IMG/VR virus record: IMGVR_UViG_3300012949_000670
DNA: 64,000 bases
Source: a virus
Reading direction: 5' to 3' (one strand)
This document shows positions 1 through 64,000 of the stretch, one piece after another. Each line of letters begins with the position of its first letter. The stretch's first letter is position 1. The translations under genes and the position numbers were made by a program. The notes under the pieces are model-generated. The model made no database searches and was not told the DNA's origin. It worked only from the letters and a program-made list of their open reading frames with translations.

Positions 1-209
1 CCTTTCTGCATCATGATGTCCAGCAGCCACACTTTTGCAGAAAGGTTTTTTTCATTTACATCCCTGAGCGCCTCATCAGTGGAGTTGTAGGTCTTGATTT
101 TTAGCGATGTTCCAATTTCCTCGAAAATGAGTTCCATGACGTTGGTAAACATCGTCGTCATGAAGGTCTCATCATCGATGCAAATGATGTCGTATTGATA
201 TTCACTCAT
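1..209 (-). CDS. Response-regulator receiver (CheY-like) protein, truncated by the window edge
   Basis: Manual translation MSEYQYDIICIDDETFM...KVWLLDIMMQK has the acidic pocket (IDDE) and the phospho-acceptor strand (LLDIMM). RBS GAGGAG lies upstream. Absent from the ORF track because it is partial. Confidence 0.8.
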   Translation of the reverse strand, partial: MSEYQYDIICIDDETFMTTMFTNVMELIFEEIGTSLKIKTYNSTDEALRDVNEKNLSAKVWLLDIMMQK

Positions 210-276
210 ACGGAAAGCAACTCCTCGCATTGAGAATAAGGGTTCTTTATTAGGACGAATATCTTTCCGATTTGAC

Positions 277-313
277 AAAACAAAAGGGACGTTTCACGCA
301 TCCCTTTTGTTTT
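277..313. terminator. Intrinsic terminator downstream of the pilin gene
   Basis: AAAACAAAAGGGA / TCCCTTTTGTTTT, 13-bp inverted repeat. Confidence 0.7.
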
Positions 314-362
314 CATGAGAATATCAGATTATGTGTTAGGCATTTGAACCGATGCGCCACTG

Positions 363-755
363 CTATTCGCCAGTGCTACAACTCCAACCGATTGTGTGGG
401 AGAGTCCGAGAGCATCGAACACGGCTGAGACAATCGCCGCTGCCAGAGCGATAATTGCGATGCCTATCGCCAGCTTCTTCAGATATTCTCGCGTCTGGCC
501 GCCGGCCTGTGGGTTGAAGATTTCATAAATCTGGATAAGGCCATAGAAAAGCAGACCACCGATAGCACCGATGAAGGTGAGGTTGCCAACCAACTCCGAT
601 ACTTTGCAGAGGAACGTTTCGATGTCCGCTCCACCTGTACCGCCATTGCCGCCAGAGGCAAGCGCCATCATGGGCAAAACGAGCAGCCTGTGTGTCCACT
701 GGTTGTAGACAGCGGCGTCCATCATCCCTTTGACTTTTTTGACCACATTCACCAT
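363..755 (-). CDS. TrbC/VirB2-like conjugative pilin
   Basis: 130 aa with a leader, a Gly-rich linker and two hydrophobic helices separated by a short basic loop (REYLKK). Strong RBS AAGGAG. Confidence 0.6.
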   Translation of the reverse strand: MVNVVKKVKGMMDAAVYNQWTHRLLVLPMMALASGGNGGTGGADIETFLCKVSELVGNLTFIGAIGGLLFYGLIQIYEIFNPQAGGQTREYLKKLAIGIAIIALAAAIVSAVFDALGLSHTIGWSCSTGE

Positions 756-801
756 CTTAGTTTTCTCCTTGTTGAAGATAGAAAATAAAGCTAATCAAAA
801 G

Positions 802-821
802 ACGCAAAGCCATCATATTTG
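802..821 (-). promoter_or_regulatory. Shared 20-nt upstream motif, copy 1 (pilin)
   Basis: ACGCAAAGCCATCATATTTG is 19/20 identical to 51764-51783. On the minus strand it contains TATGAT. Confidence 0.55.
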
Positions 822-831
822 GCATTTTTCG

Positions 832-2442
832 CTACGGTGTAGCGGTTGGTGCAGGAGTTTCTGTCTCATTCTGCATTTCCAATGAGTAGTTGTTATTGCC
901 GATAACCATCTGAATGGCGTTCACGTTAGAAAGGTTGATGTTGACCGAGTAGCTAATATCAACCTGCGTCAAAGACGGTTGGAAGTAAACCGGGGCGGTC
1001 GGCAGAACTGCTTCGCCATTGACCAGCAGTTTGCAGTTTCCACACAGCTCGGGCTGTGCATCTGCCAGCATCTTATACGGAACGTGAACTACCATCAGCT
1101 TGTTCAATGGCTGGTATTCAGCGCTCATTTGAGCGGCGTCAATTGCAACGTACTCTAAAGGTTGGGGCGGGACAATCTGCCCGGATACAGCATATTCCAT
1201 TCCGTCTGCATTTACAGTGAAGGTGAAATCAATGGTGGAATTGGATTTCAATGTGTAGAACGTAACCTTCAGGTTCCCCGCCGCGTAATCCGGGATAACT
1301 TCATCCGGGGTGTAGGTCATGCCTGCTTCGAGTTCGTAAATGCGCAGGGTCAGAAGGTCAAGTTCTTCCGGGTTGATAGGCCGGATGTAGAAAACAACCT
1401 TCATGTAAGTGTCATCATTCGGAACGAGGAAGGCGCGTTCAGTAATGCTGGCTACCACATCACCAATTTGGAACGGGGTATTGTCGCCAATATAGCTGAC
1501 GGCGTTTGCGGTCTTATCGCCACTGACTTCCTTGATGTTGTTGACGTTTTCATCTTGGTCAGGAATTGCCACAATCATGCGCCGGGTCGGAACATTCAGC
1601 AGCTTGCCATCCTTGTCGCGCTGCCCGAAGAAAATTATCGTCAGCTTCGGCTCGTTCTGGCGAAAAATCGTGGTGTCCGTCATGTTGACTTCAGTGATGT
1701 TTTGGATGGTATAGGTGGCGCTGCGCTGCCCAAATTGGACAACCAGTTTATCGCCCGCAGCAGCTTGACTGAAGTAATTTTCAAAAGCCTCGTAGCGGAA
1801 ACCGATAATCGTATTGACCACGCTACCCTGCAACCAGCAGGCGGTATTCGGGGCGGCTTTTGAGAAGTCGCACCACATACTGCCCCGCTTGATGAGTTCA
1901 TCAACAGAATCATTTACAAAGACCTGTACATCTGCAACCCCGTTTTTGCCTTTAATGACAAGTGCCTCGGGGCGGGCATAGCTGCTGGTGAAGTTCTGCT
2001 TGGAGTTCTTGATGTCAATGGAGTAATCCACTGGTGCCTGAACGACCACGGTCGGCTCGGGGGTTGCCTTTTCTCCACCGCCAAACTTTAGCCCACCGCT
2101 TTTGGCAATCCACAGCACAATCAGAATGACAATGGCGATAGCAATCGGAGCAATACGCTTGATAAGGAGCTGATTGCGGTCGCTGACCTCGGCAATCTGC
2201 TGCGCTTCTCTGGGCGACCGGAAGTTAGTGGCGTTCCTTCCAGCGTTGTCGGAAAGAAATACTTTTTCACCCGTTGGGGTAATAGTCATACCATGCTCAA
2301 CTTCCGCCAGAATGCTTTTCAGCACAGCCACCTTTTCATCAGCCGGGGAGTCGGCAGTGATGCCAGCGTCCCGGTAATAATCCCCGATATACCTATCCCA
2401 TTGGGCTGTTAGTTCGTTATAAACAGTATCTTGAATGTTCAT
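832..2442 (-). CDS. Membrane-anchored protein with a degenerate sortase-like domain
   Basis: One TM helix at about aa 96-113. aa 156-294 follow sortase topology (NTIIGFR...GDKLVV...YTIQNITEV...KLTIIFF...RRMIVA). Confidence 0.5.
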   Translation of the reverse strand: MNIQDTVYNELTAQWDRYIGDYYRDAGITADSPADEKVAVLKSILAEVEHGMTITPTGEKVFLSDNAGRNATNFRSPREAQQIAEVSDRNQLLIKRIAPIAIAIVILIVLWIAKSGGLKFGGGEKATPEPTVVVQAPVDYSIDIKNSKQNFTSSYARPEALVIKGKNGVADVQVFVNDSVDELIKRGSMWCDFSKAAPNTACWLQGSVVNTIIGFRYEAFENYFSQAAAGDKLVVQFGQRSATYTIQNITEVNMTDTTIFRQNEPKLTIIFFGQRDKDGKLLNVPTRRMIVAIPDQDENVNNIKEVSGDKTANAVSYIGDNTPFQIGDVVASITERAFLVPNDDTYMKVVFYIRPINPEELDLLTLRIYELEAGMTYTPDEVIPDYAAGNLKVTFYTLKSNSTIDFTFTVNADGMEYAVSGQIVPPQPLEYVAIDAAQMSAEYQPLNKLMVVHVPYKMLADAQPELCGNCKLLVNGEAVLPTAPVYFQPSLTQVDISYSVNINLSNVNAIQMVIGNNNYSLEMQNETETPAPTATP

Positions 2443-2474
2443 AAAAGTTATCTCCTAGTCGGAAGGTGTTTCGC

Positions 2475-4550
2475 TTACGGAATGACAGAACTGTGCGAAA
2501 AATTCGGCACTTTGATTTCGAATTCCGGTGATGAATTCGCTGAGAACGCGGCGTTTATGTTGAGCAAAGGAATAATAAAGTGATACTGGCTGGGCGTATC
2601 TTTCAAGGTCATCGAGATTTGCCCCAGTTCGTTGGTCTCAATGACTTTGACGATTTTCTTCGTCTTCGTATCCTGAATGAAGATTTTGATGCCCGCAACG
2701 CCTTCGTCCAAGTCGATTTTGCCATTCCCATTGATGTCATTGAACACAGCGAAGCTGTACTGGTAAATCTTTGTGTTCGGAATAACCGGAGTCGGATTTT
2801 GAACACCAGTCAACTTGACCGCGAATGGAATGCTCTGCGGAAGCGGCGTGGGGGTCGGCTGAGGAGTAGCCGTAGGCGGGGTTACAACACCGCCCGAGGG
2901 CGGAGAAGGCGGAGTTGTTGGGGCAGCAGTCGGCTTGGGCGGGTAGCCTAGACCTGTTTTGCAGCGGAAGGTGTACTGGACTGCGCCAGCAGCAGGGTCG
3001 ACGACAGTTGGGTTTTCCAGAGCAACCTTGAAGAAAATCTGCGTATTCGCCGGAACGTTGTGCAGAACCACACGAGGGTTTACCCCTTCATAGTTCGTGA
3101 AAATGTCCGGGCGAATTTTGTCGCCGTAATCGCCGCGACCGGCAACATGGCCGTAAATCACCAGGTCTAAGTTAGAACTTGTGCTGACCGCTTCGCAGTG
3201 CATGTCCATGTCTTTCGGAGCAACAAACGTGAAGTAGTCCTCATCCGGGTTTTGCAGAGTGCTGAACATGGTTAGACCGGTGATTTCCTGGTCATAACCA
3301 ATCACCGTTGCTTTATCTTCCGAGTTGTTCGGTTCGAGACTATCTTCCGTACCCCGAATTTGCGGGACATAAGCAAAGTGGAACGAGTATGTTCCAAACT
3401 TGCTGTAATCGGCATTAGGCTGGTTGCCGTAGATGTCGAAGTACACTATGGCCGGGGCATCAACTGCGAACTGAATTTGCGGGTTCACCGGGCCGCCGTC
3501 ATTACCAACGACATAGGTTTCGGTGCGGCCGTCCTGATGGATAATTTTTACCTTCATGTCGGGGTCAATCAGGGTGTCATTTGATGAAGTAACAACCCCG
3601 GCGTATTTGCCTTTGTCAATATTGACCTTGAAAAAGTCGTGGTCGCCAGCCGTTAGGGTCAGATTTTCAATTTTCTGACCAGCGACGATGGCGGTCGCGG
3701 TTTCTTCCGTGTTATTGCTGTTGGGGAATACGTCATACATATCATTCCCGCCAGCGGTTGTATACATAACGCTGAGAGAATAAGAACCATAAGCCGTGTA
3801 ATCTACGTTCTTATCAGCGCCGGAAACGCAGACCTTTACTGGAAGGTTGTTGGTGATATTCGCTTGAACCAGCGGGAAGCTGCCATTTCCATCTGACCGC
3901 AAAACCTGACCAACGATTGAACCTTCGAGAGAAGTGCAGTCGTTGGCGCTTGTCCCCTGTCCCTGATAGATGCCGACATTCAACGCAATCGCCGGGTTGC
4001 TAGGTTTGACAGAGAATGTATAAAGCCCCTGCGACAGCGTAAAGGTGAACCAATCCACGTCGCTCTGACCGATGGTCAGACCGGCGTACTCATAGTTCGG
4101 AACCAGATAAGAAGCGGCTTCCCATGAGTTGTTCGGTTCGTAAACGTCTGCTGGCGGAGTGGTTGGGGTCGGAGAAACGACACTCTGAACAACGACCACA
4201 TCCGCTTCTGCAAAACCGCTGGTACCGCAGGCGTTTTCTGCCCGTACCCAAATGTGATAGCGGTGGTCGAGCGTGAAGCGGAACGGATAAGAAGTTGTAT
4301 TACCGATATTTTCAATTGGCGCTTCCACCGTGCTTCCCAAATCCTGCACCTTGATGGAATAAGACGTAGCGCCCGGAACGGGCTGCCAGCTAATCGTTGT
4401 GACGTTGGCTTGAATTTGTCCGTTGGGTGTTAGCCCTTGCGGGACATTCGGTGGTGCGGTGCAGGTTTGTGCCTGTGCGACAACAACCGGTGTGCCAAGC
4501 GCTCCTAAAGCGATAAAAAACGCAAGAAAAATACTGACCAATTGCTTCAT
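2475..4550 (-). CDS. Secreted multidomain surface protein (FN3-like, three PPC-like repeats, Pro/Thr linker, SdrD-B-like C-terminus)
   Basis: Signal peptide MKQLVSIFLAFF... with the start moved to the ATG at 4550. DVYEPNN/DSLEPNN repeats and FNDINGNGKIDLDEG. Confidence 0.7.
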   Translation of the reverse strand: MKQLVSIFLAFFIALGALGTPVVVAQAQTCTAPPNVPQGLTPNGQIQANVTTISWQPVPGATSYSIKVQDLGSTVEAPIENIGNTTSYPFRFTLDHRYHIWVRAENACGTSGFAEADVVVVQSVVSPTPTTPPADVYEPNNSWEAASYLVPNYEYAGLTIGQSDVDWFTFTLSQGLYTFSVKPSNPAIALNVGIYQGQGTSANDCTSLEGSIVGQVLRSDGNGSFPLVQANITNNLPVKVCVSGADKNVDYTAYGSYSLSVMYTTAGGNDMYDVFPNSNNTEETATAIVAGQKIENLTLTAGDHDFFKVNIDKGKYAGVVTSSNDTLIDPDMKVKIIHQDGRTETYVVGNDGGPVNPQIQFAVDAPAIVYFDIYGNQPNADYSKFGTYSFHFAYVPQIRGTEDSLEPNNSEDKATVIGYDQEITGLTMFSTLQNPDEDYFTFVAPKDMDMHCEAVSTSSNLDLVIYGHVAGRGDYGDKIRPDIFTNYEGVNPRVVLHNVPANTQIFFKVALENPTVVDPAAGAVQYTFRCKTGLGYPPKPTAAPTTPPSPPSGGVVTPPTATPQPTPTPLPQSIPFAVKLTGVQNPTPVIPNTKIYQYSFAVFNDINGNGKIDLDEGVAGIKIFIQDTKTKKIVKVIETNELGQISMTLKDTPSQYHFIIPLLNINAAFSANSSPEFEIKVPNFSHSSVIP

Positions 4551-4659
4551 ATAAAGTATTCCCTTTCCCAACAGCGAAATGGTTGTTGATAAATGATGAT
4601 TATTCGCTCCGATATGCAAAATCACCGATTTTCCCGTCCTCCAAATTGGAGAGACGTTT

Positions 4660-6000
4660 ATGGAAAATTTCATTGGGCATATCATCGGACTGGACTTAGT
4701 GTTTTCAGGATTGAGCGGTTTTTCTGTTTTCAAAAACAACAAACTTCTCGCATATGGATTGCTCAATAAAAAGACGCAATCGACAACAAATGCGCAGGAG
4801 AAAGTAAAGCATTCCCTGTATCTTGCCGACCGGCTGTACCAACTTTTTTCCAAAATCAATAACAACCAGACCGTTTGCGTGATTGAAAAATCAGACTGGC
4901 ATCAGAAAGGGGGAGAAAAGAAACGGGTTTACGTCAAAGGCAGATGGGTGACGAAGGTCGTCAACGCACAGTCAGCCGGGCGTGAACGCAATGCCCTGAA
5001 ATCGCTGGCATTGTCCCGTGGGGTGGTCGTGAGTCTCCTGCTGGCGATGGATGGGAAGATTACCCCCTATTACATGACAGTTGACGATGTGCGCGGGGCG
5101 CTGCTGACATCCAGCCGGGCGAAAGAAGCGATGTTCCAAAAAATCCGACAGCTTTATTTTCTGGATTTGGAAGAAACCACTGAAAACATGAACATCACGG
5201 ATGCGATTGCCCTGCCGACAGCATTTTTGAAAATTAGCCAGCTTCCTAACGGAAATGCACGAAAAGTCAAACAGGCGAAACAGCTCGCCCATTCTCGTGG
5301 AGCGATTGGGGCTTTCATGCACGCGATAAACGATATGGGATTCACCAATTATGGGGAGACCCGGACGCTGTACCAGCCGGAAAACGTTCAAAAACTGGCG
5401 CAAATCCGCAAGCCGCTGATGGAGTGCAATAAAAAGCACATCCTACGGCCGCAGGCCGCAGCGGAAGATTATTTTGTATCGGTCGATGTTTCTGCCCGGC
5501 ATCCGGGGGTTGTGGTCGGCAGTCCGGCCGAAAACGGCGCAATCAATCTGGCGTTCCATAAAACCTACGGACTGGAAAAGAAAATGCCGGACACAGCGGA
5601 TATTAGCTATGAACTGCTGGTCGCTGCCAACCTTTTGCTGTCTTTAGCATCTGTTTATGCACTGTATCCGCTGAAGGGAATTGTCTTTGAATATTCCGAC
5701 TGGCATCGAGCCGGGGCAGGGCTGGATTACCAGATTGACATCAAAGCGATTAACAGCCTGTTTTTCACCTACGGTGTCCTGATGGGGTTGGCTTATTTTT
5801 GGAATATCCCCCTGTATGCAGTCAATGCAACCGATGCCAAAAAACTGCTGTGCGGCAAAAGAAACGCCACTAAAGCAGATGTTAAAAATTATATAAATAA
5901 ACGCTATCCACAACTCAAAAATGAACATACCAGAGATGCGGCGCTCATATTGGAATATTTTTTAAAAAGCCAATCGCTATCATATAAAGGAGGTAATTAG
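4660..6000 (+). CDS. ruvC: Tandem double RuvC-like Holliday-junction resolvase
   Basis: Two RuvC-like units: IIGLD...IEKSDWH...RGVV...ITDAIA and VSVD...FEYSDWH...YGVL...KKLLCGKRNATKADVK...RDAA. Confidence 0.7.
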   Translation: MENFIGHIIGLDLVFSGLSGFSVFKNNKLLAYGLLNKKTQSTTNAQEKVKHSLYLADRLYQLFSKINNNQTVCVIEKSDWHQKGGEKKRVYVKGRWVTKVVNAQSAGRERNALKSLALSRGVVVSLLLAMDGKITPYYMTVDDVRGALLTSSRAKEAMFQKIRQLYFLDLEETTENMNITDAIALPTAFLKISQLPNGNARKVKQAKQLAHSRGAIGAFMHAINDMGFTNYGETRTLYQPENVQKLAQIRKPLMECNKKHILRPQAAAEDYFVSVDVSARHPGVVVGSPAENGAINLAFHKTYGLEKKMPDTADISYELLVAANLLLSLASVYALYPLKGIVFEYSDWHRAGAGLDYQIDIKAINSLFFTYGVLMGLAYFWNIPLYAVNATDAKKLLCGKRNATKADVKNYINKRYPQLKNEHTRDAALILEYFLKSQSLSYKGGN

Positions 6001-6027
6001 TTTTTTATAGCAGGAGCGATTGGTTCA

Positions 6028-6831
6028 ATGGATTATTACTGTGGATATTATCGGACGCCTACCAAGGTGCAGCCTGTTTCGATGTGGAAGCAGTTTAGCC
6101 ATATTTCCCGGTTCAAAAAATCGCATTCGCTGGCTGAATCTGATTTTGTATCTCCGTTTTTGTATTGCGATGCGGAAAAGGTTAACTACACCCGCATCGT
6201 TGCTCCGCTGGATAGGCATGAAAAAATTGCTCAAAGCAGGCGAGAGGTTGAACGGGTGAGCGAACTGGTAAAGGTGCAGACTTTCCGAGAGTGGGTGGAT
6301 AAAAATGCCCCGGAAAGCATAGACGAAAATGTTCATTTCCATATCGTCACGCCAGTCATCATCAAATTTATTGACATCAACGTTCACTTCAAAGACTGCC
6401 CTAGTTTCTATGACCTTTTGACTGCCGTACGCGACAGCAGCCGCCATATGATGCTGTATGACGGCTTCCCCGCTTCTTCCGTCTTCAGGAATAAATGCCT
6501 TTACCTAATGCAACACAAAACGAAAGGCGTTTATTCTTCAACCACAACCGTCCCTGGATATGCCCGTAATTCAAAAACAATCAATGCCGACATTGGCAAT
6601 TTGCATCTCAACTTATCTGACATCTACCGGGCAAATCCAGACAGTCGCCAGGTCATCGGCTATCTGATGTACCTGATGAATATGCTGGTTATTGGGGAAA
6701 TGGGTTTGGGAATGGTTTTCCCCTATCAGGCGGATATTGAACCCATTCCAGAACTACTGGACAGCTTGGGACGGATGTATGTCGGTCTCCAACTCAATGA
6801 TTATTACCCGATTATTTATCAGGTCAAATAA
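6028..6831 (+). CDS. Hypothetical protein
   Basis: 267-aa ORF co-oriented between the RuvC-like gene and recG, with RBS GGAG. No motif recognised. Confidence 0.6.
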   Translation: MDYYCGYYRTPTKVQPVSMWKQFSHISRFKKSHSLAESDFVSPFLYCDAEKVNYTRIVAPLDRHEKIAQSRREVERVSELVKVQTFREWVDKNAPESIDENVHFHIVTPVIIKFIDINVHFKDCPSFYDLLTAVRDSSRHMMLYDGFPASSVFRNKCLYLMQHKTKGVYSSTTTVPGYARNSKTINADIGNLHLNLSDIYRANPDSRQVIGYLMYLMNMLVIGEMGLGMVFPYQADIEPIPELLDSLGRMYVGLQLNDYYPIIYQVK

Positions 6832-6839
6832 AGGCACGT

Positions 6840-8822
6840 ATGGCGAAAACAAAAAAGTCGGAAACTATCCAACTCGTTTCGTTTGATACCCCTCTTGAAT
6901 CATACAAGTTCGGGAAACCGTATCTCGAATTGTTCAAGCGGAGGGGTTTTACGGCGGTTGGGCATTTTTTGTCTACGCCGCCGAAACAAATTCTGTTTTT
7001 TGAAAAGAACTTCAACCCAGAAGCGTATTTGTACACCTATGCGGCGCTGGTGCTGAAGGTGAACGAAGTTCATGCCCCGGAAAACAAAAATTTCCTGATT
7101 TTGAGCGGGAAAGATTATTCCGGGCATACGTACCGGGTGCTGACCTATCAAAAAACGAAGTGGAAGAATATTTTATGGTCGCTGCTGGCAAAGAAGTCAG
7201 AAGTTACCATGATTGTCTATGGGCTTCTTCGCAAGGATAACAGCTATTTCAAAAATAAGGCGGATTACTTCATCGAGGGACAGTATATTGACCTGTACTC
7301 GCAGAAACGAATTGCGACCCCGATGTATCTTTCCGACTTTTCGGATAATGAGAAGCTGACCAAAACCGCCGCAACACTGCTGGAAAAGGTCGCCTTCTCT
7401 GATTCGCTTCAGCCGTATCTCCCCGGCATTTACCCAGACATGGGAGCGATGCTGCGCCACCTGCACCAGCCGACTTCGCTGGACGAATGGTATCTTGCTG
7501 TGCAACGGTATCTCATTATGGCGCTGGTGTATTTTTATATGCGGCGCGACCAGTCGATACCTCTGCTGACTGAATACGAAACTCCGCCGCGCCCCATCCA
7601 TGCGCAGTTCGATGAGCAATCCGCCGCTGGACTGCCGTTCCAATTGTCCGAATCACAGAAAACGGCTGTAAAAAACGTGTTGGCTTCACTTGCGCAGGAA
7701 AAGTCAACTGTTCATTATGTGATGGGGGATGTGGCTTCCGGGAAAAGCGTGGTTGCTTACCAAAGCGCCAGTTCCATTGTACGCGCGTCTGTGGAAGGCA
7801 AACCCGCTCGGGTCGTACTTCTCGCCCCGACAATTATTCTCGCTACGCAGCACTACCGGGATTTCATCTCGTACTATCCTGATTTAAAGGAAAAGACCGT
7901 TCTTATCACAGGAAGAACGAAGGTCAAGGACGTTGACCAGTTCCAGGTCGTGATTGGTACGCACGCCCTGCTGACCCGCCCGGATATGGATGCCGACCTG
8001 CTGATTATTGACGAACCGCAAAAATTCGGCATTGGGCAGCAAAAGTGGAAAAAGCCGACCCATTATCTATTCCTAACCGCCACACCGCTTCCCCGCTGGA
8101 CGGCGCTCCTGCTGGCGAATGCCATTCCGTGCAGTGAGATTGAACCCCGCCCGCGCGATGTAACACTGGTGCCGCTGGCGATGAGTGAGGAAAAGCTGCG
8201 CCTTTTGCTATCTAAACTCCCGCCCGATAAACCGAAGATGATTGTCGTTCCTCGCATTTCTGCGGAAGGCGTCCACATGAACCTTGAAGAAGTCAAAGCG
8301 GTTCTTGATGATATGGGTATCGCCTATGCGACCGTGCATGGGAAAATGAAGGATGCCGAGATACTGGACGAGATGGAACGCTTCCGAAACAAGGAGGTAA
8401 GCACCCTTTTGGCGACGCAGATGGTGGAAACCGGGTTGAATATCCCGGAACTCAAGTACCTTGTTTTGATTGGTGCAGAATCCTATGGCAATCTTAACCT
8501 GTACCAGCTCACCGGACGGGTAGGGCGAAATGGCGAACAGTCGTTTGTATACCTGATGACCTATGCACTGGACAGGATGACCAATTTCGCCAAAACTGTG
8601 AAAACCGGATACGATGCGGCGAAGTTGGATTTGTTGCAGCGTGGGGCGGGGTGCATGGATGAAACCACACAGAGCGGGCCAATCAAAATCCCGTTGGCAG
8701 AACGCATGACTCAAGACACCATCGATGCTTCCATTCAGGTCTACAAAGAATTGCACAAAAATGCTGTAGACAAAGAAAAAGTATTTTCGGAGCTGTCACA
8801 GTTCTTCGATAAATATTTCTAA
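6840..8822 (+). CDS. recG: RecG-family SF2 DNA helicase (divergent)
   Basis: GDVASGKS, LLAPT, IGTHAL, IIDEPQKFG, TATPLPR, QLTGRVGR, DLLQRGAG. Confidence 0.85.
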   Translation: MAKTKKSETIQLVSFDTPLESYKFGKPYLELFKRRGFTAVGHFLSTPPKQILFFEKNFNPEAYLYTYAALVLKVNEVHAPENKNFLILSGKDYSGHTYRVLTYQKTKWKNILWSLLAKKSEVTMIVYGLLRKDNSYFKNKADYFIEGQYIDLYSQKRIATPMYLSDFSDNEKLTKTAATLLEKVAFSDSLQPYLPGIYPDMGAMLRHLHQPTSLDEWYLAVQRYLIMALVYFYMRRDQSIPLLTEYETPPRPIHAQFDEQSAAGLPFQLSESQKTAVKNVLASLAQEKSTVHYVMGDVASGKSVVAYQSASSIVRASVEGKPARVVLLAPTIILATQHYRDFISYYPDLKEKTVLITGRTKVKDVDQFQVVIGTHALLTRPDMDADLLIIDEPQKFGIGQQKWKKPTHYLFLTATPLPRWTALLLANAIPCSEIEPRPRDVTLVPLAMSEEKLRLLLSKLPPDKPKMIVVPRISAEGVHMNLEEVKAVLDDMGIAYATVHGKMKDAEILDEMERFRNKEVSTLLATQMVETGLNIPELKYLVLIGAESYGNLNLYQLTGRVGRNGEQSFVYLMTYALDRMTNFAKTVKTGYDAAKLDLLQRGAGCMDETTQSGPIKIPLAERMTQDTIDASIQVYKELHKNAVDKEKVFSELSQFFDKYF

Positions 8823-8970
8823 TTTTCCATCCAAATTGCGAAATCGGGTGATTGTCCGTCTTTTTTCTGATAGATAATCACCCGTTTTTTTATATACAAA
8901 AACGCGAAATGGAAATGGTTTCCGTCTTTGAAGTACGCAATTTTCATCAAAAAAATGGAGTGATAAGAAG

Positions 8971-10428
8971 ATGACCGAAAATAACAAAAGGGCTTCTATC
9001 AAAATCATCGAGGCCAAGAGGCCTAATAAGCCCCATATTATTAATCCGTTGGCCATGGGGGATGCAATGAAGAAAATGAATCTTTATTACGTCCCATCAC
9101 TGGTTGACCCTGACTTAACCCCAGAAGAAATGCTCCGCAAGCATCAGGAACGCCTGGAATATAACGGCTCTTTCCGTGACGGCTATATTTTCCGGCAGTT
9201 CGTTCTGGCGGCTGAGACTCTTGAACAGCAGGAACAGCTTTACATCGCCATCGATGACAAGGTGCCTTACGATGAAAAGCCGAAGGCTCTGCAAGAGATT
9301 TGGGACGAAATGCTGGTCAGGAAGCGCCCGACCTATATGTTCGCCACTGTGACACGGGCGGCTCGCATTGATACCTTTACCTTCCTTCCGGTTTGGCAGA
9401 TTCTCAAGCGCAATGATGAAACTGAAGACAATACGTTTGTCGTCCGGGTGGGCGTGCCTGCTGAGGAAGTCGGTATCGAGCATGAGCTGCCTTACGTGGT
9501 CTTTTCTGCGGCGCACATGCAGGAAGCCCGTGAGTTCGCCTACAAGCTGTTCTTGAAGATGCGCGAAACCGAAGAGGCCTTCCTGCGGGAGTTCTTGAAG
9601 GTGGGTACGAACCGGGTGCGGTTGGCTTCTCACCTGATTTATCTTTCTCGTGTCCTTCAATTCGGTGAAGAAGGCAGCGAAAACGATGATGCGAAGGTCA
9701 TTTATTACCTCGGGCAGGATGTCATCACGCTCCAGCGTGTTGACCCGCACAACGGTTATCTGCTGACTGTTCACAAGCGTGTCCCCAACCCGGATGGGAA
9801 CGGTTTCGCTCATCGGGAATATCAGTTTTTCTTCGAGATTGAACCGCCCATCAAGGCAGTGTTGGCGACCGAGTTCTACCGCCGCACGATGCGCCTTTCT
9901 TCGATTCCGTACTTCCCGTCTCGTGGGGTGGATGCGGTGATGCCGGCCATGTTGGGCTACTACCGCTTCAAGACGGCCAACCAATATTCTGCGACTAACG
10001 TCACGCTCGGCAAAAAGCTGGGCGCTCCGTCCGCGGAAATCTATGAGTTTTTGAGCGATAAGGGAACAGCGGTGACGGTGGTCGTTCCTCAGCGAGAAGA
10101 AAACGAACTGGTCGAAGGCGATACGCCGTTTGCTTATGTTTTCTCTGGCACAGCAAAGCGGCTGGCGGAAGCCCTCAAATGGAAAGATTTGAGGACTGAA
10201 AAGCAGTGGTTGAGTGACCATGCACCCCGCAATGTCAATCCTGACGACATCGAAAGCTCGATTGCGCCAATCGGTGAGATTTACGTCAAAGAAGATGATG
10301 GTCAGGTCGTTCGCATCAAGCGGGATAAGAATGGTAAGCGTACCCGTTCCGAAAAGCGGCGCTTCAGCGTGGACATCATTGATTCCAATGCCACCATCGC
10401 CGCTATGGGGATGGAACTGTCTGACTAA
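8971..10428 (+). CDS. Hypothetical protein, first gene of the Tad-like operon
   Basis: 485-aa ORF with coding-like codon use. No motif recognised. Confidence 0.65.
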   Translation: MTENNKRASIKIIEAKRPNKPHIINPLAMGDAMKKMNLYYVPSLVDPDLTPEEMLRKHQERLEYNGSFRDGYIFRQFVLAAETLEQQEQLYIAIDDKVPYDEKPKALQEIWDEMLVRKRPTYMFATVTRAARIDTFTFLPVWQILKRNDETEDNTFVVRVGVPAEEVGIEHELPYVVFSAAHMQEAREFAYKLFLKMRETEEAFLREFLKVGTNRVRLASHLIYLSRVLQFGEEGSENDDAKVIYYLGQDVITLQRVDPHNGYLLTVHKRVPNPDGNGFAHREYQFFFEIEPPIKAVLATEFYRRTMRLSSIPYFPSRGVDAVMPAMLGYYRFKTANQYSATNVTLGKKLGAPSAEIYEFLSDKGTAVTVVVPQREENELVEGDTPFAYVFSGTAKRLAEALKWKDLRTEKQWLSDHAPRNVNPDDIESSIAPIGEIYVKEDDGQVVRIKRDKNGKRTRSEKRRFSVDIIDSNATIAAMGMELSD

Positions 10429-10454
10429 TTCCATATTTTTCTAGCGAGGACTGT

Positions 10455-12158
10455 ATGACGGAAGAGCAAAAGTGTATCTTGTATGACTATGAAAACTCGA
10501 AGCTCGTCGAGCTGCGGCAGGAATATATCATCAACGACAAAGTTCCGCTTCCTCCGCCGCCGTATCAGGTTTATTTGTGCCGGTTGAGCGCCGATGGCAA
10601 TCTGGAAGTTTACCGAGTGTTAGGGAGAAAGTCCGGCAAGCCGGTCGTGACCAGCCGGTATACAGAGGCAGTGGATGATGCCTTTATCGAGAAACTCCAA
10701 CAGGATGCAAAGGGCACACCTTTTGGAGTTTACTTCGGCGTTGAAGAAGATGAACCTGCTGACGAAGCTGAGTCCAACGAGTTTGTTTTTGAAGTCGAAT
10801 CGCCTGTCGCTACGCCCGAACAGCCTCGCCCAACGGAAAATGAGTATTTCACGTTTGAACCCGCGACAGATGCCGCGCCAGTTGTGTCTTCTGCCGACAG
10901 CGCTCTGATTACCCAACCTGCTTTGGATAATGTTCCTGTGCAGACTGGATTCACCAGTTCGCAACTCAACGATTTGCCAGAAGTAAAGAAAAATATTTTC
11001 TCGAAAGTGTTTGGGCGCAAACATCTGGCGGGGAAGATTTTCTATATGGGCGATGCTAATTCGGTTGTGTTGGCACAAAATCGAATCCGCTCGATTCTTG
11101 ACCGGGCAAATATCAATGAACTGCCATTCGATGAAGTGATTACTCCCCGCCGATTGGTGACGCAAATCAACCAGCAGAAAAATGTGCTGGTGCTGGCAAA
11201 CGTGGCGGAGCTGCGGAGTACATCTGAAGGTCTGGACGCCTACCGCATTTTGACTTCTAACGGTGTGCAGGTCGTGGATATTCGTCATCTTTGCGGCGAG
11301 ATGCGAGACACCGAAATCCTTTCTCTCATTCAAAACATTCACACTGTCGATGTCAAAAGCGTCCTGTACACTGACCAGCGCGTATTCATGTTTGTCAGCA
11401 ACACCGGTGGTGTTGGTAAGACTACTTTGTCCTTCAACTTCTCCCACTGGTTAGCTACCAAAGGCGTGAACGTCATGTATATGGAGCTGTTGAGTGGTAA
11501 GGGTATCGACAAGGTGGTAGGGAAGGATACCGCGTCTCTGGAAAACATTTTCGATGGACGGGAAAAGCCCCGCGCTATCGAAGTCGATGCACAGAAGCAC
11601 ATGGTTTACTGTGTTTCGCTGGAAAGTGCCAATTCCGGTTCGGTGGATAACAAGAATAACTGGATTTGGTTCTTCAACAACTTTGTTTACAAAATTGATG
11701 AGACCGACCCAGAGAACAAGGAAATCGTCCGGCTGCGCAAGGATACCGCGCCCTTCTATCACGCGGTGGTCATCGATACGTACAGCGACAGTCATCCCAC
11801 CCGCGTTTTAATGCCACAGTTCGCAACGGATGTGGTGATGGTGATTGACATGCGCCCGACCACGACCGCAAGCCAGATTCTCGATACTATCATCGGATTA
11901 TCAATGAATACCGATGTCACGAAGAAAAACTTCTATCTGGCGTACAACCAATATCGTGACAACCCGGATGTTAAGCGTCATTATGAATATACCCGCGCTG
12001 AACTGGAATCGCTGGCGGAAGAACGGGGCATCAAACTGAATGCCATTCGCATTCCAAACAATCCAGATTGCATGGGGCAGATTCATATCAAGGACGATAA
12101 GCATCGCATGAAGGTCGTTGCACCGTTAGTAGAAGCATTCTACGGTATCAAAATCTAA
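10455..12158 (+). CDS. TadZ/CpaE-like ParA/MinD-family ATPase with an N-terminal extension
   Basis: Deviant Walker A SNTGGVGKTT, followed by VMYMEL and VVIDT. Lies directly upstream of the RcpC- and TadA-like genes. Confidence 0.7.
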   Translation: MTEEQKCILYDYENSKLVELRQEYIINDKVPLPPPPYQVYLCRLSADGNLEVYRVLGRKSGKPVVTSRYTEAVDDAFIEKLQQDAKGTPFGVYFGVEEDEPADEAESNEFVFEVESPVATPEQPRPTENEYFTFEPATDAAPVVSSADSALITQPALDNVPVQTGFTSSQLNDLPEVKKNIFSKVFGRKHLAGKIFYMGDANSVVLAQNRIRSILDRANINELPFDEVITPRRLVTQINQQKNVLVLANVAELRSTSEGLDAYRILTSNGVQVVDIRHLCGEMRDTEILSLIQNIHTVDVKSVLYTDQRVFMFVSNTGGVGKTTLSFNFSHWLATKGVNVMYMELLSGKGIDKVVGKDTASLENIFDGREKPRAIEVDAQKHMVYCVSLESANSGSVDNKNNWIWFFNNFVYKIDETDPENKEIVRLRKDTAPFYHAVVIDTYSDSHPTRVLMPQFATDVVMVIDMRPTTTASQILDTIIGLSMNTDVTKKNFYLAYNQYRDNPDVKRHYEYTRAELESLAEERGIKLNAIRIPNNPDCMGQIHIKDDKHRMKVVAPLVEAFYGIKI

Positions 12159-12171
12159 GGAGTATTGTTGA

Positions 12172-13137
12172 ATGAAAAGAAACTGGATTCCGCTGTTTAG
12201 TCTGTTAGTGGCAGGCGTGCTGGCTTTCTTCATGTGGCGGCAAACGCAGAGTACCATCAAGATGACAGACATCCTGGCATTTAATGCCAACATCGCACCG
12301 GGCACGATTATTACCCCGGAGCTGTTGGTCACAATCCAGATGGACGAAACCATCTTGAACAATGCGGTTCTCACCCCGCTGGTTAATCCGGCGGATGTAG
12401 TCGGAAAGGTCGCCCGTTATAACATCATGGCGGGTACACCAATTTACCGTGAACAGTTCGTAGAGAAGGGGCAATACAGTTTCCAGGAATCGGAAAACTC
12501 GTACTTCATTTCCTTCGGGCTGGACGAGTTGAACGTTACCCGGTTGCCGTACGGCTTTGTAAAGGGCAAAATCACCCTGTGCATGGTGGTGCAGAACCCG
12601 CAGATTATGGGACAGTTCCCCATCGGTTTGCCTCCGCAGGAAATTGAAACCCTGAGATTGCAGGACATTCGCTGCCCAGTCAGGAATATTCAGGCTGTTG
12701 CACTGACCGCCGACAATATGCTTCCGTGGACATATATGGTTTATGACCCTGAGGCGCAGAAGTATGTGGCGGGGCCAGAGCCGGCCAAGATTGGTTTCTG
12801 GATTAGCCAGTCCACCGACCCGCGCTACCCGATGTATGATGAAAACGGGAATGTGGTCACGGACGAGAACGGGAACATCGTTCCTGACCGGGAAGCCTAC
12901 CTGAAAATCCTGACCCGCATCCTCCTGCGCCCACAGGCAACCACAGCCGCCACGACCAAACTGTTCTTCATTCTCCCGCCGCAGGAATACAACAATACCG
13001 CCCCCGAATATATCGCGGCGCATCCTGAAGCTCAGACGGTCATCGAAGAAATTGATACCGTAAATCCGTATGAGGAATACGAACTGATTTATCGCCCGGA
13101 TGAAATCAAGGCGCAGGAAGAGCAGGGACTTCCGTAG
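12172..13137 (+). CDS. cpaB: CpaB/RcpC-like SAF-domain pilus assembly protein
   Basis: N-terminal TM helix, then a SAF pattern (NIAPGTIITPELL...DVVGKVARYNIMAGTPI). Confidence 0.75.
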   Translation: MKRNWIPLFSLLVAGVLAFFMWRQTQSTIKMTDILAFNANIAPGTIITPELLVTIQMDETILNNAVLTPLVNPADVVGKVARYNIMAGTPIYREQFVEKGQYSFQESENSYFISFGLDELNVTRLPYGFVKGKITLCMVVQNPQIMGQFPIGLPPQEIETLRLQDIRCPVRNIQAVALTADNMLPWTYMVYDPEAQKYVAGPEPAKIGFWISQSTDPRYPMYDENGNVVTDENGNIVPDREAYLKILTRILLRPQATTAATTKLFFILPPQEYNNTAPEYIAAHPEAQTVIEEIDTVNPYEEYELIYRPDEIKAQEEQGLP

Positions 13138-13154
13138 AAGAAGATAATATCAAC

Positions 13155-13198
13155 CAATCGAAAACTCCCCCAGTTTTATTTGGGGGAGTTTTCGATTG
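13155..13198. terminator. Perfect 18-bp hairpin between cpaB and the tadA-like gene
   Basis: CAATCGAAAACTCCCCCA / TGGGGGAGTTTTCGATTG. Confidence 0.7.
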
Positions 13199-13291
13199 TG
13201 GGAAATCGTAAAATCCGCTGGCAAATCGTCATACATATCAGCCCCGCTTTTTGGGCTAGTCTGATATGTATCAGTAAAACCAGGAGTATTT

Positions 13292-14830
13292 ATGGCATTG
13301 CTACCATCGGCTTCTAATTCAAATAACATAATCGACCCGTTGGAGTATCTGGATTCATCCCGGTATTCAGTCATCTATGACGAACTGAGAAATTATTTTC
13401 AGGAAAACAAGATTGAAGTCCCTCAAATGGGGGAAAAGAATGAAAAGCTCGTCGAACGCTTCCGGGATTCAATCAAGACCTACTTCCAAACAAAATTAAA
13501 TCTCAGTGCCACGAAGCACTATCCGCTTGAAGTCCAGGAACGTCTGGATACGGTCATCAGCGACATGTGCGATTTGATGCAGGGATTTGGCCCCCTTCAA
13601 AAGTTCCTGCGACTGGACACTATCGAGGAAATCATCGTCCGCAACGGCAGCATTTTGACAGAACAGAACGGGCGCATCCGGGTGGAGGAAGATAATTCCA
13701 ACGACCCTGACCGCCGCCGCATTCTGGACTCACAATTCACCATTCTAGCGAAGCGCATTGCCGACCTCGGCCGCAACACAATCTCGGAAACACAGCCTTT
13801 CGCTGTTACGGTTATCCCGGATACGCTTGACCGCTTCGCAGTAATTATCCCTCCGCTAGCACATGAATATGTGGCGATTAATATTCGTGTGTTCCCTAAG
13901 TCAAAGGCATACACCCTCAATGACCTGCAAAAAAGAGGCGCATTTGCGGATAAAAAGACTTTTGAAGGAAGTAAGGTCGGCCAACTCCAGAAAAAACGGG
14001 TGCAATACGATGCTTTTATTCAGGATTACATCGAGCTAAAACGTCGGGAAGTCAAAAAGAGAAGGGAGTCTGACCCGCCGACCGAACAGGAAATCATGTA
14101 CAACTTGGGACGAAAAACATCGTTTCGTAAGCTGATTGATTCCATCCCTGATGACAATGCGAAGAAAGATTTCGAGAAAATCTCAAAGGATATAGGTGCC
14201 AAAATTGCCATGTTTTTAGGCTATGTGGCGTACCTGAACCTTTCTACCGTGCTGATGGCAGGTGAGTTCTCGTCCGGTAAGACGACCATTTTGAACGCCA
14301 TGTCCTACTTCATTCGTGAAAATGTTTCACCCATCACGATTGAGGAATATTTGGAATTGAAAATCCAGCACAAGTACGGGCTGCGTCTGGTGACATACAA
14401 GAAGATTGACCAGGGCGTAGTCCTCAACCAGGTCATCACTCGTATGAGACCTGACCTCATTATCGTGGGCGAGCTGGTAGAGAAGGGACAGAGTTTTGAG
14501 TTCCTGAACGCCTCGAACTTCGGTAAGAAAGCATGGAGTACCATCCACTCGAACAACGCTTATGCGGCGCTCATCCGTCTGGAAAACCTTTCGACGATTG
14601 AAGGGTATACGCCGTTTGAAATTCGCCGCCGTATTGTCAACTCGGTGGATATGGTCGTTCACGTGGCGCAGGAATCTGGTCAGCGTTTCGTGAACGAAAT
14701 TGCGCTGGTACAGCCTAAATTGTCGGATAAAGGTGACTACATTTTGAAACCGCTGTATAAAAGCGGCCGGCGTGGTTCCCGTCTGGATATGTTGCAGGCG
14801 CTTTGGGCTGGTCTGTCTGAACAAGATTAA
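13292..14830 (+). CDS. cpaF: CpaF/TadA/VirB11-family secretion ATPase
   Basis: IEEIIV, RFAVIIPPL, Walker A GEFSSGKTT, Asp box ITIEEYLEL, RMRPDLIIVGE, His box STIHSN. Confidence 0.85.
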   Translation: MALLPSASNSNNIIDPLEYLDSSRYSVIYDELRNYFQENKIEVPQMGEKNEKLVERFRDSIKTYFQTKLNLSATKHYPLEVQERLDTVISDMCDLMQGFGPLQKFLRLDTIEEIIVRNGSILTEQNGRIRVEEDNSNDPDRRRILDSQFTILAKRIADLGRNTISETQPFAVTVIPDTLDRFAVIIPPLAHEYVAINIRVFPKSKAYTLNDLQKRGAFADKKTFEGSKVGQLQKKRVQYDAFIQDYIELKRREVKKRRESDPPTEQEIMYNLGRKTSFRKLIDSIPDDNAKKDFEKISKDIGAKIAMFLGYVAYLNLSTVLMAGEFSSGKTTILNAMSYFIRENVSPITIEEYLELKIQHKYGLRLVTYKKIDQGVVLNQVITRMRPDLIIVGELVEKGQSFEFLNASNFGKKAWSTIHSNNAYAALIRLENLSTIEGYTPFEIRRRIVNSVDMVVHVAQESGQRFVNEIALVQPKLSDKGDYILKPLYKSGRRGSRLDMLQALWAGLSEQD

Positions 14831-14851
14831 TTTTTGGGAAGGTGTCAACGT

Positions 14852-15832
14852 ATGGATGCTTTAAACGAATTCCTCGCCACTCTGGATATGATTGTAAAAG
14901 CCTACTACCCGGTTATTCAAATCGTGTTTGTCGGGCTGATTTTTGTGTTCGGCTTCACTTCTTGTGCCGCCATTCTTGACTTCTTCAGCATTGGAATTTA
15001 CAAACTTCAATTCCGCCTCACGAAAAAGCGGATAATGACTAAGAAGCAGGAGAGCGCTATCAAGGCCATTCCCCTTTTCCCGAAAAGTGGGAATGTCAAT
15101 ACTTCAACGATTTTCTTTATCCTGTGGACGGCTGCTGGCGTGGCAGGGGCGGTTATAGCTGCCGATTTATTAGTTTCCCCGGTTGTATTTATATCGCTGG
15201 CAGCGATTGGATTTGCTGGCTATCGCGGTAGTTCCAACAAGGAATATATCAAGCGGCGTGGTAACTTCACCGAAATCCTTCGTCTCTTTGCAGGCAACCT
15301 GGAAACCTATCAAAGCGTCCAACAGTCGCTCATCGAGCTGTATAACCAGTACAAAATGTTGGATGAGAAGATGATTGATGAACAGTTCGTGCAGAACCTT
15401 GCCCGTGCTAACGAACTCATCGCACAAGGCGAATTAATTGACCTCGTGGTTGACCGGGTGTTCGGTGGCGATAAGGTTTACCAGCAGCTTTCACACGCAG
15501 TCTATATCGCAACCCATTCCGGGCCGGGGACGGCAATTGAATACTGCAAAGAACGTATGGAAAAAAATGCCGAGTGGCGGAAGCTGATGATGCTGATTAA
15601 TACCGAAGTTGGTGGCGTGAAATTAACAGCAACCGTGCTTGAATTTTTGCTGGTCGGTGGTGTTTTCCTGACATTGCTGCCTTCATGGGGAGCGGATATG
15701 AATTCGCTGTTGCACGAATATTTCTTTGAAAACGCCGGACGCAAAATGGCGCTGGATGCTATCTTGATTGCCCATACCGTTGTTCAATTCTTGTTCAACG
15801 AATATCTTTCCTCGAAGTCGAATCAAATCTAA
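14852..15832 (+). CDS. TadB-like inner-membrane platform protein
   Basis: Multi-TM protein with a T2SSF-like soluble segment (SVQQSL), directly after the TadA-like ATPase. Confidence 0.55.
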   Translation: MDALNEFLATLDMIVKAYYPVIQIVFVGLIFVFGFTSCAAILDFFSIGIYKLQFRLTKKRIMTKKQESAIKAIPLFPKSGNVNTSTIFFILWTAAGVAGAVIAADLLVSPVVFISLAAIGFAGYRGSSNKEYIKRRGNFTEILRLFAGNLETYQSVQQSLIELYNQYKMLDEKMIDEQFVQNLARANELIAQGELIDLVVDRVFGGDKVYQQLSHAVYIATHSGPGTAIEYCKERMEKNAEWRKLMMLINTEVGGVKLTATVLEFLLVGGVFLTLLPSWGADMNSLLHEYFFENAGRKMALDAILIAHTVVQFLFNEYLSSKSNQI

Positions 15833-15849
15833 TCAGGAAGAGGACATAC

Positions 15850-16854
15850 ATGGACTGGTTAAACGGTATTCCCAATATCTTTTCTTTTATCCCGACCGAA
15901 ATCCTCAATTGGATGATTGTTCTGCTGGTTGCTTATGCCGGTGGAAACCTTGCGTGGATTGTAGCCAACATGCTGAATTATCAGGTCACAAAAATTGTCA
16001 TTGACCTGAACCGCAAAAACAGCAAGCGTAAAGGGCGAAAAAGTCAAAAGGAACGCTCACTGGTTACGCAGGGCGGGGCGATTTACCATCCGGCGGTGTT
16101 CGCCACGAGTGTAACGCCCAATGATATTTACGGCATGAGCCAGCATAACTGGGAATTGTACTTCGCTGCGGCGGGCGGTATCGGTGCGATTCTCGGTGTC
16201 GCCACCAGCCCCGATGATGCCTTCACCGGTTTGCTGTACGGTCTCATCATCGGCATTAGTGCCATGTACGGTCTTCAGAAGTTCTATCGCTACCTGCGTG
16301 TTTCTAAGACTCGCAAAGATGCGATGGACACGATGGATATGCTTCAGGAACAGCTTATCATTGAACGCAACTCCCTGAACAACGCCATGAATAAAATCAA
16401 AGACCGCTACATCCAGCACGTGCTTATCTTCGGCAAAGATTCATGGTATTACCAGAACTTCGTTTTAGGTCGCATGGTGTTCCTGATTTCTACCCAGCCC
16501 GGTTTCGTCCCACAAGAACTCCTGAAGCAGTTGGGGGATGAGTTAGGCGAGGTCGATTCTATTCGCAGGATTGTCAGCACCGCCCTCAGCCGTATGGGAC
16601 AGTCCGGTGATGCGGGTCTGGCGATTAAGGAGCAAATCACATCCTACTACGATGCTTATTATTCCGACCTGCACGAAAGCATCCCGCAGTTGAGCGATAA
16701 GCTGTTTGTGCCAATTATGGTGACGCATTTCATGCCTTTTTTAATTATCCTGCTCTGGCCTATTGTAGAAACGATTTACGCGATGATGGGTGCAGACGTG
16801 ATGAGCGGCGAAGGCATGGATAAAATGCCAAAGTTCTTTGGCGGTGGGAATTAA
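15850..16854 (+). CDS. TadC-like inner-membrane platform protein
   Basis: Same TM layout as the preceding gene, with a C-terminal TM (PIMVTHFMPFLIILLWP). Called mainly from synteny. Confidence 0.55.
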   Translation: MDWLNGIPNIFSFIPTEILNWMIVLLVAYAGGNLAWIVANMLNYQVTKIVIDLNRKNSKRKGRKSQKERSLVTQGGAIYHPAVFATSVTPNDIYGMSQHNWELYFAAAGGIGAILGVATSPDDAFTGLLYGLIIGISAMYGLQKFYRYLRVSKTRKDAMDTMDMLQEQLIIERNSLNNAMNKIKDRYIQHVLIFGKDSWYYQNFVLGRMVFLISTQPGFVPQELLKQLGDELGEVDSIRRIVSTALSRMGQSGDAGLAIKEQITSYYDAYYSDLHESIPQLSDKLFVPIMVTHFMPFLIILLWPIVETIYAMMGADVMSGEGMDKMPKFFGGGN

Positions 16855-16860
16855 GCAATC

Positions 16861-17541
16861 ATGTTCGACCTTGAAACCCAAAATCCTCCGCGTGATGCTT
16901 ATTTGAACCTATATCGCGGAATGCGAGGAACGGTTTCATTGATACCTGGGACAGACTATATCCTTCAGCATGTAATTGTTCCTTCTGCTGAAGGATATAG
17001 TTTTACCGGGGTACAAATGAACTATTCTTCGCTGTATGATGTGCTGACTGGTGAAACCCCAGTTCGATACCTGCGGCTTTGGGAAAAGAGCAAGAAATCA
17101 GCGCATACGCTGTTTTTTGATATAAAAAATATCAAGAAAATAGATGCTGTAAGCGAGTATAACCACGAAGTCTTCAAAGCGCAGATGCTTTTCAAATTTA
17201 TCCCAAACAAGCTGAAAAATATGGAACATCTGGCGTTCCGTGATTTTTATCATGGCTATTATTTCCCGGTAATAATTGACATTGATTATTACGCCCCGAT
17301 GAAGGTGCGGGTCGAAGGCATCATCGAACACGGAATTTGCTTGCAGTTTTTTGGGGCGGTTCTATGGTCATTTTACGGCCTGGTAGAACAGTTCAAAATC
17401 CTCAGTTCATTTGAGTCGTTAAATGATTATCGGAGACCTACCCAAATTCCTGCTCAGGTAACGCCTCCGATAATTAGTTCGAGAATCCCAATTTGTTTGG
17501 ATGGACTTTCACCTCTCCAGTTTATCGGGTTTTCGCCCTGA
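16861..17541 (+). CDS. Hypothetical protein
   Basis: 226-aa ORF 6 nt after the TadC-like gene. AT-rich. Confidence 0.5.
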   Translation: MFDLETQNPPRDAYLNLYRGMRGTVSLIPGTDYILQHVIVPSAEGYSFTGVQMNYSSLYDVLTGETPVRYLRLWEKSKKSAHTLFFDIKNIKKIDAVSEYNHEVFKAQMLFKFIPNKLKNMEHLAFRDFYHGYYFPVIIDIDYYAPMKVRVEGIIEHGICLQFFGAVLWSFYGLVEQFKILSSFESLNDYRRPTQIPAQVTPPIISSRIPICLDGLSPLQFIGFSP

Positions 17542-17544
17542 AAA

Positions 17545-17571
17545 CCACCCGCTTTAGCGGGTGGAGCTTCA
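17545..17571. repeat. Palindrome resembling an IS200/IS605 end
   Basis: CCACCCGCTTTAGCGGGTGG followed by AGCTTCA. 17/20 identical to 43479-43498. Confidence 0.4.
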
Positions 17572-17596
17572 GTTCCGGTATCGGCAGGATGCTTTT

Positions 17597-18601
17597 TTAG
17601 GCAATAAGTGCGTGATAGCTCTGCGCCTGCGTGAGATTGATAATAATCTCACGCAGTTTTGCTATCTGGTCAAGGGACAGCGGATTGTTGGCTTTGCCGC
17701 CGCTCTCAAGGCATTCGAGGGTTTCCGCCATCAGGTGTTCGTTGATGGTGCGGTTGGCGAACATGCCTTCTTCTTGCGCAATCTGGAACGCCTGGAACAA
17801 GATTTCGGATAGTTCAATCTTGCGTTCGGTGTCCTGATTGTATGACAAAGCAAGATTGAACTCCTCGCTGCTGCCTTCTTCAGCCTCATCATCACCAACG
17901 ACGGCCATTTCGGAGAAGTAGTTTTCTCTGGTCTCACGAGAATATTTTTTGCGGGTAAAGTCGGTCAGCGCGCCCCGGATTTCCCATGTCAGCCAATTAC
18001 TCTGGGCGTATTTGGGGTTATAGCTGCCTAGCCGGGTGAGGATGTAATCCACCGTGTGCTGGTAGGCGTCCTCTTTGTCCTCCATTGAAATTCGCCCAAC
18101 GTTAATCAGAGCTTGAATTTTCGAATAGATAAGATGGCTGTACTTATAGACGACAATTTTTGGAGTCAGGGGGAGGTAATTATCCAACCACTCGTCGTCT
18201 GTAAGCGGGCTATCCGGGTTGTAGAACGCCTTTTTCTTTAGCGCCTCCATCCGGGCAGACTTTGAGTTGGGGTCTTTAGGCAAGTAGCTTTTGAGAAGAT
18301 AATCTGCCACCGCGTCTTTGACCTGTTTCCTCAGCCAGCGGTTCATTTTGGAAGGTTGCATCTTGTCTGGGTTGACAGATGCAACGAACTGTATCGCATA
18401 TTCATAGAGAGTTTTCCGCTGACGAGGGGTGATTTTCCCCTTGATTTGTTCATCCACAAGGGAACGAATAGTGTCGGCATATGCGGCAACGACACTTTTA
18501 TTGGTAGTGTCCGGTTTGGTTTTTGATTTTTTGGCGATGCCCTTTTGGGGCATCTTTTTCGTTTGTTTACTGTAGAACGACTTAGTCAATACCGATTCCA
18601 T
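17597..18601 (-). CDS. Divergent sigma-70-family factor
   Basis: Region-2-like EDKEDAYQ...YNPKY...WLTWEIRGALTDFTR. Start moved to the ATG at 18601 (RBS AAAGGA). Region 4 is weak. Confidence 0.7.
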   Translation of the reverse strand: MESVLTKSFYSKQTKKMPQKGIAKKSKTKPDTTNKSVVAAYADTIRSLVDEQIKGKITPRQRKTLYEYAIQFVASVNPDKMQPSKMNRWLRKQVKDAVADYLLKSYLPKDPNSKSARMEALKKKAFYNPDSPLTDDEWLDNYLPLTPKIVVYKYSHLIYSKIQALINVGRISMEDKEDAYQHTVDYILTRLGSYNPKYAQSNWLTWEIRGALTDFTRKKYSRETRENYFSEMAVVGDDEAEEGSSEEFNLALSYNQDTERKIELSEILFQAFQIAQEEGMFANRTINEHLMAETLECLESGGKANNPLSLDQIAKLREIIINLTQAQSYHALIA

Positions 18602-19047
18602 TTGGCAATCCTTTCCGATACAGGCAGAATAAATGTCTGGATATATCAGATGCACAAATAGCCAAAAATGCAAAAAATTTGCGGCTTATAAAGTTCTGTA
18701 CTTGCGCGAAACAAAGGGGGGCAAAGGTGAGGGGAATTTTGCGGAGGTACTACTATTTATAGGTTTTTACAGTACCGACCAACTATACAACATTTATTTC
18801 ACAATTCACTTTTACCGCACAATTTGTTTCGGTTTCGCCAATATTGTAGAACTTTTTTAATTATTTGTCAACTGGTTAAATGCCGAAAAATGCCAAAAAA
18901 TGCGTTAAATTCTTGGGACTTAAGTCACATCTTATTTTGACAAATTATACTAATTAGAACTTGATAAAAAAATCTCCCCAATTTGAAAAACGCTTCTGAG
19001 TTTCGTCTTTTTTGTAAATATCGTGCAAAAGGAGACGGTTCTTGTAG

Positions 19048-19434
19048 ATGAAGACTCGCTTTTTTAAGGAATTTATGCGCTGTAATGCGGGTTTTTTATT
19101 CTTGACCAAATCGCAGACGTATATTGCGGTTGGAGCAACAGCGATTTATCTCGTTATTTTTTCCCTATTTATGGGGCTTATTCTGCGAGTAATTCTTGCT
19201 GTCGTTTTGGGAGCGTTGACCGGTTTCGCTATCGGACAAGAATACAAAGGAATTGAAGGGTATCAGTACGCCCTTGCGTTCTTGAAATTCCAGTTTGAAA
19301 AACTTACCAGCGGAAACCGGGGCGATTTAATGATGCCCGCATCGGCGTTCAATACGCAGTCATCGGTCGAATCTGAAGAAGACCCCTATACCCTGGTCGA
19401 AATTCAATCTCAACTTCCAACGAATCTCGAATAA
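19048..19434 (+). CDS. VirB3/PrgI-like small membrane protein
   Basis: Two TM helices, 128 aa, immediately upstream of virB4. Confidence 0.5.
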   Translation: MKTRFFKEFMRCNAGFLFLTKSQTYIAVGATAIYLVIFSLFMGLILRVILAVVLGALTGFAIGQEYKGIEGYQYALAFLKFQFEKLTSGNRGDLMMPASAFNTQSSVESEEDPYTLVEIQSQLPTNLE

Positions 19435-19443
19435 GAGGCATCA

Positions 19444-21561
19444 ATGGCTTATATTTATCGCTTTATCCCTAAGTCTTATTTCGGTCTATCACAAGAATCG
19501 ATTTTCAATATCGTCAGCCAAACACAGGCGATGTTTCGCAGCGTAGCGGATTCATCGAACCATTATTGCCGCATCGTCATCCATAACAGCCCTTATACGC
19601 TGGACAGCTATATCAAAGCTCTGACTATTCAGCGTGCCCGCTGCGGTGACAAGAAATGGATGACCGCCGGCCTGACATCCATGATTAACAGCCTTCGGTT
19701 TCAAGCCGACAAAAACCTGTTCCAGCCTTATGTTTATTTGGTGCTGTTCGACAAAAGGCTGGAAGATGCCAATGAATTTGCGACCCTGTTTGAAGCCCAA
19801 ACGGGTATGACGATGATTCAGACCCCGACCAGCGGGGCAGGGCTACCGCAAATTGTCGAAACGGTGGCACGGATTACCGACAAATACATCTTCACCCCGC
19901 CGAACCGCTACTGGAAAACCATTTATATTACCGGGTTCGAGGGCGAACATGATGTTTTCAAACCTGTGTTTGAACTGGTACGCCAGCCGTTTGAACTCAT
20001 GGTCTCCTTCGACATCATGTCGTATGCCAACGCCAATTTGGGGCAGAAGCTCGACATCACCATGAACCAGACCCTTGCAGAGTATTACCGCAATACGTAT
20101 CCAGCCAGCAGACAGGGGATTGAAGAACGTCTGGAAGCACTAAGACAGGTTCGGGAGCTGGTTGCGGCGAAACAGGAAAGCCTGCATGAGTTGACCGGGG
20201 CGATTGCTTTTTCCGCGCCGACTCTTGAGAAACTACAAGAACGGCAAGGAAGCATTAATGCGGCGACCACCGGTTTCTATAAACTCGCTATCCCGCGTGG
20301 GATGCAGGCTCAGGCGCTTCGCCGTTTTACGACCGACCATCCGACAACCTGCCCGCAGCCCGGAGAAATCAAAAAAACGGTTATTTCCAGCAATCTCGCT
20401 ATTGCCAACGTTGTTGGGAACGGTTTCCCGGAACCCGGTGGGAATGACGGCATCTGGTACGGTAATTCATATTTGAACGGGCACCCGATTTTGTACGATG
20501 GCTTTGGCCCCAACCGCAATGACGCGAACCACACCATCATCCTCGGCGCGACTGGTTCTGGTAAGACCGTAGCTTTGCAAACGTGGGCTTACCGCAGCCT
20601 GTTGGCGGGGATGCAGGTGATTGTGATGGAACCGCGCGGTCACTTCCGCCGACTGCACTCGTTGCTCCCCGATGAGAGTGCTTATAACGATATGGGGTTC
20701 GCTTCCAAATACAGTATCAATATTTTCGACCCCGTGTACCGTGACCTGAACGACCAGGTGGGTCACGTCATTACGGCGCTGTCTTTGCTGCTGAAGAAAG
20801 AATTTGACGAGACGGAGAACGCCGTTCTTCGCAACGAAATTACCTCGCTGTACCGGAACTACGACTCCATCATTCTGGAAAATCTCGTTTACGCGCTGCG
20901 GCAAGAAAAGTGGGCAAACCACCAGAATCCGCAGGTTCGTGAAGCTGCCGCGAATATCGCTGACCTGATTGACATTTCTATTATCAACACAGAAATGGAT
21001 AAGGTTTTCAATCGCAACACCAGCGGTATCGACCTGAATCTGGACACCGTAAGTCTGTCTATTTTTGATTTTGAAAAGGTATCTGCGGATTATCAAGGCT
21101 TGTTGTACTTCCTGATTTTGGCGAATATCCACTCTTATTTTGTCGGTAAGCGTCATCGCTCCCGCAACGCCATCATCATCGTGGACGAGTATTACCTGAT
21201 GAGCCAGATTCCGCAGTTGGCAGAAAGCCTTGCCCTGTTCTTCAAAACGTTCCGTACCTACGGCGTAGCGGTTTGGGTGGCAGAACAGGACTGGTACACG
21301 CTTACGGGCTTTGAAGGGCAGCGCAACAAGCACGGTGAATATTTGGTCAGCAACGCTGCCAATGTGGTCGCCCTGTATCACAACACGCTAAAAGATGCGC
21401 GGGCTTTGGCAAACATCATCCCGGAGCTGAATGAAGATTTGTTGAGTTACATCACCGGGACGAAGCGTGCCGGTACGGGTGTTTTGAAGCTCAAAGAAAA
21501 GATGATGCCATTCAGGTTGGAATTAACCGAACAGGAACGAAATCTGTTTATCGGTAGCTAG
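19444..21561 (+). CDS. virB4: VirB4/TraC-family T4SS ATPase
   Basis: HTIILGATGSGKT, VIVMEPRG, INIFDP, IIIVDE, FRTYGVAVWVAEQ. Confidence 0.85.
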   Translation: MAYIYRFIPKSYFGLSQESIFNIVSQTQAMFRSVADSSNHYCRIVIHNSPYTLDSYIKALTIQRARCGDKKWMTAGLTSMINSLRFQADKNLFQPYVYLVLFDKRLEDANEFATLFEAQTGMTMIQTPTSGAGLPQIVETVARITDKYIFTPPNRYWKTIYITGFEGEHDVFKPVFELVRQPFELMVSFDIMSYANANLGQKLDITMNQTLAEYYRNTYPASRQGIEERLEALRQVRELVAAKQESLHELTGAIAFSAPTLEKLQERQGSINAATTGFYKLAIPRGMQAQALRRFTTDHPTTCPQPGEIKKTVISSNLAIANVVGNGFPEPGGNDGIWYGNSYLNGHPILYDGFGPNRNDANHTIILGATGSGKTVALQTWAYRSLLAGMQVIVMEPRGHFRRLHSLLPDESAYNDMGFASKYSINIFDPVYRDLNDQVGHVITALSLLLKKEFDETENAVLRNEITSLYRNYDSIILENLVYALRQEKWANHQNPQVREAAANIADLIDISIINTEMDKVFNRNTSGIDLNLDTVSLSIFDFEKVSADYQGLLYFLILANIHSYFVGKRHRSRNAIIIVDEYYLMSQIPQLAESLALFFKTFRTYGVAVWVAEQDWYTLTGFEGQRNKHGEYLVSNAANVVALYHNTLKDARALANIIPELNEDLLSYITGTKRAGTGVLKLKEKMMPFRLELTEQERNLFIGS

Positions 21562-21608
21562 TTTCATCTTACTTAAAGCATTCCATTCATTTGATAGAAG
21601 AGGTCTTT

Positions 21609-23696
21609 ATGACAAAAAATAACCCGTCCAATTTAATCAAATACAACCAGCTCTTTGCCGATTATCTTCGGAAGAAAATCGAAGAATTAGAAGGCGACCG
21701 AAGTGGCATGGATTGGGGCACGCTCATTATCGGTGACGATATGGATGTCCCTGCACCGGTAGAGACTGGTTTTTCTGATACACAGCCTGTTTCCGCTGAA
21801 CCAGAAGAAGCCCTGAGCTGGAGCGAACTGCAACGACAAAAAATGCGGGAGCTTTACAGCGATGACACCGAGGATGCCAGCAACGGCACTGGATATGTGA
21901 CAGCTCCGGTGGAACAGGACAGCTCGGATGAGGACGAAATGGGCTTTGCTGAACTCAGCGACGATGATTTCTCGGCGGAAGTCGAGGACGAAGGTGATGA
22001 GTCCGCCGGTGATGAGTTCGATTTCGATGAATATGAGGACGATGATACGGTAGTCGAACCGGATGAAGCCGAAGATGACGGCGATGGTCTGGACTTATCC
22101 GAACTCGATTTCGAAGATGAAATGCCTGCTGCATTGGCAAGCAAGGAACTGGAAGATGACGACCTGTTCGGGTTCTCTGCTGGCGAAGAAGAAATCGAAA
22201 AACTTCCGGTTGAAGAATTCGTTGACGAAACCGAGATTGACGATGAGACCAGCGATGGTGATGAATCGGATGAAGGCGAAACTGATTGGTTAGCGGAAAC
22301 CGATGGTGCCGATGAATCATCAGACGCGTTGGCGGCGGGGGCGGTGGAAGCTGCCGATTTGGGCATGGACACAGATAACTTATTCGAAGATGACGGCGAG
22401 GACGAAACCCCCGAACTCGATGATGAAGCTCTGTTCGCTGAAGACGAGGTAGAAGAAGACGGCGACGGACTTCCGAGTGACGACTCTTTTGGCTTGGAAG
22501 ATGAAACCGACAGTGAATATGAGACCGATGAAACAGGCGAATCGGACGGCGAAGACGAAGAAGTTTGGCTGGATGATGAAAGCGCCGACGATTCTGGCGA
22601 AAAATCAGATGACGATTGGCTTTTTGCCGATGACGAAGGCGTAGATGAAGATGCAGAATTCGACATAGAAAGCGATGACAATTCGGATTTTTACGACATC
22701 GATGAAGCCGGGGAAGAAGCTTCATCCGAGGATGACGAATGGTCTTTGGATGAAGAAACCGATGGCGAAAGCGGCATCGGTTGGGATACTAATGATGACG
22801 CTGACGGTGATGCGGACTTAGATTGGGATACTGAGACCAGTGAAGAAACAGAAGATTCCGGTTGGGATGCTGAAGAAACCAGCGAAGAAGCTGAAGAATT
22901 CGAGGACGCCGATTGGGATACCGAAACAGAAGAAGAAACTGAGGATGCCGATTGGAATATTGATGCTGGCGAGGCATCCGAAGACGACGATTGGAATGTC
23001 GAAACTGGTGAAGAAACCGAGGACACTGATTGGGATACCGAGCTTGCCGAAGAAGATGAAACCGCCGACTGGAACGCCGAATCGGATGATGAATTAGAAG
23101 ATTGGGGAATTGAAACCGAGGATACTGGCGAAGATAGCGATTGGGGCAGTGAAGATTCTTCTTCTGACGACGAGCTGGAATGGGATGCCGATGAAGAATC
23201 CGAAGAACTTACAGACGACCTTGTTTTCGCTGAGGATGAAGTCGAAGAAGTGAACAGCCAGGACTTCGGTGAATTTGATTCTGAAGAAGACGAATTTGCC
23301 TTCGAGGATGAAGTAGACGGCGGTGGCGAAGAACTGGTGGAAGACGCTGCCGATGACGAAATCCTCGACCTGCTGGACGATGAAGAATTGCCTGATGACG
23401 AAGCCGAATACACGGAAGATGGTGGCTGGTCAACGGAAAAACTGGAATCGGACGATGAAATCAGCGAAGATGACGATGATTTTTCGGTATGGCTGGAAGA
23501 AGATAATGGTGGTGAAGCGGATGAGTATCCCGAGGATGAAAATGCGGACACCGATGGAGACGATAGCATCGAATGGCTTTCAGAGGATGATGAATTAATT
23601 ACCGAAGATGAACTGTTCTCTGCCGGTGAAAACGCCGCTAATGACGACGATGACGACCTGATTGATTTGGACGGTCTGGATGACTTATTCAAATAA
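21609..23696 (+). CDS. Ultra-acidic low-complexity protein
   Basis: About 695 aa dominated by Asp/Glu, with periodic Trp. ATG at 21609 follows GAGG. Confidence 0.8.
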   Translation: MTKNNPSNLIKYNQLFADYLRKKIEELEGDRSGMDWGTLIIGDDMDVPAPVETGFSDTQPVSAEPEEALSWSELQRQKMRELYSDDTEDASNGTGYVTAPVEQDSSDEDEMGFAELSDDDFSAEVEDEGDESAGDEFDFDEYEDDDTVVEPDEAEDDGDGLDLSELDFEDEMPAALASKELEDDDLFGFSAGEEEIEKLPVEEFVDETEIDDETSDGDESDEGETDWLAETDGADESSDALAAGAVEAADLGMDTDNLFEDDGEDETPELDDEALFAEDEVEEDGDGLPSDDSFGLEDETDSEYETDETGESDGEDEEVWLDDESADDSGEKSDDDWLFADDEGVDEDAEFDIESDDNSDFYDIDEAGEEASSEDDEWSLDEETDGESGIGWDTNDDADGDADLDWDTETSEETEDSGWDAEETSEEAEEFEDADWDTETEEETEDADWNIDAGEASEDDDWNVETGEETEDTDWDTELAEEDETADWNAESDDELEDWGIETEDTGEDSDWGSEDSSSDDELEWDADEESEELTDDLVFAEDEVEEVNSQDFGEFDSEEDEFAFEDEVDGGGEELVEDAADDEILDLLDDEELPDDEAEYTEDGGWSTEKLESDDEISEDDDDFSVWLEEDNGGEADEYPEDENADTDGDDSIEWLSEDDELITEDELFSAGENAANDDDDDLIDLDGLDDLFK
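22737..23186 (+). repeat. Coding imperfect tandem repeat of about 39 bp (W-D/N-x-E...E-D-x-D)
   Basis: 12 Trp residues, mostly 13 residues apart. Confidence 0.8.
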
Positions 23697-23892
23697 TCAG
23701 GACGATATAAGACCGCTCATGATGTGGAACGGTACTTGAAAATCATGGCTCTTTCCAAAATCTTCCACCACATCTGGTGGAAGATTTTGGATAAAGGAAA
23801 TAGAAGCGGGGTAGGGCATCCCCACTTTATGAATGAAACGGAAGATGAGTGTTTTCAAAAAAAGGTGATTGAAAGGTAGGAGTAGAGATTTT

Positions 23893-26067
23893 ATGCCAAA
23901 CAACAAATTCCATCAGGTTCGGTACTTTCTGTGGGGAGCGGGCGGCTTCCTACTTATTGTTTCACTGGCGCTAATGGCATCTGCGATTACCAACCATATC
24001 AATGCAGAAGAACCCATTGGCTCGGGCGATATTTTCATGGCATTCCTTCTTTTGCTCATCACGATTGTTTTTTGGGGCGTGTTCCTGTACTTCCGGCGCG
24101 ACATTTATAGTTCATTTTCCAGCGCCAAAGCCTATGAGGTTTCCTTTTCCAGCAAAGATGGGGCGGTAGGGGTTGATATGGTGCGAGCAAATTATCTCGC
24201 CAAAAACCTGATGTATATGATGGCGCTCCAAAACCCCGGACGGCGTTTCTCCATCATTATTACGGACAAAAACAACCAGAAGCCAATTTTTATTTCTGAC
24301 TTCTCCAAAGAACAGATTGTTGCTTTTGTCGGCGCTGGTAAGGACTTTGTGAATTTGAACATCCGCCTGAAAGAAATTGATGTCCGGCATTTGCTGGGGG
24401 CAGGGAAATACTATTACTGCCTGCTGAAGGATGATACCTTCAGCAAAGATACTCCCAACATCAATGTATCTGACCTTATCAAGGACAGCGATGGGGCGAT
24501 TGAAGCTGTTTATATCAATATGTGCTACAAGCAAAATAAAAACGCCCAACTGCCTACTGGGAATATCGTAGTCCGGGTAAAGGCAGACGCACAGCCAAAA
24601 GGCGAAGGTCAGGACGCAAGACAGGACATCGTGGCAATTCTCAACAATCATCTGCACCATATTTCCATCGTCATGGTGTTGGGCAATCATCCTTTTGTCA
24701 AGCTCTATGACGGTCTGTATAAATCGCTGGTGAAAATCATCCTGTCCGATACCATCATCGAAGCGGTGGCAATTACGAAATTCTCGGCAGTTCGGAATTT
24801 CAACGAAGAATATCTGTCCCAGAAGAAGTGGGTGGTCGCCACGTCTGGCGAGAATTACAAGTCCCCGGTGTATTTGCGTAAAAACACGCTGGTTTTGCAG
24901 GATTATCCCGGTTTGAGCAATCCGGCAAATATCTGGATGAACACGATGATACAGATGGACAACCTTTCGTCCTTCATCGCTATTGACCTGGATGGCTCAA
25001 TTACCGCTACGGCGAAATCCATGAACGCCGACCTGATTATGAACCGGGATATTGCTATTATCAAAACACCGACAGAAGCTCCAGAGTACATTATCAATTT
25101 GCTGTCGCTGTGGCCGGGGGTCTCGGAAGAATATTCGCCGGAAATGGTCGGGGCTTTGCTTGTGTACTGCGAAAAATTTATTCGCTACATTTTCCCGTAT
25201 GAAGCGAAAGTACGGCAAGACCAGATGGCGGTCATCCTGCAAGGGTCAATTCTCACCATTCTGGAAAGCGGTACAGACTTCGATTTAGCGAACTTTATTG
25301 TCGCCATGAAGGATGTTCCCGCCCCAATTCAGTTCCTTAAAAATATTCACAAAATGATGCACATGCTCGTTTATGAAAACGAGGATTATCCGATGCTTTC
25401 TCGCATTTGGATAACCATGAACGAGTTGGGGCACAGCATCAATTACAACGCTACGCTTGCCAACCAGGAGGCTACAGCGGCAAATATGGGCGACCTGAAC
25501 ACCCTGCACAAGCGTCTGTCTCCCTTCCTGAGCGAACCGGGCAACTTGCTGATTTGCAACAGTGAAAGTCGCTACAGCCCGGCTGAATATCGGAACATCA
25601 TTTTTGACCTGTCATCATGGGATGGGAACATGGAATCGCTGACGCTAGAATATTTATTAGCAGGTGTTTTTTATACCCAATTCATCCGGCAGAAGTTCGG
25701 ACTGCCTCCAACCAGTCTGATGATTAGCGGTATCAGCAGACTTGGTTCGGAAGGTCAGGCCGTGGCAGTGGATATTTTGGCGGATTACATTCGTAGCACA
25801 GAATATTCCGATTTTAGCTGCCTGGTCGCAGACCGCAAAGCCATTCACGGGTACGTGAAAATGTTCTCTGCCAAATTGTTCAACGATATGTTTGTATTCC
25901 GATTACAGGAAGCGGAAGAAGTTCGCGACCTGCTGGCAAAAACGAAAACACTCGAAAGCGTTTACACCCTGCCGAAGCAAACGGGTTATATCTTCCGGCT
26001 GTCCAGCGATAAATCCCGCTTAATTCCGGGAAACGTTTACACCGCCCGTCCCCAAATTGTCAACTAA
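23893..26067 (+). CDS. VirD4/TraD-like membrane protein lacking Walker motifs
   Basis: Two N-terminal TM helices. IAIDLDGS resembles the vIDPhGd strand of coupling proteins, and LHKRLSPFL and IIFDLS also fit. No GxxGxGK. Confidence 0.4.
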   Translation: MPNNKFHQVRYFLWGAGGFLLIVSLALMASAITNHINAEEPIGSGDIFMAFLLLLITIVFWGVFLYFRRDIYSSFSSAKAYEVSFSSKDGAVGVDMVRANYLAKNLMYMMALQNPGRRFSIIITDKNNQKPIFISDFSKEQIVAFVGAGKDFVNLNIRLKEIDVRHLLGAGKYYYCLLKDDTFSKDTPNINVSDLIKDSDGAIEAVYINMCYKQNKNAQLPTGNIVVRVKADAQPKGEGQDARQDIVAILNNHLHHISIVMVLGNHPFVKLYDGLYKSLVKIILSDTIIEAVAITKFSAVRNFNEEYLSQKKWVVATSGENYKSPVYLRKNTLVLQDYPGLSNPANIWMNTMIQMDNLSSFIAIDLDGSITATAKSMNADLIMNRDIAIIKTPTEAPEYIINLLSLWPGVSEEYSPEMVGALLVYCEKFIRYIFPYEAKVRQDQMAVILQGSILTILESGTDFDLANFIVAMKDVPAPIQFLKNIHKMMHMLVYENEDYPMLSRIWITMNELGHSINYNATLANQEATAANMGDLNTLHKRLSPFLSEPGNLLICNSESRYSPAEYRNIIFDLSSWDGNMESLTLEYLLAGVFYTQFIRQKFGLPPTSLMISGISRLGSEGQAVAVDILADYIRSTEYSDFSCLVADRKAIHGYVKMFSAKLFNDMFVFRLQEAEEVRDLLAKTKTLESVYTLPKQTGYIFRLSSDKSRLIPGNVYTARPQIVN

Positions 26068-26113
26068 TCGGACGGTAAAGATACACGATAACTTGTTGGT
26101 AAATGGAGTCGGT

Positions 26114-26674
26114 ATGTTAAAAGTGAATCATGCATTGGTGTCTTCTTCTGGCAGTCTGGCATTATTTGCCCTGACCAACCCAGGATTGATGGCAGCACCG
26201 GCTGAAAATGTAATCACATACGCTTTGGTTCTGGCAGGAGCGACTGTGGGGGCAGTCACTCCTGACATGGACATCGTAATCCCGTCCATCATTCCAGAAC
26301 TGATTTTCAACGTTCTGACTGCGCCTTTCCCAAAACTGCGCAAGAAAAAGATTGCTTTTGGACACCGTACTTACACCCATTCGCTCCTGGCTGTCGGCTT
26401 TTTTGCCCTGCTGACGACTTTGAGTTGGTTGATACCGGAAAAGTTTGTCTTTTATTTGCTATTAGGGCATCTGTTTGGCTATATCTTTCATTTGATAGCC
26501 GACATGATGACCGTTTCGGGTGTTCCCTTGCTCTGGTTTTTCAACAACAAAAAATTTCATGTTCTCCCCACCTTCCTTCGCATTGTCACTGGCAAATCTG
26601 CAATGGAACGGGTTTATGCCGTAATGATGTTTATGGCCGGTCTATACGTCTTCTATATACATCTCGGTTTATAG
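26114..26674 (+). CDS. YdjM/DUF457-like membrane metal-dependent hydrolase
   Basis: NHAL, GAVTPDMD, GHRTYTHSL, FHLIADMMTVSGVPLLW. Confidence 0.85.
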   Translation: MLKVNHALVSSSGSLALFALTNPGLMAAPAENVITYALVLAGATVGAVTPDMDIVIPSIIPELIFNVLTAPFPKLRKKKIAFGHRTYTHSLLAVGFFALLTTLSWLIPEKFVFYLLLGHLFGYIFHLIADMMTVSGVPLLWFFNNKKFHVLPTFLRIVTGKSAMERVYAVMMFMAGLYVFYIHLGL

Positions 26675-26691
26675 AACGGCGGTGAGAAAAT

Positions 26692-28473
26692 ATGAAGAAA
26701 AACTCCACCATCCTTATCCTTGCATTTTTCGCAGTCCTGTCACTAACCGCTTGCGTTGAAGAATATCGCGACGCAAGCGTGGTAAGTTTTCCTGCGGAAT
26801 ATGTGTACTGGATTGCAGCCACAGATACACCATATCCTACCGCAACTCCGATTGAACCCAATTATCCGAATTCGAGCCTCGTCTGCCAGGGTGTGCAGAT
26901 GCCAATTCGGGACATCTGCGAAAACAAATTGGGTTCGGCTTGTAATGTCGACTGCGGTATGTTTGTCCCCAACATTCCTACGGCTACTCCACAGCCCACG
27001 CCGACCCCTTATATCCGCAAACACACTTTTTACATGAACCAGCACGTTAACGTCAATGGCGTGGTGGTGACGCTGCTTCGTGTGGAGACCACAGAGTATG
27101 AAGGGCAGCATTATTACGTTCCTGTTTTTCAAGTTAACAACAACTGGGAACAAGATATTGTAGTTCCGCTCGTTATTAGCGGGCAGATTACCGAAGTCAA
27201 GACATCCAGTGGTGTTTTGGTTGGCAATTGGCGTTCAGATATGTCAATATCACCGAAGGTTGCTGAAAGTATGGGCTATCCGGGCGGAGATAGGATTGAC
27301 ACGACACTGAAAGCAAGGGAACAAAAAGAATATGCTATTCCAATTCCGGCTCCGGCCGGCCAAATCAATGCGTTCCAGATTAATACCGACCCGCTTTCAA
27401 CTGACCCGTCAGCTTTTTTGACGTGGGTAACACAGCCTGACCCGTTCCTTTGCCCCGATTCGCGTAAGACTTCCCCTAACGGGTGTCACTATCATGCAGA
27501 AAAGTCTATCAACGAATATGCCCCTCTGCACCCGGTGCCGCCTGACCCTGTAACCTATTATTTTGAAAACGAGGGTGGCGGTTCATCCGATGCATTTTAC
27601 AACCCAAACAACTTCGGAACGGGTTCGACCGCAAAAGGCGGTGATACTGGGGGCGCTGGTACGGGCAAGGGTTCCGCTGCAACTGCTTTCGACCCAAGTA
27701 CCTATGCTTACACGGGTGAAACATCCGGTATCATGCCGCTTGCCGGTGCAGGACGCATTAGCCAGTATTACGGCTGTTCTGGATACAAACTTAAATCTAC
27801 CGGGGTTTGCGTTTATCCGAAACGCGTCAGCCCGTGCGACCCGAGCGTACCGAAGTGCCGGAACGAAGAAGGTACTGATGATTGGACGTGGGGTTTTCAC
27901 ACCGGCATTGATTTCGGCGCATCAAAGGGAACGCCAATTTATTCGGTCTCTTATGGAAAAGTAATTCGAAAAACCTGCACCGAAGAAAATGGTGATTTGG
28001 GCACACAGGCTTGCGAGGAAGGCACTTACGGATATGGGCGACATCTCGTTATTGCTGATTATGACAATGGCTTGTGCTTCTACTATGCCCACATGAACAC
28101 TTATCCTTCTTATATTCCTCAGCATGAAGTACCAGAAGGATATGGAACGACCGTCGGGCATAACTATACCCACCGTGATGCGATGACTCCTACTCCTGAG
28201 ACCCTGGAGGGAACACCAACAGAAGAATCTCCATCCGAGGAAGCAACGCCCGCAGCCGTCCCAACGTATGACCCGAATTTACCAAAGGCTCAGCTTGTCG
28301 TTGGCTCGTATGTAGCCATTGGCGATGTGATTGGTCAGGTCGGCAATACAGGGAACTCGTCCGGGCCTCACCTGCACTTTGAAATCCGCCTGATGACCGA
28401 GGATGGAAGCTGCTCTAATACGACTATGTCGCCAGAAGGTTATCTGAACATCCCGCTGGGATTTAATAACTAA
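26692..28473 (+). CDS. Lipoprotein with a C-terminal M23 peptidase
   Basis: Lipobox LTAC. FHTGIDF, YAHM, GNTGNSSGPHLHFEIR. Confidence 0.85.
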   Translation: MKKNSTILILAFFAVLSLTACVEEYRDASVVSFPAEYVYWIAATDTPYPTATPIEPNYPNSSLVCQGVQMPIRDICENKLGSACNVDCGMFVPNIPTATPQPTPTPYIRKHTFYMNQHVNVNGVVVTLLRVETTEYEGQHYYVPVFQVNNNWEQDIVVPLVISGQITEVKTSSGVLVGNWRSDMSISPKVAESMGYPGGDRIDTTLKAREQKEYAIPIPAPAGQINAFQINTDPLSTDPSAFLTWVTQPDPFLCPDSRKTSPNGCHYHAEKSINEYAPLHPVPPDPVTYYFENEGGGSSDAFYNPNNFGTGSTAKGGDTGGAGTGKGSAATAFDPSTYAYTGETSGIMPLAGAGRISQYYGCSGYKLKSTGVCVYPKRVSPCDPSVPKCRNEEGTDDWTWGFHTGIDFGASKGTPIYSVSYGKVIRKTCTEENGDLGTQACEEGTYGYGRHLVIADYDNGLCFYYAHMNTYPSYIPQHEVPEGYGTTVGHNYTHRDAMTPTPETLEGTPTEESPSEEATPAAVPTYDPNLPKAQLVVGSYVAIGDVIGQVGNTGNSSGPHLHFEIRLMTEDGSCSNTTMSPEGYLNIPLGFNN

Positions 28474-28490
28474 TGAAGGAAAAGTCAGCT

Positions 28491-29516
28491 ATGAAAAAGA
28501 CAACGCTTTTTGGTTTGATGGTTTTGGTCTTGCTGTTATTTGCCGTACAAACGCCGGTGTCAGCCAGCACCAATCCCCCGTGGTGGCCGACACCCGAACC
28601 AGAAGATGACGGATTGGGCGGATATGTTGAACCGACCCAAACCATTGCCCCAGAGCCAATCCGGGACATGTATTGTGTGCGGGACGAAACCAATCCGGCT
28701 GACGAATACTGTTTTGACCGGAATAAGCACCTACCCATTACGGTCAAGGTTTTGATTTTCAACGCAGAAAAAAACATATTGGAACCGGCTGTCAGCGCCG
28801 GGGTTCAGTTCCGTTATCTGAGAGAACCGAGAGACCCGCGCACAAACAGTGGAACGATTTTAGATGCCTGCACGACCGGAATTGACGGGGCTTGCACAAT
28901 GAGTCTGCCTGTGACCACCGGGACTTTCCAGGTCTCCGGGGTAAGTTTCAATGGAATTGGCAACATTGATAAAACAGGTTTTGGCGAATTCTTAGATTAT
29001 GTGGCGCAAAAGCCCCAAATCGACTTTTTTGAATTTGATGATGAATACCCGTATGCCATAACCACATCAAAGGACAGGAATTACTACATCATTCTCTACC
29101 CAAACACCAACGGGCAGGAACTTAAATGGGCGCTTTACCAGCAGAATGCGGGTGAGGAAAACGCAATTGTCGGTCATATGAATACCGTCTACGGTCTTAC
29201 GCCGGAAAACCTCCCCCTTAGCCTTTCACCGGAGATGGTAAATAATCAAGCCCCGCTGGAATACTACTACCCGCCGAATGCAGACCGGGATTATATTCCC
29301 CCGGAAGATGATACCGAATCGTGGGCAAGATATACCGACAATTATGGCGAGTATGTGGATGATTATGCCCCCGGCAACACGCAAAGCGACAGCGCCCCGC
29401 AACAGACCGCACCGAGACAGAAGGTTTCGTTCATTGTGGTGTTCCTGGTTTTACTTCTGATTGTTGGTTTGATTATCGGGGGGTATCTGGTTTATTCGTT
29501 ACTGCGCAAGAAATAA
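28491..29516 (+). CDS. Secreted protein with a C-terminal membrane anchor
   Basis: Signal peptide MKKTTLFGLMV... and a C-terminal TM followed by RKK. Confidence 0.7.
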   Translation: MKKTTLFGLMVLVLLLFAVQTPVSASTNPPWWPTPEPEDDGLGGYVEPTQTIAPEPIRDMYCVRDETNPADEYCFDRNKHLPITVKVLIFNAEKNILEPAVSAGVQFRYLREPRDPRTNSGTILDACTTGIDGACTMSLPVTTGTFQVSGVSFNGIGNIDKTGFGEFLDYVAQKPQIDFFEFDDEYPYAITTSKDRNYYIILYPNTNGQELKWALYQQNAGEENAIVGHMNTVYGLTPENLPLSLSPEMVNNQAPLEYYYPPNADRDYIPPEDDTESWARYTDNYGEYVDDYAPGNTQSDSAPQQTAPRQKVSFIVVFLVLLLIVGLIIGGYLVYSLLRKK

Positions 29517-29535
29517 AAGGAGTGAGAGATAACCT

Positions 29536-30300
29536 ATGTGCCTAACTGTGTGTCGTGTGACCGAAACAGTTTATGATAACGACAGGACTCTCGTTTGCTC
29601 GACTTGTCCCTTTCGAGAACGAAGGGACAAGTCGCAGACTTGTTCGAACTGTAAAAACCTGCGGGTGGATGAAAATGGGCAAGAATATTGTCTTTTGACC
29701 AGCATGTCCCTGCCCAAAACCCGCTGGTGCTGTCATTGGAACGCCCCGGCGTCGCTTTCGTATTACCCTCATAACCTGAAACAGGTAGATGGAATTGTTT
29801 TGGTTGCGCTGGATGAAATTCAAGAAGCTATCCATGATTACCAACCTTGTTTGTCGCCGCAGGAAGATGAATTAAGCCTGGAAGAATTCTTTGACGAGGA
29901 CGATATTTTCTCCGCTTTTGATGCCGAAGAAGATGAAAACAACCCAATCGCTATAATAAATAATAACAATTTATCCGACCTCGAAGAAATCGCCCTGGAA
30001 GAATTGGCGAAAAAGGCAGATTATCGTCGGCTTACGCAAGAAGAAGCCCAAAACGGAGTTTATGTCCCAATTGCAGTGGGCGAACCGCTGGTGAAATATC
30101 ATCAGGGTGTTAAAGGCGTAATTCGGTGGTTTGAAGCCATTTTCGGTGGACGGGAAGATATTATGCTGGACTGGAAAGGGCGTTGGATTGTCAAGCCTCA
30201 CCGGTTCGCCGTTCCAGCAGTTTACGGGGTTGCATCCGAGAAATGGTCGGAACTGATTGAAGAAGATGTGACTGGTTTAATTCACGATTTGTTCAATTAG
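29536..30300 (+). CDS. Hypothetical protein with a Cys-rich (putative Zn-binding) N-terminus
   Basis: CSTC, CSNC, C...CCHW and an acidic middle. Confidence 0.6.
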   Translation: MCLTVCRVTETVYDNDRTLVCSTCPFRERRDKSQTCSNCKNLRVDENGQEYCLLTSMSLPKTRWCCHWNAPASLSYYPHNLKQVDGIVLVALDEIQEAIHDYQPCLSPQEDELSLEEFFDEDDIFSAFDAEEDENNPIAIINNNNLSDLEEIALEELAKKADYRRLTQEEAQNGVYVPIAVGEPLVKYHQGVKGVIRWFEAIFGGREDIMLDWKGRWIVKPHRFAVPAVYGVASEKWSELIEEDVTGLIHDLFN

Positions 30301-30343
30301 TATAAAAATTTTTGACTTTCATCGGCAAGGAGAAAACATCATC

Positions 30344-31027
30344 ATGTTACCCAGTTCAAAAAATGCGCGCCAGGTTGCTTTTTACCGGCTATTTATTGGC
30401 TGCAAAATTCAAGCAAACGCCCGTTTTTTTGATTACGCAACAAAGTTTTATTCAGACCTGAACACTGCCTTTTTTGAACAGGCACACCCGGATATTCACA
30501 TGGTGCGTTCGACACAGTGTTCGAAATGTCCTGCGAGTACGGGCTACAACGAGGGGTTAGGCATTGACTGCTGGTTCATGATGAACCTGCCTTTAGACGA
30601 AAAGTTCTACTACTTCGTCTATAACTCATTATATAAAAATATCCGCCTGAGGATGCGTGACCTGAGCATCAATATTGATTATGACGAAGCAATCGGTGAA
30701 ATTCTGCGCACAGAAAACGCTGTCATCGGCGGGCTGCATAATGGTTGGCTTGTTGACAGTGACATCTTGCGAAAGCGGATTGAACTAAATACTTCGCGCA
30801 ACACCTACAATGTATCCGTTGCTTCTGTACTCGGCTATATCCTGCGGGATGGCAGCACGATTACCCATATGGATTTTCTGGCGGAAGTCTTTAACCTCAA
30901 CTGGCTTGGAAAAGCGAAGGTTGACCCGGAATCTCCGGTGAACACCTATGCCATTATGTTTGATACTGCAAAACGCATAAAAACACCAATCAAATCAAAA
31001 GTGTATTCTGTGGAAAATGTAAACTAA
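30344..31027 (+). CDS. Hypothetical protein
   Basis: 227 aa, RBS AAGGAG, followed by a terminator. Confidence 0.6.
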   Translation: MLPSSKNARQVAFYRLFIGCKIQANARFFDYATKFYSDLNTAFFEQAHPDIHMVRSTQCSKCPASTGYNEGLGIDCWFMMNLPLDEKFYYFVYNSLYKNIRLRMRDLSINIDYDEAIGEILRTENAVIGGLHNGWLVDSDILRKRIELNTSRNTYNVSVASVLGYILRDGSTITHMDFLAEVFNLNWLGKAKVDPESPVNTYAIMFDTAKRIKTPIKSKVYSVENVN

Positions 31028-31033
31028 AAAAAG

Positions 31034-31063
31034 AAAAACGCCCCGGCAGGGGCGTTTTTGATT
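31034..31063. terminator. Intrinsic terminator
   Basis: AAAAACGCCCC-GGCA-GGGGCGTTTTT then GATT. Confidence 0.75.
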
Positions 31064-31067
31064 CTCA

Positions 31068-31077
31068 TTGCTATCAT
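31068..31077 (+). promoter_or_regulatory. TTGCTATCAT extended -10-like motif
   Basis: Exact copies at 31735, 34441 and 41648 (reverse strand), each 32-39 nt before a co-oriented start codon. Confidence 0.6.
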
Positions 31078-31112
31078 CTTTTTAGAAAACGATAAAAAAG
31101 GACGATAAGCAT

Positions 31113-31730
31113 ATGAAGAGTGGTGTAATTGCGGACGCCATCAAAATATTGACCGACCTCGGAATTACGAAGAAGAGAGCCATCTCCCTGGTTACGGCCA
31201 TGCTGGATGACCGGGTGGCATATCAGGATTTTATCAATGCCATGAACGTCGCGATGTCCAGCGGCTATTGTATGTGCGGCATGTTTTCGTTGGATGACAG
31301 AGAGAAGTACGGTGAGTATAACCTGTGCGAATACTGCCGGGAACCTAATCGGAGCGCTATTCTGCTAGTGCCTACGGTTCAGGTTATTACCGACAAGATA
31401 GAAATGATTCGCCCCGGCCAGTTTTGGTATCACGTTATCCCCCTGACAGATGCAGAAAGCACAAATGAAGCCATTCTGCGCTTGCTGACCAACATCGAAC
31501 ACAAGCTGGAACACGGCTTCCCTCCTATTCGTATTATCAACACAATGGGGAGTGATGCGCTGGCTCAGGCGGCTTTTCAAACGGCTGCCCAGTGGTTGAC
31601 CGAAGAAAAGGATTTGGTCAATCAGGGGTTGGTCAAGTTCTCTAATATGCGGGTTGGTATCCCTGCAAACACACCGATTGTCAAAGTCGGAGATGAAACA
31701 CTTAATCTCCTGCTCGGGCTGGACGATTAG
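31113..31730 (+). CDS. Hypothetical protein with a C4 Zn-finger-like motif
   Basis: CMCG...CEYC. Confidence 0.6.
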   Translation: MKSGVIADAIKILTDLGITKKRAISLVTAMLDDRVAYQDFINAMNVAMSSGYCMCGMFSLDDREKYGEYNLCEYCREPNRSAILLVPTVQVITDKIEMIRPGQFWYHVIPLTDAESTNEAILRLLTNIEHKLEHGFPPIRIINTMGSDALAQAAFQTAAQWLTEEKDLVNQGLVKFSNMRVGIPANTPIVKVGDETLNLLLGLDD

Positions 31731-31734
31731 GTCG

Positions 31735-31744
31735 TTGCTATCAT
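31735..31744 (+). promoter_or_regulatory. TTGCTATCAT motif upstream of ssb
   Basis: Exact copy 32 nt before the ATG at 31777. Confidence 0.6.
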
Positions 31745-31776
31745 ATTGATATACTCAATTAAGGAGACTTATTTTC

Positions 31777-32220
31777 ATGGCTATTACGATTGTTTCAGGT
31801 TTTGTTCACGAAATCCGGCAAGAAATGGACAGCAAGAATAATCCTCGCCTGTCTGTTTCAATGTATGAGAGAGTCAATGGCATCAACGGTGCAGGCACTT
31901 GCTGGTGGTATGTTCAGGTTTACGGCAACACAATGAAGGCGCTGCTCAGCCTGAAAGAGAAGATGGAAAAAGGACAAACGACCCGCAAGCCTCAGATTAT
32001 GGTGGTCGGTGATTTGCAGGTTAAGCCCATTCCTTCTCAGAACAACCAGTACAAGAACTACGCCCCGTATACTGCCAAGAATGGAGTGGGGGCGATTTCA
32101 GCATCGCGTGTTTCCATTCTAGATTGGGGCAGCGATTACAATGGCGGTCATGGCGGTGGCGGCAACCCAGGCGGTGATGCTGACTCGGTTGAACTCGGCG
32201 AAGACGACATCCCGTTCTAG
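31777..32220 (+). CDS. ssb: Single-stranded DNA-binding protein
   Basis: OB-fold pattern (WWYVQVYG...IMVVGDLQ), Gly-rich linker and C-terminal EDDIPF. Confidence 0.85.
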   Translation: MAITIVSGFVHEIRQEMDSKNNPRLSVSMYERVNGINGAGTCWWYVQVYGNTMKALLSLKEKMEKGQTTRKPQIMVVGDLQVKPIPSQNNQYKNYAPYTAKNGVGAISASRVSILDWGSDYNGGHGGGGNPGGDADSVELGEDDIPF

Positions 32221-32231
32221 TACGGGGAGGT

Positions 32232-32268
32232 AATGAAAAACAGCACTTTCATGGTGCTGTTTTTCATT
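32232..32268. terminator. Bidirectional-type terminator
   Basis: AATGAAAAACAGCAC / GTGCTGTTTTTCATT. Confidence 0.75.
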
Positions 32269-32379
32269 TAACCGACCAGCGGAGATAACCTTATAAAAAT
32301 TATACAAAGATTAGCAAATTGTTGATTGCTGGTTCTAAGCGTCTTATAAGCAGATTACTCATTTTTTGGAGGCGTTATT

Positions 32380-33201
32380 GTGAAACGAAATCCAGTACGG
32401 ATTATCAGCTCAGGAAAGGGTGGGGCTGGCAAAACCACGTTTGTAACCGCCCTGATGTGCGCTTTGCTGGAAAAGGGCAACCAACCAGATTCAAATGGCT
32501 ATAACTTTTTTGTTGTGGACGCTGACCCGGCAGAGACGCTGGCGAAGGCGCTCGGATGGGAAGATAAGGTTCCGGCGACCAGCATTGGGGAACTGAAAGA
32601 CAAACTCAGTGAAGCAGACATCCCCGAAAATGTGACCAAAACCAAATACGTATTGCAGAAGGTGATGTCCGATGCGGTCACAAAGGTTGAGGATGGCAAG
32701 AACAAAGTCCATTTCTCGGTTATGGGACATCACGAAGAAAATCACTGTCTGTGCGCCTTTAATACCGCCGTCAATGAAGTTCTGCTGGCACTTTACAACA
32801 GCGACGCCTTCGACTTCATTATCTCGGACAAGGAAGCCGGGATGGAACACATCAACCGGTCAGTGTATAGCGAGGACAAAGACATCCTGCTGGTGATGAC
32901 CTGGCCGCGCCCGGATTATCTGCGAGTTGCCAAAGAAATCCTGCATCTTGCAGACACGCTGGGTTCGACCAAAAACCGCATTATGGTGGTCAACAACGTT
33001 TTTGGCGCACCGCTGACTTACGAAAAGGTTGGCGAAATCCTGCGTTCTAACGACATCCCGGAAATTCCCTATTTTGTGTTCCCTTCGCTTGGAGATGTTT
33101 TTGAATGCCCGATTCGTGAAGCCATCCGTGAAAACGAAGACGCACAAAAAGTATTGGCAGAAGTCATTGACTACATCGAAGGTGTCCGGGCAAAGCAATA
33201 A
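32380..33201 (+). CDS. cooC: CooC/AcsF-like P-loop ATPase
   Basis: SGKGGAGKTT, VDADP...LAKALG, CxC (HCLC), DKEAGMEHINR. Confidence 0.75.
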   Translation: MKRNPVRIISSGKGGAGKTTFVTALMCALLEKGNQPDSNGYNFFVVDADPAETLAKALGWEDKVPATSIGELKDKLSEADIPENVTKTKYVLQKVMSDAVTKVEDGKNKVHFSVMGHHEENHCLCAFNTAVNEVLLALYNSDAFDFIISDKEAGMEHINRSVYSEDKDILLVMTWPRPDYLRVAKEILHLADTLGSTKNRIMVVNNVFGAPLTYEKVGEILRSNDIPEIPYFVFPSLGDVFECPIREAIRENEDAQKVLAEVIDYIEGVRAKQ

Positions 33202-33222
33202 ATATAATTAGTATAAAACGAT

Positions 33223-34410
33223 ATGAAAGCGGTTCTCGAATGGATGCGAAAGAATAAAAGGTATTTCGGGGCAAGCCTGTTGATAGGCTTGCCCTTATTC
33301 GCCGTTCTTACGTTTTTTGGGTTGGCGGTTTTTGATAAAGACAAACTCCCGCCCATTCAATTGCAGCTCCAGCTTCCAGAAATTCAACTTCCAAAAATTC
33401 AGCCGCAGCTTGTGCTGGCGTCTGGAACTGATGAACTGACATTTGAGACGCTAAGTGCAGCCACCAGTCTGGATGCTGCCGAAGCCGAAACTGTTCCGCC
33501 GACCGCCAATACCCTTTTTTCTCTTACAAGTGGTGAACCGTCAACGTCGCCGGGGGATTTCCTGTTGTTTTTCAATCCCCTGTTGGATTACTTGAAAAAA
33601 CAGGGGAATGTTCCTTACGAACTCTATATCGTACAACCGGGTGACACGCTGTATTCTATCGCCAGCCTGTATGGGTTGGACGTGAATACCCTGTATTGGA
33701 ATAATCCAGGGGTCAACGCAAAGCCAGAAGTCAATACGGCAATTCTGATTCCACCGGCAGACGGCTTTTACTATGTCGTTTCGCCGGGAGAAAAACTCGA
33801 TGCACTGGCGAAAAAATATGCGGTCAACAGCGGTACGCTGTTCAACTGGAACGGGTTTTTGACATCCAATACGGTGGCGGCCGAGACAATAGTTTTCCTT
33901 CCGGGGGCGAAACGGGTTGTCACCGAGATGGCATCCGAACAGCCAGAAGGATTCCAATCCTTCAAAAACGCTTACACCTGTCCAATCGGTCTGACCAATG
34001 TCGGTACAGGTACGTTCATGTGGCCGCTTGAAAATGTTTTTGAATCGGGATACCCGTATGACGAACAGCACAAGGGGCTGGACTTAGGGTTGTATACTGG
34101 GCAGCCTGTGTATGCTTCAGATAGGGGCGTGGTGGTTTTTGCTGGCGAAAGCAATGTCGGTTATGGCAACCTGGTCATTATTGACCACTACAATGGATAC
34201 CTGACTTACTACGCTCACCTGAGTGAGTTCAAAGTCACCTGTGGGCAGCCGGTGGCACAGGGAGACATTATCGGTTTGGGCGGTTCTACCGGAAACTCAT
34301 CCGGCCCTCACCTGCATTTTGAAATTCGCAAAGGACTGTATTCGTCCATCAACCCATACACACTTGTCAAATTCGGGCCAGAGGAGTTTTTCCTCTTGCC
34401 CCGCGAATAG
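33223..34410 (+). CDS. LysM-LysM-M23 peptidoglycan endopeptidase
   Basis: TM anchor. YIVQPGDTLYSIA and YVVSPGEKL LysM repeats. HKGLDL, YAHLS, GSTGNSSGPHLHFE. Confidence 0.9.
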   Translation: MKAVLEWMRKNKRYFGASLLIGLPLFAVLTFFGLAVFDKDKLPPIQLQLQLPEIQLPKIQPQLVLASGTDELTFETLSAATSLDAAEAETVPPTANTLFSLTSGEPSTSPGDFLLFFNPLLDYLKKQGNVPYELYIVQPGDTLYSIASLYGLDVNTLYWNNPGVNAKPEVNTAILIPPADGFYYVVSPGEKLDALAKKYAVNSGTLFNWNGFLTSNTVAAETIVFLPGAKRVVTEMASEQPEGFQSFKNAYTCPIGLTNVGTGTFMWPLENVFESGYPYDEQHKGLDLGLYTGQPVYASDRGVVVFAGESNVGYGNLVIIDHYNGYLTYYAHLSEFKVTCGQPVAQGDIIGLGGSTGNSSGPHLHFEIRKGLYSSINPYTLVKFGPEEFFLLPRE

Positions 34411-34440
34411 CCAAAAAATCAGACGTTCTAGTCATCCCAA

Positions 34441-34450
34441 TTGCTATCAT
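34441..34450 (+). promoter_or_regulatory. TTGCTATCAT motif inside a hairpin (34434-34468), upstream of the hypothetical gene and dnaE
   Basis: Exact copy 39 nt before the ATG at 34490. Confidence 0.55.
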
Positions 34451-34489
34451 AAATATAGCAGTTGGGATTATTTTTTAGAAAAGGGAATT

Positions 34490-34987
34490 ATGGTGAAAAA
34501 CAGAAAGAAAGATTGGGTACTGGCTTTACGTATACAGGAACAGAAAAAGGAAGTCGCACGAAAAACTGAAAATTTTTCGTGGTTCTTTTTATTGCATCCT
34601 GAAACCAACGGTGAAGCTAACCTGACGATTGCTCGCACTCGTATTGGTTTTAACGCCGACACGTTTCCCTATTACACGTGGCAAAAGTGCGAGTTCAAAT
34701 ACAACCCGCAGAGTTTCGAATATACCCTAACCAACGCGGGTGGGGTTCAATTTACAGAACTGGATAACGAAGCGGTTTTGGCTTTTTATGCGATGGACAT
34801 GCACATCGGCATGGATGTTTTGGGAAAAATCAAGTTCTACAATGATTTATTGAAAAATCTCCCCAAAAACGTATTCATCCCTGCCGCCCCATTTGTCGCG
34901 GTGGCGTATGGTTACTTGAAGGAACACAAAACCATCCCACAGTTTTCCGCTGACGAATGGAATGAAATTTTGCAGAATATCATTTAA
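34490..34987 (+). CDS. Hypothetical protein
   Basis: Start moved to MVKNRKK (RBS AAGGGA). Ends 12 nt before dnaE. Confidence 0.65.
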   Translation: MVKNRKKDWVLALRIQEQKKEVARKTENFSWFFLLHPETNGEANLTIARTRIGFNADTFPYYTWQKCEFKYNPQSFEYTLTNAGGVQFTELDNEAVLAFYAMDMHIGMDVLGKIKFYNDLLKNLPKNVFIPAAPFVAVAYGYLKEHKTIPQFSADEWNEILQNII

Positions 34988-34999
34988 ACGGAGCGGTGA

Positions 35000-37900
35000 A
35001 TGTGCGATATTTGCATTAAGGAGCATGTACAACTCCACAACCATACTGATAAATCAAATCTTGACGGTGTCCCTCCGGTAGAAAAGCTGGTCGAGTACGC
35101 TAAGGAAATGGGCGCAGTTGCCGTTGGCGTCACCGAACACGGCAATACCCTTTCCATGTATCCCTTCCTCGATGCCTGCAAACGGATTGGCGGTATCAAT
35201 CCGGTCATTGGCGTTGAGGCTTATATGATTTATGGCCCGTCCTATTTGAAAAAGTCTAAGTCTACCATTTTCACCCCAGACGAAATTGTGTCTGACCCGC
35301 TGTATGAAGAAATCTACGGGAAACTTCCACTGAACGGGATGAAGATGCACAATCACGTTCTCCTGCTGGCGCTGAACCAGAAAGGTGTGGAGAACATTAA
35401 CAAGATTGTGACGTTCTCGCACCGGCACTTTTATAGCAAACCGTCTCTGACTCACGCGTTTTTGCGCGACCACTCGGACGGCATTTTAGCAAGTTCTGGC
35501 TGTCTGGCAGCGGAAATCCCAACTCTGCTTAAGTTGGGCTATAAAGATGAAGCGGAACAGGTGTTGCAGTGGTATTTGAACATCTTCAAAGACCGATTCT
35601 TTATCGAGTTCCAGCGTCACGACATCCCGGAACTGGACGATACTGTCAACAATGGTCTTTTGGAGCTGGTCAAAAAGTATAAGGTGCCGGTAATCGCCAC
35701 AAACGATATTCACTATCTGCGCCCGGAAGATGAAGAAATCCAGCGCCTTCTGTTGAAAATTGCGACTGGCAACCGCAAGCAGAAGGAAAACGAGATTGAC
35801 GATTCTGGGGATGCAATGGTTTTCAACGGGAGTGGCTACCACTACGCCTCGCCAGACGAGATGTTCGAGAAGATGAGCGTTTATGGTGAGGATATTGCGA
35901 AGGACATGCTGAATAATACCGTTGCCATCGGCAAGGATGCAAAATATAACCCGATGGTCGGTGTTGGTTTCCACATGCCAAAGACGCACCCTGAATTGAC
36001 CGATGAACAGCTCAACGAAAAGTTCCGTGAACTGGTCTACAAGGGCGCAAAAGAACGCTACGGCGACCCGCTCCCGCAGGAAGTAATTGACCGCATTGAA
36101 TACGAGCTGGAAGTCATCATCGGCAAGAACCTGGTCGGTTACTTCATGATTCTGATTGACCTGATTGATTTCGCCAGAAAGAAGGGACGCATCTGGAATA
36201 TTCGTGGTAGCGGTGCGGGCTGCTGCTGTTTGTACTGTCTGCAAATCAGTCATACAGACCCCATCCGTCACAACCTGCTGTTCGAGCGTTTCCTGAACCC
36301 GGCGCGTGTCAATATGCCAGATGTCGATATTGACATCCCCGATACCTTCCGTGAACCGCTGGCGAAGTACCTGCAACAGCGTTACGGTGTGGATAAGGTC
36401 GCCCGGATTATGGCTTACGGCAAAATTAAGCTGAAGCTGGCTATCCAGGTCTCTGCCCGTATGTATGGTTTGAATCCGCAGGACGTGATTGCCCTGAGTA
36501 AGGCTGTCCCGAACCACTACAGCACAGTTGAAGAACTGGAAGAAGACCAGAACTTCATGCATCTGGCGATGCAGTTCAAGGACTATAAGGCTATTTTGGA
36601 TACTGCCCGCAAGGTCGTGAACCGGGAAAAAACACTTAGTATGCACCCGGCCGGCGTGCTGATTTTCGATAAGAGCCTGGACGAATACACCGGGCTGCAC
36701 CGCCTGACCAAAGTTGACAATTCAGAAGGCGATGACAGCGACAGCGATGATGCTGGCAGCTTTGCATCCCTGCTCCCGGCGCAGATGGATATGGGGGCGG
36801 CGGAAATGGGCGGCTTCGTGAAGTTCGACTTTTTGGGCGTCCGAAACCTTACCATCATCGAAGAAACGCTTCGCTATATCAAGCAGTTGACCGGGAAAGA
36901 AATCTCCTGGTACAGCATTCCAACCGAATATAGCGATGCCTACCAGGTCTATTGGAAGGGTGATAACATCGGCATTTTCCAGGTCAGTTCCGACCCGATG
37001 CGGGACGTGTTCAAACGGCTACAGCCGACCAACCTTGACCACATCACTGCTGTTATTTCGCTGTACCGCCCTGGCCCGATGCAGTACATCGATGACTATA
37101 TCGCCATGCACAAGGGCGAGGAAGAAGTCAACTACCCGTCAAAGGTTCTAGAGCCTATCCTGAAAGAGACTTACGGCATCATGGTCTATCAGGAACAGAT
37201 TATTCAGGTTCTCAAGCTGGCGGGTTTCTCCGGTGGTGACGCTGACCTTATCCGGCGCGCTATCTCGAAAAAAAAGCTGAAGGAAATCGTCAAGCACAAA
37301 GAAGAATTTATTCAGGGCATGATGCAGAAGTATCAGATGCCTGCTGCTGAGTGCGAACAGATTTGGGCAGACATCGAGAAGTTCGCCGGTTATGGTTTCA
37401 ACAAGTCTCATGCCAGCAGTTATGCCGAGGTTTCGACCCGCACAGCGTGGCTGAAAACTCATTACCGGCTTGCCTACCTTCTGGCGTCTCTGAACGTGGA
37501 AATTAAGCATAACGACAAGGTGCTGACTTATGTTGGGGATGCCCGCAAGTCTGGTATCAAAATCCTGCCCCCGGATGTGAATAAGAGTGAAGAACTGTTC
37601 ACGGTGGAAGGCAACAACATCCGTTACGGTCTTGCAGCCATCAAGCACGTGGCTACGGACAGTCTGGCGGCGCTGGTTGCCGAGCGCAAGGCAAACGGCA
37701 ACTTCAAGAGTATTGAAGATTTGCTGAACCGGGTGAACATTAATACTTCAACATTTGCGGCGCTTCTCCTGTCTGGGGCGCTTGACAGCATCATCCTTGC
37801 GGGCAAAGAAGGCGAAATCGTCAATCCTCGCTTGGATGGCTACAATCAGGTGCCAAAGAAGTTCCAGTGTTCTATCCGTAACCTTGCCGGGTTTGAAAAG

Positions 37901-38446
37901 AAAGGTCGAAAGAAAGAGAACGATGTAGAAGTTGTGACCGATGACCTGGCAATTGAAGGGATTGAGTCTGAAGAACCAGCGCCGAAAAAGAAGAAGGCAA
38001 AGAAGGAAGAAGAACCCATCCCTGTGCCGCAGAATTTTGCAGACTGGCTGAGGGGCGAGGCTAACGTCATCGGCGGCATTTTCGTCTCAACGCATCCGAT
38101 TCTGCTGTACCTGAAGGGGCGCAAACTTTCGCAGTGCTTCAACGTAGACAAGCCAGTTATCTTTGCGGATGCTCTGGAAAAAATGCCCGTGAATACAGAG
38201 TGCTACGTACTTGGTATTATTGAGGACATCTATCATAAGCTGGACAAAAACTGGCTATGGGTGTCGGTTATCGGTTTCAATAAACCATCCTACCGGCTGG
38301 CAGCTTTCCAGAACGTCAACAAACTGCTTCCACTCGCCAATGTGGACTACCTGTGTCTGTTCCGGGTGTCCCGGGGGAACAAGGGTTTCACGGTGAGCGA
38401 AATTCGCTCCATCGGAAACATTTATTCTTCGACCACCTACATCTAA
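35000..38446 (+). CDS. dnaE: DNA polymerase III alpha subunit
   Basis: PHP domain LHNHT...TEHG...GVEAY...NDIHY. RGSGAG, FERFLNP, PDVDID, SMHPAG, KFDFLG, YQEQI, YGFNKSH. Confidence 0.95.
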   Translation: MCDICIKEHVQLHNHTDKSNLDGVPPVEKLVEYAKEMGAVAVGVTEHGNTLSMYPFLDACKRIGGINPVIGVEAYMIYGPSYLKKSKSTIFTPDEIVSDPLYEEIYGKLPLNGMKMHNHVLLLALNQKGVENINKIVTFSHRHFYSKPSLTHAFLRDHSDGILASSGCLAAEIPTLLKLGYKDEAEQVLQWYLNIFKDRFFIEFQRHDIPELDDTVNNGLLELVKKYKVPVIATNDIHYLRPEDEEIQRLLLKIATGNRKQKENEIDDSGDAMVFNGSGYHYASPDEMFEKMSVYGEDIAKDMLNNTVAIGKDAKYNPMVGVGFHMPKTHPELTDEQLNEKFRELVYKGAKERYGDPLPQEVIDRIEYELEVIIGKNLVGYFMILIDLIDFARKKGRIWNIRGSGAGCCCLYCLQISHTDPIRHNLLFERFLNPARVNMPDVDIDIPDTFREPLAKYLQQRYGVDKVARIMAYGKIKLKLAIQVSARMYGLNPQDVIALSKAVPNHYSTVEELEEDQNFMHLAMQFKDYKAILDTARKVVNREKTLSMHPAGVLIFDKSLDEYTGLHRLTKVDNSEGDDSDSDDAGSFASLLPAQMDMGAAEMGGFVKFDFLGVRNLTIIEETLRYIKQLTGKEISWYSIPTEYSDAYQVYWKGDNIGIFQVSSDPMRDVFKRLQPTNLDHITAVISLYRPGPMQYIDDYIAMHKGEEEVNYPSKVLEPILKETYGIMVYQEQIIQVLKLAGFSGGDADLIRRAISKKKLKEIVKHKEEFIQGMMQKYQMPAAECEQIWADIEKFAGYGFNKSHASSYAEVSTRTAWLKTHYRLAYLLASLNVEIKHNDKVLTYVGDARKSGIKILPPDVNKSEELFTVEGNNIRYGLAAIKHVATDSLAALVAERKANGNFKSIEDLLNRVNINTSTFAALLLSGALDSIILAGKEGEIVNPRLDGYNQVPKKFQCSIRNLAGFEKKGRKKENDVEVVTDDLAIEGIESEEPAPKKKKAKKEEEPIPVPQNFADWLRGEANVIGGIFVSTHPILLYLKGRKLSQCFNVDKPVIFADALEKMPVNTECYVLGIIEDIYHKLDKNWLWVSVIGFNKPSYRLAAFQNVNKLLPLANVDYLCLFRVSRGNKGFTVSEIRSIGNIYSSTTYI

Positions 38447-38460
38447 AATGACGGTAGCAA

Positions 38461-38502
38461 AAATCAAAAACCGGGGCGACATCCACACCCGGTTTTTGAT
38501 TT
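38461..38502. terminator. Bidirectional terminator between dnaE and rpsU
   Basis: AAATCAAAAACCGGG / CCCGGTTTTTGATTT. Confidence 0.8.
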
Positions 38503-38558
38503 CGAAGTCTCGATGCAGGATTCAAAAAACGGCTGTGGGCAGCCATTTTTTTGAATGA

Positions 38559-38738
38559 TTATTTGCGAGCCTTTTTGCTTTTGCGCCGCTGAATTCTCAG
38601 CCGGCGTTGTTCACTTTCGGAAACGAACCACCGTTTTTTCTTGACTTCCTGAAGGATATTACTTTTTGCAACCTGCTTCTTGAACCGCTTGTACAGGGAC
38701 TCGAACCCCTCTCCGTTTTTCCGCACGACTTTTATCAT
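38559..38738 (-). CDS. rpsU: 30S ribosomal protein S21
   Basis: MIKVVRKNGEGFESLYKRFKKQVAKSNILQEVKKKRWFVSESEQRR. RBS AAGGAG before the ATG at 38738. Confidence 0.9.
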   Translation of the reverse strand: MIKVVRKNGEGFESLYKRFKKQVAKSNILQEVKKKRWFVSESEQRRLRIQRRKSKKARK

Positions 38739-38794
38739 CCAGTTTACTCCTTGAGAACAAAACAAAATTTCCCTCCTTTAAGATTAGATGCAAT

Positions 38795-40900
38795 CTAGCG
38801 GCAAATCACAATATCCTGAATTGACCTGCCTTTAATTTCCGAAACGCCGACTTCTTCAAAGGCTTTCAGAATCTTTTCTCGTTCCGATTTGCTTTCCGCT
38901 ACGATATACAGCGGGGGCAGCCCGTACAGGGAGATGAAATTCTTAATCATAATTTCGCCGTTGACGTAGCCCATCAGCTTGTTGAGGTCGGTGGTCAGGG
39001 CGTCTTTGTTGAAGCGCCGGTCATTCGGAGAAATTGCCCCGAAGTGGTCGCTGGGGTAGCCGTAGATGGCTGAGTTGGCGAAAAATGTTTCCGCCGACCA
39101 GATAACCCCCAGTTCGGTACATTCCTTCAGATTTTTCTTTACAAACCCGAACAGATAGCCAGCGCCTCCGGTACTCATATCCTCTTCGGGGGACAGCGTT
39201 TTGCCGATGTTGGTGATACCTAACAGATAGCGCCGGTAGCTGCACCAGAACATGCCGCCATTTTGGATGATTTTTATAATATTGTCCCGGCTGCCGGTAA
39301 TCTTGCTGTAAACATAGCAGGACTTGAATTTGTCCTTCTGCTCGGCAATTTCCGAATCAATGCGGTTCCATGCGATAGCGCCGCTGCGTGTCTGCTTGCC
39401 TTCTCCCATAACGACAATGCCATCCATAATGCGCATGTATGCCGGATGGCTAATCATCTCTTTTGCCGACATGCCAATATATTTGGCGATGAAGTTCTGT
39501 AAGGCAGTTCGTCGGCGCAGCTTCACAATTTGCTGGCTATCCAGCAAAACTGACTGCGCCAGAGCGTCCACGTCACCCTGATAATTAAGTTTCGCCAGCT
39601 CTTGCACGAATTTTTCAAGCAGGTGATTGAGGGCGATTTCTTCTTCTTCTTCATCCCACAGCATGATTTGCTTGAACTCGGACGTATCGGTAAGCCCCAA
39701 TGCCCATGCCTGTTTCGCCAGATACAGGTACTCCGCATCTTCCTGTGAAGCGAGGGTCGCCACCAGATTGAGCTGGCGCATCCTGAAAACACCTTCCGTG
39801 ACTAGCAGGGTGCTGACCTGTTCCACCGCTGGCGAAATCAGTTCCAGTGTCCCCTGAAGGCTGAAGGCGGTCTTGTCTCCGTAAGGATAATAAATCGCCG
39901 TCCAGCCCTGATAGTTGTTGTTGTCGAGGTCAATTAGAAGCCCTTCAGATTTGAAGTTGTACTGCGCAAATTTGGACAGGTTTAGCTTCCAGTCGCGCAG
40001 GTCAAGGATGCCGTTGATTTTTTTATACGGCAGCCCTTCACCTTCATCGGCTTCCACCTTGACCGTTTTTTTCACGACTACGGTCTGTTCTTGTTCAACT
40101 TCAAATGGGTCAATCCACTGCGTTTTCTTCCATTGTTCGGGGACATCCGTACCTGTACAGACGGCAATACAATCTTCCAGGTCAAGTAGCGATTTCCAGT
40201 AGTGTTTCGCCATCTCTGCCAGTTCACCCGAACCGTCCACCAGTGGGGCAAGGAGTTCTTTGCAGTAGGCTGTATTATTGACCACCTTGTCGGTCAAAAC
40301 TCCATCCCGCACGCCGTTTGGAGAGCCAAAGTGGTAATTAAGTGACTTAGCCGCCTCAGTCAGCTTTTCGTAAATTTTGTGCTGAATGTCGAAATCCAGC
40401 CGTGCTTTTACGAGCTGCTTTTCAGTGACATTGATGGTCTTTTCTTTGATGTCGCCGTGCTCGGCAAGGGCGCTGATAACCCGGCTTTCGGCTGATGAAA
40501 TCACGTTTTTTAAAAAAGGCAAATCGGCGCGCACCTTCAGAAGCATCACCAAATGTTCTTTGCCGTGATGTTCACCGGAGGGGACGATTAAAGTCTGGCA
40601 CAGCAGGTCTTCAATGTCGTCCCCACCCAGCAGGATGCATCCGCCGTTGCGCTGATTGTTACGGGTATTGGTAATCAAGGCGTCTGTAATCGGGGTAAGC
40701 ACCTGACCGGTAGGCGGCAGGACAGCGCCTCGCAGGTCATTAATGCGAAGATGCTGGTTAATAAGTGGATAGCTTTCGCCGTACTGATTCACCAGTGGTT
40801 CATAAGACTGCCACGTGCAGTGACATTGTTGGTTGGTGCAGGCCAATTCGGTATCCAGCGGAAACCCGCAGGTCAGACAGCGAATACCCGTGATACTCAT
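38795..40900 (-). CDS. Large protein with an N-terminal Cys cluster and a putative C-terminal ADP-ribosyltransferase-like domain
   Basis: CLTC/CTNQQC at the N-terminus. C-terminal YSKIT...NIIKIIQNGG...GYLF...SD...GEIMIK pattern recalls DarT-like ART folds. Confidence 0.4.
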   Translation of the reverse strand: MSITGIRCLTCGFPLDTELACTNQQCHCTWQSYEPLVNQYGESYPLINQHLRINDLRGAVLPPTGQVLTPITDALITNTRNNQRNGGCILLGGDDIEDLLCQTLIVPSGEHHGKEHLVMLLKVRADLPFLKNVISSAESRVISALAEHGDIKEKTINVTEKQLVKARLDFDIQHKIYEKLTEAAKSLNYHFGSPNGVRDGVLTDKVVNNTAYCKELLAPLVDGSGELAEMAKHYWKSLLDLEDCIAVCTGTDVPEQWKKTQWIDPFEVEQEQTVVVKKTVKVEADEGEGLPYKKINGILDLRDWKLNLSKFAQYNFKSEGLLIDLDNNNYQGWTAIYYPYGDKTAFSLQGTLELISPAVEQVSTLLVTEGVFRMRQLNLVATLASQEDAEYLYLAKQAWALGLTDTSEFKQIMLWDEEEEEIALNHLLEKFVQELAKLNYQGDVDALAQSVLLDSQQIVKLRRRTALQNFIAKYIGMSAKEMISHPAYMRIMDGIVVMGEGKQTRSGAIAWNRIDSEIAEQKDKFKSCYVYSKITGSRDNIIKIIQNGGMFWCSYRRYLLGITNIGKTLSPEEDMSTGGAGYLFGFVKKNLKECTELGVIWSAETFFANSAIYGYPSDHFGAISPNDRRFNKDALTTDLNKLMGYVNGEIMIKNFISLYGLPPLYIVAESKSEREKILKAFEEVGVSEIKGRSIQDIVICR

Positions 40901-40915
40901 ATCCCTTTTAATCCC

Positions 40916-41611
40916 CTAGTCGTCTAAAAGCTCGGATTCGTTGATTTTGGTCAGCGTGCCAAAAACAAAAACATATTCTCGCTTCATCGGAACAGCATTT
41001 ACCGCTAGCTTTTCATCAATCAACGAAGACAGGAAATTGACCTGGCTTTTGTTATAGGAAGCAATTTCCTCAGGGGCTTTTTCGTCAATTACCGGCAGCA
41101 TTTCTTTCAGCTCGGTCTGGATAAGGGTGAGATGGTCGTAATTCTGGCTTACGGTGATAGTGCCGCTCAGCCCACAATACGAAACCAGCCGTTCCAGAGC
41201 TTGATAAATATTGCCGTATTCAAAATTGTTATTGGCATGGTGTAGATAATAGGTGCCATCCTCGTTGTGATACAGGCTAATGTATTCCATCGGGGATGCT
41301 GGGACATAGATTTTGTCCACATCAATCCGGTAAACGAGCAAAGGAATTTCTGATGCCTGTGCGTAAGGCGCAAGTGACTGGATAACGAGCTGTGCCATCT
41401 GCCGGTCGAAGGCGACAAAAACGGCCATGCCGATTTCGTTCTTGTAGAACGGCGGGGTTTGATACAAGGTCGAAACCCGCTTACCCTGTTCTTCGGTCAT
41501 CAGGCTTCCCATCGAAATAAGTTCTTGAAATTCGGCGTATTCTGCCGCGCCAATTTTTTTATTGATTAGTGAAGCCGGAAAAAAACCATCAAACCTGATT
41601 TCGTAGGACAT
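40916..41611 (-). CDS. Hypothetical protein
   Basis: 231 aa, ending 15 nt before the ART-like gene. Preceded by TTGCTATCAT. Confidence 0.65.
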   Translation of the reverse strand: MSYEIRFDGFFPASLINKKIGAAEYAEFQELISMGSLMTEEQGKRVSTLYQTPPFYKNEIGMAVFVAFDRQMAQLVIQSLAPYAQASEIPLLVYRIDVDKIYVPASPMEYISLYHNEDGTYYLHHANNNFEYGNIYQALERLVSYCGLSGTITVSQNYDHLTLIQTELKEMLPVIDEKAPEEIASYNKSQVNFLSSLIDEKLAVNAVPMKREYVFVFGTLTKINESELLDD

Positions 41612-41647
41612 AAATATAAAACTCCTGATATGGGTGGTCTTATATTT

Positions 41648-41657
41648 ATGATAGCAA
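41648..41657 (-). promoter_or_regulatory. TTGCTATCAT motif (reverse strand)
   Basis: ATGATAGCAA, 36 nt before the minus-strand start at 41611. Confidence 0.6.
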
Positions 41658-41723
41658 TAGAGGAGAACGAAAATTATCCCGAAAAACCGTCTTGCTTAAA
41701 AGCCGTTTTTCCGGGAGATAAAA

Positions 41724-42617
41724 ATGATTGATTATTACGCATTATTGGATGTTTCACCTACAGCACCGCTGGAACTCATAAAAAGGGCATATACCATTAA
41801 AGCCATGCAATACCATCCTGACCGCAATCCTTCACCGGATGCCGAAGAAAAAATGAAGGAAATCAACGCGGCCTATGATGTCCTTTCTAATCCTCAAAAA
41901 AGGGAAGCGTATGACGCTGAACTGGCAGCTTATCGTGCGAAACAGGAAGAAGAACGAGAAAGAGAACGCTGGAAAAGTGCCGCCCAAACAAATACTGTTC
42001 CGAGCGAAAGCACCTTTATGGGAGTAGATGAAGCAGCGTATCTGGCTGAACTTTTGGCGAAAAAACAGCTTCAAGCGAAATCTATCCAAAAGGCAATCGA
42101 TGTCGCTGACATGGAGTATGAACTAACACTGAAAGGTTTGAAAAACGCATTGAAGGCCTGTCTTATCCGTCTGTGGAACATCATCGGCATTACAACCATT
42201 CCGGTGCTGTTGACAAAAGTGGCGGATTCAATCGGACAGGTAGACATTAATCAAATTACTATTTATCCATACAGCGTTTCACTGTTAGTGGTGATTGAAC
42301 TGGCGTTGCTCTTTGTGGCTTCAAAAAGTGAAACCTTCCAACTAAACCCATTTCGGCTAATCGGTTATTTGCTCCGAAAAGAGTTTGCGGTTTTGTTTGC
42401 GGTAGGTGCGGTATTGCTCATGTTAATGCCTGATGTCAAAATCTATTTGGGAGTTTCAGCGGTCATGCATGGTCTGGTCGGATTGGCACTTCAAGGAGTT
42501 TATAAGGAAGTTTTTCGAGGGTATGAAGAAGCGGAAAAAATTGCCTACCAGAACAAGCGGAGTGTTTTGCAGGCTCAATTGGAAGAAATTTTAATTTATT
42601 GCAGGTCGTTAACCTGA
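41724..42617 (+). CDS. J-domain (DnaJ-like) membrane co-chaperone
   Basis: DYYALL...YHPDRN...[12 protein letters not shown], then a coiled coil and about four TM helices. Confidence 0.85.
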
Positions 42618-42796
42618 CAATAAAGATTTTGTCGTTATTTGCAGGCACAAAAAACGAAAGCCAGGATAACTTTTCCGAATTTGTCGGGATAATGGTTCGC
42701 CAGCCATAACGTCCAATTTTGTTATGCAAAATAATTATTAAAGAGCGAGTAGCGAGCCAGTCAACTCGCTATTCGCTCTTGCTGAAAAAACCGCTG

Positions 42797-43080
42797 TCAG
42801 GCGGCATTTGCATTAAAATCAAAGGGAATAATCCAGTCCGGCTTGACAAATTTACCCGCTAACGCCGCTTCCAAACACTCCCGCAAGTGAGCAAGCTGTT
42901 TCCGGTGATGCTGAAAAAAAGCGTTCCGAGTGGCTTCGCTCGGAAACAGGTTGGGGGACTCTGCTTCGAGTTCGTTGAGGATAGCTTCGCACTCATCCAG
43001 ATGCCTGCATATACGTCCTTGAAAACGCCATCGCAGGTGTCCTTCTCCGGGTTGAAGTGCGTGTTGATGGTTTTCGCCAC
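42797..43080 (-). pseudogene. Probable frameshifted small gene
   Basis: The GTG frame is codon-natural to about 43005. The -1 frame HLDECEAILNELEAE...FNANAA* runs on to the TGA at 42797. Confidence 0.4.
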
Positions 43081-43083
43081 AGC

Positions 43084-43338
43084 CTACATCAGGCTGGTGA
43101 GGTGCTGGTTGGCGTGGTCGAGAACATCTTCCGGTAGCATCTCGTAGTTATCGTCAGCGTTCCCATCATAGTCTTCGTCATATTCGTCCTCGTCATCCCA
43201 ATCGCTGTCCTCACAACCGCAATGACCGCAGTTGCAGGCACCACATGATTGTGGGCTGCTGAGGTCGGCAAGTTGCTGCCGAATGTCATTCAACGTATCC
43301 AAAATTTTATTTATTAAAATCCGGGTTTCCTCGTCCAT
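43084..43338 (-). CDS. Small Cys/acidic protein
   Basis: 84 aa with CGACNCGHCGC and an acidic run. RBS AAGGAG. Confidence 0.7.
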   Translation of the reverse strand: MDEETRILINKILDTLNDIRQQLADLSSPQSCGACNCGHCGCEDSDWDDEDEYDEDYDGNADDNYEMLPEDVLDHANQHLTSLM

Positions 43339-43468
43339 GTTGGGTGTCTCCTTTGAAAAAAAAGAAATAGAATGTCTGTTAATATGATAGTGAACGATTC
43401 GTTCCTATCAGGATAGACGCAAAGAATGGCGTTTTTTCGTTTTTAGGAAAATCTGTTGAGGAGTGCAT

Positions 43469-43504
43469 ATGCCAATAGCCACCCGTTTTAGTAGGTGGCT
43501 ATAA
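43469..43504 (+). other. 11-codon uORF overlapping a palindrome, upstream of the methyltransferase
   Basis: GAGGAG-5 nt-ATG, encoding MPIATRFSRWL*. Contains ATAGCCACC/GGTGGCTAT. Confidence 0.35.
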
Positions 43505-43546
43505 ATTGCCGTTGCTACCATATCCATTAAGGAGTCGGTAGCAGGC

Positions 43547-44299
43547 ATGATTAATCAAATTATTCTAGGTGACTGCACAAAAATGCTGTTTGAAATGCCG
43601 GAAAATTTTGTGGATTTAGGCATTACCAGCCCGCCATTTAATGTCGGTGTTTCTTATAAATCCAGCAAAAATGACCTTGTTTCGGTGGACGAATATTGTG
43701 CTTTTGCAGCAGAGGTGATGACTGGAATGTTCCGCGTGCTGAAAGATGGCGGCAGGTTTTGTCTAGAAATCGGCGGCAGCGGGCGGGATTTGCCTTTGTC
43801 GTGGTTATGGCAAGATGCGGCTTATAAGGCTGGTTTCAAGCTGCATACAGAGATTGTCATTGACCACCGCGCCACAAATCCAACCGCATGGGGGAGTTGG
43901 TTGAAGTCGGATAACGTGCGAGTTATCCCGAATTTCCGCCACCTGTATGTTTTTTATAAAGGTACGTCCACAAAGCGCGGCGCTGTACCGTGCGACATCA
44001 GCCGGGATGAATTTGTCGAATGGACAAAGGGCAGGTGGCAGATTAACTGGTCGAAGGGCGCAAACAAAAAAGAGCATCCTGCAAAATTCCCGGAAGAACT
44101 GCCCACACGGTGCATGAAACTGTTTGGGCATCCCGGAGACCTTGTACTTGACCCGTTTATCGGTTCCGGCACCACAGCGGTAGTCGCCTGCAAATTAGGC
44201 AGAAACTATTTGGGGATTGAACTTTCGCCGGACTATTACGCAATTGCGGTTAACAAAGTAGAAAAAGTCAAACAAAAATTAGGACAAAGCAACAAGTAA
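43547..44299 (+). CDS. Orphan N4/N6 DNA methyltransferase (beta class)
   Basis: ITSPPFN precedes HPAKFP and LVLDPFIGSGTT. Confidence 0.9.
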   Translation: MINQIILGDCTKMLFEMPENFVDLGITSPPFNVGVSYKSSKNDLVSVDEYCAFAAEVMTGMFRVLKDGGRFCLEIGGSGRDLPLSWLWQDAAYKAGFKLHTEIVIDHRATNPTAWGSWLKSDNVRVIPNFRHLYVFYKGTSTKRGAVPCDISRDEFVEWTKGRWQINWSKGANKKEHPAKFPEELPTRCMKLFGHPGDLVLDPFIGSGTTAVVACKLGRNYLGIELSPDYYAIAVNKVEKVKQKLGQSNK

Positions 44300-44331
44300 T
44301 CAAAAAGCGCAGGCGACTGCGCTTTTTGATT
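44298..44331. terminator. Bidirectional terminator
   Basis: AATCAAAAAGCGCAG-GCGA-CTGCGCTTTTTGATT. Confidence 0.8.
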
Positions 44332-44335
44332 TGCA

Positions 44336-44664
44336 TTATTCTTCTTCAGTTTCTTCCACCATCTCGTATTTGTATCGCTGGATGACAGTTTGTTTGACGC
44401 CCTGGTCTTATGTTCTTTCACTGTCCCCGTCACGATATAGGATTGTCCGCATTCCAGTTCACCACGGCTAATCCAGACAAACACATTTCCTTCCTCATCT
44501 TCCAGCTCGTGCAAATAGCGTTCAATTGGATAAAGGAACTTATCGGCCTTCACCATTTCGGAATGTTCGATTGATATTTGTAAGACGCACAACATCAATA
44601 AAAATGATTTTTTGAAGCGGCTGGCAGGTACAGATATTGTTTTTTTGGGGTGTTTGACCGTCAT
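44336..44664 (-). pseudogene. Frameshifted phage-type OB-fold protein
   Basis: YLHELEDEEGNVFVWIS...VTGTVKEH continues in the -1 frame as DQGVKQTVIQR...EEE*, which stops right at the terminator. Confidence 0.6.
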
Positions 44665-44701
44665 TCTCCTATAAACATTTCAAATATGGGAGCTTGACAA
44701 G

Positions 44702-46303
44702 ATGAGTCCGAAGATTATTTTTGTTACCGGTGGTGTGGTGAGTTCGGTAGGGAAGGGGGTTGCAGCCTCGTCTATTGCGAAACTGCTTCGCCAGCGGGGA
44801 TATAAAGTGTGTCTCCAAAAACTTGACCCTTATCTTAATGTAGACCCCGGAACGATGAGTCCATATCAACACGGCGAAGTTTTTGTCCTTGATGACGGTG
44901 CAGAAACCGATTTGGATTTAGGGCATTACGAGCGCTTGGGCGGCATCAGTTTGAACCGTTATTCATCGGTGTCCACCGGGCAGATTTATGAAGAAGTGCT
45001 TTCCAAAGAACGGCGGGGGGATTTTTTAGGCCGTACCATTCAAATCATCCCTCATATTACGAATGAAATCAAACGCCGCATTCGCATGGCGATTGAAACA
45101 ACCGGCGCAGATATTGGCATTGTCGAAATCGGCGGCACGGTTGGAGATATTGAATCTGAACCGTATCTGGAAGCGATTCGCCAGTTGCGTTTTGAACTTG
45201 GGCAGGAAAATACTTTTTATTGTCATCTGACATGGCTTCCATTCATCGGTGCGACCAGAGAACTCAAAACAAAGCCGACGCAGCATTCCGTCAGGATGCT
45301 GCGTTCAGTCGGTATCAGCCCGGACGCGTTGATTGCCCGTGCAGATTATTCCATTTCCAAAGAACTGCTGGACAAAATCAGCCAGTTTTGTGACGTTGAA
45401 CGCCGGGCGGTAATCGGTCTGGAAACCACGCAGTATATTTACGAAGTCCCCTTGATTATTGAAAAATCTGGTCTTGCCGATTACATCGTAGAAAAAATGA
45501 AGCTCCCCGGTTTTATCAAGCCCGACCTGTCGAATTGGGAACGGCTGGTTTCCTTGCTGAAACAGGATAAACCCAAAGCCCCGGTCGCACTGGTAGGTAA
45601 ATACGTCGAATTGCACGACTCCTATATTAGCGTGGCTGAGGCGTTATGCCATGCGGGGCTGGCAAATGGTATCGAAGTGGATATTCACTGGATTAGCGCC
45701 GTAGATTTGGAAAATGGCAAGTGTTTAGATGAGTTAGAAGAATGCGCCGGAATTATTATTCCGGGCGGCTTCGGTAATCGCGGTGTGGACGGGAAAATGC
45801 TGGCAATTGAGTACGCCCGTGAAAATAAAGTCCCGCTTCTCGGACTATGCTTAGGGATGCAGTTAATTTGCGTAGAATATGCCCGCAACGTACTTGGTCT
45901 TACTGAAGCCAATTCGACAGAATTTAATCCCAATACACCGTACCCGGTTATTGACCTGATGGAAGAACAAAAGATGGTGATGAATCTCGGCGGAACGATG
46001 CGGCTGGGTAGTTTCGACTGTAAATTGGTTTCCGGTTCAAAAGCCTACTGCGCATATGGTCGGGAAATTGTCCGGGAACGTCATCGCCACCGGTTTGAAT
46101 TAAATAACGAATACCGCCCATTGCTGGAAGAAAATGGGCTAAAGGTAACAGGCGCAAGCCCAAATGGGGTGCTGGCAGAAATCGTCGAAGTGGAAAATCA
46201 TCCTTTTTTGGTTGGTACGCAGTTCCATCCCGAATTTAAATCAAAGCTAGACGAACCGCACCCAATTTTTGTGGCTTTCGTGAAAAGCGTCATCGGCGCA
46301 TAA
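44702..46303 (+). CDS. pyrG: CTP synthase
   Basis: FVTGGVVSSVGKG, KLDPYLNVDPGTMSPYQHGEVFV, GLCLGMQ, RERHRHR, QFHPEF. Confidence 0.97.
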   Translation: MSPKIIFVTGGVVSSVGKGVAASSIAKLLRQRGYKVCLQKLDPYLNVDPGTMSPYQHGEVFVLDDGAETDLDLGHYERLGGISLNRYSSVSTGQIYEEVLSKERRGDFLGRTIQIIPHITNEIKRRIRMAIETTGADIGIVEIGGTVGDIESEPYLEAIRQLRFELGQENTFYCHLTWLPFIGATRELKTKPTQHSVRMLRSVGISPDALIARADYSISKELLDKISQFCDVERRAVIGLETTQYIYEVPLIIEKSGLADYIVEKMKLPGFIKPDLSNWERLVSLLKQDKPKAPVALVGKYVELHDSYISVAEALCHAGLANGIEVDIHWISAVDLENGKCLDELEECAGIIIPGGFGNRGVDGKMLAIEYARENKVPLLGLCLGMQLICVEYARNVLGLTEANSTEFNPNTPYPVIDLMEEQKMVMNLGGTMRLGSFDCKLVSGSKAYCAYGREIVRERHRHRFELNNEYRPLLEENGLKVTGASPNGVLAEIVEVENHPFLVGTQFHPEFKSKLDEPHPIFVAFVKSVIGA

Positions 46304-46316
46304 CTGAATAATCACT

Positions 46317-46364
46317 GTTAAATCAATAAATCCCTGCATATTCGCAGGGATTTATTGATTTAAC
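46317..46364. terminator. 21-bp perfect hairpin after pyrG
   Basis: GTTAAATCAATAAATCCCTGC / GCAGGGATTTATTGATTTAAC. Confidence 0.8.
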
Positions 46365-46459
46365 TGCATTTTTTTGCCGTTGATAGAATTTTTATTCTAT
46401 AAAATAAAAAGTATTTTAATAAAGAATGATTAAATGTGATTTTTTACGTTCGGTCGCTA

Positions 46460-46526
46460 TTGACTTATTTAAATAAGCCTGTAAAATACGGAGACACTGA
46501 CGTTTATACTAATTTGTATAAACGTC
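46460..46526 (+). promoter_or_regulatory. Sigma-70-like promoter and downstream operator-like palindrome for the AT-hook gene
   Basis: TTGACT-16 nt-TAAAAT, then GACGTTTATAC-6 nt-GTATAAACGTC. Confidence 0.55.
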
Positions 46527-46603
46527 CTAGATTTTTCCATTATATGAGTTTTATCAGGCAATTATCAGGATAATAATCGGTCTTGTGAAGGAGGAAAAAG
46601 GCA

Positions 46604-48220
46604 ATGCCCCCTAGAAAGAAAAAGGCGGTGGTTTCCGCCGAATTAATTGAACAATTTGCGGATGAACTCGCTCAAATTGAACCTGATAACCTTGTGCGAG
46701 AAACGCCAGAAACGGTTGTTGGAAGCACAGAACCAGCCCCCAGACGAGGAAGAAAGCCAAAACAGATAAAAGTAGAAGCTGCGCCGGAACTTGAGGATGC
46801 AGCGCCTACGCCTGTTGTGACAACGGTCAACCGGGCGGATGATGTTGCGTTAGCTGTTCAACAAGCAATTTCCAGCGTCCTGCCGACTGCGCTGGAACCG
46901 CTTATGAAGCCGCCGAAAGGACGCGGCCGGCCACAAAAAATTGAGCCAGAACGGATGGTTGCCGCGGTATCCAATGCCGTGACGACCGCCGTGACGACCG
47001 CAGTCGCACAGGTAATTCGGGATGTTCGCCCAACTGGTTCAACCGATGAATATCCTGTGCTGGAACCGGTTTCGCTGGCACAATCTTTGGTTGACCCTGT
47101 GACGGAAGTTGTTTCTGAAACTGTTTCTGCACCGACAACAGTTAAGCGGGGGAGAGGCCGGCCAAAAAAGGGTGAATCTCCTGTTCAATCCCTGTTAGTT
47201 GAAGCCCCACCGATACCAACGACAAGAAACAAAAAGGCGGATATTCAGCCGGTTGTTGTCGCAATTGAACAGCCTGTAGCTGAACCAGCGAAGCCGCGTA
47301 GAAGCAAGGAACAAAGAAAGGCTGTTAGTGTTCCCGTTCAGGAAGAGGCCTCGCAGTCGGAAGTAGTCGTTGGCGAAGCTATCGCAGATGCTCCGTCTAT
47401 TGCCATCCCGGAAGCAGCCGAAGAAGCCGTCAAAGCTCCATCAAAGCGTGGACGGCGGAAAAAGACGGTCGAAGCTGCTGCGCCGGTCGAGGTTACAGCG
47501 GAAGCACCGGTCTCCGAAGCACCTGTTGTTGAAGATGTAGCGCCGGTGAAAGCGGAAGCACCCGTTGTGAAAGCCCCGGCGAAAAAGCGCGGCCGTCCAA
47601 AGAAGGCGGCTGCCGCTGAAGCTGCCGAGCCGCAAGCTGTCGTGGTCGAGGCAGAAGTCCCGGTCGCTGAAACTCCGGTCGAAGAACCTGCAAAGCCGAA
47701 ACGCGGCAGGAAACCCAAAGCAGAATCTAAGGCCGCCGCCGAAGCGAAACCGTCCAAACGGGGGCGGAAACCGAAAGCTGAAGTAGCAGCAGAACCGGCG
47801 ACAGCCGAGGTCGAACTAACTGTGGGCGCTGCCGAGCCAGTGGAAGATGCCGTCAAACAACCTGTAAAGCGCAAGCGTGGAAGACCCAAAAAGGTGGCGG
47901 CTGAACCTACTGCCGAAGTTGAACAGACACCGACCGCCGTAGTTGGAGAAGCGCTCGCAACACCTGAAGTTGAAGAACAACCGGCACCAGCTCGCAAGCG
48001 TGGCAGAAAAAAGGCTGCGCCCGCTGAAGAAACAGTGGCGGAAGCACCGGCTGCTGAAGTCGAAGCCGTTGCTCAGCCCGTTGTCGAACAACCTGCGCCG
48101 CGCAAACGTGGCCGACCAAAAAAGGTACAGGTCGAAGAAGCCGTAGCGGCGGTTGAAGAACAGCCCAGCGAAGAAGCTACTCCGAAGCGTAAGCGCGGTC
48201 GACCAAAGAAAAGCGAGTAG
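46604..48220 (+). CDS. Multi-AT-hook, HMGA-like disordered DNA-binding protein
   Basis: 11 RGR(P/K/R) motifs, 6 of them RGRP, in E/A/V/P-rich spacers. Confidence 0.75.
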   Translation: MPPRKKKAVVSAELIEQFADELAQIEPDNLVRETPETVVGSTEPAPRRGRKPKQIKVEAAPELEDAAPTPVVTTVNRADDVALAVQQAISSVLPTALEPLMKPPKGRGRPQKIEPERMVAAVSNAVTTAVTTAVAQVIRDVRPTGSTDEYPVLEPVSLAQSLVDPVTEVVSETVSAPTTVKRGRGRPKKGESPVQSLLVEAPPIPTTRNKKADIQPVVVAIEQPVAEPAKPRRSKEQRKAVSVPVQEEASQSEVVVGEAIADAPSIAIPEAAEEAVKAPSKRGRRKKTVEAAAPVEVTAEAPVSEAPVVEDVAPVKAEAPVVKAPAKKRGRPKKAAAAEAAEPQAVVVEAEVPVAETPVEEPAKPKRGRKPKAESKAAAEAKPSKRGRKPKAEVAAEPATAEVELTVGAAEPVEDAVKQPVKRKRGRPKKVAAEPTAEVEQTPTAVVGEALATPEVEEQPAPARKRGRKKAAPAEETVAEAPAAEVEAVAQPVVEQPAPRKRGRPKKVQVEEAVAAVEEQPSEEATPKRKRGRPKKSE

Positions 48221-48337
48221 TTCATTCCTTGATTGCACGAACCGGGGAACGACTTTGTTCCCCGGTTTTTGTGTTTAATTTCTTGCAATTCGTCATAAAA
48301 ATAGTGAATTTGTTCTATTTATATTGAGGGGGACTGG

Positions 48338-49540
48338 ATGAATTGTAGGTATTGTACTGAAAAAACGAATGACCAAACCCGGCAAGAAGGTGGTATTGAA
48401 GTCCAGCGGGGGACAGAGATTAACGTACTCAATTTGAAAAATCCAATTTTGGAACGCAATCATTTTCCAGATGAATGGAACAGGTATATTGATTGGTTGG
48501 ATGCAAACTCTGTTACTTATTCTGGAATGCACACCATCAAAGCTGTCATGATGAAACGCAAGGCGGCGCACCGGGATTATTCATCGGCGGATAGCTGGCT
48601 CAGTTTATTGCGGCAGTGGTCGGATAGATACGCCAAAGAAACTGGAAATCCAAAGCTGTCCTTTATGGAACTGGCGCAGCTAGCCATGTATTTTGAAAAG
48701 CGTATGCTTGATGAAATTGAAAAAGGGGACGAATCAGAGTTTTTCAAGCTCCAAAATCAATCTTCACCAGCACCGTCTCAGCTCGCTATGCAAAACGTCC
48801 AAACATCACAAATGGTAAGGAATGTCGTGTTATCAAAGCTAAAAGGACAGCTCAACGAAAAGCCTCGCATTTTAGAACCGACTGCTGGAGATAGCGCACT
48901 GGCAAAGTGGCTGGTTTCCGATTATCCAAAAGCGAAGCTGGATGCCATTGATGCCGATAAAAACCGACAAAATGAACTGCGTCAAATGGGATACAATCCG
49001 GCAGGGGAAGATTTTCTTTCTTTTATCCCGCACAAAGCCTACGATGCAGTCGTAATGAATACAGCCGGAAATCCGCAAACCTATGCAGCGCAGGTTGTCC
49101 ACGGATTTGACATTCTCGCTCCGTCCGGCACGCTGGTGGCGATTGTGCCTGAAAATATTCAAGACCTGACTAAAAGCATTTCGGCGGGGAAAATGAACGC
49201 CGGAGATACGGAACGGCTACGGAAGTTTATTTACCAGTACGGGAAATTAGAACGTCTGATAACCGGCGAAAACGAAAGTCATTACATTCTTGTATTGACC
49301 AAACCCAAATGTCATCGTGGGCGCAGAAAAAAAGGTGAGGTTCGGGAAATTACGCTGGTCGCAAAGGGAACAGGGAAACGAGGCCGGCCGCGTATTCGCC
49401 CACTCCCGGATGAAAATCAGCCCAAACGGAAACGAGGCCGCCCGCGCATCCATCCACTTCCAGATGAAAATCAACCGAAGCGCAAGCGGGGGCGACCACC
49501 GGGCAGCAAAAACAAAAAGGTCGCTGCATTTGAAGCCTGA
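48338..49540 (+). CDS. Degenerate class I methyltransferase-like protein with an AT-hook tail
   Basis: ILEPTAGDSALA, GEDFL, DAVVMNTAG (in place of NPPF), GTLVAIVP. Three C-terminal RGRP motifs. Confidence 0.65.
   Translation: MNCRYCTEKTNDQTRQEGGIEVQRGTEINVLNLKNPILERNHFPDEWNRYIDWLDANSVTYSGMHTIKAVMMKRKAAHRDYSSADSWLSLLRQWSDRYAKETGNPKLSFMELAQLAMYFEKRMLDEIEKGDESEFFKLQNQSSPAPSQLAMQNVQTSQMVRNVVLSKLKGQLNEKPRILEPTAGDSALAKWLVSDYPKAKLDAIDADKNRQNELRQMGYNPAGEDFLSFIPHKAYDAVVMNTAGNPQTYAAQVVHGFDILAPSGTLVAIVPENIQDLTKSISAGKMNAGDTERLRKFIYQYGKLERLITGENESHYILVLTKPKCHRGRRKKGEVREITLVAKGTGKRGRPRIRPLPDENQPKRKRGRPRIHPLPDENQPKRKRGRPPGSKNKKVAAFEA
49379..49486 (+). repeat. Two 54-bp coding repeats (RGRPRI[R/H]PLPDENQPKRK)
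   Basis: Identical peptide apart from R/H, with synonymous nucleotide divergence. Confidence 0.85.
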
Positions 49541-49579
49541 TATAACCAAAAAGCCAGTTGTCTGGCTTTTTGGTTATAT
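49540..49579. terminator. Bidirectional terminator
   Basis: TATAACCAAAAAGCCAG / CTGGCTTTTTGGTTATA. Confidence 0.8.
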
Positions 49580-49643
49580 TTTTGACTAATTCAATGGGTT
49601 TTCGTGGTTTATATCCGGCAAACCAGAAGAGCGATGTTGCTTT

Positions 49644-50276
49644 TTATTGGTGCTTTAGGACGTGGAATTCATTTAATGGATAGTAAACCAGCAGGCCTTT
49701 GCCAATAATCTTTTTGGCGGATACCGAACCAAACGAATGGGAATCGGCTGAAAAATTCCGATTATCCCCGAGGACGAAATAATACCCTTCAGGAACGAAC
49801 CATTCACCGGCATAGCTTATCTCTTCTGGAAGATAGGCTTCTGGATAAAGAACCCCGTTGATATATACTGCTCCATTTTCGATTTTGATATTCTCACCAG
49901 GAAGTCCAATAATCCGTTTGACCAGCGCCTTTTCGGAAGTTTGCGGGTGGTGCAGAACAACTATATCGCCACGTTCAAACCTTTTTTCTCGAAATGCCAT
50001 CTTGTCTACCAAAAGCAACTGCCCGTTTTTTAGGGTAGGGGACATACTTTCGCCGTAGACTTCCACTCGCACCGTAAATACATTGGCCGCGAGATAAAAC
50101 AAAACCAGAATCAAAATCGTCGGAAGCCATTCCTTTAAAAAATTTGCCAGACGTTTTTTGAAAGGGATTGGCTCTGGTTGAAGTTCCGACTCGTTTTTCA
50201 CAGTTGTTTCTATCATCTCGATTTTATCCTGCCTATCTATATCAAAATTTGTTTTTACCAATCGTTCTTTCGTCAT
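49644..50276 (-). CDS. lepB: Signal peptidase I (S26)
   Basis: GESMSPTL, GDIVV, LVKRIIGLPG, GDNRNFSADS. Confidence 0.93.
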   Translation of the reverse strand: MTKERLVKTNFDIDRQDKIEMIETTVKNESELQPEPIPFKKRLANFLKEWLPTILILVLFYLAANVFTVRVEVYGESMSPTLKNGQLLLVDKMAFREKRFERGDIVVLHHPQTSEKALVKRIIGLPGENIKIENGAVYINGVLYPEAYLPEEISYAGEWFVPEGYYFVLGDNRNFSADSHSFGSVSAKKIIGKGLLVYYPLNEFHVLKHQ

Positions 50277-50364
50277 TAATGACGCCTCGTTTTGTCCTTA
50301 AGCAAATCAAACAAAAAATCCCCTATTGCCGGGGATTTTTTGTTTGAGAAAGAAGATGGTTGTT

Positions 50365-50961
50365 TTATCCTTCCGGACCGTTCAACGTACCAGAATGGAT
50401 TGTGACGGTAAAAGTAGCTTGATAAGAGCCTCTATAAGTCTCTGCTGGAATATACAGGTCGAAAACCGGGGTTAGCTCCCAAGTTCCCATACCTTTTTCA
50501 GCTTCAGCAGCGACGAAGGCAATCGGTTCATTTCCGAATTTCGTATAGTCGGTGACGAGGCTGTACGGGGCGCGGTCTGGGTCGCCATGCGGCTCACCAT
50601 TTTCACTAACCGCTACATTGACGTTTTCGTTTCGTAGTTTGATGCGCAACCCCGTACCCTGATTCCAGTCAATTTGTTTACCTTCAAACCCTGGTGTGAT
50701 ATTGGTGAATGGGGTGCTGCTGATAGTGGCATACCATCCAGCCCACGTACCAGTTGGGTCAACAGCGACCCACGGTTCACTGGATTGACCATTTGTTGTT
50801 TGGTCGAGGCCATTAAGCGTTACAGTGTCAAAGATTACTGTTTTTGCAGTGATGGATGGGCTGTTCCCCTCGACCGTCACGATTGCATCCGCAAAGACCG
50901 GCAAAGCTGCCGTGCCAAACAAGATTACAAAAATTGAGAGTGTTAGGAGAACCTTTTTCAT
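50365..50961 (-). CDS. WxL-domain-like secreted protein
   Basis: Signal peptide. VDPTGTWAGWYATI...LYIPAETYRGSYQATFTVTI. Confidence 0.7.
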   Translation of the reverse strand: MKKVLLTLSIFVILFGTAALPVFADAIVTVEGNSPSITAKTVIFDTVTLNGLDQTTNGQSSEPWVAVDPTGTWAGWYATISSTPFTNITPGFEGKQIDWNQGTGLRIKLRNENVNVAVSENGEPHGDPDRAPYSLVTDYTKFGNEPIAFVAAEAEKGMGTWELTPVFDLYIPAETYRGSYQATFTVTIHSGTLNGPEG

Positions 50962-51026
50962 TTTGCCACCATCATAGAAGTTGAACGAATTTAGTCTGAA
51001 GCGTGATTACGGGTGTTTAAAGAATT

Positions 51027-51066
51027 TGTCTGACGGACGGTTACGGTTATTACCGCCCGTCAGACA
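51027..51066. terminator. Hairpin between the two WxL genes
   Basis: TGTCTGACGGACGGT / ACCGCCCGTCAGACA, one mismatch. Confidence 0.55.
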
Positions 51067-51085
51067 TTGACCAGTGATTATATAT

Positions 51086-51688
51086 TTACGGGTTATTACC
51101 AGCAACGATAGTGAGGGTCGTTTCGCTGACGTAAGTACCAGCCTTTGTGGTGGCGGGGACAGTCAGCTTGAAATCGGGCTGGAAGCCGTACTGACCCATA
51201 CCTTCAGCGTAGGGTTCTTCCAATTCTTCCGCCGAGCGAGCAACCAAAATGGTCTGGCTTGCACCCAGAGGGGCGAAGTCATCAGCCCAGGCCGCGCCAA
51301 CCTGCGGCAAAGCCGAGGAGGACTGGTCGTCTGTAATGTCAGCGACGGTATCCTGAGAAAGTTTCATTTTTAGCAGGTCTTTGCCTTCATAAACCAGCGG
51401 GATGGTAGCGCCAGATTCATCTTCGTTGACGAATTCGCCAACCTCCAGCGTCATGTACCAACCGGCGGCTAGACCCGTAGCGTCACGAACTTCCCAGCGC
51501 TCGTTGTCAATATCTTCGACTTCCAAGGTGGAGCCGGTCAGTTGAGCATCACCGAAGTGAATATCAGGCTCGTTCTGAATCATTGGAGAAGCCTCACCCA
51601 TGACCGTGACGGAAGCGTCAGCAAATGCCGGGATGACCGTTCCGACAACCAGCAGAGAAAGCGCGAGTAAACCAAGAACTTTCTTCAT
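51086..51688 (-). CDS. WxL-domain-like secreted protein
   Basis: Signal peptide. VRDATGLAAGWYMTL...LTVPATTKAGTYVSETTLTI. Confidence 0.75.
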   Translation of the reverse strand: MKKVLGLLALSLLVVGTVIPAFADASVTVMGEASPMIQNEPDIHFGDAQLTGSTLEVEDIDNERWEVRDATGLAAGWYMTLEVGEFVNEDESGATIPLVYEGKDLLKMKLSQDTVADITDDQSSSALPQVGAAWADDFAPLGASQTILVARSAEELEEPYAEGMGQYGFQPDFKLTVPATTKAGTYVSETTLTIVAGNNP

Positions 51689-51763
51689 TGTGAAAAAACC
51701 TCCGAAGTTTAATTATGAGCAGACCGTTGGTTTTTGCTATAGGCGACCCGCCCTCATAATCGC

Positions 51764-51783
51764 ACGCAAGGCCATCATATTTG
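51764..51783 (-). promoter_or_regulatory. Shared 20-nt upstream motif, copy 2 (WxL gene)
   Basis: ACGCAAGGCCATCATATTTG, 19/20 identical to 802-821. Confidence 0.55.
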
Positions 51784-51916
51784 AGTCGCCTTATCACCGA
51801 TACCTATTCATAGACGAATATCTTTGCAAAGTCCTGAATCTCGTCCAATTTTTCTGATTCGGAAAGATATTTATCATTTGGGTGGAGTTTTAGCAATTTA
51901 CAACAGGCATAGTTAA

Positions 51917-51957
51917 ATCAAAAAGCCGACTCCTATTTTGGGAGTCGGCTTTTTGAT
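51917..51957. terminator. Terminator after the DUF916-like gene
   Basis: ATCAAAAAGCCGACTCC / GGAGTCGGCTTTTTGAT. Confidence 0.8.
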
Positions 51958-51960
51958 AGT

Positions 51961-53139
51961 CTACTCGTCCAATCTGTCGTCTGAATCGCTCTTATTGATA
52001 CGAACTTCCTTTTCTTGTTGTCCTTCTTTTTTCTCTTTTTTGTTAGAGAGATAAACAATTACTGCCAGAATTGCGCCGAGGCTTATCAGGAAGGTGGACG
52101 AAAGGATAATAATATTCGGGGTAGTTAACAGGTGGGCAAACGGGTCAGACTGCTGAGGTTGGGCATATTCGCCACGACCGCGTGCCTCAGCTTCTTCCTG
52201 TTCGCGAACCTGCTGTTCGGAATCGGCTTTATCCTTATCGGTAATTTCAATATCTTCGCTGTATGTGGCCGAACAACCGGGGATGTCTTTGCTTTCCAGC
52301 GTAACATCCAGTTTATATTGTCCGGGTTCGGGCAGAGGGGAGATGATAAGCGGGTAATCCACCGTGTCACCCATCACCCAATATCCCATTTCAAACAGCT
52401 TTTCTATTACCTCACCGGTTGTTTTGTCCGTTAGTGTAAAGCGCCCGCTGCCCTTGAAATGGGTGTTTCCTACGTTGGTCATGTTCATTTTGATACTGTA
52501 GACATTCGCCTGAACATTTTTCGCAAGTGAATTGATATTGATGTGGCAATCTTTGGGTTCACCAACCGTCAGGTAAATAGGAAGTCCCATCTGCGGAACA
52601 ATTCTGACCCGGAAGCCGCTAGTATCGCCATCCTCTGTTTCGACATCGGTTTCCATAACTTCCTGCTGAGTGGCTAAAAAGCCGATTACATATTCTCCGG
52701 GCGGGGTATCGGCAGGAATTTTGATATTGAATGGAATCAGACGGATATTGCCCGGAAGCTGACCCTGTTCAACCTTTTGTTTATCATTTCTCGCTTCCAG
52801 AACCATAACATTATTATCTGCCAACAGCTTTTCGTCCATAATCGTAACCCAGCTTGCCGTCCCTTCGAGTGCATCGGTCGGGAAAGCTACGCCGCCTGTC
52901 ACGGCAGTATGACCAGTCACCTGGCGAACCAGCAGCGTAACCGGGGCGGGAGCGCTGTTAATGGCGTAAAAAGCATCTTCAATCACGTCCCCCGGTTGTG
53001 CCTGATAGACGAAATAGGCTTTCGACTGGTCTTGCGGACGAAGGCCAAACCCAATTTGTGCTTCGGCGGTCAGCGTATTTGCGCCCATCACCGAAACCAA
53101 AACTGCAAAAAAAACAAAAAACCTGATAGCTTTATGCAT
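51961..53139 (-). CDS. DUF916/DUF3324-like WxL-interacting membrane protein
   Basis: Signal peptide. YFVYQAQPGDVIEDAFYAIN, IPFNIKIPADTPPGEYVIG, NVGNTH and a C-terminal TM. Confidence 0.7.
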   Translation of the reverse strand: MHKAIRFFVFFAVLVSVMGANTLTAEAQIGFGLRPQDQSKAYFVYQAQPGDVIEDAFYAINSAPAPVTLLVRQVTGHTAVTGGVAFPTDALEGTASWVTIMDEKLLADNNVMVLEARNDKQKVEQGQLPGNIRLIPFNIKIPADTPPGEYVIGFLATQQEVMETDVETEDGDTSGFRVRIVPQMGLPIYLTVGEPKDCHININSLAKNVQANVYSIKMNMTNVGNTHFKGSGRFTLTDKTTGEVIEKLFEMGYWVMGDTVDYPLIISPLPEPGQYKLDVTLESKDIPGCSATYSEDIEITDKDKADSEQQVREQEEAEARGRGEYAQPQQSDPFAHLLTTPNIIILSSTFLISLGAILAVIVYLSNKKEKKEGQQEKEVRINKSDSDDRLDE

Positions 53140-53303
53140 ATACAGCTTTTCTCCTTACTAATCATAAAAGTATCAACTAGAAAGGGTAACAGCGACGAGA
53201 TTTAATTCCCCTTTCTATTCTATAGACGGCTTAGTTCAGATTTTGCAGAATGGAATAGTTTGTCGTCTTATACTTATCACGAGTAAAGACCGAGGATGAG
53301 ATT

Positions 53304-53564
53304 GTGCTTTCCGCGAGTGGACAGTTAACACAAGTAAATAATCCAAAAGAACTAGAATTGAAAATCAAGAAAATCGCTGCGAGACAGGGTGGAATAGGTG
53401 CCAACATCCTGCTTTTTTATCGCAACGCGGTTATTGACGCTATTGAATCGAATGGATTATGGGTGACGTTCCAAGATACGCAGGAAAGCGCCTTTGTCGA
53501 GTTCTATCTTGTGTCTACATCCGTAGGGAATGCATTGGTTCCGAAAAACATTGAAGAAAGTTAA
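53304..53564 (+). CDS. Small hypothetical protein
   Basis: 86 aa, GTG start after GAGGA, followed by a terminator. Confidence 0.5.
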   Translation: MLSASGQLTQVNNPKELELKIKKIAARQGGIGANILLFYRNAVIDAIESNGLWVTFQDTQESAFVEFYLVSTSVGNALVPKNIEES

Positions 53565-53584
53565 TTGTACGAAAGGCAAAAAAA

Positions 53585-53616
53585 TAAAAAAGACCGCCCG
53601 TGAGCGGTCTTTTTTA
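53585..53616. terminator. Bidirectional terminator
   Basis: TAAAAAAGACCGC / GCGGTCTTTTTTA. Confidence 0.75.
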
Positions 53617-53627
53617 TCAACTAATGG

Positions 53628-54203
53628 TTATTCAAAATCTTCTTCGTCGAAGCCCCAATCGTCTTCCCAGCTATTGTCTGGTTGCCCAGCACCGTTTTCG
53701 TCACCGTTCAGATTGTTCCAGCTTTCATCATAGTTGTATAAAATATCCTGCGCCGGGTCATCATTGAAATAGGCGTCAATATCGTCATCTGATGTAACTG
53801 CCGGGATATTCCAATTCTGCAACAGGTCTGTGCCCTGTATTCTCTCGTTGGATATAGGGGTTTCCAAAAAATCCGTCCGCTTTGCCTTTTTTTGGTTTGC
53901 GTACTTCAAATAACCTTTACTGACCCAAACCCCATACATATAAGGGTTGTCTGGGTTTTTACCGAAATAAAAACCAACGGGCAGTCTTTCGGTTAGTGCT
54001 TCGGAAATTTTGTCAACCAATCTTTCTGCATCCGGCTTCAGTGTTTCGCCGGTAATGCTAGAAAGCCGCTGTACCATCAATATTGCCTGTGCCGACAGGC
54101 TTGGAATATACGGGGCAGAAAATTCCGCAAGGGCATTCAGGACTTCGGAAATATTGTCACTGTCAATTACGCAAAAGCTGTTGTTTACTTTGATTTTTTT
54201 CAT
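53628..54203 (-). CDS. Hypothetical protein with an acidic tail
   Basis: Start moved to MKKIKVNN (AGGTG upstream). C-terminus DDWGFDEEDFE. Confidence 0.65.
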   Translation of the reverse strand: MKKIKVNNSFCVIDSDNISEVLNALAEFSAPYIPSLSAQAILMVQRLSSITGETLKPDAERLVDKISEALTERLPVGFYFGKNPDNPYMYGVWVSKGYLKYANQKKAKRTDFLETPISNERIQGTDLLQNWNIPAVTSDDDIDAYFNDDPAQDILYNYDESWNNLNGDENGAGQPDNSWEDDWGFDEEDFE

Positions 54204-54231
54204 CTTGCTAACACCTGCAAAAGGGGAGGGT

Positions 54232-54270
54232 AAAACCGGATGGGAGTCAACCCCCATCCGGTTTTTGATT
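54232..54270. terminator. Terminator after the topoisomerase A gene
   Basis: AAAACCGGATGGG / CCCATCCGGTTTT then TGATT. Confidence 0.75.
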
Positions 54271-54271
54271 G

Positions 54272-57088
54272 TTATTGGGCTTTTGCCTTGCGCCCACGCT
54301 TCGCCGGGGCTTCGGCTTTGCCTTTTTCGGGAGCGGTTTTGCGCTTCGGCTTTTCATCGGTTGCCGGGGCTTCCGCCTTTGCCTTGCGCCCACGCTTTGT
54401 GGGCTGTTCCGGCCGTGCTTCCGCAGCGGGCTTGCGCCCACGCTTAGTCGTCTTTTCTACTGGGGCTTCTGCCTTCTTTTTAGAAGTGGTGGGCGACTTG
54501 GAAGATGCTGCCTTTTTACCCTTTGTGGGTGCCGGTGTATCTTCCGCCTTCGCGGTTTTTCGCTTGGTGGCCGGCTTCGTCTCCTGAACAGGGGCATCAC
54601 CGGCAGGGACAACGGCGATAAAGGCGACCTTTTCACCGCCGAACAGCCCGTCAAATTTCGCGGAAATATTTTCGCCGTTCTTGGAGCGGGGCTGTTCGGG
54701 GATGTCTGTGACACGGATGCGAAGCCGCTTGCCTTTTTCTGAGACCAAATCCAGCATATCGCCTTCATTGGCAACGGCATAAGCAACCGGGAGACCGGAC
54801 TGTTTTGTCGGCTTCATGGTCATTACGCCCTGTCCAGCCCGCCCCTGCACCGGGAACTCATCCAGTTTGACAAGCTTTGCAAAGCCGTTCTCTGTCACGA
54901 CAACCAGGTAGCCGTTGGTGTACTGGTCGGGGTTGAAGCAAACGCCGCCCAAAACCGGGTCGCCGTCGCGCATCTTGATGCCCGTTACACCCTTTGCGCT
55001 GGCGCTGACCACCGGGTTTACCGTGTCTGTCTCAAAGCGCAGGGCGCGTGGGTCAGCCTTCTGCATATTGCCCTGCGTGAAAAACATCGTATGGGTCGGC
55101 TTATCCGCCAGTGTCGCGAAGATGACCTCATCTTTGTCATCCGCCAGACCGATGACCGCCCCCCACGAACCTTCACTGCGGGATGAAGTGGCATCTGCCA
55201 GCTTGATGCGCTTGACGTTCCCGTTGCGAGTGCCGATGGTCAGGTAAGCTTCCGGGTCTGCCTTCATACCAGCCAGCAGCGTTTCGCCCTTATCTAAGCC
55301 TAAATCAGCATGAGAGCTGGTGTTCGGCAGTCTGCCGACATTACCAAACCACAGGCGTCCACGATTGCTAATCAGCACCACATTATCAGTAGGTTCAACG
55401 ACAAAGCGGGAAGTCACAACCTCAACCGCTCGGGCGCTTACCTTGCCGGGCTGAACGGTATCTTTATAGGTATCCGCATCTGCCCGCTGAATACCGCTGG
55501 TAGTCAGAACAACCATCTGCGGCTTTTCAGGGACAAGCAAATCCGCGACCGTAACCGTCTCCTTATGTCCGTTCTCGTTCTCCACGATGATAGTTTTGCG
55601 GGGAGTCGGGTATTTTGCGTTGATTTCCTTCATGTCTTCGATGATGAGAGATAGACGCTTGGCTTCTGAGCCGATAATCTCGTTCAGTTCCTTGATTTTT
55701 GCCAGCAGTTCCTTCTTTTCTTCTTTCAGCTTGTTGACCTCAAGGCTGACGAGACGGCGGAGCTGCATGTCAAGGATTGCCTGTGCCTGGACATCATCCA
55801 GACCGAGCAGCTTTTTCAGTTTTGTTTTAGCGGTATCAGTATCCTTCGACCCGCGAATGATGGCGACCACTTCGTCGATTTTTGCCAGCGCCGCCAGCAG
55901 AGCTTCCACGATATGAAGCCGCTTTTCCGCCTTATCTTTGTCAAAGCGGGCGCGGCGGGTAATCACCACCAGACGGTGCTTGATGAAGGCAACCAGCAGT
56001 GCCTTGAGGGACATCACCTCGGGATACATATTGCCTTCATCGTCGATGTTCAACGCTAGATGGTTGACAGATAGTGTGGTGCGCAGGTTTGTGTTAGTGA
56101 ACAGGGCATTCAGGGCTTCCTGCGGGTCGCAGCCGCGCGCCACATCGAACACGATGCGCATACCTTCCTGGTCGGACTCATCGGAAACGTCCGTGATTTT
56201 GCCAGCCAGCTTGTCCTTGACCTTCGCCACGCGTTCCAAAATCGTACCTTTCGAGATGCCGTAGGGGATTTCGGTGATGACGATTTTGGTGCGCCCGTTT
56301 TTCTCAATGTCGGCCTTAGCCTGACAGACCAGCGGAGAATAACCGGTCTCGTAGGCTTCCCGAATCATGTCCATCGAAACACCGGTCTTCTCATCCTTGC
56401 GGTAGCGGTAAATCAGTCCGCCCGTAGGAAGGTCAGGGCCGGGGATGATTTTCATCAGGTCGTCCACTGTGATTTTGTCGAGGTTTTTCCAGTTGGACGC
56501 CAGATAGATGACCGCATCACAGACTTCGTTGAGATTGTGGGGCAGGATGTCGGTGGACATACCGACTGCAATACCAGTTGTGCCGTTTACCAGCAGGTTG
56601 GGGAAGCGGGCGGGCAGGACAACCGGTTCTTTCAGCGTCCCGTCAAAGTTTTCAATGAAGTCAACCGTATCGCGGTCAATTTCATTCAGCATCAGCGCAC
56701 CGAACTCGCTCAATTTTGCTTCGGTATAGCGCATAGCCGCCGCACCGTCACCATCGATAGAGCCGAAGTTTCCCTGTCCGATGACCAGCGGCACACCCAT
56801 CGCCCAATCCTGTGCCAAACGCACCAGCGCACCGTATACCGAGGAATCACCGTGCGGGTGGTATTTACCCAGCACTTCACCCACGATACGGGCGCATTTC
56901 AAGGTTTTGGCATTGGGCAGCAGGTTCAGCTCACCCATTGCATACAACACTCGGCGGTGAACGGGCTTCAAGCCGTCACGAGCGTCAGGAATTGCACGGT
57001 CAAGGATGGTCTTTTCCGCATAAGTGACCATCCATTTTTCAATTCTTTCACCAATATCCTGTTTTACAATCGTTCTTATGTCTGCCAT
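54272..57088 (-). CDS. gyrA: Type IIA topoisomerase subunit A (GyrA/ParC) with a basic KRGRK tail
   Basis: RAIPDARDGLKPVHRR, YHPHGDSSVY, AAAMRYTE, FPNLLVNG. No recognisable GyrA box. Confidence 0.9.
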   Translation of the reverse strand: MADIRTIVKQDIGERIEKWMVTYAEKTILDRAIPDARDGLKPVHRRVLYAMGELNLLPNAKTLKCARIVGEVLGKYHPHGDSSVYGALVRLAQDWAMGVPLVIGQGNFGSIDGDGAAAMRYTEAKLSEFGALMLNEIDRDTVDFIENFDGTLKEPVVLPARFPNLLVNGTTGIAVGMSTDILPHNLNEVCDAVIYLASNWKNLDKITVDDLMKIIPGPDLPTGGLIYRYRKDEKTGVSMDMIREAYETGYSPLVCQAKADIEKNGRTKIVITEIPYGISKGTILERVAKVKDKLAGKITDVSDESDQEGMRIVFDVARGCDPQEALNALFTNTNLRTTLSVNHLALNIDDEGNMYPEVMSLKALLVAFIKHRLVVITRRARFDKDKAEKRLHIVEALLAALAKIDEVVAIIRGSKDTDTAKTKLKKLLGLDDVQAQAILDMQLRRLVSLEVNKLKEEKKELLAKIKELNEIIGSEAKRLSLIIEDMKEINAKYPTPRKTIIVENENGHKETVTVADLLVPEKPQMVVLTTSGIQRADADTYKDTVQPGKVSARAVEVVTSRFVVEPTDNVVLISNRGRLWFGNVGRLPNTSSHADLGLDKGETLLAGMKADPEAYLTIGTRNGNVKRIKLADATSSRSEGSWGAVIGLADDKDEVIFATLADKPTHTMFFTQGNMQKADPRALRFETDTVNPVVSASAKGVTGIKMRDGDPVLGGVCFNPDQYTNGYLVVVTENGFAKLVKLDEFPVQGRAGQGVMTMKPTKQSGLPVAYAVANEGDMLDLVSEKGKRLRIRVTDIPEQPRSKNGENISAKFDGLFGGEKVAFIAVVPAGDAPVQETKPATKRKTAKAEDTPAPTKGKKAASSKSPTTSKKKAEAPVEKTTKRGRKPAAEARPEQPTKRGRKAKAEAPATDEKPKRKTAPEKGKAEAPAKRGRKAKAQ

Positions 57089-57114
57089 ATAGCTTTTCTC
57101 TCAGATTTTCTGTT

Positions 57115-59325
57115 TTAGTCCACAAAACCCGTCCACGGATGGTTCATCAGCCATTCGTTTCGGGCTTTGGAGTTGTCGCCGCCCATCCATAGGGCTATTT
57201 TGTCGTTTGCCGCTTTCGCGTCCTGAACGGTAAGCTGAACATCGCGGTAGGCGAAGTCTTCCAGCGAAACGTTTTTCGGTGTGTGTTCTTCCTTGTTGCC
57301 GTTTTTGCCGCGTTTCTTCGCATACCCCGGCGGAACGACCAGAACGGTTTCTGCTAACTGTTCGGCGTTCATTTCACCCAAACCCTTGTAGCGGGTGATT
57401 TCAACGTTCTGGAAACCACCAAACTTCTTTACAATTTCATCGCGTTCCGCTTCACTATAGGCGTATTCATACTCTTTGGTTTTCTTGTGCTGAACACGGA
57501 ACAGCGGCGGGCGGGCGGCATACAGCTTACCCGCCTCAATCAGCGGGCGCATGTAGCGCCAGAAGAACGTCACCAAAAGCGCCTGAATGTGCGCACCGTC
57601 AACGTCAGCATCCGACATCAGGACAACACGCCCATAGCGCATATCTTCCAGGTTGAAATCCGGGCCGATGCCAGCGCCAATCGCCGTCACCAGCGAGCGA
57701 ATTTCATCATTTTCGAGAATTTTGGAAAGCTGTGATTTCTTCGCTACGTTTTCCGGTTTACCACGAAGCGGCAGAATGGCATGGAAGCGGCGGTCGCGCC
57801 CCTGCTTCGCAGAACCACCGGCGCTGTCACCTTCCACAATATACAGGGCGGTGAATTCCTTCGGGACAACCGGTTCGCCGTTGACGCGGGAAATATCTGC
57901 TGTCTTACCGACAAAATTTACCCCGGCATCCAGACCAGACTTCTTAATCATGGTCGCCCGGACTTTGGTCGCCGCATCACGGGCTTCCTTCGCGGTCATT
58001 GCCTGTTTGACAATCAGCTTGCCAATCTCGGCATTTGCCGGTTTCGAGAAGAACTCGGTCATGTAATTGTAGGTAGCCGACATAACCGGGCCTTTGACCT
58101 CACCGGAGTTCAACGCCTCTTTGGTCTGCGAGAGGAACTGCGGGGTGTTGGTCATCGTCACACTGACGATAGCGGTCATACCGGCAAAAACATCTTCATT
58201 CTTGAAGTCATCTGCCGATTTGACCCACTTTTTTGCCACCGCAACCGTATTGATTGCCCGGCTGAACCCTGCCCGGAAAGCCGACACGTGAACACCACCG
58301 AGACTGGTGGGGATGGAGTTCACGAAAGAAACAATATTTGTTTCCCCGCTTTCGTTTGCTGTGTATTGGATGGCGATATTGGTTTTGATGGTGTGCTTGA
58401 CACCATTCAAATCTACCTGTTCTTCCGCCTGGAAAATAATGGGCTTGTGAAGAACAGCCTGCCCTTCGTTCAGGTAGGCGATGTAATCCTTCAAACCGTC
58501 CTTGCTGTAATAAACCTTTTTCTGTCTTTCCGCAGAAGGAACTCTCTTATCCAAAAATTCGATTTTTACGCCCGGATGCAGGAAAGCGATTTGGGCAAAG
58601 CGAGTTTCCAGACGATTGGTATTCCAGGGGACGTTCTTTTCTGGGTTTTCCCATTCCAGACTGGGGGAGAACCATGCCCGGTTCGGGCGAAAGCGAATCT
58701 CGGTGCCGGTGCCCTGATTTGGGTCGGGGTTCACGGTGACTTTTTTGCCGTCCACCGTCAGCGATTCGCAGATGCCATTTTTGTTTAAATTCAGTTTGGT
58801 ACTGGCGTTGATTTCGCCAACCTTTTGTTTGGTGGCATCGAAAATCTCAACCGGGGTCATCTTACTGCCGCCGTTCTCAAAGCGTTGGGTGAAAACCAAC
58901 CCGTGCCGTTTAACGGTCACGACAACGAAAGACGACATAGCATTCACGGTTTTCAGACCAATGCCGTGCAGACCCCCCGATGCAGAGTAAGCCGAATCAC
59001 CATTCGACTTTTTGAATTTACCGCCCGCATGGGGTTTGGTCAGAACAACGGTCATGGCGCTGCACTCGATGTCCGGCTTATATTCCACCGGGATGCCGCG
59101 CCCATCATCCGACACGCTGATGGTGCCATCCTTTTCGATGACGACGGTAATTTTGCTGGCAAATCCCGTCTGACATTCATCAATAGAGTTGTCAACAACT
59201 TCCAACAAGATGTGGTGGAGGCCGTGTTCCGCCGTATCCCCGATATACATACCAGGGAGTTTGCGGATGGCTTCCAGAAACTCCATTTGTGTGATGTCTG
59301 CCGAAGAATAATTTTGATTGGGCAT
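57115..59325 (-). CDS. gyrB: Type IIA topoisomerase subunit B (GyrB/ParE)
   Basis: EVVDNSIDE, DDGRGIP, SGGLHGIG, EGDSAGGS, PLRGK, DADVDGAHI, RYKGLGEM. Start moved to MPNQNY. Confidence 0.92.
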   Translation of the reverse strand: MPNQNYSSADITQMEFLEAIRKLPGMYIGDTAEHGLHHILLEVVDNSIDECQTGFASKITVVIEKDGTISVSDDGRGIPVEYKPDIECSAMTVVLTKPHAGGKFKKSNGDSAYSASGGLHGIGLKTVNAMSSFVVVTVKRHGLVFTQRFENGGSKMTPVEIFDATKQKVGEINASTKLNLNKNGICESLTVDGKKVTVNPDPNQGTGTEIRFRPNRAWFSPSLEWENPEKNVPWNTNRLETRFAQIAFLHPGVKIEFLDKRVPSAERQKKVYYSKDGLKDYIAYLNEGQAVLHKPIIFQAEEQVDLNGVKHTIKTNIAIQYTANESGETNIVSFVNSIPTSLGGVHVSAFRAGFSRAINTVAVAKKWVKSADDFKNEDVFAGMTAIVSVTMTNTPQFLSQTKEALNSGEVKGPVMSATYNYMTEFFSKPANAEIGKLIVKQAMTAKEARDAATKVRATMIKKSGLDAGVNFVGKTADISRVNGEPVVPKEFTALYIVEGDSAGGSAKQGRDRRFHAILPLRGKPENVAKKSQLSKILENDEIRSLVTAIGAGIGPDFNLEDMRYGRVVLMSDADVDGAHIQALLVTFFWRYMRPLIEAGKLYAARPPLFRVQHKKTKEYEYAYSEAERDEIVKKFGGFQNVEITRYKGLGEMNAEQLAETVLVVPPGYAKKRGKNGNKEEHTPKNVSLEDFAYRDVQLTVQDAKAANDKIALWMGGDNSKARNEWLMNHPWTGFVD

Positions 59326-59483
59326 AAACCTCTCCAATAAGTTTTACTGATTCTATGTTAGCAGTGAGAATTTCAAAAATGGCATCAGAGGTAAATTTAT
59401 ACTAATTATACAAAGCATAAATCACCCACGACACCAATTGGAAAAATCGCATAGAACCTTTGTTCTTATTATATCCCCAAAAT

Positions 59484-59524
59484 AAGCGGCGGTTATTCCC
59501 TTTGGTCGCAAATAACCGCCGCTT
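59484..59524. terminator. Hairpin after recJ
   Basis: AAGCGGCGGTTATT / AATAACCGCCGCTT. Confidence 0.65.
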
Positions 59525-59542
59525 CGTGAATTTTTTGGCGGT

Positions 59543-61216
59543 TTACTCCACTGCTTTGCGCATTTCGTACAGCATCAGAGTTTTCTTGCTGAGAACTTTT
59601 TCGCCCTGATGGAGTTCATTCATCGTCAGGGAAACCGGCCATTGGCTTGTCGGGTCGTATTTGGCATTAAAGTAAACTGTCACAGGTTCACTCATATTCC
59701 AATCCTCCAATATTTCTGTGACCGTAAAATAAGAGTTCCAGAAAGAAATACGGGCGAACCCTTCCTTACCGTGCGTTGGATTTTCCTTGAAAATGATAGT
59801 GGTATACTGCCCGTCTTTCAATGGAAGAATCCGGTCAATGTACACGTCTTTTGCCACATATTCGGGGGTTGGATTGCCCAAACCATGCGGCTCGGTCAGG
59901 TAGGTTGCCATTGCCGCGCCCCGGATGTCATCATTTTGCAGAGAAACTGGCAGAGCCTCCTTTTCTTTTGTTTCAGGATTCAGCTTCAATTTGCCGAACC
60001 CTTTTTTGATTTCCTCAAATTTATCCGGTTCATAGCTAAAGCCGGCCGCCATCTCGTGACCACCAAAACGCAGCAGGTGTTTTTTTGCTTTTTTCAAGAT
60101 GTCATCCACCAGATGAACACCTTTGACACTGCGTGCCGAACCGACCATTGTATCGCCAGCAGGACAGGCGACCAGGGCGGGCTTGTCGAACAGTTCCACC
60201 AGCTTGGAAGCAATCAGGCCAACGTACCCCGGCAGGGCATCTTCCACTTCGATGAAAATCACCGGTGAGTCGTCATCCAAAAGAGTCGGCATCACCCGGT
60301 CACAGATTGTTTTGACATCATCCTGACGCTGGTTGTTGGCCTGGTTCAGCAGATTGACCGCTTCGATGTCACCTTCGAGGGCTTTCAGGGCAATCATCGG
60401 GCTTTCCCCAATGCGGGAGATGGCGTTGATACGCGGCCCCATGATGAACCCGAAGGAATAGGCGTAGAATTTTTCGTTTCCGTTCAGGTTGTATGCCCAT
60501 GATGGTTGGCGTTTGTTCAAATAGCCCAAACCGAGTTTGGTAATGGCGAAATTCGCCGGGTTGTTGAGCGGTGTGAGGTCGGCAACCGTACCAAAGGCAC
60601 CTAACCCGACCAAATCACCATTTTCATAGATTTTAGAATCCAGCAGGGCGATTGCCATACAAAACGAAATGCCGGCCGAACACAGCTCGATGCCCCTGAA
60701 ATCATGTCCGTTGATAATGGTCATATTTTCCGGGGCGTTAGAAACAAGCTGCTTATCGATGATGTGGTGGTCAAAAACAAGATAACGGGTCTGCGGATTT
60801 TGGCGAGCATGTTCGTGCAGCAGAACGTCATTTGTCCCGCAGTCCACAGTAATCACCAGCTCCGGTTTGAGTTCATTTAGCTTGTCAATGCTGTCTGGGG
60901 TGATACCATACCCGCTTTCACGTTTGGGCAGGTAAATCTCAATTTGCGCATCTGGCAAAACCTGTCGCAGGGTCTTCAGCCAGATTTCGCCGGACGTGAT
61001 GCCGTCCACGTCATAATCGCCATGCACGAAAATGCTGGCGGGTGGATTAGGAGCGACCACTTCATTCCAGACCGTGCGGATGTGGTCTATTAGCTTTTTG
61101 GTATGCGCGGTAAACAACTCCATCGGCGGGGTCAGGAACCATTCTGGTTTCATTCCCGTCTGGGCAGCAATCTGGTCGACATACCCTTTCGTTTGCAGTG
61201 ACATGTTATTTTTCAT
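59543..61216 (-). CDS. recJ: RecJ ssDNA exonuclease (DHH family)
   Basis: HGDYDVDG, TVDCG, DHH, GTVADL, GPRINA, GSARS, FGGHEMAAG. Confidence 0.92.
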   Translation of the reverse strand: MKNNMSLQTKGYVDQIAAQTGMKPEWFLTPPMELFTAHTKKLIDHIRTVWNEVVAPNPPASIFVHGDYDVDGITSGEIWLKTLRQVLPDAQIEIYLPKRESGYGITPDSIDKLNELKPELVITVDCGTNDVLLHEHARQNPQTRYLVFDHHIIDKQLVSNAPENMTIINGHDFRGIELCSAGISFCMAIALLDSKIYENGDLVGLGAFGTVADLTPLNNPANFAITKLGLGYLNKRQPSWAYNLNGNEKFYAYSFGFIMGPRINAISRIGESPMIALKALEGDIEAVNLLNQANNQRQDDVKTICDRVMPTLLDDDSPVIFIEVEDALPGYVGLIASKLVELFDKPALVACPAGDTMVGSARSVKGVHLVDDILKKAKKHLLRFGGHEMAAGFSYEPDKFEEIKKGFGKLKLNPETKEKEALPVSLQNDDIRGAAMATYLTEPHGLGNPTPEYVAKDVYIDRILPLKDGQYTTIIFKENPTHGKEGFARISFWNSYFTVTEILEDWNMSEPVTVYFNAKYDPTSQWPVSLTMNELHQGEKVLSKKTLMLYEMRKAVE

Positions 61217-61219
61217 ATT

Positions 61220-63064
61220 TTATCCATCAATCTCTGTTTCAAATTGCATGTTTGCGACCAGCGTCCTCAAGGTTGCAAGGCGGTCTTTGATTTCTTGTTC
61301 CTTTTGCCCGTCATGCGAATCATTCATAAAATACTTCTTTGCCACCAGCGACCTGTACTGATTGAGAAAATCTATTCGATTTTGAAGTTTCGACCAAAAC
61401 TTTGCGGGATTGATTTTCGACTGTTCTTCAATGTTCGGAAAAGCTCGGGTATCCACGACGACTGGCGTCATAGGGTATAGCCCCGCCTGTTCGATGAGCG
61501 TGTTAATGACTGCCAGAATCTCTGGTGAGCGCTTGATGGCCAGCAATTTTGGGAAGTTAGCCCGATAGTAACGGATAACTTTTTCATCCGTATAAACGGG
61601 CTTTTCATCAGCGCCATTTTCCGCATTCACTTGAGCTGGATTATCGGACTGAGCATTTGCAGCCGTATTGCTCGCAGGGTTGTTATTTGTCGGTTTTTTT
61701 GTTCCGTTGCGCGCCGGAAACGAATGCTGGTGCTGATACTTCGGCTGGTCAGGCGTTTTTTGCGCGAGACTATTGAAATAATTCGTGATGTCTAGTTCCA
61801 ACTTTTCCGACATGCGCTTGAAATACGCCTGACGGGTTATCGCCGGGAAATTACGAATCGACTTTTCATGGTTCTCGAACAGCCACGCCCGCCTGTCGGC
61901 AAAGTCTTCAATTTGCGAACCTTCATAGATAATTTTGGTCGCAACATAGTTTTCCGGGGAAAGCGCCTTGTTCATCACTTCCAGAGCGGCTGCTGTCCCG
62001 TATTTCAGTACATATTCATCCGGGTCATACCCTTCGGGCAAGAAGGCAATCTTGAATTTGACTTTCGGATTGGCATCGATGAAAGGGAAAAGAGTATTGA
62101 CACACAGCTTGAACGCCCGTTTGTATCCAGCCTCGTCCCCATCGAAGCAGAAAATCAGTGTTTGGGAAAAACGCATAAGAGTCTGAAAAATCTCAGTATC
62201 ATTTGCACCCAAACCCAAAAGCGCCAGCATGGGGATGCCTTCCTGCTGCATCACCATCGCGTCAAACGCACCTTCGCCTAATGCAACAAATCCGTGCTTT
62301 TTGACCAGCTCCCGGAACTTGCTGCCGTAACCAAAAGCTGCCTTGCGCTTTTCAAAGATTTCTGTCGCCGGAGAGTTTTTGTACTTGGGGGCTTTTTCCT
62401 TCAGCTCGCCGGTAGCAAACGGGTCTAACCGTCCAGTAAAAGCGATGATGTTTTCAAATGGGTCATCATCTTCTGTACCGCCCCGGAAATCCTTCACCGG
62501 TGCGACAATGCGGCGGTTAAAAACCGGGACGTATTTCCCATCCAGCAGCGACATCACCCCCGCTTTTACGAATTCTTCGTACATCTCCGGCTGGTCGTTG
62601 AGGACGTGAGATTTCAGCGCCCAGCCCAGCCCGAAATATTCGATGCTTTCAGCCGTCAGCCCGCGCTGTTTTTTCAGGTAGTCCAAAATCACCGGCGTTT
62701 TAAGAAGCTCTTCATGGTAAATCCTCGCCATGTCACCGTTGATTTTGTACAGCGCCTTGCTCTTTTCTGAGGCGCTGTTATTCACCAATTTTACACCATA
62801 GATTTTTTCTGCAATATGCAGAGCCTGGAGAAAATCAACTTCTTCCAATCGCATGATGAGCTTTACGGCATTGCCGCTTTCATCGCACTTCCCAAAGCAC
62901 TTCCACAGCTTCTTTCCATCTGCCGTTTCAAACAGGGAAAATGACGCTCCATGTGTCTCATGATGTCCCGGCAGAGGGCAGGGGATATTGCTTCCCTCTT
63001 TGAAGGGAATATTGTAATAGGTCAGTACGGTGCGAGGGTCAAGCTCACTAATTTCTATCGACAT
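61220..63064 (-). CDS. dnaG: DNA primase
   Basis: CHC2 Zn finger, PKYKNSP, TOPRIM GEGAFD, FDGDEAG, YDPDE. Confidence 0.92.
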   Translation of the reverse strand: MSIEISELDPRTVLTYYNIPFKEGSNIPCPLPGHHETHGASFSLFETADGKKLWKCFGKCDESGNAVKLIMRLEEVDFLQALHIAEKIYGVKLVNNSASEKSKALYKINGDMARIYHEELLKTPVILDYLKKQRGLTAESIEYFGLGWALKSHVLNDQPEMYEEFVKAGVMSLLDGKYVPVFNRRIVAPVKDFRGGTEDDDPFENIIAFTGRLDPFATGELKEKAPKYKNSPATEIFEKRKAAFGYGSKFRELVKKHGFVALGEGAFDAMVMQQEGIPMLALLGLGANDTEIFQTLMRFSQTLIFCFDGDEAGYKRAFKLCVNTLFPFIDANPKVKFKIAFLPEGYDPDEYVLKYGTAAALEVMNKALSPENYVATKIIYEGSQIEDFADRRAWLFENHEKSIRNFPAITRQAYFKRMSEKLELDITNYFNSLAQKTPDQPKYQHQHSFPARNGTKKPTNNNPASNTAANAQSDNPAQVNAENGADEKPVYTDEKVIRYYRANFPKLLAIKRSPEILAVINTLIEQAGLYPMTPVVVDTRAFPNIEEQSKINPAKFWSKLQNRIDFLNQYRSLVAKKYFMNDSHDGQKEQEIKDRLATLRTLVANMQFETEIDG

Positions 63065-63404
63065 AAACTCAGCCTCTTTATCAACTCGTAATCAATTTTT
63101 ATTATAGGAACGAGAAGCCGGGGGGGATTTCAGGGCTTAATGGTAGACGCAATCACCGCCGATATGTGCATTTCCGCCACATACAGAAAAAAGGTCGTTT
63201 AAATGCCATTACCCGCCACATATGGGGAGTATCATGCAAAAGGTATCACATATGGGCAAATCAGTGGTAATCGAGCAATATTTTTAAAAATTCATTTCAA
63301 AAATAATAGGAAATTTCTCCGAAGAAGTTTGGACAATGATTCTATTTTGGAATTGTTGTGCGTCAATTTAATGGTGATATTGAATCAGAATGTGGAGAAA
63401 ATGG

Positions 63405-64000
63405 ATGATGCTAGATGAAATCAGGATAAAACAGGCAATAGAAAGCGGGCAAATACAGGGTTATTATGATTGGCAAGATGTGGGAGTCTTTGGCGTCCCT
63501 AGCTTCCAGGTCAAAACGGTCAGCAACGGGGTCAGCATTGAAACGATTGCTCCGTTCGTGATTGATTTAGGTGTCATTGATGCGAACACGCTGAAAAGGA
63601 TTGTCAACAACCACAATCGGGAAAATGGCTGTGTCATCTCCTTGAAAAGCTATTTCCTTGTAGATAAAAGCGACAATATCGCCTGGGTTATCCTCGATTA
63701 TCTGGTGCCCGCATTGGATAATGATTCAATATGGCTAAAAAAAATCGCTCATCCTATCCACTCACTTGCAAACCAAAACCTGTTGGATTATCTCAACAAA
63801 TTAGAACTGATAAACGCACTCAAACCGCTGGTGGAATGGCCGCAGGGATTTTCCAAGTTTGTCCTTGACAACCGACCGCGCTCTCGTGGAGTAGGGACAC
63901 AGCTGGTCGCAGATAGAAGCCTGCCTGTACTGATGGAAATGCTTTCAGCGGATTACGAAATATTGCCCGGTCAAACACAGCAAAATTATGCTCTGTTTTA
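63405..64000 (+). CDS. Hypothetical protein, truncated by the window edge
   Basis: Manual translation MMLDEIRIKQAIESGQIQGYY... is open to the end of the window. GGAG upstream. Confidence 0.6.
   Translation, partial: MMLDEIRIKQAIESGQIQGYYDWQDVGVFGVPSFQVKTVSNGVSIETIAPFVIDLGVIDANTLKRIVNNHNRENGCVISLKSYFLVDKSDNIAWVILDYLVPALDNDSIWLKKIAHPIHSLANQNLLDYLNKLELINALKPLVEWPQGFSKFVLDNRPRSRGVGTQLVADRSLPVLMEMLSADYEILPGQTQQNYALF

What the first reader, a model, noticed from the sequence alone, without database searches (positions are those of the whole stretch)
1..64000. Giant element with its own replisome, sigma factor, S21 and conjugation genes, probably in a Chloroflexota host
Seen: divergent dnaE, dnaG, ssb, topo IIA A/B, recG, recJ and a RuvC-like gene, plus a sigma-like factor, rpsU and pyrG. 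These are interleaved with T4SS/Tad genes and many unknown ORFs, and no ordinary metabolic or ribosomal operon context is present. Known: DnaE, S21 and pyrG occur in jumbo phages, and megaplasmids can carry DnaE. Inference: a largely autonomous megaplasmid or ICE-like replicon. Host hints are the Anaerolineae-style LysM-M23 (VTCGQPV) and the PTATP linkers.
Basis: partly seen in the sequence, partly recalled or inferred. Interest (0 to 1): 0.85.

Follow-up and report, generated by a model that had tools for sequence, protein, structure and literature searches.

The report
Giant Anaerolineae-linked conjugative-type genetic element
This 64-kb window is an internal piece of a DNA element of at least 400 kb, found in anaerobic digesters, that carries its own deeply divergent DNA-replication genes, a secretion/pilus machine and a few translation genes. 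It has borrowed genes from Anaerolineaceae bacteria, so it is most likely a previously undescribed giant plasmid-like element of that group, not ordinary chromosome.

Summary
The window encodes DnaE, DnaG, GyrB/GyrA, RecJ-like, RecG-like and RuvC-like proteins, an SSB, S21 and PyrG. It also has a Tad-type pilus block and a VirB4/coupling-protein T4SS block. About 45% of its ORFs match no family. The sigma-like call rests on weak evidence only.

The same DNA lies inside contigs of 295,894 and 399,701 bp and occurs in at least 17 digester studies. RNA-library contigs also cover it. I read 109.7 kb in all. Beyond the window it adds a tmRNA, a 7-tRNA array, a type I-D cas effector operon, DHFR, ThyA, a DnaQ-like exonuclease, RNase H, orphan methylases and ART-PolyVal genes. 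It shows no rRNA, no ribosomal protein other than S21, no aminoacyl-tRNA synthetase, and no capsid, terminase or portal match.

DnaE belongs to a tiny isolated clade, four 50%-identity clusters among 1.84 billion representatives. GyrB/A, PyrG and S21 are Anaerolineae-like, and GyrA nests among chromosomal Anaerolineaceae genes. A syntenic relative carries an unrelated topoisomerase at the same site.

Best reading (0.58): a giant conjugative-type element of Anaerolineaceae. Circularity, a relaxase and the rest of the contig were not seen, so a huge phage or an unbinned small cell are not excluded.

The parts
363..755 (-). T4SS-type pilin (VirB2-like), 130 aa
   Evidence: PF18895, E 1e-5, 25.8 bits against a cutoff of 26.6, so borderline. 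The exact protein is on 36 collection blocks.
832..4865 (-). Two large secreted or surface proteins (536 and about 716-796 aa) with fn3/Ig-like stretches and PTATP linkers
   Evidence: Weak fn3 match. PTATP motifs present. The 'tail protein' PHROG hit covers only 45 aa of an Ig-like stretch.
4660..6000 (+). RuvC-like protein, 446 aa
   Evidence: phrog_159 RuvC-like resolvase, E 3e-13, residues 370-439 only.
6840..8822 (+). RecG-like SF2 helicase
   Evidence: DEAD/Helicase_C domains. TIGR00643 scores 231 bits against a cutoff of 659.
10455..16854 (+). Tad-type pilus block: CpaE/TadZ-like ATPase, SAF/CpaB-like protein, TadA/VirB11-type ATPase, and two unassigned 332/334-aa proteins in the TadB/C position
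   Evidence: CbiA borderline; SAF E 2e-8; T2SSE E 1e-18. VirB11/TadA NCBIfam E 6e-35 / 2e-27, both below cutoffs.
17597..18673 (-). Sigma-70-like candidate, 358 aa (weak)
   Evidence: phrog_1740 sigma factor, E 0.002. Atlas feature score 0.95 and TM 0.44-0.49 to sigma-70 clusters, lead only. No PDB sequence match.
19048..21561 (+). Small membrane protein followed by a VirB4-like T4SS ATPase (705 aa)
   Evidence: NF045971 conju_CD1110, E 2e-22. Best plasmid match is Herpetosiphon aurantiacus pHAU02 VirB4-like: 26% identity over 86% of the query, E 5e-28.
21591..23696 (+). Very acidic 701-aa protein with a 39-nt tandem repeat; function unknown
   Evidence: No family match. Tandem repeat at 22893-23041.
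23869..26067 (+). Coupling-protein (VirD4/TrwB)-like ATPase candidate, 732 aa
   Evidence: Atlas score 0.94, with 186-199 shared features to TrwB_AAD_bind/DUF87/T4SS-DNA_transf clusters. No Pfam or PDB sequence match. 56% identical to the syntenic relative.
26057..34410 (+). T4SS-associated envelope block: YdjM, M23 peptidase, five unknown ORFs including the SSB, a ParA-like ATPase, and LysM-M23
   Evidence: Pfam. Colinear in the relative L089 at 35-75% amino-acid identity, with ParA-like the best conserved at 75%. The M23 domains are 66-73% identical in nucleotides to more than 40 Anaerolineae genomes.
31777..32220 (+). SSB, 147 aa
   Evidence: C-terminal DDIPF. OB-like topology in a low-confidence model. 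Foldseek top hits are SSB/PriB, E 5e-4, TMt 0.53-0.65.
34490..34987 (+). 165-aa ORF ending just before the dnaE start; conserved next to dnaE in two relatives
   Evidence: Called in three assemblies. Homologs sit in the same position in L089 and L091 at 48% and 26% identity. The model is uninformative, pLDDT 51.
35000..38446 (+). DnaE-type Pol III alpha, 1148 aa, without the OB domain
   Evidence: Pfam; NCBIfam. Only three word-search relatives. Four 50%-identity clusters in 1.84 billion representatives, then a drop from 1150 to 852 bits. Isolated clade on a long stem.
38559..38765 (-). Ribosomal protein S21
   Evidence: PF01165, E 1e-10. 44-56% identical to Anaerolineae S21. No match in 50,697 phage records.
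38795..41611 (-). Conserved 701-aa protein with a DarT/ART-like C-terminal lead, followed by a 231-aa unknown protein
   Evidence: 59% identical to the relative. Atlas structural lead: TM 0.60 to DarT for residues 510-701. No padloc, Pfam or PHROG match.
41724..42617 (+). J-domain protein
   Evidence: PF00226, E 1e-22, residues 3-64 only.
42693..44649 (+). Variable cassette with an orphan N6/N4 DNA methyltransferase (43547-44299)
   Evidence: PF01555, E 9e-36. A DNA contig of run X6 joins 42693 to 44649, skipping 1955 bp. Absent at this site in the relative L089.
44702..46303 (+). PyrG (CTP synthase), host-like cargo
   Evidence: NF003792 scores 783 bits, above cutoff. 62-65% identical to Leptolinea, Longilinea and Anaerolineales PyrG. 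Absent from the syntenic site in the relative.
46604..49540 (+). RGR-repeat protein (538 aa), then a DNA-methyltransferase-domain protein with AT-hook-like tails (400 aa)
   Evidence: PHROG methyltransferase and polyvalent-protein families, E 3e-11 to 6e-9, for 48338-49540. The relative's homolog has a faint AT_hook match.
49644..53139 (-). Signal peptidase I, two paralogous proteins of about 200 aa, and a 392-aa protein
   Evidence: PF10502, E 1e-42. Syntenic in the relative at 35-50% identity.
54272..59337 (-). gyrB-gyrA operon of the Chloroflexota 'second type IIA topoisomerase' kind
   Evidence: Pfam. GyrA is 65-67% and GyrB 72-74% identical to chromosomal pairs. Nested at 99* and 100* support in a 15-row clade. 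Clade members are named Anaerolineaceae. The relative element has an unrelated topoisomerase there.
59543..63064 (-). RecJ-like exonuclease and DnaG primase
   Evidence: DHH/DHHA1; DNAG_N, Toprim_2 and a zinc ribbon. TIGR00644 scores 229 and TIGR01391 scores 193 bits, both below cutoffs.

Best explanation
The window is an internal segment of a giant mobile replicon of at least 400 kb. It is either a megaplasmid-like extrachromosomal element or a very large integrative conjugative-type element. Its hosts are Anaerolineaceae-type Chloroflexota in anaerobic digesters.

Shown:
- An old backbone specific to the lineage. It holds a DnaE without the OB domain plus a conserved small partner ORF, an SSB, a VirB4/coupling-protein T4SS with cell-wall hydrolases, a Tad-type pilus block and S21.
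- Genes taken from the host: the second gyrB-gyrA operon and pyrG.
- Anti-restriction-type genes: orphan methylases and ART-PolyVal.

Inferred:
- The element replicates with its own Pol III-type polymerase, primase, SSB and topoisomerase.
- It supports its replication and expression with nucleotide-supply genes (PyrG, ThyA, DHFR) and translation helpers (S21, tmRNA, Leu/Tyr/Cys tRNAs).
- It protects itself with methylases and a type I-D cas effector that lacks an adaptation module.
- It spreads, or contacts cells, through the T4SS/Tad apparatus.
For: 1. Size and spread. The DNA is 99.97% identical to ENA contig k141_34440 (295,894 bp) and lies in JGI contig SAHD_10000128 (399,701 bp). It is held by runs of 17 studies, and contigs from RNA libraries cover all 30 bins of 30-50 kb.

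2. Content of the 109,736 bp read. One tmRNA (126.6 bits), a 7-tRNA array, S21, and no rRNA, other ribosomal protein, aminoacyl-tRNA synthetase, RNA polymerase or central metabolism. The informational genes are strongly biased to DNA replication, repair and nucleotide supply.

3. No terminase, portal or capsid PHROG among 59 unassigned proteins. No relative in IMG/VR: the window's own DnaE peptides and the 701-aa protein are not found, and the best viral DnaE is 37% identical.

4. Not in any of 185,579 GTDB species genomes by two signature proteins, nor in 401 Anaerolineae genomes by profile. None of the checked clusters (GyrA and the DnaE clade; the PyrG cluster's sources are masked) has an NCBI source. 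This fits a replicon that binning discards.

5. Mosaic ancestry. DnaE is an isolated 6-row clade (100*) on a stem of about 1.1 substitutions per site, outside Chloroflexota, CPR, Bacteroidota and Bacillota DnaE. GyrA is nested among chromosomal Anaerolineaceae genes. PyrG is closest to Anaerolineales.

6. A relative with 60% DnaE identity is colinear over about 27 kb. It lacks the methylase-PyrG insert and has a CTD-less topoisomerase only 30% identical at the gyrA site. That is module replacement typical of mobile elements.

7. VirB4's best plasmid match is a Chloroflexota plasmid (Herpetosiphon pHAU02), whose VirB4 region also carries an SSB gene and an M23 peptidase.

8. Strain-level indels fall at methylase/ART-PolyVal islands.
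Against: - No relaxase, oriT, replication initiator, replicative helicase, clamp or clamp loader was found in the part read.
- The coupling-protein and sigma calls rest on leads only.
- Circular closure and extrachromosomal state are untested. About 290 kb of the longest contig was not readable with the tools left.
- tmRNA, tRNA arrays, S21, cas without cas1/2, DHFR, ThyA and PyrG are also the signature of huge phages.
- No CRISPR-spacer-like match to the window (15.0-34.9 kb) was found in 401 Anaerolineae genomes.
- The element's tmRNA is not close to any of 151 Anaerolineae tmRNAs.
- Host assignment therefore rests on gene phylogeny alone.
Confidence: 0.58

Rival explanations
1. It is a huge phage, or a phage-plasmid, of Anaerolineae, and its structural and packaging module lies in the roughly 290 kb not read.
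For: The gene set matches what is reported for huge phages: tmRNA, tRNA array, S21, cas effector genes without cas1/2 or an adjacent array, DHFR, ThyA, PyrG, DnaE, topoisomerase II, RNase H, orphan methylases and a phage-like sigma lead.
Against: - No capsid, terminase, portal or sheath PHROG in 109.7 kb.
- The 399.7-kb JGI contig and all clade relatives are absent from IMG/VR.
- It carries a VirB4 T4SS, a T4SS pilin, a coupling-protein-like ATPase and a Tad block. VirB4 has 35 plasmid matches but only one weak phage match.
- A survey of envelope proteins in 7,187 huge-phage genomes does not mention T4SS or Tad.
Confidence: 0.15
2. It is part of the genome of an unbinned, small-genome bacterium, for example an episymbiont related to Chloroflexota or CPR, and the 'housekeeping' genes are simply its own.
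For: tmRNA, tRNAs, S21, DnaE, DnaG, gyrase, SSB, signal peptidase I, DnaJ, HSP20, ThyA, DHFR and PyrG are all cell-type genes. T4SS pilins, LysM-M23 and many ORFans are common in CPR bacteria. A distant relative's contig carries an MFS transporter and a peptide-binding protein.
Against: - In 109.7 kb there is no ribosomal protein other than S21 and no aminoacyl-tRNA synthetase, elongation or initiation factor, RNA polymerase subunit, Sec, Fts, Mur or ATP-synthase gene. In a genome of 0.4-1 Mb such genes occur every few kb.
- GyrA is nested inside a Chloroflexota paralog clade, while DnaE is outside all sampled phyla. That discordance is not expected of vertical descent.
- The topoisomerase is replaced between relatives.
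- It is absent from GTDB species genomes despite presence in 17 digester studies.
Confidence: 0.1
3. It is a chromid or secondary chromosome, or an unusual chromosomal region, of an Anaerolineaceae bacterium rather than a transmissible element.
For: GyrBA, PyrG, S21 and the M23 domains are Anaerolineae-like. The cumulative GC skew rises across nearly the whole 110 kb, as on one arm of a large replicon. Chromid-like replicons are reported in Ktedonobacteria (PMC13289182, listed).
Against: - DnaE is only 37-43% identical to the Anaerolineae genomes' own DnaE and lacks its OB domain.
- The tmRNA is unlike Anaerolineae tmRNAs.
- The signature 701-aa protein is in none of 401 Anaerolineae genomes.
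- About 45% of ORFs have no family.
- T4SS, ART-PolyVal and orphan methylase islands point to horizontal transfer.
Confidence: 0.12

Closest known systems
Conjugative megaplasmids (over 350 kb), e.g. the 'Hodor' megaplasmids of gut Bacillota (PMC12934698), and the general megaplasmid concept (PMC8628078)
   Same: Size class of hundreds of kb; a VirB4-type T4SS; many hypothetical genes and envelope/secretion genes; host-derived cargo.
   Different: - No relaxase, Rep or oriT seen yet.
- Carries a lineage-specific DnaE, primase, SSB, topoisomerase II, tmRNA, S21 and a tRNA array.
- That preprint's text has no mention of Pol III, tRNA, tmRNA, gyrase or ribosomal proteins.
- The inferred host phylum is Chloroflexota.
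Huge/jumbo phages (over 200 kb)
   Same: tRNA arrays, tmRNA, S21, CRISPR-Cas without an adaptation module, DnaE, topoisomerase II, and nucleotide-metabolism genes (DHFR, ThyA, PyrG). The comparison with huge phages rests on my knowledge of the literature, which I did not read here.
   Different: No capsid, terminase or portal in 110 kb; not in IMG/VR; has VirB4, a coupling-protein-like ATPase, a T4SS pilin and a Tad block.
Borgs and jumbo ECEs of Methanoperedens (PMC9605863, PMC13444090), and the oral 'Inocle' ECE (10.1101/2024.09.30.615745)
   Same: Giant elements known only from metagenomes, of unclear plasmid or virus nature, mostly hypothetical genes plus host-derived genes, found by assembly rather than binning.
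   Different: Bacterial Chloroflexota host rather than archaea or Streptococcus. No sequence relationship was tested or seen. Replication here is by a DnaE-type polymerase.
Herpetosiphon aurantiacus plasmid pHAU02 (CP000877.1, 99 kb)
   Same: Best PLSDB match of the VirB4-like ATPase. Its VirB4 region also carries an SSB gene, an M23 peptidase and a small ORF just upstream of virB4.
   Different: Only 26% VirB4 identity; four times smaller. No DnaE, gyrase or Tad genes appear in the 22-kb region read. Class Chloroflexia, not Anaerolineae.
Giant linear plasmids of Mycobacterium avium with a tRNA array unit (PMC12803027)
   Same: A large plasmid carrying a clustered tRNA array, which that paper's abstract regards as a putative anti-defence system.
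   Different: Different phylum. The array here has 7 tRNAs (Leu x4, Tyr x2, Cys). Linearity is unknown here.

Membership tests
Conjugative plasmid / ICE (T4SS-mediated) | VirB4-family ATPase | tested here: met
   NF045971, E 2e-22, plus four further VirB4/TraC conjugal-transfer ATPase models among the eight families matched, though all are below curated cutoffs. tblastn match to pHAU02 VirB4-like, E 5e-28.
Conjugative plasmid / ICE (T4SS-mediated) | Type IV coupling protein | tested here: inconclusive
   Only a language-model lead: score 0.94 to TrwB_AAD_bind/DUF87 clusters. No Pfam, PHROG or PDB sequence match.
Conjugative plasmid / ICE (T4SS-mediated) | Relaxase and oriT | tested here: inconclusive
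   No relaxase family among the window proteins or the 46 kb of flanks. About 290 kb of the contig was not read. oriT was not searched.
Megaplasmid (extrachromosomal replicon over 350 kb) | Size over 350 kb | tested here: met
   Contig of 399,701 bp carrying the window's exact DnaG and pilin proteins.
Megaplasmid (extrachromosomal replicon over 350 kb) | Physically separate, closed replicon with its own initiator and partition system | not testable with these tools
   Contig ends could not be fetched. Only a ParA-like ATPase was seen.
Tailed (huge) phage | Major capsid protein, large terminase, portal | tested here: not met
   None among 59 unassigned proteins of the 109.7 kb read at E <= 1e-3. 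This covers only about a quarter of the contig, so it is not met for the part read.
Cellular chromosome | rRNA genes, ribosomal-protein operons, aminoacyl-tRNA synthetases | tested here: not met
   No Rfam rRNA in the window, L098 or L101. Only S21 among ribosomal proteins, and no aminoacyl-tRNA synthetase, in the part read.
DnaE (Pol III alpha, C-family polymerase) | PHP, polymerase core, fingers and HhH domains | tested here: met
   PF02811, PF07733, PF17657 and PF14579, all far above cutoffs. TIGR00594 scores 787 bits.
DnaE (Pol III alpha, C-family polymerase) | C-terminal OB fold (PF01336), present in nearly all listed cellular DnaE hits | tested here: not met
   Absent from the window protein and its three clade relatives. 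Present in all but one of the other 116 hits listed, the exception being P0227.
DNA gyrase / topoisomerase IV | GyrA and GyrB domain sets in an adjacent B-A operon | tested here: met
   Pfam. NF004044 subfamily scores 697.6 against a cutoff of 654. The GyrA and GyrB equivalogs are below cutoff. Whether it supercoils or decatenates is not testable here.
Tad (Flp) pilus system | TadA/CpaF ATPase, CpaB (SAF), TadZ/CpaE | tested here: met
   T2SSE E 1e-18, SAF E 2e-8, CbiA borderline at 25.2 against 25.4.
Tad (Flp) pilus system | TadB/TadC platform proteins, Flp pilin, prepilin peptidase | tested here: not met
   No T2SSF, Flp or peptidase A24 match. The two ORFs after the ATPase are unassigned, and the only pilin-like gene is of T4SS type.
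Type I-D CRISPR-Cas (outside the window) | Cas10d, Cas7d, Cas5d, Cas3d, Cas6 | tested here: met
   padloc: Cas10d E 7e-156, Cas7d 2e-39, Cas5d 5e-18, Cas3d 5e-52, Cas6 4e-37. No cas1/2/4 and no repeat array in the flanks read.

The most novel reading that the evidence does not exclude
This is the first member of an undescribed, ancient family of giant extrachromosomal elements of at least 400 kb in Anaerolineae. It would be a bacterial counterpart to Borgs. It replicates with a private, deeply branching DnaE lineage, carries pieces of the translation system (S21, tmRNA, tRNAs), array-less type I-D interference genes and a hybrid Tad/T4SS transfer machine, and is common and expressed in anaerobic digesters worldwide.
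Probability: 0.45. Interest if true: 0.85.

Novelty: new variant of a known kind. Interest (0 to 1): 0.72.

Why it matters
Anaerolineae are among the most abundant and least tractable bacteria of anaerobic digesters and activated sludge. I found no description of a giant mobile element for them.

- An element of this size that recurs in at least 17 digester studies, and is covered by contigs from RNA libraries, could shape host fitness, gene flow and phage defence in an industrially important community.
- Its isolated DnaE clade, combined with recently captured host genes, is a clean case for studying how giant elements assemble replication and translation modules. It also bears on where the line lies between megaplasmid, huge phage and minimal cell.
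- It shows that binning-based catalogues (GTDB, NCBI MAGs) and viral catalogues (IMG/VR) both miss such replicons.

Tried and rejected
- No whole genome is held for the window.
- Records behind assembly and metagenome loci cannot be searched or extended. So contig ends, circularity and about 290 kb of SAHD_10000128 remain unread.
- Three collection scans were saturated by over-general peptide patterns and said little: GyrA alignment in genome contigs, and the 701-aa alignment in metagenome contigs, which returned only the already known 111-kb relative.
- The tmRNA was tested as a possible integration boundary. This was rejected, because element-type genes (DUF6166, HSP20, DHFR, ThyA, unknown ORFs) continue beyond it and it is not close to host tmRNAs.
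- A CRISPR host link was sought. There is no repeat array next to the cas genes, and there are no spacer-like short exact matches of window 15.0-34.9 kb in 401 Anaerolineae genomes, only M23-domain similarity.
- The PHROG 'tail protein' hits are short Ig/fn3-like stretches, not structural evidence.
- PDB sequence searches for the sigma-like, SSB and coupling-protein candidates found nothing.
- The AF2 model of the 165-aa DnaE-adjacent ORF was too poor to use.
- GC skew gives no origin or terminus within the 110 kb.
- Literature searches found no description of this element.
- Earlier-scan look-ups by sequence and by words found nothing elsewhere.

Full report
**1. What is in the window**

The 64,000 bases are 93% coding, with 44-54% G+C. 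They contain no tRNA and no Rfam family.

- DnaE (35000-38446), DnaG (61220-63064), GyrA/GyrB (54272-59337), RecJ-like (59543-61216), RecG-like (6840-8822), S21 (38559-38765) and PyrG (44702-46303).
- DnaJ-domain protein, signal peptidase I, an orphan N6/N4 methylase and two M23 peptidases, one of them with LysM.
- A Tad-type block: CpaE-like, SAF/CpaB-like and a TadA/VirB11-type ATPase.
- A T4SS block: T4SS pilin and a VirB4-like ATPase.

Most replication and repair proteins score below NCBIfam equivalog cutoffs, so they are genuinely divergent. PyrG passes its cutoff easily.

- The SSB (31777-32220) has no Pfam match but ends in the canonical DDIPF tip. A low-confidence model of it has an OB topology, and its best PDB matches are almost all SSB/PriB.
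- The RuvC-like protein matches a phage RuvC family only over residues 370-439.
- The sigma-like protein (17597-18673) has only weak support.

About 23 of roughly 50 real ORFs have no family at all.

**2. Where it sits**

The window's exact DnaE, DnaG and pilin proteins are encoded on two large contigs. One is an ENA contig of 295,894 bp, to which the window is 99.97% identical. The other is a JGI contig of 399,701 bp. PyrG's cluster lists a 367,378-bp contig.

Runs from 17 studies of anaerobic digesters or bioreactors hold the stretch. Contigs of two RNA-library runs cover all 30 bins of 30-50 kb, with the caveat that DNA carry-over in those libraries is not excluded.

By walking out from the window I read 109,736 bp in all.

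- Left flank: a response-regulator-like protein and a histidine kinase; large unknown proteins; a complete type I-D cas effector set (Cas10d, Cas7d, Cas5d, Cas3d, Cas6) without cas1/2/4 or an adjacent array; a full-length tmRNA (126.6 bits); then DUF6166, HSP20, DHFR, thymidylate synthase, a PLD-like nuclease and more unknown ORFs.
- Right flank: unknown ORFs; a DnaQ-like exonuclease; a variable island with an MTS methylase, two ART-PolyVal genes and two N6/N4 methylases; an array of seven tRNAs (Leu x4, Tyr x2, Cys); an LTD protein and RNase H.

**3. Cell, phage or plasmid-like element?**

In 110 kb there is no rRNA, no ribosomal protein other than S21, and no aminoacyl-tRNA synthetase, translation factor, RNA polymerase subunit, Sec/Fts/Mur gene or energy metabolism. 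In a genome of 0.4-1 Mb such genes occur every few kb. Their absence, together with the heavy bias toward DNA replication, repair and nucleotide supply, argues against a small cell.

The lineage is also absent from 185,579 GTDB species genomes by two signature proteins. It is absent from 401 Anaerolineae genomes by profile. None of the protein clusters whose sources I could read (GyrA and the DnaE clade; the PyrG cluster's sources are masked) has an NCBI source. This holds although the DNA is common in digesters, which is the expected fate of a replicon without marker genes.

Against a phage:
- None of 59 unassigned proteins matches a capsid, terminase or portal family.
- Neither the window's own DnaE peptides, nor the 701-aa signature protein, nor any clade-type DnaE occurs in IMG/VR; the best viral DnaE is 37% identical.
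- VirB4 has 35 plasmid matches and one weak phage match.
- The best plasmid match is the Chloroflexota plasmid pHAU02, whose VirB4 region also holds an SSB gene and an M23 peptidase.

The phage reading still cannot be excluded. tmRNA, tRNA arrays, S21, adaptation-less cas genes and DHFR/ThyA/PyrG are classic huge-phage traits, and three quarters of the contig is unread.

**4. Ancestry is mosaic**

DnaE has only three relatives in a 5.8-billion-protein word search, at 60%, 46% and 45% identity, and all lack the OB domain. An exhaustive profile search of 1.84 billion representatives finds four clusters (2087-1150 bits) and then a drop to 852 bits. All the relatives are metagenome proteins in clusters of one or two members, four of them known only from Logan assemblies of single runs and one from JGI and ENA metagenome assemblies. 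In a tree the clade (100*) stands on a stem of about 1.1 substitutions per site, outside Chloroflexota, CPR, Bacteroidota and Bacillota DnaE. Anaerolineae genomes' own DnaE is 37-43% identical and 1265-1330 aa long.

GyrA behaves differently. It is 60-67% identical to 13 long GyrA proteins and nests (99*, 100*) inside that clade. The clade in turn lies inside a paralog clade in which every named member is Chloroflexota, distinct from the standard Chloroflexota GyrA. GyrB is 72-74% identical to the adjacent GyrB of those relatives.

Four of these relatives sit in ordinary chromosomal neighbourhoods, one of them on a 5.4-Mb contig. They share no other synteny with the window, and one has a second, canonical gyrB nearby. 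Named members are Anaerolineaceae.

PyrG is 62-65% identical to Leptolinea, Longilinea and Anaerolineales enzymes. S21 is 44-56% identical to Anaerolineae S21 and has no phage match. The M23 domains match more than 40 Anaerolineae genomes at 66-73% nucleotide identity.

**5. A relative shows the backbone and the cargo**

JGI contig Ga0134095_1000072 (111 kb) has a DnaE 60% identical to the window's. It is colinear with window positions about 23.9-54.3 kb at 35-75% amino-acid identity. The shared order runs: coupling-protein-like gene, YdjM, M23, five unknown ORFs including the SSB, ParA-like, LysM-M23, the small ORF, DnaE, S21, the 701-aa ART-like protein, DnaJ, the AT-hook protein, signal peptidase and the downstream paralogs.

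It lacks the methylase-PyrG insert. At the place of gyrA it has a topoisomerase subunit only 30% identical, which ends before the GyrA C-terminal domain. So the gyrB-gyrA operon and pyrG of the window are acquisitions from an Anaerolineaceae-type host, laid onto an older element backbone.

Strain-level variation again hits methylase cassettes. Run X6 lacks 42693-44649, and the ENA version lacks a 3.1-kb MTS/ART-PolyVal/methylase island.

**6. Conclusion**

- Shown: size of at least 400 kb, gene content of 110 kb, wide occurrence, coverage by contigs from RNA libraries, mosaic ancestry, and a conserved backbone.
- Inferred: extrachromosomal state, self-replication, transfer by the T4SS/Tad machine, and anti-defence roles of the methylases, ART-PolyVal genes, tRNA array and type I-D effector.
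- Not found: relaxase, initiator, helicase, clamp and clamp loader.

I found no published description. Known comparators are conjugative megaplasmids, huge phages, Borgs and Inocles.

Noticed in passing
L098:2165-9991 (ENA contig, about 10-18 kb left of the window start): A complete type I-D CRISPR-Cas effector operon (Cas10d, Cas7d, Cas5d, Cas3d, Cas6) with no cas1/2/4 and no repeat array in the flanks read.
   Followed up: partly
L098:71-440 (-): A full-length tmRNA (Rfam 126.6 bits; ARAGORN tag ANNRASFAALPLAV) on the element. It is at most about 70% identical over 130 nt to any of 151 Anaerolineae genomes, so it is neither a recent host copy nor an integration boundary.
   Followed up: yes
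L101:12445-13051 (about 10.5-11 kb right of the window end): A tight array of seven tRNAs: Leu(GAG, CAG, TAA, TAG), Tyr(GTA) x2 and Cys(GCA). Six of the seven are Leu or Tyr, which in bacteria carry a long variable arm. It could be an anti-defence or codon-supply unit.
   Followed up: no
L101:8068-11210: A 3.1-kb island (MTS methylase, ART-PolyVal, N6/N4 methylase) present in the Logan and JGI versions but absent from the ENA contig. A second ART-PolyVal and another methylase follow the tRNA array.
   Followed up: partly
window:42693-44649: A DNA contig of run X6 joins these two points and skips 1955 bp that hold the orphan methylase. Low-depth contigs of the same run still cover the cassette, so both forms coexist.
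   Followed up: partly
L108:2-832 (relative element Ga0134095_1000072): At the syntenic position of gyrA the relative encodes a topoisomerase IIA A-subunit fragment only 30% identical (GyrA residues 242-443). Its reading frame ends near residue 517, so it has no C-terminal beta-pinwheel domain.
   Followed up: partly
window:34490-34987: A 165-aa ORF ends 12 nt before the dnaE start. It is conserved in the same position in two relatives (48% and 26% identity), so it may be a lineage-specific polymerase partner. The model was too poor to classify.
   Followed up: partly
window:36733: RNA-run X15 contigs carry an in-frame 30-nt insertion inside dnaE relative to the window. This is a strain variant of the polymerase.
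   Followed up: no
L104:12085-20491 (left of the tmRNA): DUF6166, HSP20, DHFR, thymidylate synthase and a PLD-like nuclease (padloc type IV REase-like, E 1e-9) sit among unknown ORFs. This is a nucleotide-supply and stress module of phage-like flavour.
   Followed up: partly
L099:10570-10875: A 101-aa SLT lytic-transglycosylase gene is called in the JGI version between the cas operon and the 1077-aa gene, but not in the ENA or Logan versions.
   Followed up: no
L085:13937-15913: In a chromosomal relative a second, canonical gyrB (40-47% identical to the window's GyrB) lies 1 kb from the long gyrB-gyrA pair and is split into several ORFs. This could be frameshifts or assembly errors.
   Followed up: no
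Anaerolineae genomes G071, G099, G035 and others: Several Anaerolineae genomes give 2-4 separate S21 matches, so S21 paralogy may be common in the class.
   Followed up: no
pan-sequence, -29 kb to +77 kb relative to the window: Cumulative GC skew rises almost monotonically over the 110 kb, dipping only at 49-62 kb where genes are on the minus strand. No origin or terminus signature lies in the part read.
   Followed up: partly
L109 (G239:C224) and L110 (G159:C447): Two Anaerolineae genomes encode proteins of 1120 and 709 aa whose C-termini weakly match the ART-like C-terminal domain of the 701-aa protein (E 1e-11 and 8e-9). They may be polyvalent proteins of other mobile elements.
   Followed up: no

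Follow-up and report, generated by a model that had tools for sequence, protein, structure and literature searches.

The open reading frame at positions 4660-6000 (+ strand) of the analysed window, i.e. the whole 64,000-nucleotide stretch of the virus record IMGVR_UViG_3300012949_000670, was confirmed to be a genuine and conserved gene whose product combines two domains of the RuvC fold in one chain. The product, P0001, comprises 446 aa and its ATG start is preceded at a distance of 6 nt by a Shine-Dalgarno-like GGAGAG motif (4648-4653, + strand), read from the sequence. We regard it as probable that the protein acts as a monomeric pseudo-dimer of the RuvC family cutting branched DNA.

Two RuvC-fold halves in a single chain

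The AF2 model of the 446-aa protein has a pLDDT of 88.3 and a pTM of 0.89, the latter indicating a defined arrangement of domains. The RuvC order of secondary-structure elements (strands beta1-3, helix A, beta4, helix B, beta5 and helices C-E) appears in it twice, in an N-terminal domain (aa 6-195; 4675-5244, + strand) and in a C-terminal domain (aa 269-442; 5464-5985, + strand). Between them lies a helical linker of approximately 70 aa (aa 196-268; 5245-5463, + strand) with predicted helices at aa 200-225, 231-236 and 240-256. Identity between the clades of the family amounts to 39 and 43 % in the N and C half, respectively, and to 15 % in the linker. The preliminary description had proposed two RuvC-like units, the second starting at about position 5470, each with a D...E...D set of acidic residues. 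Both units were recovered with Z of approximately 13 per half in VIA-align, the matches extending over almost the entire domains, the second one beginning at aa 269 (nucleotide 5464), and the acidic residues correspond to D12, E76 and D181 in the first and to D276, E344 and D426 in the second. The possibility raised there that one of the halves lacks the RNase H-like fold was not borne out, since both halves adopt the RuvC fold according to AF2, VIA and the Atlas comparison.

The catalytic set of the C-terminal half, D276, E344, H423 and D426, is the fully canonical RuvC D-E-H-D, and in profile alignments H423 and D426 stand in register with the His...Asp pair of Deinococcus radiodurans and Thermus thermophilus RuvC. 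Residues 269-442 were superposed by VIA-align on T. thermophilus RuvC 6s16_B with Z 13.7 (rmsd 2.4, 158 aligned residues) and on E. coli RuvC 1hjr_A with Z 12.8, and the comparison with RuvC clusters of the ESM Atlas gave a TM of 0.81. At the sequence level aa 370-439 matched PHROG 159, 'RuvC-like Holliday junction resolvase', with E 3.2e-13, so that phage RuvC-like resolvases provide the best sequence-model match of this half; RuvC proteins were also the top matches of its profile among the PDB sequences.

The N-terminal half carries D12, E76, N178 and D181, invariant in 22/22 sequences. Three of the four RuvC catalytic residues (Asp, Glu, Asp/His, Asp) are present here and the third position is occupied by an invariant Asn. 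The sole match of the N-half profile among the PDB sequences was E. coli RuvC 1hjr (E 0.074), and in this alignment D181 falls on Asp141 and N178 on Asp138. The D138N variant of E. coli RuvC, studied by Saito et al. in 1995, reportedly binds junctions and does not cut them, so the N site may be weak or dead. The structural matches of this half by VIA-align were the chloroplast resolvase MOC1 (6kvo_A, aa 2-207, Z 13.3), which was the best one, and RuvC of the Lactococcus phage bIL67 (4ktw_B, aa 6-192, Z 12.2), and aa 3-199 matched the ESM Atlas RuvC clusters with TM 0.80. Unlike the C half, the N half did not match any RuvC sequence model in hmmscan. It also contains, as the only one of the two, a predicted beta-hairpin insertion (aa 82-104; 4903-4971, + strand; AF2 strands 86-92 and 95-101) modelled with a low pLDDT of approximately 58. 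In the alignment of homologues the insertion is found in a part of the family only and is absent from a clade of soil origin.

The motif E-[K/Y]-S-D-W-H, pointed out in the preliminary description as common to both units, is indeed conserved across the family. It starts in each half at the catalytic Glu, as E76-K-S-D-W-H81 (4885-4902, + strand) and E344-Y-S-D-W-H349 (5689-5706, + strand). In the family alignment E76 and W80 are invariant, D79 nearly so, and the F-E-Y-S-D-W-H-R stretch of the C half is nearly invariant. This derived motif shared by the two halves occupies the position of the aromatic loop that follows directly the catalytic Glu, at the predicted inter-domain interface; in RuvC the residues of this loop are Phe69 in E. 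coli and Phe73-Tyr75 in T. thermophilus (PMC3592405).

BLASTP of the N half against the C half gave no match, so profile methods were needed to compare them. By hhalign the two halves were aligned over 116 columns with a probability of 95.2 % and E 2.4e-8, both motifs being in register and approximately 22 % of the matched columns identical. The same procedure with four canonical RuvC sequences yielded E 3.6e-5 and 4.1e-5. The halves are closer to each other than to canonical RuvC, hence the internal tandem duplication suggested in the preliminary description is supported by the sequence comparisons as the likely origin of the two halves.

By curated sequence models the tandem protein is a remote relative of RuvC and not a member of the family. 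It remained unmatched in Pfam (E up to 1; RuvC is PF02075) and by the NCBIfam RuvC model (TIGR00228), phmmer of the tandem protein against PDB sequences returned noise only, and the half-profiles reached RuvC among the PDB sequences with marginal E values of 0.07-0.2.

Predicted packing and relation to known resolvases

RuvC cuts Holliday junctions by paired nicks. It is a homodimer joined by its A and B helices, and some 30 Å separates the two active sites. When the halves of the tandem protein were folded as separate chains, the predicted complex had an ipSAE of 0.82 in comparison to 0.08 for the best of three controls, a score that may reflect likeness or memory and not independent evidence since RuvC dimers have already been solved. 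The ipSAE mark of this packing test was reached by 58/80 solved complexes and by 2/110 mismatched pairs. The runs agreed in at least 87 % of contacts, with a partner pLDDT of at least 80. The predicted interface involves aa 43-60 (helix A), 109-130 (helix B), 77, 80 and 136-138 of the N half and aa 315-326 (helix A), 361-380 (helix B), 345, 347 and 385-389 of the C half, the tightest contacts being those of the invariant G121 with G372/V373. The dimer interface of RuvC consists of helices A and B (PMC3834835; PMC3592405), and it is supported by the models that the two halves pack in the same way. The covalent pseudo-dimer put forward in the preliminary description agrees with this predicted association.

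The fold and the order of secondary-structure elements in both halves are those of bacterial RuvC (1HJR from E. coli; 4EP4, 4LD0 and 6S16 from T. thermophilus; 7XHJ from D. radiodurans). Both halves retain the conserved Gly of helix B and the aromatic loop after the catalytic Glu, the C half possesses the D-E-H-D set and the predicted association through the A and B helices mirrors the homodimer. RuvC is, however, a homodimer of subunits of approximately 160 aa, whereas here two domains are placed in one chain, the N half having an Asn at the third catalytic position as well as the insertion, and the neighbouring gene encodes a RecG-like helicase and not ruvAB. When features were compared, most of the closest ESM Atlas clusters were those of viral RuvC-like proteins, but the phage RuvC-like enzymes are single-domain homodimers. 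MOC1 and also Ydc2, which matched the N half as well, are junction resolvases of the RuvC fold. MOC1 and the mitochondrial Cce1/Ydc2 are nevertheless homodimers with organelle-specific extensions and a sequence link to the tandem protein beyond the fold is absent. Every structural match found in the search of the PDB and the ESM Atlas for a full-length counterpart spans one half only.

RuvC is the textbook symmetric resolvase, and engineered heterodimers have been employed to study how its nick and counter-nick are coordinated. Such heterodimers of active and inactive RuvC subunits were reportedly used for this purpose by Fogg and Lilley in 2000. They likewise have non-equivalent active sites, but they are laboratory constructs, while the tandem protein is natural, conserved and covalently fused. 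Coordination of the two cuts by RuvC has also been inferred from asymmetry in crystals (PMC3592405). No description of a tandem, duplicated or single-chain RuvC or of a pseudo-dimeric resolvase was found in the literature, and an extensive overview of the domain combinations in which RNase H-like domains occur does not list a fused double RuvC (PMC3985635).

Fused homologues and the surrounding genes

Approximately 22 full-length homologues of 398-465 aa were found with 36-57 % identity, and the fusion is present in all of them. The tandem RuvC family is rare and known from metagenomes only: it forms 7 clusters among 1.84 billion representatives. No relative was detected among 50,697 phage records and the plasmid records, nor in GTDB species genomes and IMG/VR by pattern-seeded scans, which could miss distant relatives. 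Both catalytic sets are complete in 21/22 full-length homologues. The closest one, P0003, differs by E344D, W348T and D426G, changes with which the C site appears to be disabled, so two working sites are apparently not obligatory in the family.

The preliminary description had allowed that the homologues might be separate genes and the fusion the result of a lost stop codon or of misassembly, i.e. an artefact in which two adjacent RuvC genes were merged. This explanation, to which we give practically no credence, could draw on the few short homologues that exist. These turned out to be either contig-end fragments or parts of frameshifted long-read contigs: P0028 together with P0030, and P0031, are located on long-read contigs with many split genes, and upstream of P0029 the linker sequence is present in another reading frame. 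The search with half-profiles at shorter lengths for single-domain relatives revealed fragments of the fused gene only. The open reading frame is intact and free of indels in contigs from independent digester studies, and fused homologues extend down to 36 % identity. With the short forms accounted for, the artefact reading is refuted. Four of the five strain variants inside the open reading frame are synonymous and the fifth is S78P, Pro being present at this position in other members too. In a metatranscriptomic library a 1,235-nt contig was found that corresponds to positions 4664-5898 and reaches both halves; it is no proof of transcription since DNA can occur in such libraries. The cover of the cluster in RNA libraries has gaps in some parts, to which no meaning is attached.

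The gene following the tandem RuvC gene (6028-6831, + strand) encodes a 267-aa protein which did not match any family in Pfam, NCBIfam or PHROG. Its orthologues of approximately 265 aa adjoin the tandem RuvC gene in five lineages. The best VIA-wide matches of its low-confidence AF2 model (pLDDT 57.9) were Cas6 proteins with Z 8.7, 7.8 and 7.1, a weak lead according to which the protein possibly has a Cas6-like double ferredoxin fold. Cas6 is a RAMP endoribonuclease of the double ferredoxin/RRM fold that has a glycine-rich loop and occurs in association with a repeat array.

The next gene (6840-8822, + strand) encodes a divergent SF2 helicase of 660 aa. It was recognised by the recG model TIGR00643 with E 2.2e-68, its aa 71-625 being aligned to positions 38-618 of 629, but the score of 231 bits was far below the equivalog cut-off of 659. 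RecG itself combines a wedge domain with an SF2 motor. The best PDB sequence matches were RecG (9wm0_A, E 5.8e-33, and 1gm5) followed by Mfd, and the Pfam domains DEAD and Helicase_C were identified. By sequence the helicase is RecG-like and not a certified RecG. The location beside RecG given in the preliminary description is thus correct as far as a helicase nearby is concerned, but this helicase is only RecG-like and is separated from the tandem RuvC gene by the 267-aa gene. As stated there, no RuvAB was found among the open reading frames scanned in the window, an absence of limited weight, since the window represents 64 kb out of a contig of at least 367 kb. The RecG-like helicase is linked to the tandem RuvC gene in five lineages, one of them with a rearranged gene order. 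The soil clade has no helicase neighbour and its tandem gene lies alone in ordinary-looking metabolic neighbourhoods.

Further downstream in the same cluster a conserved gene (8971-10428, + strand) encodes a 485-aa protein, for which family searches gave no match; genes of 482-511 aa are present at the matching place in the loci L001, L002, L003 and L087. It is followed by a gene for a ParA/MinD-type P-loop protein (TadZ/CpaE-like; 10455-12158, + strand) and then by CpaB-like and CpaF-like genes, and the same order of TadZ/CpaE-like, CpaB-like and CpaF-like genes is repeated in related loci. The window also encodes a T4SS pilin, a VirB4-like ATPase and Tad proteins. No CRISPR-like repeat array was found in the window and the PHROG scan of ten other large open reading frames of the window revealed no phage structural gene. 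With GyrB as a taxonomic marker, exact-peptide patterns yielded a single weak match, which is uninformative.

Proposed activity and competing interpretations

In the interpretation that we favour an ancestral RuvC-type gene would have been duplicated in tandem and the copies fused to give a monomeric pseudo-dimer. Its RNase H-like domains would pack via the A and B helices like the two subunits of the RuvC homodimer and their two metal-dependent active sites, which differ from each other, would lie on the same face. Structure-specific cutting of branched DNA, i.e. of four-way (Holliday) junctions or related forms, is the activity considered most likely, with one strand nicked by each domain. 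Since the third catalytic position is held by Asn178 in one half and by His423 in the other, and since in this clade the N-half hairpin lies by the aromatic loop that contacts the junction, the two cuts are probably unequal in rate or specificity. The protein would then be a hard-wired asymmetric dimer in which nick and counter-nick follow in a fixed order; the asymmetric or altered cleavage suggested in the preliminary description is conceivable on such sequence grounds. The co-directional cluster, conserved here and in four related lineages, makes it probable that the RecG-like helicase and the tandem RuvC act on the same substrates. Holliday-junction cleavage, the order of the cuts and the functional link to the helicase are thus what we infer. 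A more far-reaching version, rather doubtful as a whole, would combine an ordered-nick asymmetric Holliday resolvase with a dedicated RecG-like motor, and perhaps with the two conserved proteins of no known family, into a RuvAB-independent 'resolvasome' of an uncultivated lineage or of a giant element from anaerobic digesters.

The tandem protein adds a fused architecture to the RuvC family. In a single-chain form with distinguishable sites each site could be mutated independently, without subunit mixing, and the tandem form would show how the enzyme evolves once the constraint of symmetry is lifted. The conserved link to the RecG-like helicase suggests that branch migration and resolution are coupled here in another way than by RuvAB-RuvC, and the predicted compact monomeric junction nuclease could serve as a reagent.

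Differences between the two sites could also mean that the pseudo-dimer is hemi-active, with one domain cutting and the other one playing a structural or DNA-binding role, which would make the protein a nickase or a fork/flap nuclease and not a resolvase making two cuts. We hold this to be unlikely. Asn178 is invariant at the position where E. coli RuvC has Asp138 and T. thermophilus RuvC His143, and the change D138N is said to inactivate the E. coli enzyme. Only the C half was recognised by a sequence model (PHROG 159), and at least one lineage is apparently single-site, as the C half of P0003 has lost D426 (replaced by Gly) and W348 and carries E344D. On the other hand, D12, E76 and D181 do not vary and N178 is retained throughout, unlike in a decaying dead site, the N half is conserved as much as the C half, and both sets are complete in all members but one. 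Moreover, the carbonyl oxygen of Asn can bind a metal ion. The tandem RuvC could instead be the effector nuclease of a multi-gene system comprising also the 267-aa protein, the SF2 helicase and the 485-aa protein, possibly on a mobile element, with a role in defence, element maintenance or pilus/secretion-linked DNA processing and not in general recombination. The four genes remain clustered in five lineages, also when the gene order has changed, the five best matches of the 267-aa model are all Cas6 proteins (Z 8.7 to 6.6, nearly full length), the closest Atlas clusters and the PHROG match are viral RuvC-like proteins, and the T4SS pilin, VirB4-like ATPase and Tad genes lie in the same window. 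However, the Cas6 lead comes from a model with a pLDDT of 57.9 and its Z of 8.7 falls within the range often due to chance, the window contains no repeat array, the soil clade keeps the gene alone in its metabolic surroundings and the scans of the phage, plasmid and IMG/VR collections revealed no homologue. We consider such a system improbable.

Two tandem RNase H-like domains are also found in ASKHA ATPases (actin, hexokinase and Hsp70), where they surround an ATP cleft, and Foldseek listed human hexokinase 2 with E 1e-4. That the tandem protein is an ATPase of this actin/hexokinase type seems highly unlikely, since the Foldseek superpositions had a TM of 0.19 and an rmsd of 35 Å and no such chain appeared among the 50 best VIA rows. 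The strong matches are all RuvC-family nucleases, the family retains the carboxylates of the nuclease and the interface is predicted to be of the RuvC type.

The fused gene and its occurrence

The tandem RuvC is the 446-aa product of an ORF at 4660..6000 on the plus strand, exactly where the preliminary description had placed it, and a GGAGAG site lies 6 nt 5' of its ATG. This start is overlapped by a long ORF on the opposite strand (2475..4865), whose true start appears most likely to be an internal Met at 4550, with a signal-peptide-like stretch after it in the translation; with that start, about 110 bp of divergent intergenic DNA would lie upstream of the tandem RuvC gene. No curated sequence model in Pfam or NCBIfam matched the protein, the sole sequence-model match being to PHROG 159, 'RuvC-like Holliday junction resolvase' (aa 370-439, E 3.2e-13).

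Among 5.8 billion clustered proteins the family has 27 matches, of which about 22 are full length (398-465 aa, 36-57% identity), and only 7 clusters emerged when 1.84 billion representatives were searched exhaustively with phmmer. Half-profile searches at single-domain lengths returned fragments only and no stand-alone single-domain relatives. Two short homologues sit on long-read contigs with many frameshift-broken genes, and one short homologue is preceded by linker sequence in a different reading frame. Between the two deep clades both domains are conserved, at 39% and 43% identity, in contrast to the linker (aa 196-268) at 15%. The 4500-9000 stretch of the window was found in sequencing runs of 19 coded studies, which covered anaerobic digesters and one bioreactor; these studies may represent a single campaign, and the window DNA may derive from three of the runs. 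Single contigs with the entire ORF, free of indels, came from two DNA runs that belong to different coded studies; one run is nearly identical to the window and could be a source of its DNA. Four of the five substitutions seen in the ORF were synonymous, and the residue in the fifth, S78P, is natural at position 78 in other members. A lost stop codon or an assembly artefact, raised at the outset as a possible origin of the fusion, was rejected on the basis of these fused full-length homologues, of the intact ORF in separate assemblies and of short forms that are fragments or products of frameshifts; the tandem RuvC is a real gene and is under selection. One metatranscriptomic library yielded a contig of 1,235 nt that spans 4664-5898 and hence both halves and the linker, which is consistent with expression of the gene but does not prove it.

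The 4500-9000 stretch was present in many anaerobic digester metagenomes and several metatranscriptomic libraries, with RNA-library contigs spanning most of the RecG-like helicase gene (7301-8854). On the long-read ENA contigs L084 and L085, apparent frameshifts split many genes, among them the tandem RuvC and genes for a MalT-like protein, an alcohol dehydrogenase and a MatE protein, giving rise to false 'split' forms of the family.

Fold, packing and active sites of the two halves

The structure predicted with the alignment of 22 family members was confident (mean pLDDT 88.3, pTM 0.89) and contains the order strand-strand-strand-helix-strand-helix-strand-helices twice. The best Foldseek matches in the PDB were all RuvC. 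In VIA-align, which reports matched residue ranges, aa 269-442 aligned with RuvC of T. thermophilus (6s16_B; Z 13.7 and rmsd 2.4 A over 158 residues) and of E. coli (1hjr_A; Z 12.8). For the N half the matches were MOC1, a chloroplast resolvase of the RuvC family (6kvo_A; aa 2-207, Z 13.3), and the RuvC of phage bIL67 (4ktw_B; aa 6-192, Z 12.2). RuvC clusters were likewise matched in the ESM Atlas by aa 267-446 (TM 0.81) and aa 3-199 (TM 0.80), and no match in that search covered both halves. The two RuvC-like units proposed in the preliminary description were thus recovered as a RuvC fold in both halves of the predicted model. An ASKHA (hexokinase-type) reading was rejected owing to poor Foldseek superpositions (TM 0.19, rmsd 35 A); such matches reflect only the general theme of two RNase H-like domains.

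BLASTP detected no similarity between the N and C halves. They were aligned by hhalign with a probability of 95.2% (E 2.4e-8, 116 columns), the motif and the final Asp being in register, whereas canonical RuvC aligned with the N half at E 3.6e-5 and with the C half at E 4.1e-5, a contrast that is indicative rather than decisive because the canonical set consisted of four sequences. This contrast and the derived motif common to both halves favour a tandem duplication in this lineage, as had been suggested, over the fusion of two unrelated RuvC genes.

The packing of the halves was modelled with separate chains, each with its own family alignment and with the linker omitted. The predicted complex scored 0.82, which may partly reflect the RuvC dimers already solved, against 0.08 for the best of three controls; 58 of 80 solved complexes passed that mark, compared with 2 of 110 mismatched pairs. 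Agreement between runs was at least 87% of contacts, with a partner pLDDT of at least 80. Confident contacts of the N half fell at aa 43-60 (helix A), 109-130 (helix B), 77 and 80 (both in the motif) and 136-138 (where strand 5 begins), and those of the C half involved the same elements (aa 315-326, 361-380, 345, 347 and 385-389; fragment numbers + 261). The tightest predicted pairs joined the invariant G121 with G372/V373, and helix A of either half was predicted to make reciprocal cross contacts with helix B of the other. Since helices A and B build the dimer interface of RuvC itself (PMC3834835; PMC3592405), the tandem RuvC is predicted to form a pseudo-twofold, RuvC-like dimer within a single chain. 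The complex supports binding of the halves, as a likeness to the known RuvC dimer rather than as proof, and at the level of a model it bears out the dimer-like packing claimed earlier.

When the profile of each half was compared with all PDB sequences, RuvC ranked first with marginal scores in the correct register (N half to 1hjr, E 0.074; C half to 7w8d, E 0.09, followed by 4ep4 and 1hjr). From these alignments and from hhalign against four canonical RuvC sequences of Anaerolineae genomes, D12, E76, N178 and D181 of the N half were mapped to E. coli Asp7, Glu66, Asp138 and Asp141, and D276, E344, H423 and D426 of the C half to the T. thermophilus-type Asp7, Glu70, His143 and Asp146 (residue names as in PMC3592405). 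The eight positions are kept in 21 of the 22 full-length homologues. In the exception, P0003, the C half has the substitutions E344D, W348T and D426G, and this protein may be a natural single-active-site form. P0003 (L001 10001-11338) is also the closest homologue, with 57% identity and a shared gene neighbourhood.

The unusual motif reported for both units is real: E76-K-S-D-W-H in the N half and E344-Y-S-D-W-H in the C half, retained across the family as E-x-x-[D/E]-W and F-E-Y-S-D-W-H-R, respectively. In both halves it starts at the catalytic Glu, the rest following directly. The corresponding part of RuvC is a loop that precedes helix B, spans the dimer interface, is thought to reach into the junction centre and bears aromatic residues important for catalysis (Phe69 in E. 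coli; Phe73-Tyr75 in T. thermophilus; PMC3592405). Because the motif occupies this segment, W80 and W348 may be the family's version of the RuvC aromatic loop.

Gene neighbourhood and possible mode of action

The genes downstream of the tandem RuvC are co-directional with it and separated by gaps of 28, 8, 148, 26 and 13 bp. They encode a 267-aa protein of no known family (6028-6831, +), a RecG-like SF2 helicase of 660 aa that scores far below the RecG cut-off (6840-8822, +), a 485-aa protein without a family match (8971-10428, +), a ParA/TadZ-like ATPase and CpaB-like and CpaF-like pilus proteins. The set of tandem RuvC, a protein of about 265 aa, helicase, a protein of about 485 aa and ParA-like ATPase recurs in four further lineages (loci L001, L087, L002 and L003), and it stays together on L003 despite a changed order and orientation, which argues for a functional link. 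In a larger clade, mostly from soil-type metagenomes, the tandem RuvC stands alone among ordinary metabolic genes, so the nuclease is not absolutely dependent on these neighbours. The position of the 485-aa protein, flanked by the RecG-like helicase and the ParA-like gene, is conserved in all five lineages.

The model of the 267-aa protein was poor (pLDDT 57.9), and its best matches among 48,161 chains were Cas6 structures aligned over nearly the full length (Z 8.7, 7.8, 7.1, 6.7 and 6.6). No repeat array was found in the window, and a Cas6-like nature of this protein is a weak lead. Near the cluster on L003 (1-2959) there are a TnpB-type gene (OrfB_IS605 / Cas12f1-like_TNB), an N6_N4 DNA methylase gene and a gene for a 329-aa protein that matches Pfam Cas6 weakly.

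It is reasonably probable that the tandem RuvC is a monomeric, pseudo-dimeric junction nuclease, in which two non-equivalent active sites would cut substrates, probably ones that the RecG-like motor has shaped. Asn178 at the N site and the degraded C site of P0003 could instead point to a hemi-active enzyme in which one site alone cuts; this is rather unlikely, and the strict conservation of all N-site residues speaks against it. Conservation of the four genes as a set and the Cas6-like lead would suit an effector of a multi-gene system, a role regarded as improbable. The tandem RuvC is rated as a covalently fused, diverged RuvC dimer for which no description was found: full-text literature yielded no tandem, duplicated or single-chain RuvC or pseudo-dimeric resolvases, and a survey of RNase H-like domain combinations did not mention a fused double RuvC.

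Nature of the genome

The window encodes DnaE, DnaG, GyrA, GyrB, a RecJ-like DHH protein, CTP synthase, signal peptidase and DnaJ, besides a T4SS pilin (363-755), Tad pilus genes (12172-16854), a VirB4-like ATPase (19444-21561), M23 peptidases and many ORFs without a family; no phage structural genes were seen in a PHROG scan of ten other large ORFs. Its CTP synthase is closest to that of Chloroflexota (Anaerolineae; 61% identity), and Anaerolineae genomes carry an ordinary single-domain RuvC. Contigs with the tandem RuvC or near-identical cluster members reach 367-399 kb. The window could belong to the chromosome of an unsampled lineage or to a very large extrachromosomal element. The 701-aa ORF at 21591-23696 matched no family; inside it, at 22893-23041, lies a tandem repeat with a 39-bp unit (3.8 copies, 69% matches) that coincides with a strong GC skew of the segment.

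Follow-up and report, generated by a model that had tools for sequence, protein, structure and literature searches.

The window analysed here, a stretch of 64,000 nucleotides from the IMG/VR record IMGVR_UViG_3300012949_000670, carries a genuine and intact gene for ribosomal protein bS21 (rpsU), the match to the S21 family being far beyond chance. The explanation that we favour as a whole, and hold with somewhat more confidence than doubt, is that the gene encodes the conserved bS21 of a giant conjugative-type element of Anaerolineae, and that its product likely joins the host 30S subunit and alters translation initiation. The main interest lies in the conserved linkage of S21 and dnaE, the fast evolution of the protein, and the tRNA array and tmRNA which accompany it. 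The features at and next to the gene are the following.

38559-38738, minus strand: rpsU coding sequence, 59-aa bS21, from translation, with its TAA stop at 38559-38561
38747-38752, minus strand: Shine-Dalgarno (SD) sequence AAGGAG, read from the sequence, 8 nt 5' of the rpsU ATG
38783-38793, minus strand: predicted promoter-like motif TTGCATCTAAT, from the sequence, within the 56-nt gap 3' of the TAG stop of the upstream ORF
38523-38552, no strand assigned: bidirectional intrinsic-terminator hairpin, stem 38531-38544 with A and T runs on either side, 14 nt past the rpsU stop
38474-38490, no strand assigned: second hairpin with T runs, positioned past the dnaE stop
35000-38446, plus strand: dnaE, 1148-aa Pol III alpha (Pfam), convergent with rpsU and without an OB domain

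Translation of the minus strand gave a frame of 59 codons plus TAA with no internal stop, and the product matched Pfam Ribosomal_S21 (PF01165) with an E-value of 1.1e-10 and 41.5 bits (cut-off 27) and the NCBIfam equivalog model TIGR00030 with 38.7 bits (cut-off 28.95), which confirms that the gene is intact, as the initial annotation had stated. The two further claims made there about its layout, that rpsU has a strong ribosome-binding site of its own and that it converges on dnaE, were also found to be correct, with AAGGAG placed 8 nt ahead of the ATG and with 112 nt separating the gene from the convergent 1148-aa DnaE frame. The product is highly basic (22 Lys and Arg residues in 59, or 37%), and its residues 3-56 align to ribosome-bound S21 chains in the PDB (6eri, 6fxc, 5nd8 and E. 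coli entries), placing it in the bS21 size class of about 55-75 aa, basic and alignable nearly end to end with the structural chains. The identical protein is encoded by 21 metagenome contigs and a K33E variant by further ones, K33E being also the only change in the coding sequence among eight strain contigs; at least one of the metagenome records is labelled as a biogas fermenter.

The AAGGAG was kept in all eight of the strain contigs. The TTGCATCTAAT motif 5' of rpsU is similar to TTGCTATCAT, a motif which recurs in the window with copies approximately 32-39 nt ahead of several other starts, and it may represent a promoter-like motif of rpsU. On the other side, the 112-nt gap between rpsU and dnaE contains both hairpin terminators. 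Together, the promoter-like motif, the strong SD and the intrinsic terminator give rpsU the appearance of an expression unit complete in itself. A further SD-like run, AAAGGAGGG, is located at 38762-38770 on the minus strand, about 24-32 nt 5' of the rpsU ATG, and reads AAAGGATGG in one strain; by comparison with the rpsU leader in Flavobacteria, it might be part of a regulatory leader.

The close relatives of the neighbouring DnaE allowed the gene order to be followed beyond the strains. Just three non-identical ones were identified, with 60%, 45% and 46% identity, all of them metagenomic and none from NCBI genomes. DnaE word patterns detected no relatives in GTDB genomes or IMG/VR, and a metagenome scan with the DnaE alignment, which was saturated by cellular DnaE, returned no relatives of the element. 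The family lacks the OB domain (tRNA_anti, PF01336), which is present in essentially all of the cellular DnaE matches listed. For the relative with 60% identity, on a 111-kb contig, the neighbourhood is preserved in full, in the order M23 peptidase, dnaE, a small ORF, S21, a 696-aa ORF, a 231-aa ORF, DnaJ, an AT-hook protein and lepB; for the relative with 45% identity, S21 is located two genes past dnaE; and the contig of the third stops 1.6 kb past dnaE. TIGR00030 was passed by all three element S21s, those of the two relatives scoring 29.5 and 35.5, and the SD-like sequences GAGGAG and TAGGAG are found ahead of the S21 genes in the two diverged relatives. No dnaE-like gene was found near rpsU in the flanks examined at 80 Anaerolineae loci (0 of 80), which makes the linkage between S21 and dnaE specific to the elements. 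Comparison of these loci indicates that rpsU is a conserved core gene of the element family.

Among themselves, the element S21s have 35-51% identity, and against host S21s a median of 41-46%, in comparison to a median of 71% within the host S21s, and on these sequence identities the element proteins evolve much faster than their host counterparts. Phylogeny of S21 against host rpsU had been proposed in the initial annotation as a check. The maximum-likelihood tree (188 rows and 65 columns, with long branches) gave no resolution, and in the quick tree the three element S21s did not cluster. Their monophyly was not rejected: a tree constrained to hold the three together had an AU p of 0.79 and a better score than the quick free search, values to which long-branch effects apply. 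The core residues E10, L15, R18, F19, L29 and R46 are kept in all element copies, and the C-terminal tail is shortened and divergent. The simplest reading is that the ancestor of the element family probably captured an Anaerolineae-like rpsU a single time, long ago, and that the gene then diverged rapidly while selection continued to favour an S21-like protein.

The affinity to Anaerolineae was observed for three genes. An exhaustive HMMER search with the element S21 found no close relative, the best match having an E-value of 1.8e-8 and 55-60% identity, and the best matches have the signature KRWFVS.SEQRR in common with it. A scan of GTDB for this signature returned almost only Anaerolineae/Chloroflexota, with 48-61% identity and with chromosomal contigs of 0.8-3.6 Mb included, in a search that used the narrow S21 alignment (A2) and is hence biased toward KRWFVS, the broad alignment (A1) being too diverse for a pattern scan. 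The element DnaE is 36-39% identical to Anaerolineae DnaE, which is the next step below its own small family, and the nearest named relatives of the element PyrG are those of Leptolinea, Longilinea and Anaerolineales, with 62-65% identity. The likely hosts are thus Anaerolineae (Chloroflexota), an assignment made from the best matches of S21, DnaE and PyrG and not from physical linkage. Within this class, 199 of 201 sampled genomes contain rpsU, mostly as a single copy, as do all five large Anaerolineae genomes. If the host belongs to Anaerolineae, the element copy is almost certainly an additional one, and we regard it as probably an extra copy beside the host's own; that the window should hold the host's only chromosomal rpsU, the finding which the initial annotation named as fatal to its proposal, is unlikely given this near-universal occurrence. 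Approximately 12% (about one in eight) of the sampled Anaerolineae genomes have two or three S21 matches (G002, G010, G013, G035, G117 and others). A chromosome of CPR/Patescibacteria was also considered as the source of the window, prompted by a T4SS_pilin match and the small housekeeping set, and it was dropped since DnaE and PyrG are closer to Anaerolineae and core cell genes are missing.

To describe the carrier, approximately 124 kb of contiguous sequence was assembled by exact-protein walking outward from the window on long contigs with the same genes, namely JGI SAHD_10000128 (399,701 bp) and ENA k141_34440 (295,894 bp). The sequence sampled in this way amounts to about one third of the longest contig and holds about 125 genes. 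An identical pyrG is also present on a contig of 367 kb. Three parts of the window bear on the nature of the replicon.

10455-26067, plus strand: Tad-like and type IV secretion-like block (Pfam: CpaE-like, SAF/CpaB-like, CpaF-like ATPase, VirB4/TraG-like ATPase)
363-755, strand not given: T4SS_pilin match, 25.8 bits against a cut-off of 26.6
54272-63064, minus strand: gyrA, gyrB, a recJ-like gene and dnaG (Pfam), part of the element's own replication set

The genes in the approximately 124 kb belong to the following several categories: (i) replication and repair: dnaA, dnaE, dnaG, gyrA, gyrB, recJ-like, RecG-like and RecD2-like helicases, RNase H, and an RNase T-type exonuclease; (ii) partition and secretion: ParA-like, a Tad cluster with Flp pilin, VirB4/TraG-like ATPases, a T4SS-type pilin, and M23/SLT wall hydrolases; (iii) conflict-type genes: two to three ART-PolyVal genes, several orphan DNA methyltransferases, and type I-D CRISPR-Cas; (iv) others: a two-component pair, thyA, DHFR (folA), pyrG, a deoxynucleotidase, lepB, HSP20 and a DnaJ-domain protein. 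Most element genes have no Pfam match, so that ORFans are many. The Tad ATPase match in the window is clear by Pfam; the 705-aa ATPase at 19444-21561 has weak TraG P-loop, TrwB and AAA_10 matches, each below its cut-off; and no relaxase was identified among the element genes scanned. The element has its own initiator and partition genes, DnaA and ParA-like, and the essential cell core is absent from the approximately 124 kb. In this sequence, no rRNA, second ribosomal protein, aminoacyl-tRNA synthetase or translation factor was found, and the gene tables contain no RNA polymerase subunit, transporter, cell-wall, division, energy or other core metabolic gene.

Several of these genes are located outside the window. 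A complete DnaA (DnaA_N, Bac_DnaA and Bac_DnaA_C) is encoded at L106:4266-5618 on the minus strand, about 30 kb past the window end; beyond it, on the opposite strand, three ORFs (408, 374 and 318 aa) match no Pfam family and might encode clamp or RecF-type proteins in divergent form. A CRISPR-Cas type I-D-like set with Cas6, a Cas3-like helicase, Csc1, Csc2 and a 1014-aa large subunit is present at L105:14177-22006 and L188:10001-17827. Genes for thymidylate synthase, DHFR, 5'-deoxynucleotidase and a 50-aa Flp/Fap pilin are distributed over L188:3201-6107, L189:7493-8077 and L190:2715-2867, and this Flp gene is the pilin that is apparently missing from the Tad cluster of the window.

Taken with the Tad/T4SS-like block, the ART-PolyVal genes and the orphan methylases, the lack of any other ribosomal or core-cell gene in the approximately 124 kb supports the earlier description of the replicon as a conjugative-type element, and it is because of this lack that the replicon reads as such an element and not as a host chromosome. 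Most likely the element is giant, with a size of at least 400 kb, and conjugative-type, and it is probably extrachromosomal. The element reading is weakened by the fact that the gene content is that of approximately 124 kb, in which dnaA, tmRNA, tRNAs, lepB and a full replisome would equally be expected of a cell. These same genes, together with the cell-like dnaE, dnaG, gyrAB, pyrG, thyA and folA, fit the alternative of a chromosomal window, from an undescribed Chloroflexota relative that branches deeply and has a reduced genome, with rpsU as its sole ordinary copy; the agreement of three genes on Anaerolineae at deep divergence would also be in keeping with it, and ribosomal operons could be located in the remainder of the at least 400 kb. 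We consider this highly improbable. A cell would be expected to show at least ten translation proteins among about 125 genes, and S21 is the lone ribosomal protein here, which makes a chromosome unlikely; aminoacyl-tRNA synthetases, translation factors, RNA polymerase, rRNA and genes of envelope, division, transport and energy are all absent from the sampled sequence, and ORFans are in the majority. Genes such as the ART-PolyVal ones and the orphan methylases are characteristic of conjugative elements and phages, the tRNAs are grouped in a single redundant array that varies in copy number from strain to strain, and the DnaE family, with no OB domain unlike its cellular relatives, is carried by none of the NCBI genomes or MAGs.

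A huge phage or phage-plasmid, in which rpsU would be another phage-encoded bS21, is the other possible carrier, since S21, the tRNA array, tmRNA, CRISPR-Cas and nucleotide-metabolism genes resemble the repertoire of huge phages (PMC7162821) and no other ribosomal protein has been reported in phages as often as S21 (PMC6375957, PMC9723584). This is also very unlikely, as no capsid, terminase, portal or tail family was found across the approximately 124 kb (window ORFs by Pfam and PHROGs, flanks by Pfam tables), and T4SS-like and Tad genes are present instead. The DnaE word patterns match nothing in IMG/VR, the element S21 has no match in 50,697 GenBank phage records at an E-value of 1e-3, and the best IMG/VR S21s, with 44-50% identity and an E-value of 1e-8, are more distant than Anaerolineae S21s and share nothing with the element in their neighbourhoods. 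The remaining alternative accepts the conjugative-type element and concerns the role of the gene, which may, without any ribosome re-programming, be a captured spare copy that adds S21 dosage, or may work off the ribosome, for instance by binding RNA or by regulating element genes. In favour of this, the gene is very short and evolves fast, its C-terminal tail is shortened and has diverged, the two to three rpsU matches in approximately 12% of the sampled Anaerolineae genomes suggest that extra copies are tolerated, and off-ribosome roles of bS21 have been proposed (PMC12054373, PMC10931766). We rate this as unlikely, though clearly less so than the two other carriers, because the gene stays by dnaE even in an element whose DnaE is just 45% identical, and because all copies pass the equivalog model and keep the core residues, which speaks for selection acting on a fold that is S21-like and binds rRNA; a spare copy of recent origin would moreover be far closer to the host protein.

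Returning to the giant conjugative-type element, its translation items in the approximately 124 kb are S21, one tRNA array and tmRNA. The tRNA array is located approximately 12 kb past the 64-kb end of the window, is tight and flanked by ART-PolyVal genes, and varies in copy number among strains, with seven tRNAs at L100:14072-14677 and nine at L106:15507-16289. Its members are Leu-GAG, Leu-CAG (duplicated in some strains), Leu-TAA, Leu-TAG, Leu-CAA, two copies of Tyr-GTA, and Cys-GCA, all of which are long-arm (class II) save Cys. The full-length tmRNA at L188:7907-8276 on the minus strand scored 126.6 bits with Rfam, and its tag ANNRASFAALPLAV is unusual, ending in ...LPLAV and not in the common ALAA.

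The proposal that the element S21 acts on initiation draws on what is known of bS21 in other bacteria. bS21 is positioned on the 30S platform against the anti-SD/mRNA helix and its loss disturbs initiation (PMC9723584); in Bacteroidia, bS21 helps sequester the anti-SD (PMC7797042, PMC9976891); and in Francisella, alternative bS21 paralogues alter which mRNAs are translated well (PMC9578407). The initial annotation had further noted many AAGGAG/GAGGAG sites, and a count of SD sequences is consistent with the proposal. Of 42 genes in the window, 74% have an SD 4-mer ahead of them (control 20%), as do 71% of 41 genes at other loci of the elements. The corresponding share is 50% for 356 genes from Anaerolineae loci (control 28%), the Fisher p values being 0.005 (74% versus 50%) and 0.0002. 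The count is a crude one, in which starts were called roughly from ORFs and the hosts are a mixture of 80 species.

In the mechanism that we propose, the ancestor of the element family would have captured an Anaerolineae-like rpsU once and kept it beside dnaE. By analogy with the systems above, the element S21 would then most likely enter the 30S subunits of the host, either in addition to the host bS21 or in its place, and from its position near the anti-SD helix it would alter initiation in favour of the element's largely SD-led mRNAs. Both the entry into the ribosome and the bias of initiation are suggested by this analogy. The element S21, the tRNA array and the tmRNA may act jointly as a translation-support module. 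A bolder version, to which we give only tentative credence, is that giant Anaerolineae conjugative elements keep a private translation module, made of a fast-evolving bS21 by dnaE, a tmRNA with an atypical tag and Leu/Tyr/Cys tRNAs, which builds element-tuned ribosomes. If true, this would be a case of plasmid-driven ribosome specialisation, a strategy which has so far been discussed for viruses alone.

S21 genes on phages are well described (PMC6375957, PMC7162821, PMC9723584; Mizuno et al. 2019 and Chen et al. 2022 being PMC6375957 and PMC9723584, respectively). Similar to those systems, a mobile element here carries its own diverged bS21 with the S21 core kept and with tRNAs and tmRNA alongside, and the action proposed for it, replacement of the host bS21 near the anti-SD, is the same, as a proposal in this case. 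One difference is the carrier, in which no phage hallmark genes were seen and which has T4SS-like/Tad genes and a DnaA-DnaE replisome. Another is that the element S21 has no kinship to GenBank phages at an E-value of 1e-3 and is closer to Anaerolineae than to the S21s in IMG/VR. The hosts of the described phage bS21s are Bacteroidota, which do not use SD, whereas the element and its putative host both use it. The element S21 had no match in PLSDB plasmids either, that is, no close plasmid-borne relative in that collection. bS21 is the ribosomal protein which mobile elements most often acquire, and the described cases are phages; here it appears as a core gene of a giant conjugative-type element, which would extend the mobile-element S21 theme from phages to a plasmid-like element and suggests that ribosome remodelling in the host may also be a strategy of long-term resident elements of the plasmid-like kind.

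Three other systems bear comparison. The Methanoperedens plasmid HMp_v5 carries the ribosomal protein uL16 and tRNAs, and its host seems to have no uL16 gene of its own (PMC9674854). A ribosomal protein gene with tRNAs on a large plasmid-like element is common to both, but HMp_v5 is archaeal and its protein is uL16, while the likely host class in the present case nearly always has its own rpsU, so the copy is probably additional. In Francisella tularensis, bS21 paralogues give heterogeneous ribosomes that favour particular mRNAs (PMC9578407, PMC13374519), an alternative bS21 within one cell with the kind of effect that we propose for the element S21; unlike the latter, those paralogues are chromosomal and the organism's own, and are not on a mobile element. 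The Enterobacteriaceae megaplasmids have T4SS, many ORFans, many tRNAs and RNase H domains, and are regarded as extrachromosomal elements (ECEs) since they are without rRNA, ribosomal proteins and core metabolism (bioRxiv 10.1101/2025.09.30.679422). They resemble the element as giant conjugative-type replicons with T4SS-like genes, ORFans, tRNAs and RNase H, and differ from it in that they are reported without ribosomal proteins, where S21 is present here, and in host phylum, with no sequence similarity detected between the two. No publication was found on a giant element of such a kind in Chloroflexota. The element adds to the evidence for very large replisome-bearing extrachromosomal elements in Chloroflexota-rich anaerobic reactors, and the pair of host bS21 and element bS21, about 46% identical, provides a testable system for start-site selection in an SD-using phylum.

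The genes upstream of rpsU and further along the window were also examined, and the following three are referred to below.

38795-40900, minus strand: 701-aa orphan ORF, directly 5' of rpsU on the same strand, the gene earlier called 'ART-like'
40916-41611, minus strand: 231-aa orphan ORF, the first in a possible gene string of 231-aa ORF, 701-aa ORF and rpsU, its position being conserved in L093
44702-46303, plus strand: pyrG (CTP synthase, Pfam), variable cargo

The placement of the 'ART-like' gene immediately 5' of rpsU holds, and an ORF of 696 aa is likewise found beside S21 in the relative with 60% DnaE identity; the ART label itself is at present a weak lead. Searches of Pfam, NCBIfam and PHROGs gave no family for the 701-aa ORF, and those of Pfam and NCBIfam none for the 231-aa ORF. 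Two weak Atlas leads were obtained for the 701-aa ORF, a structural one to DarT (residues 510-701, with a target-side TM of 0.60) and a feature-based one to Arr (0.79, where 0.9 is needed for anything above a lead). The AlphaFold model of its C-terminal domain had a pLDDT of 38.7 and was unusable, and just two weak matches to this domain were found in 401 Anaerolineae genomes, both in MAGs. The clear ART-PolyVal genes are all outside the window. The segment from a methyltransferase to pyrG (43547-46303) is variable cargo, being missing from the syntenic region L093:17623-19906 of the relative with 60% DnaE identity, and one strain contig (L003:4394-7018) is without the methyltransferase of this segment. 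A 400-aa ORF at 48338-49540 has PHROG matches down to an E-value of 3e-11 and a domain of approximately 100 aa in common with very large phage proteins that also bear DNA methyltransferase domains, a polyvalent-protein-type module. At about 48000-50000 of the window, the cumulative GC skew reaches a peak and the gene orientation shifts from mostly plus to mostly minus, a switch which could be a replication landmark, or merely a transcription-strand effect.
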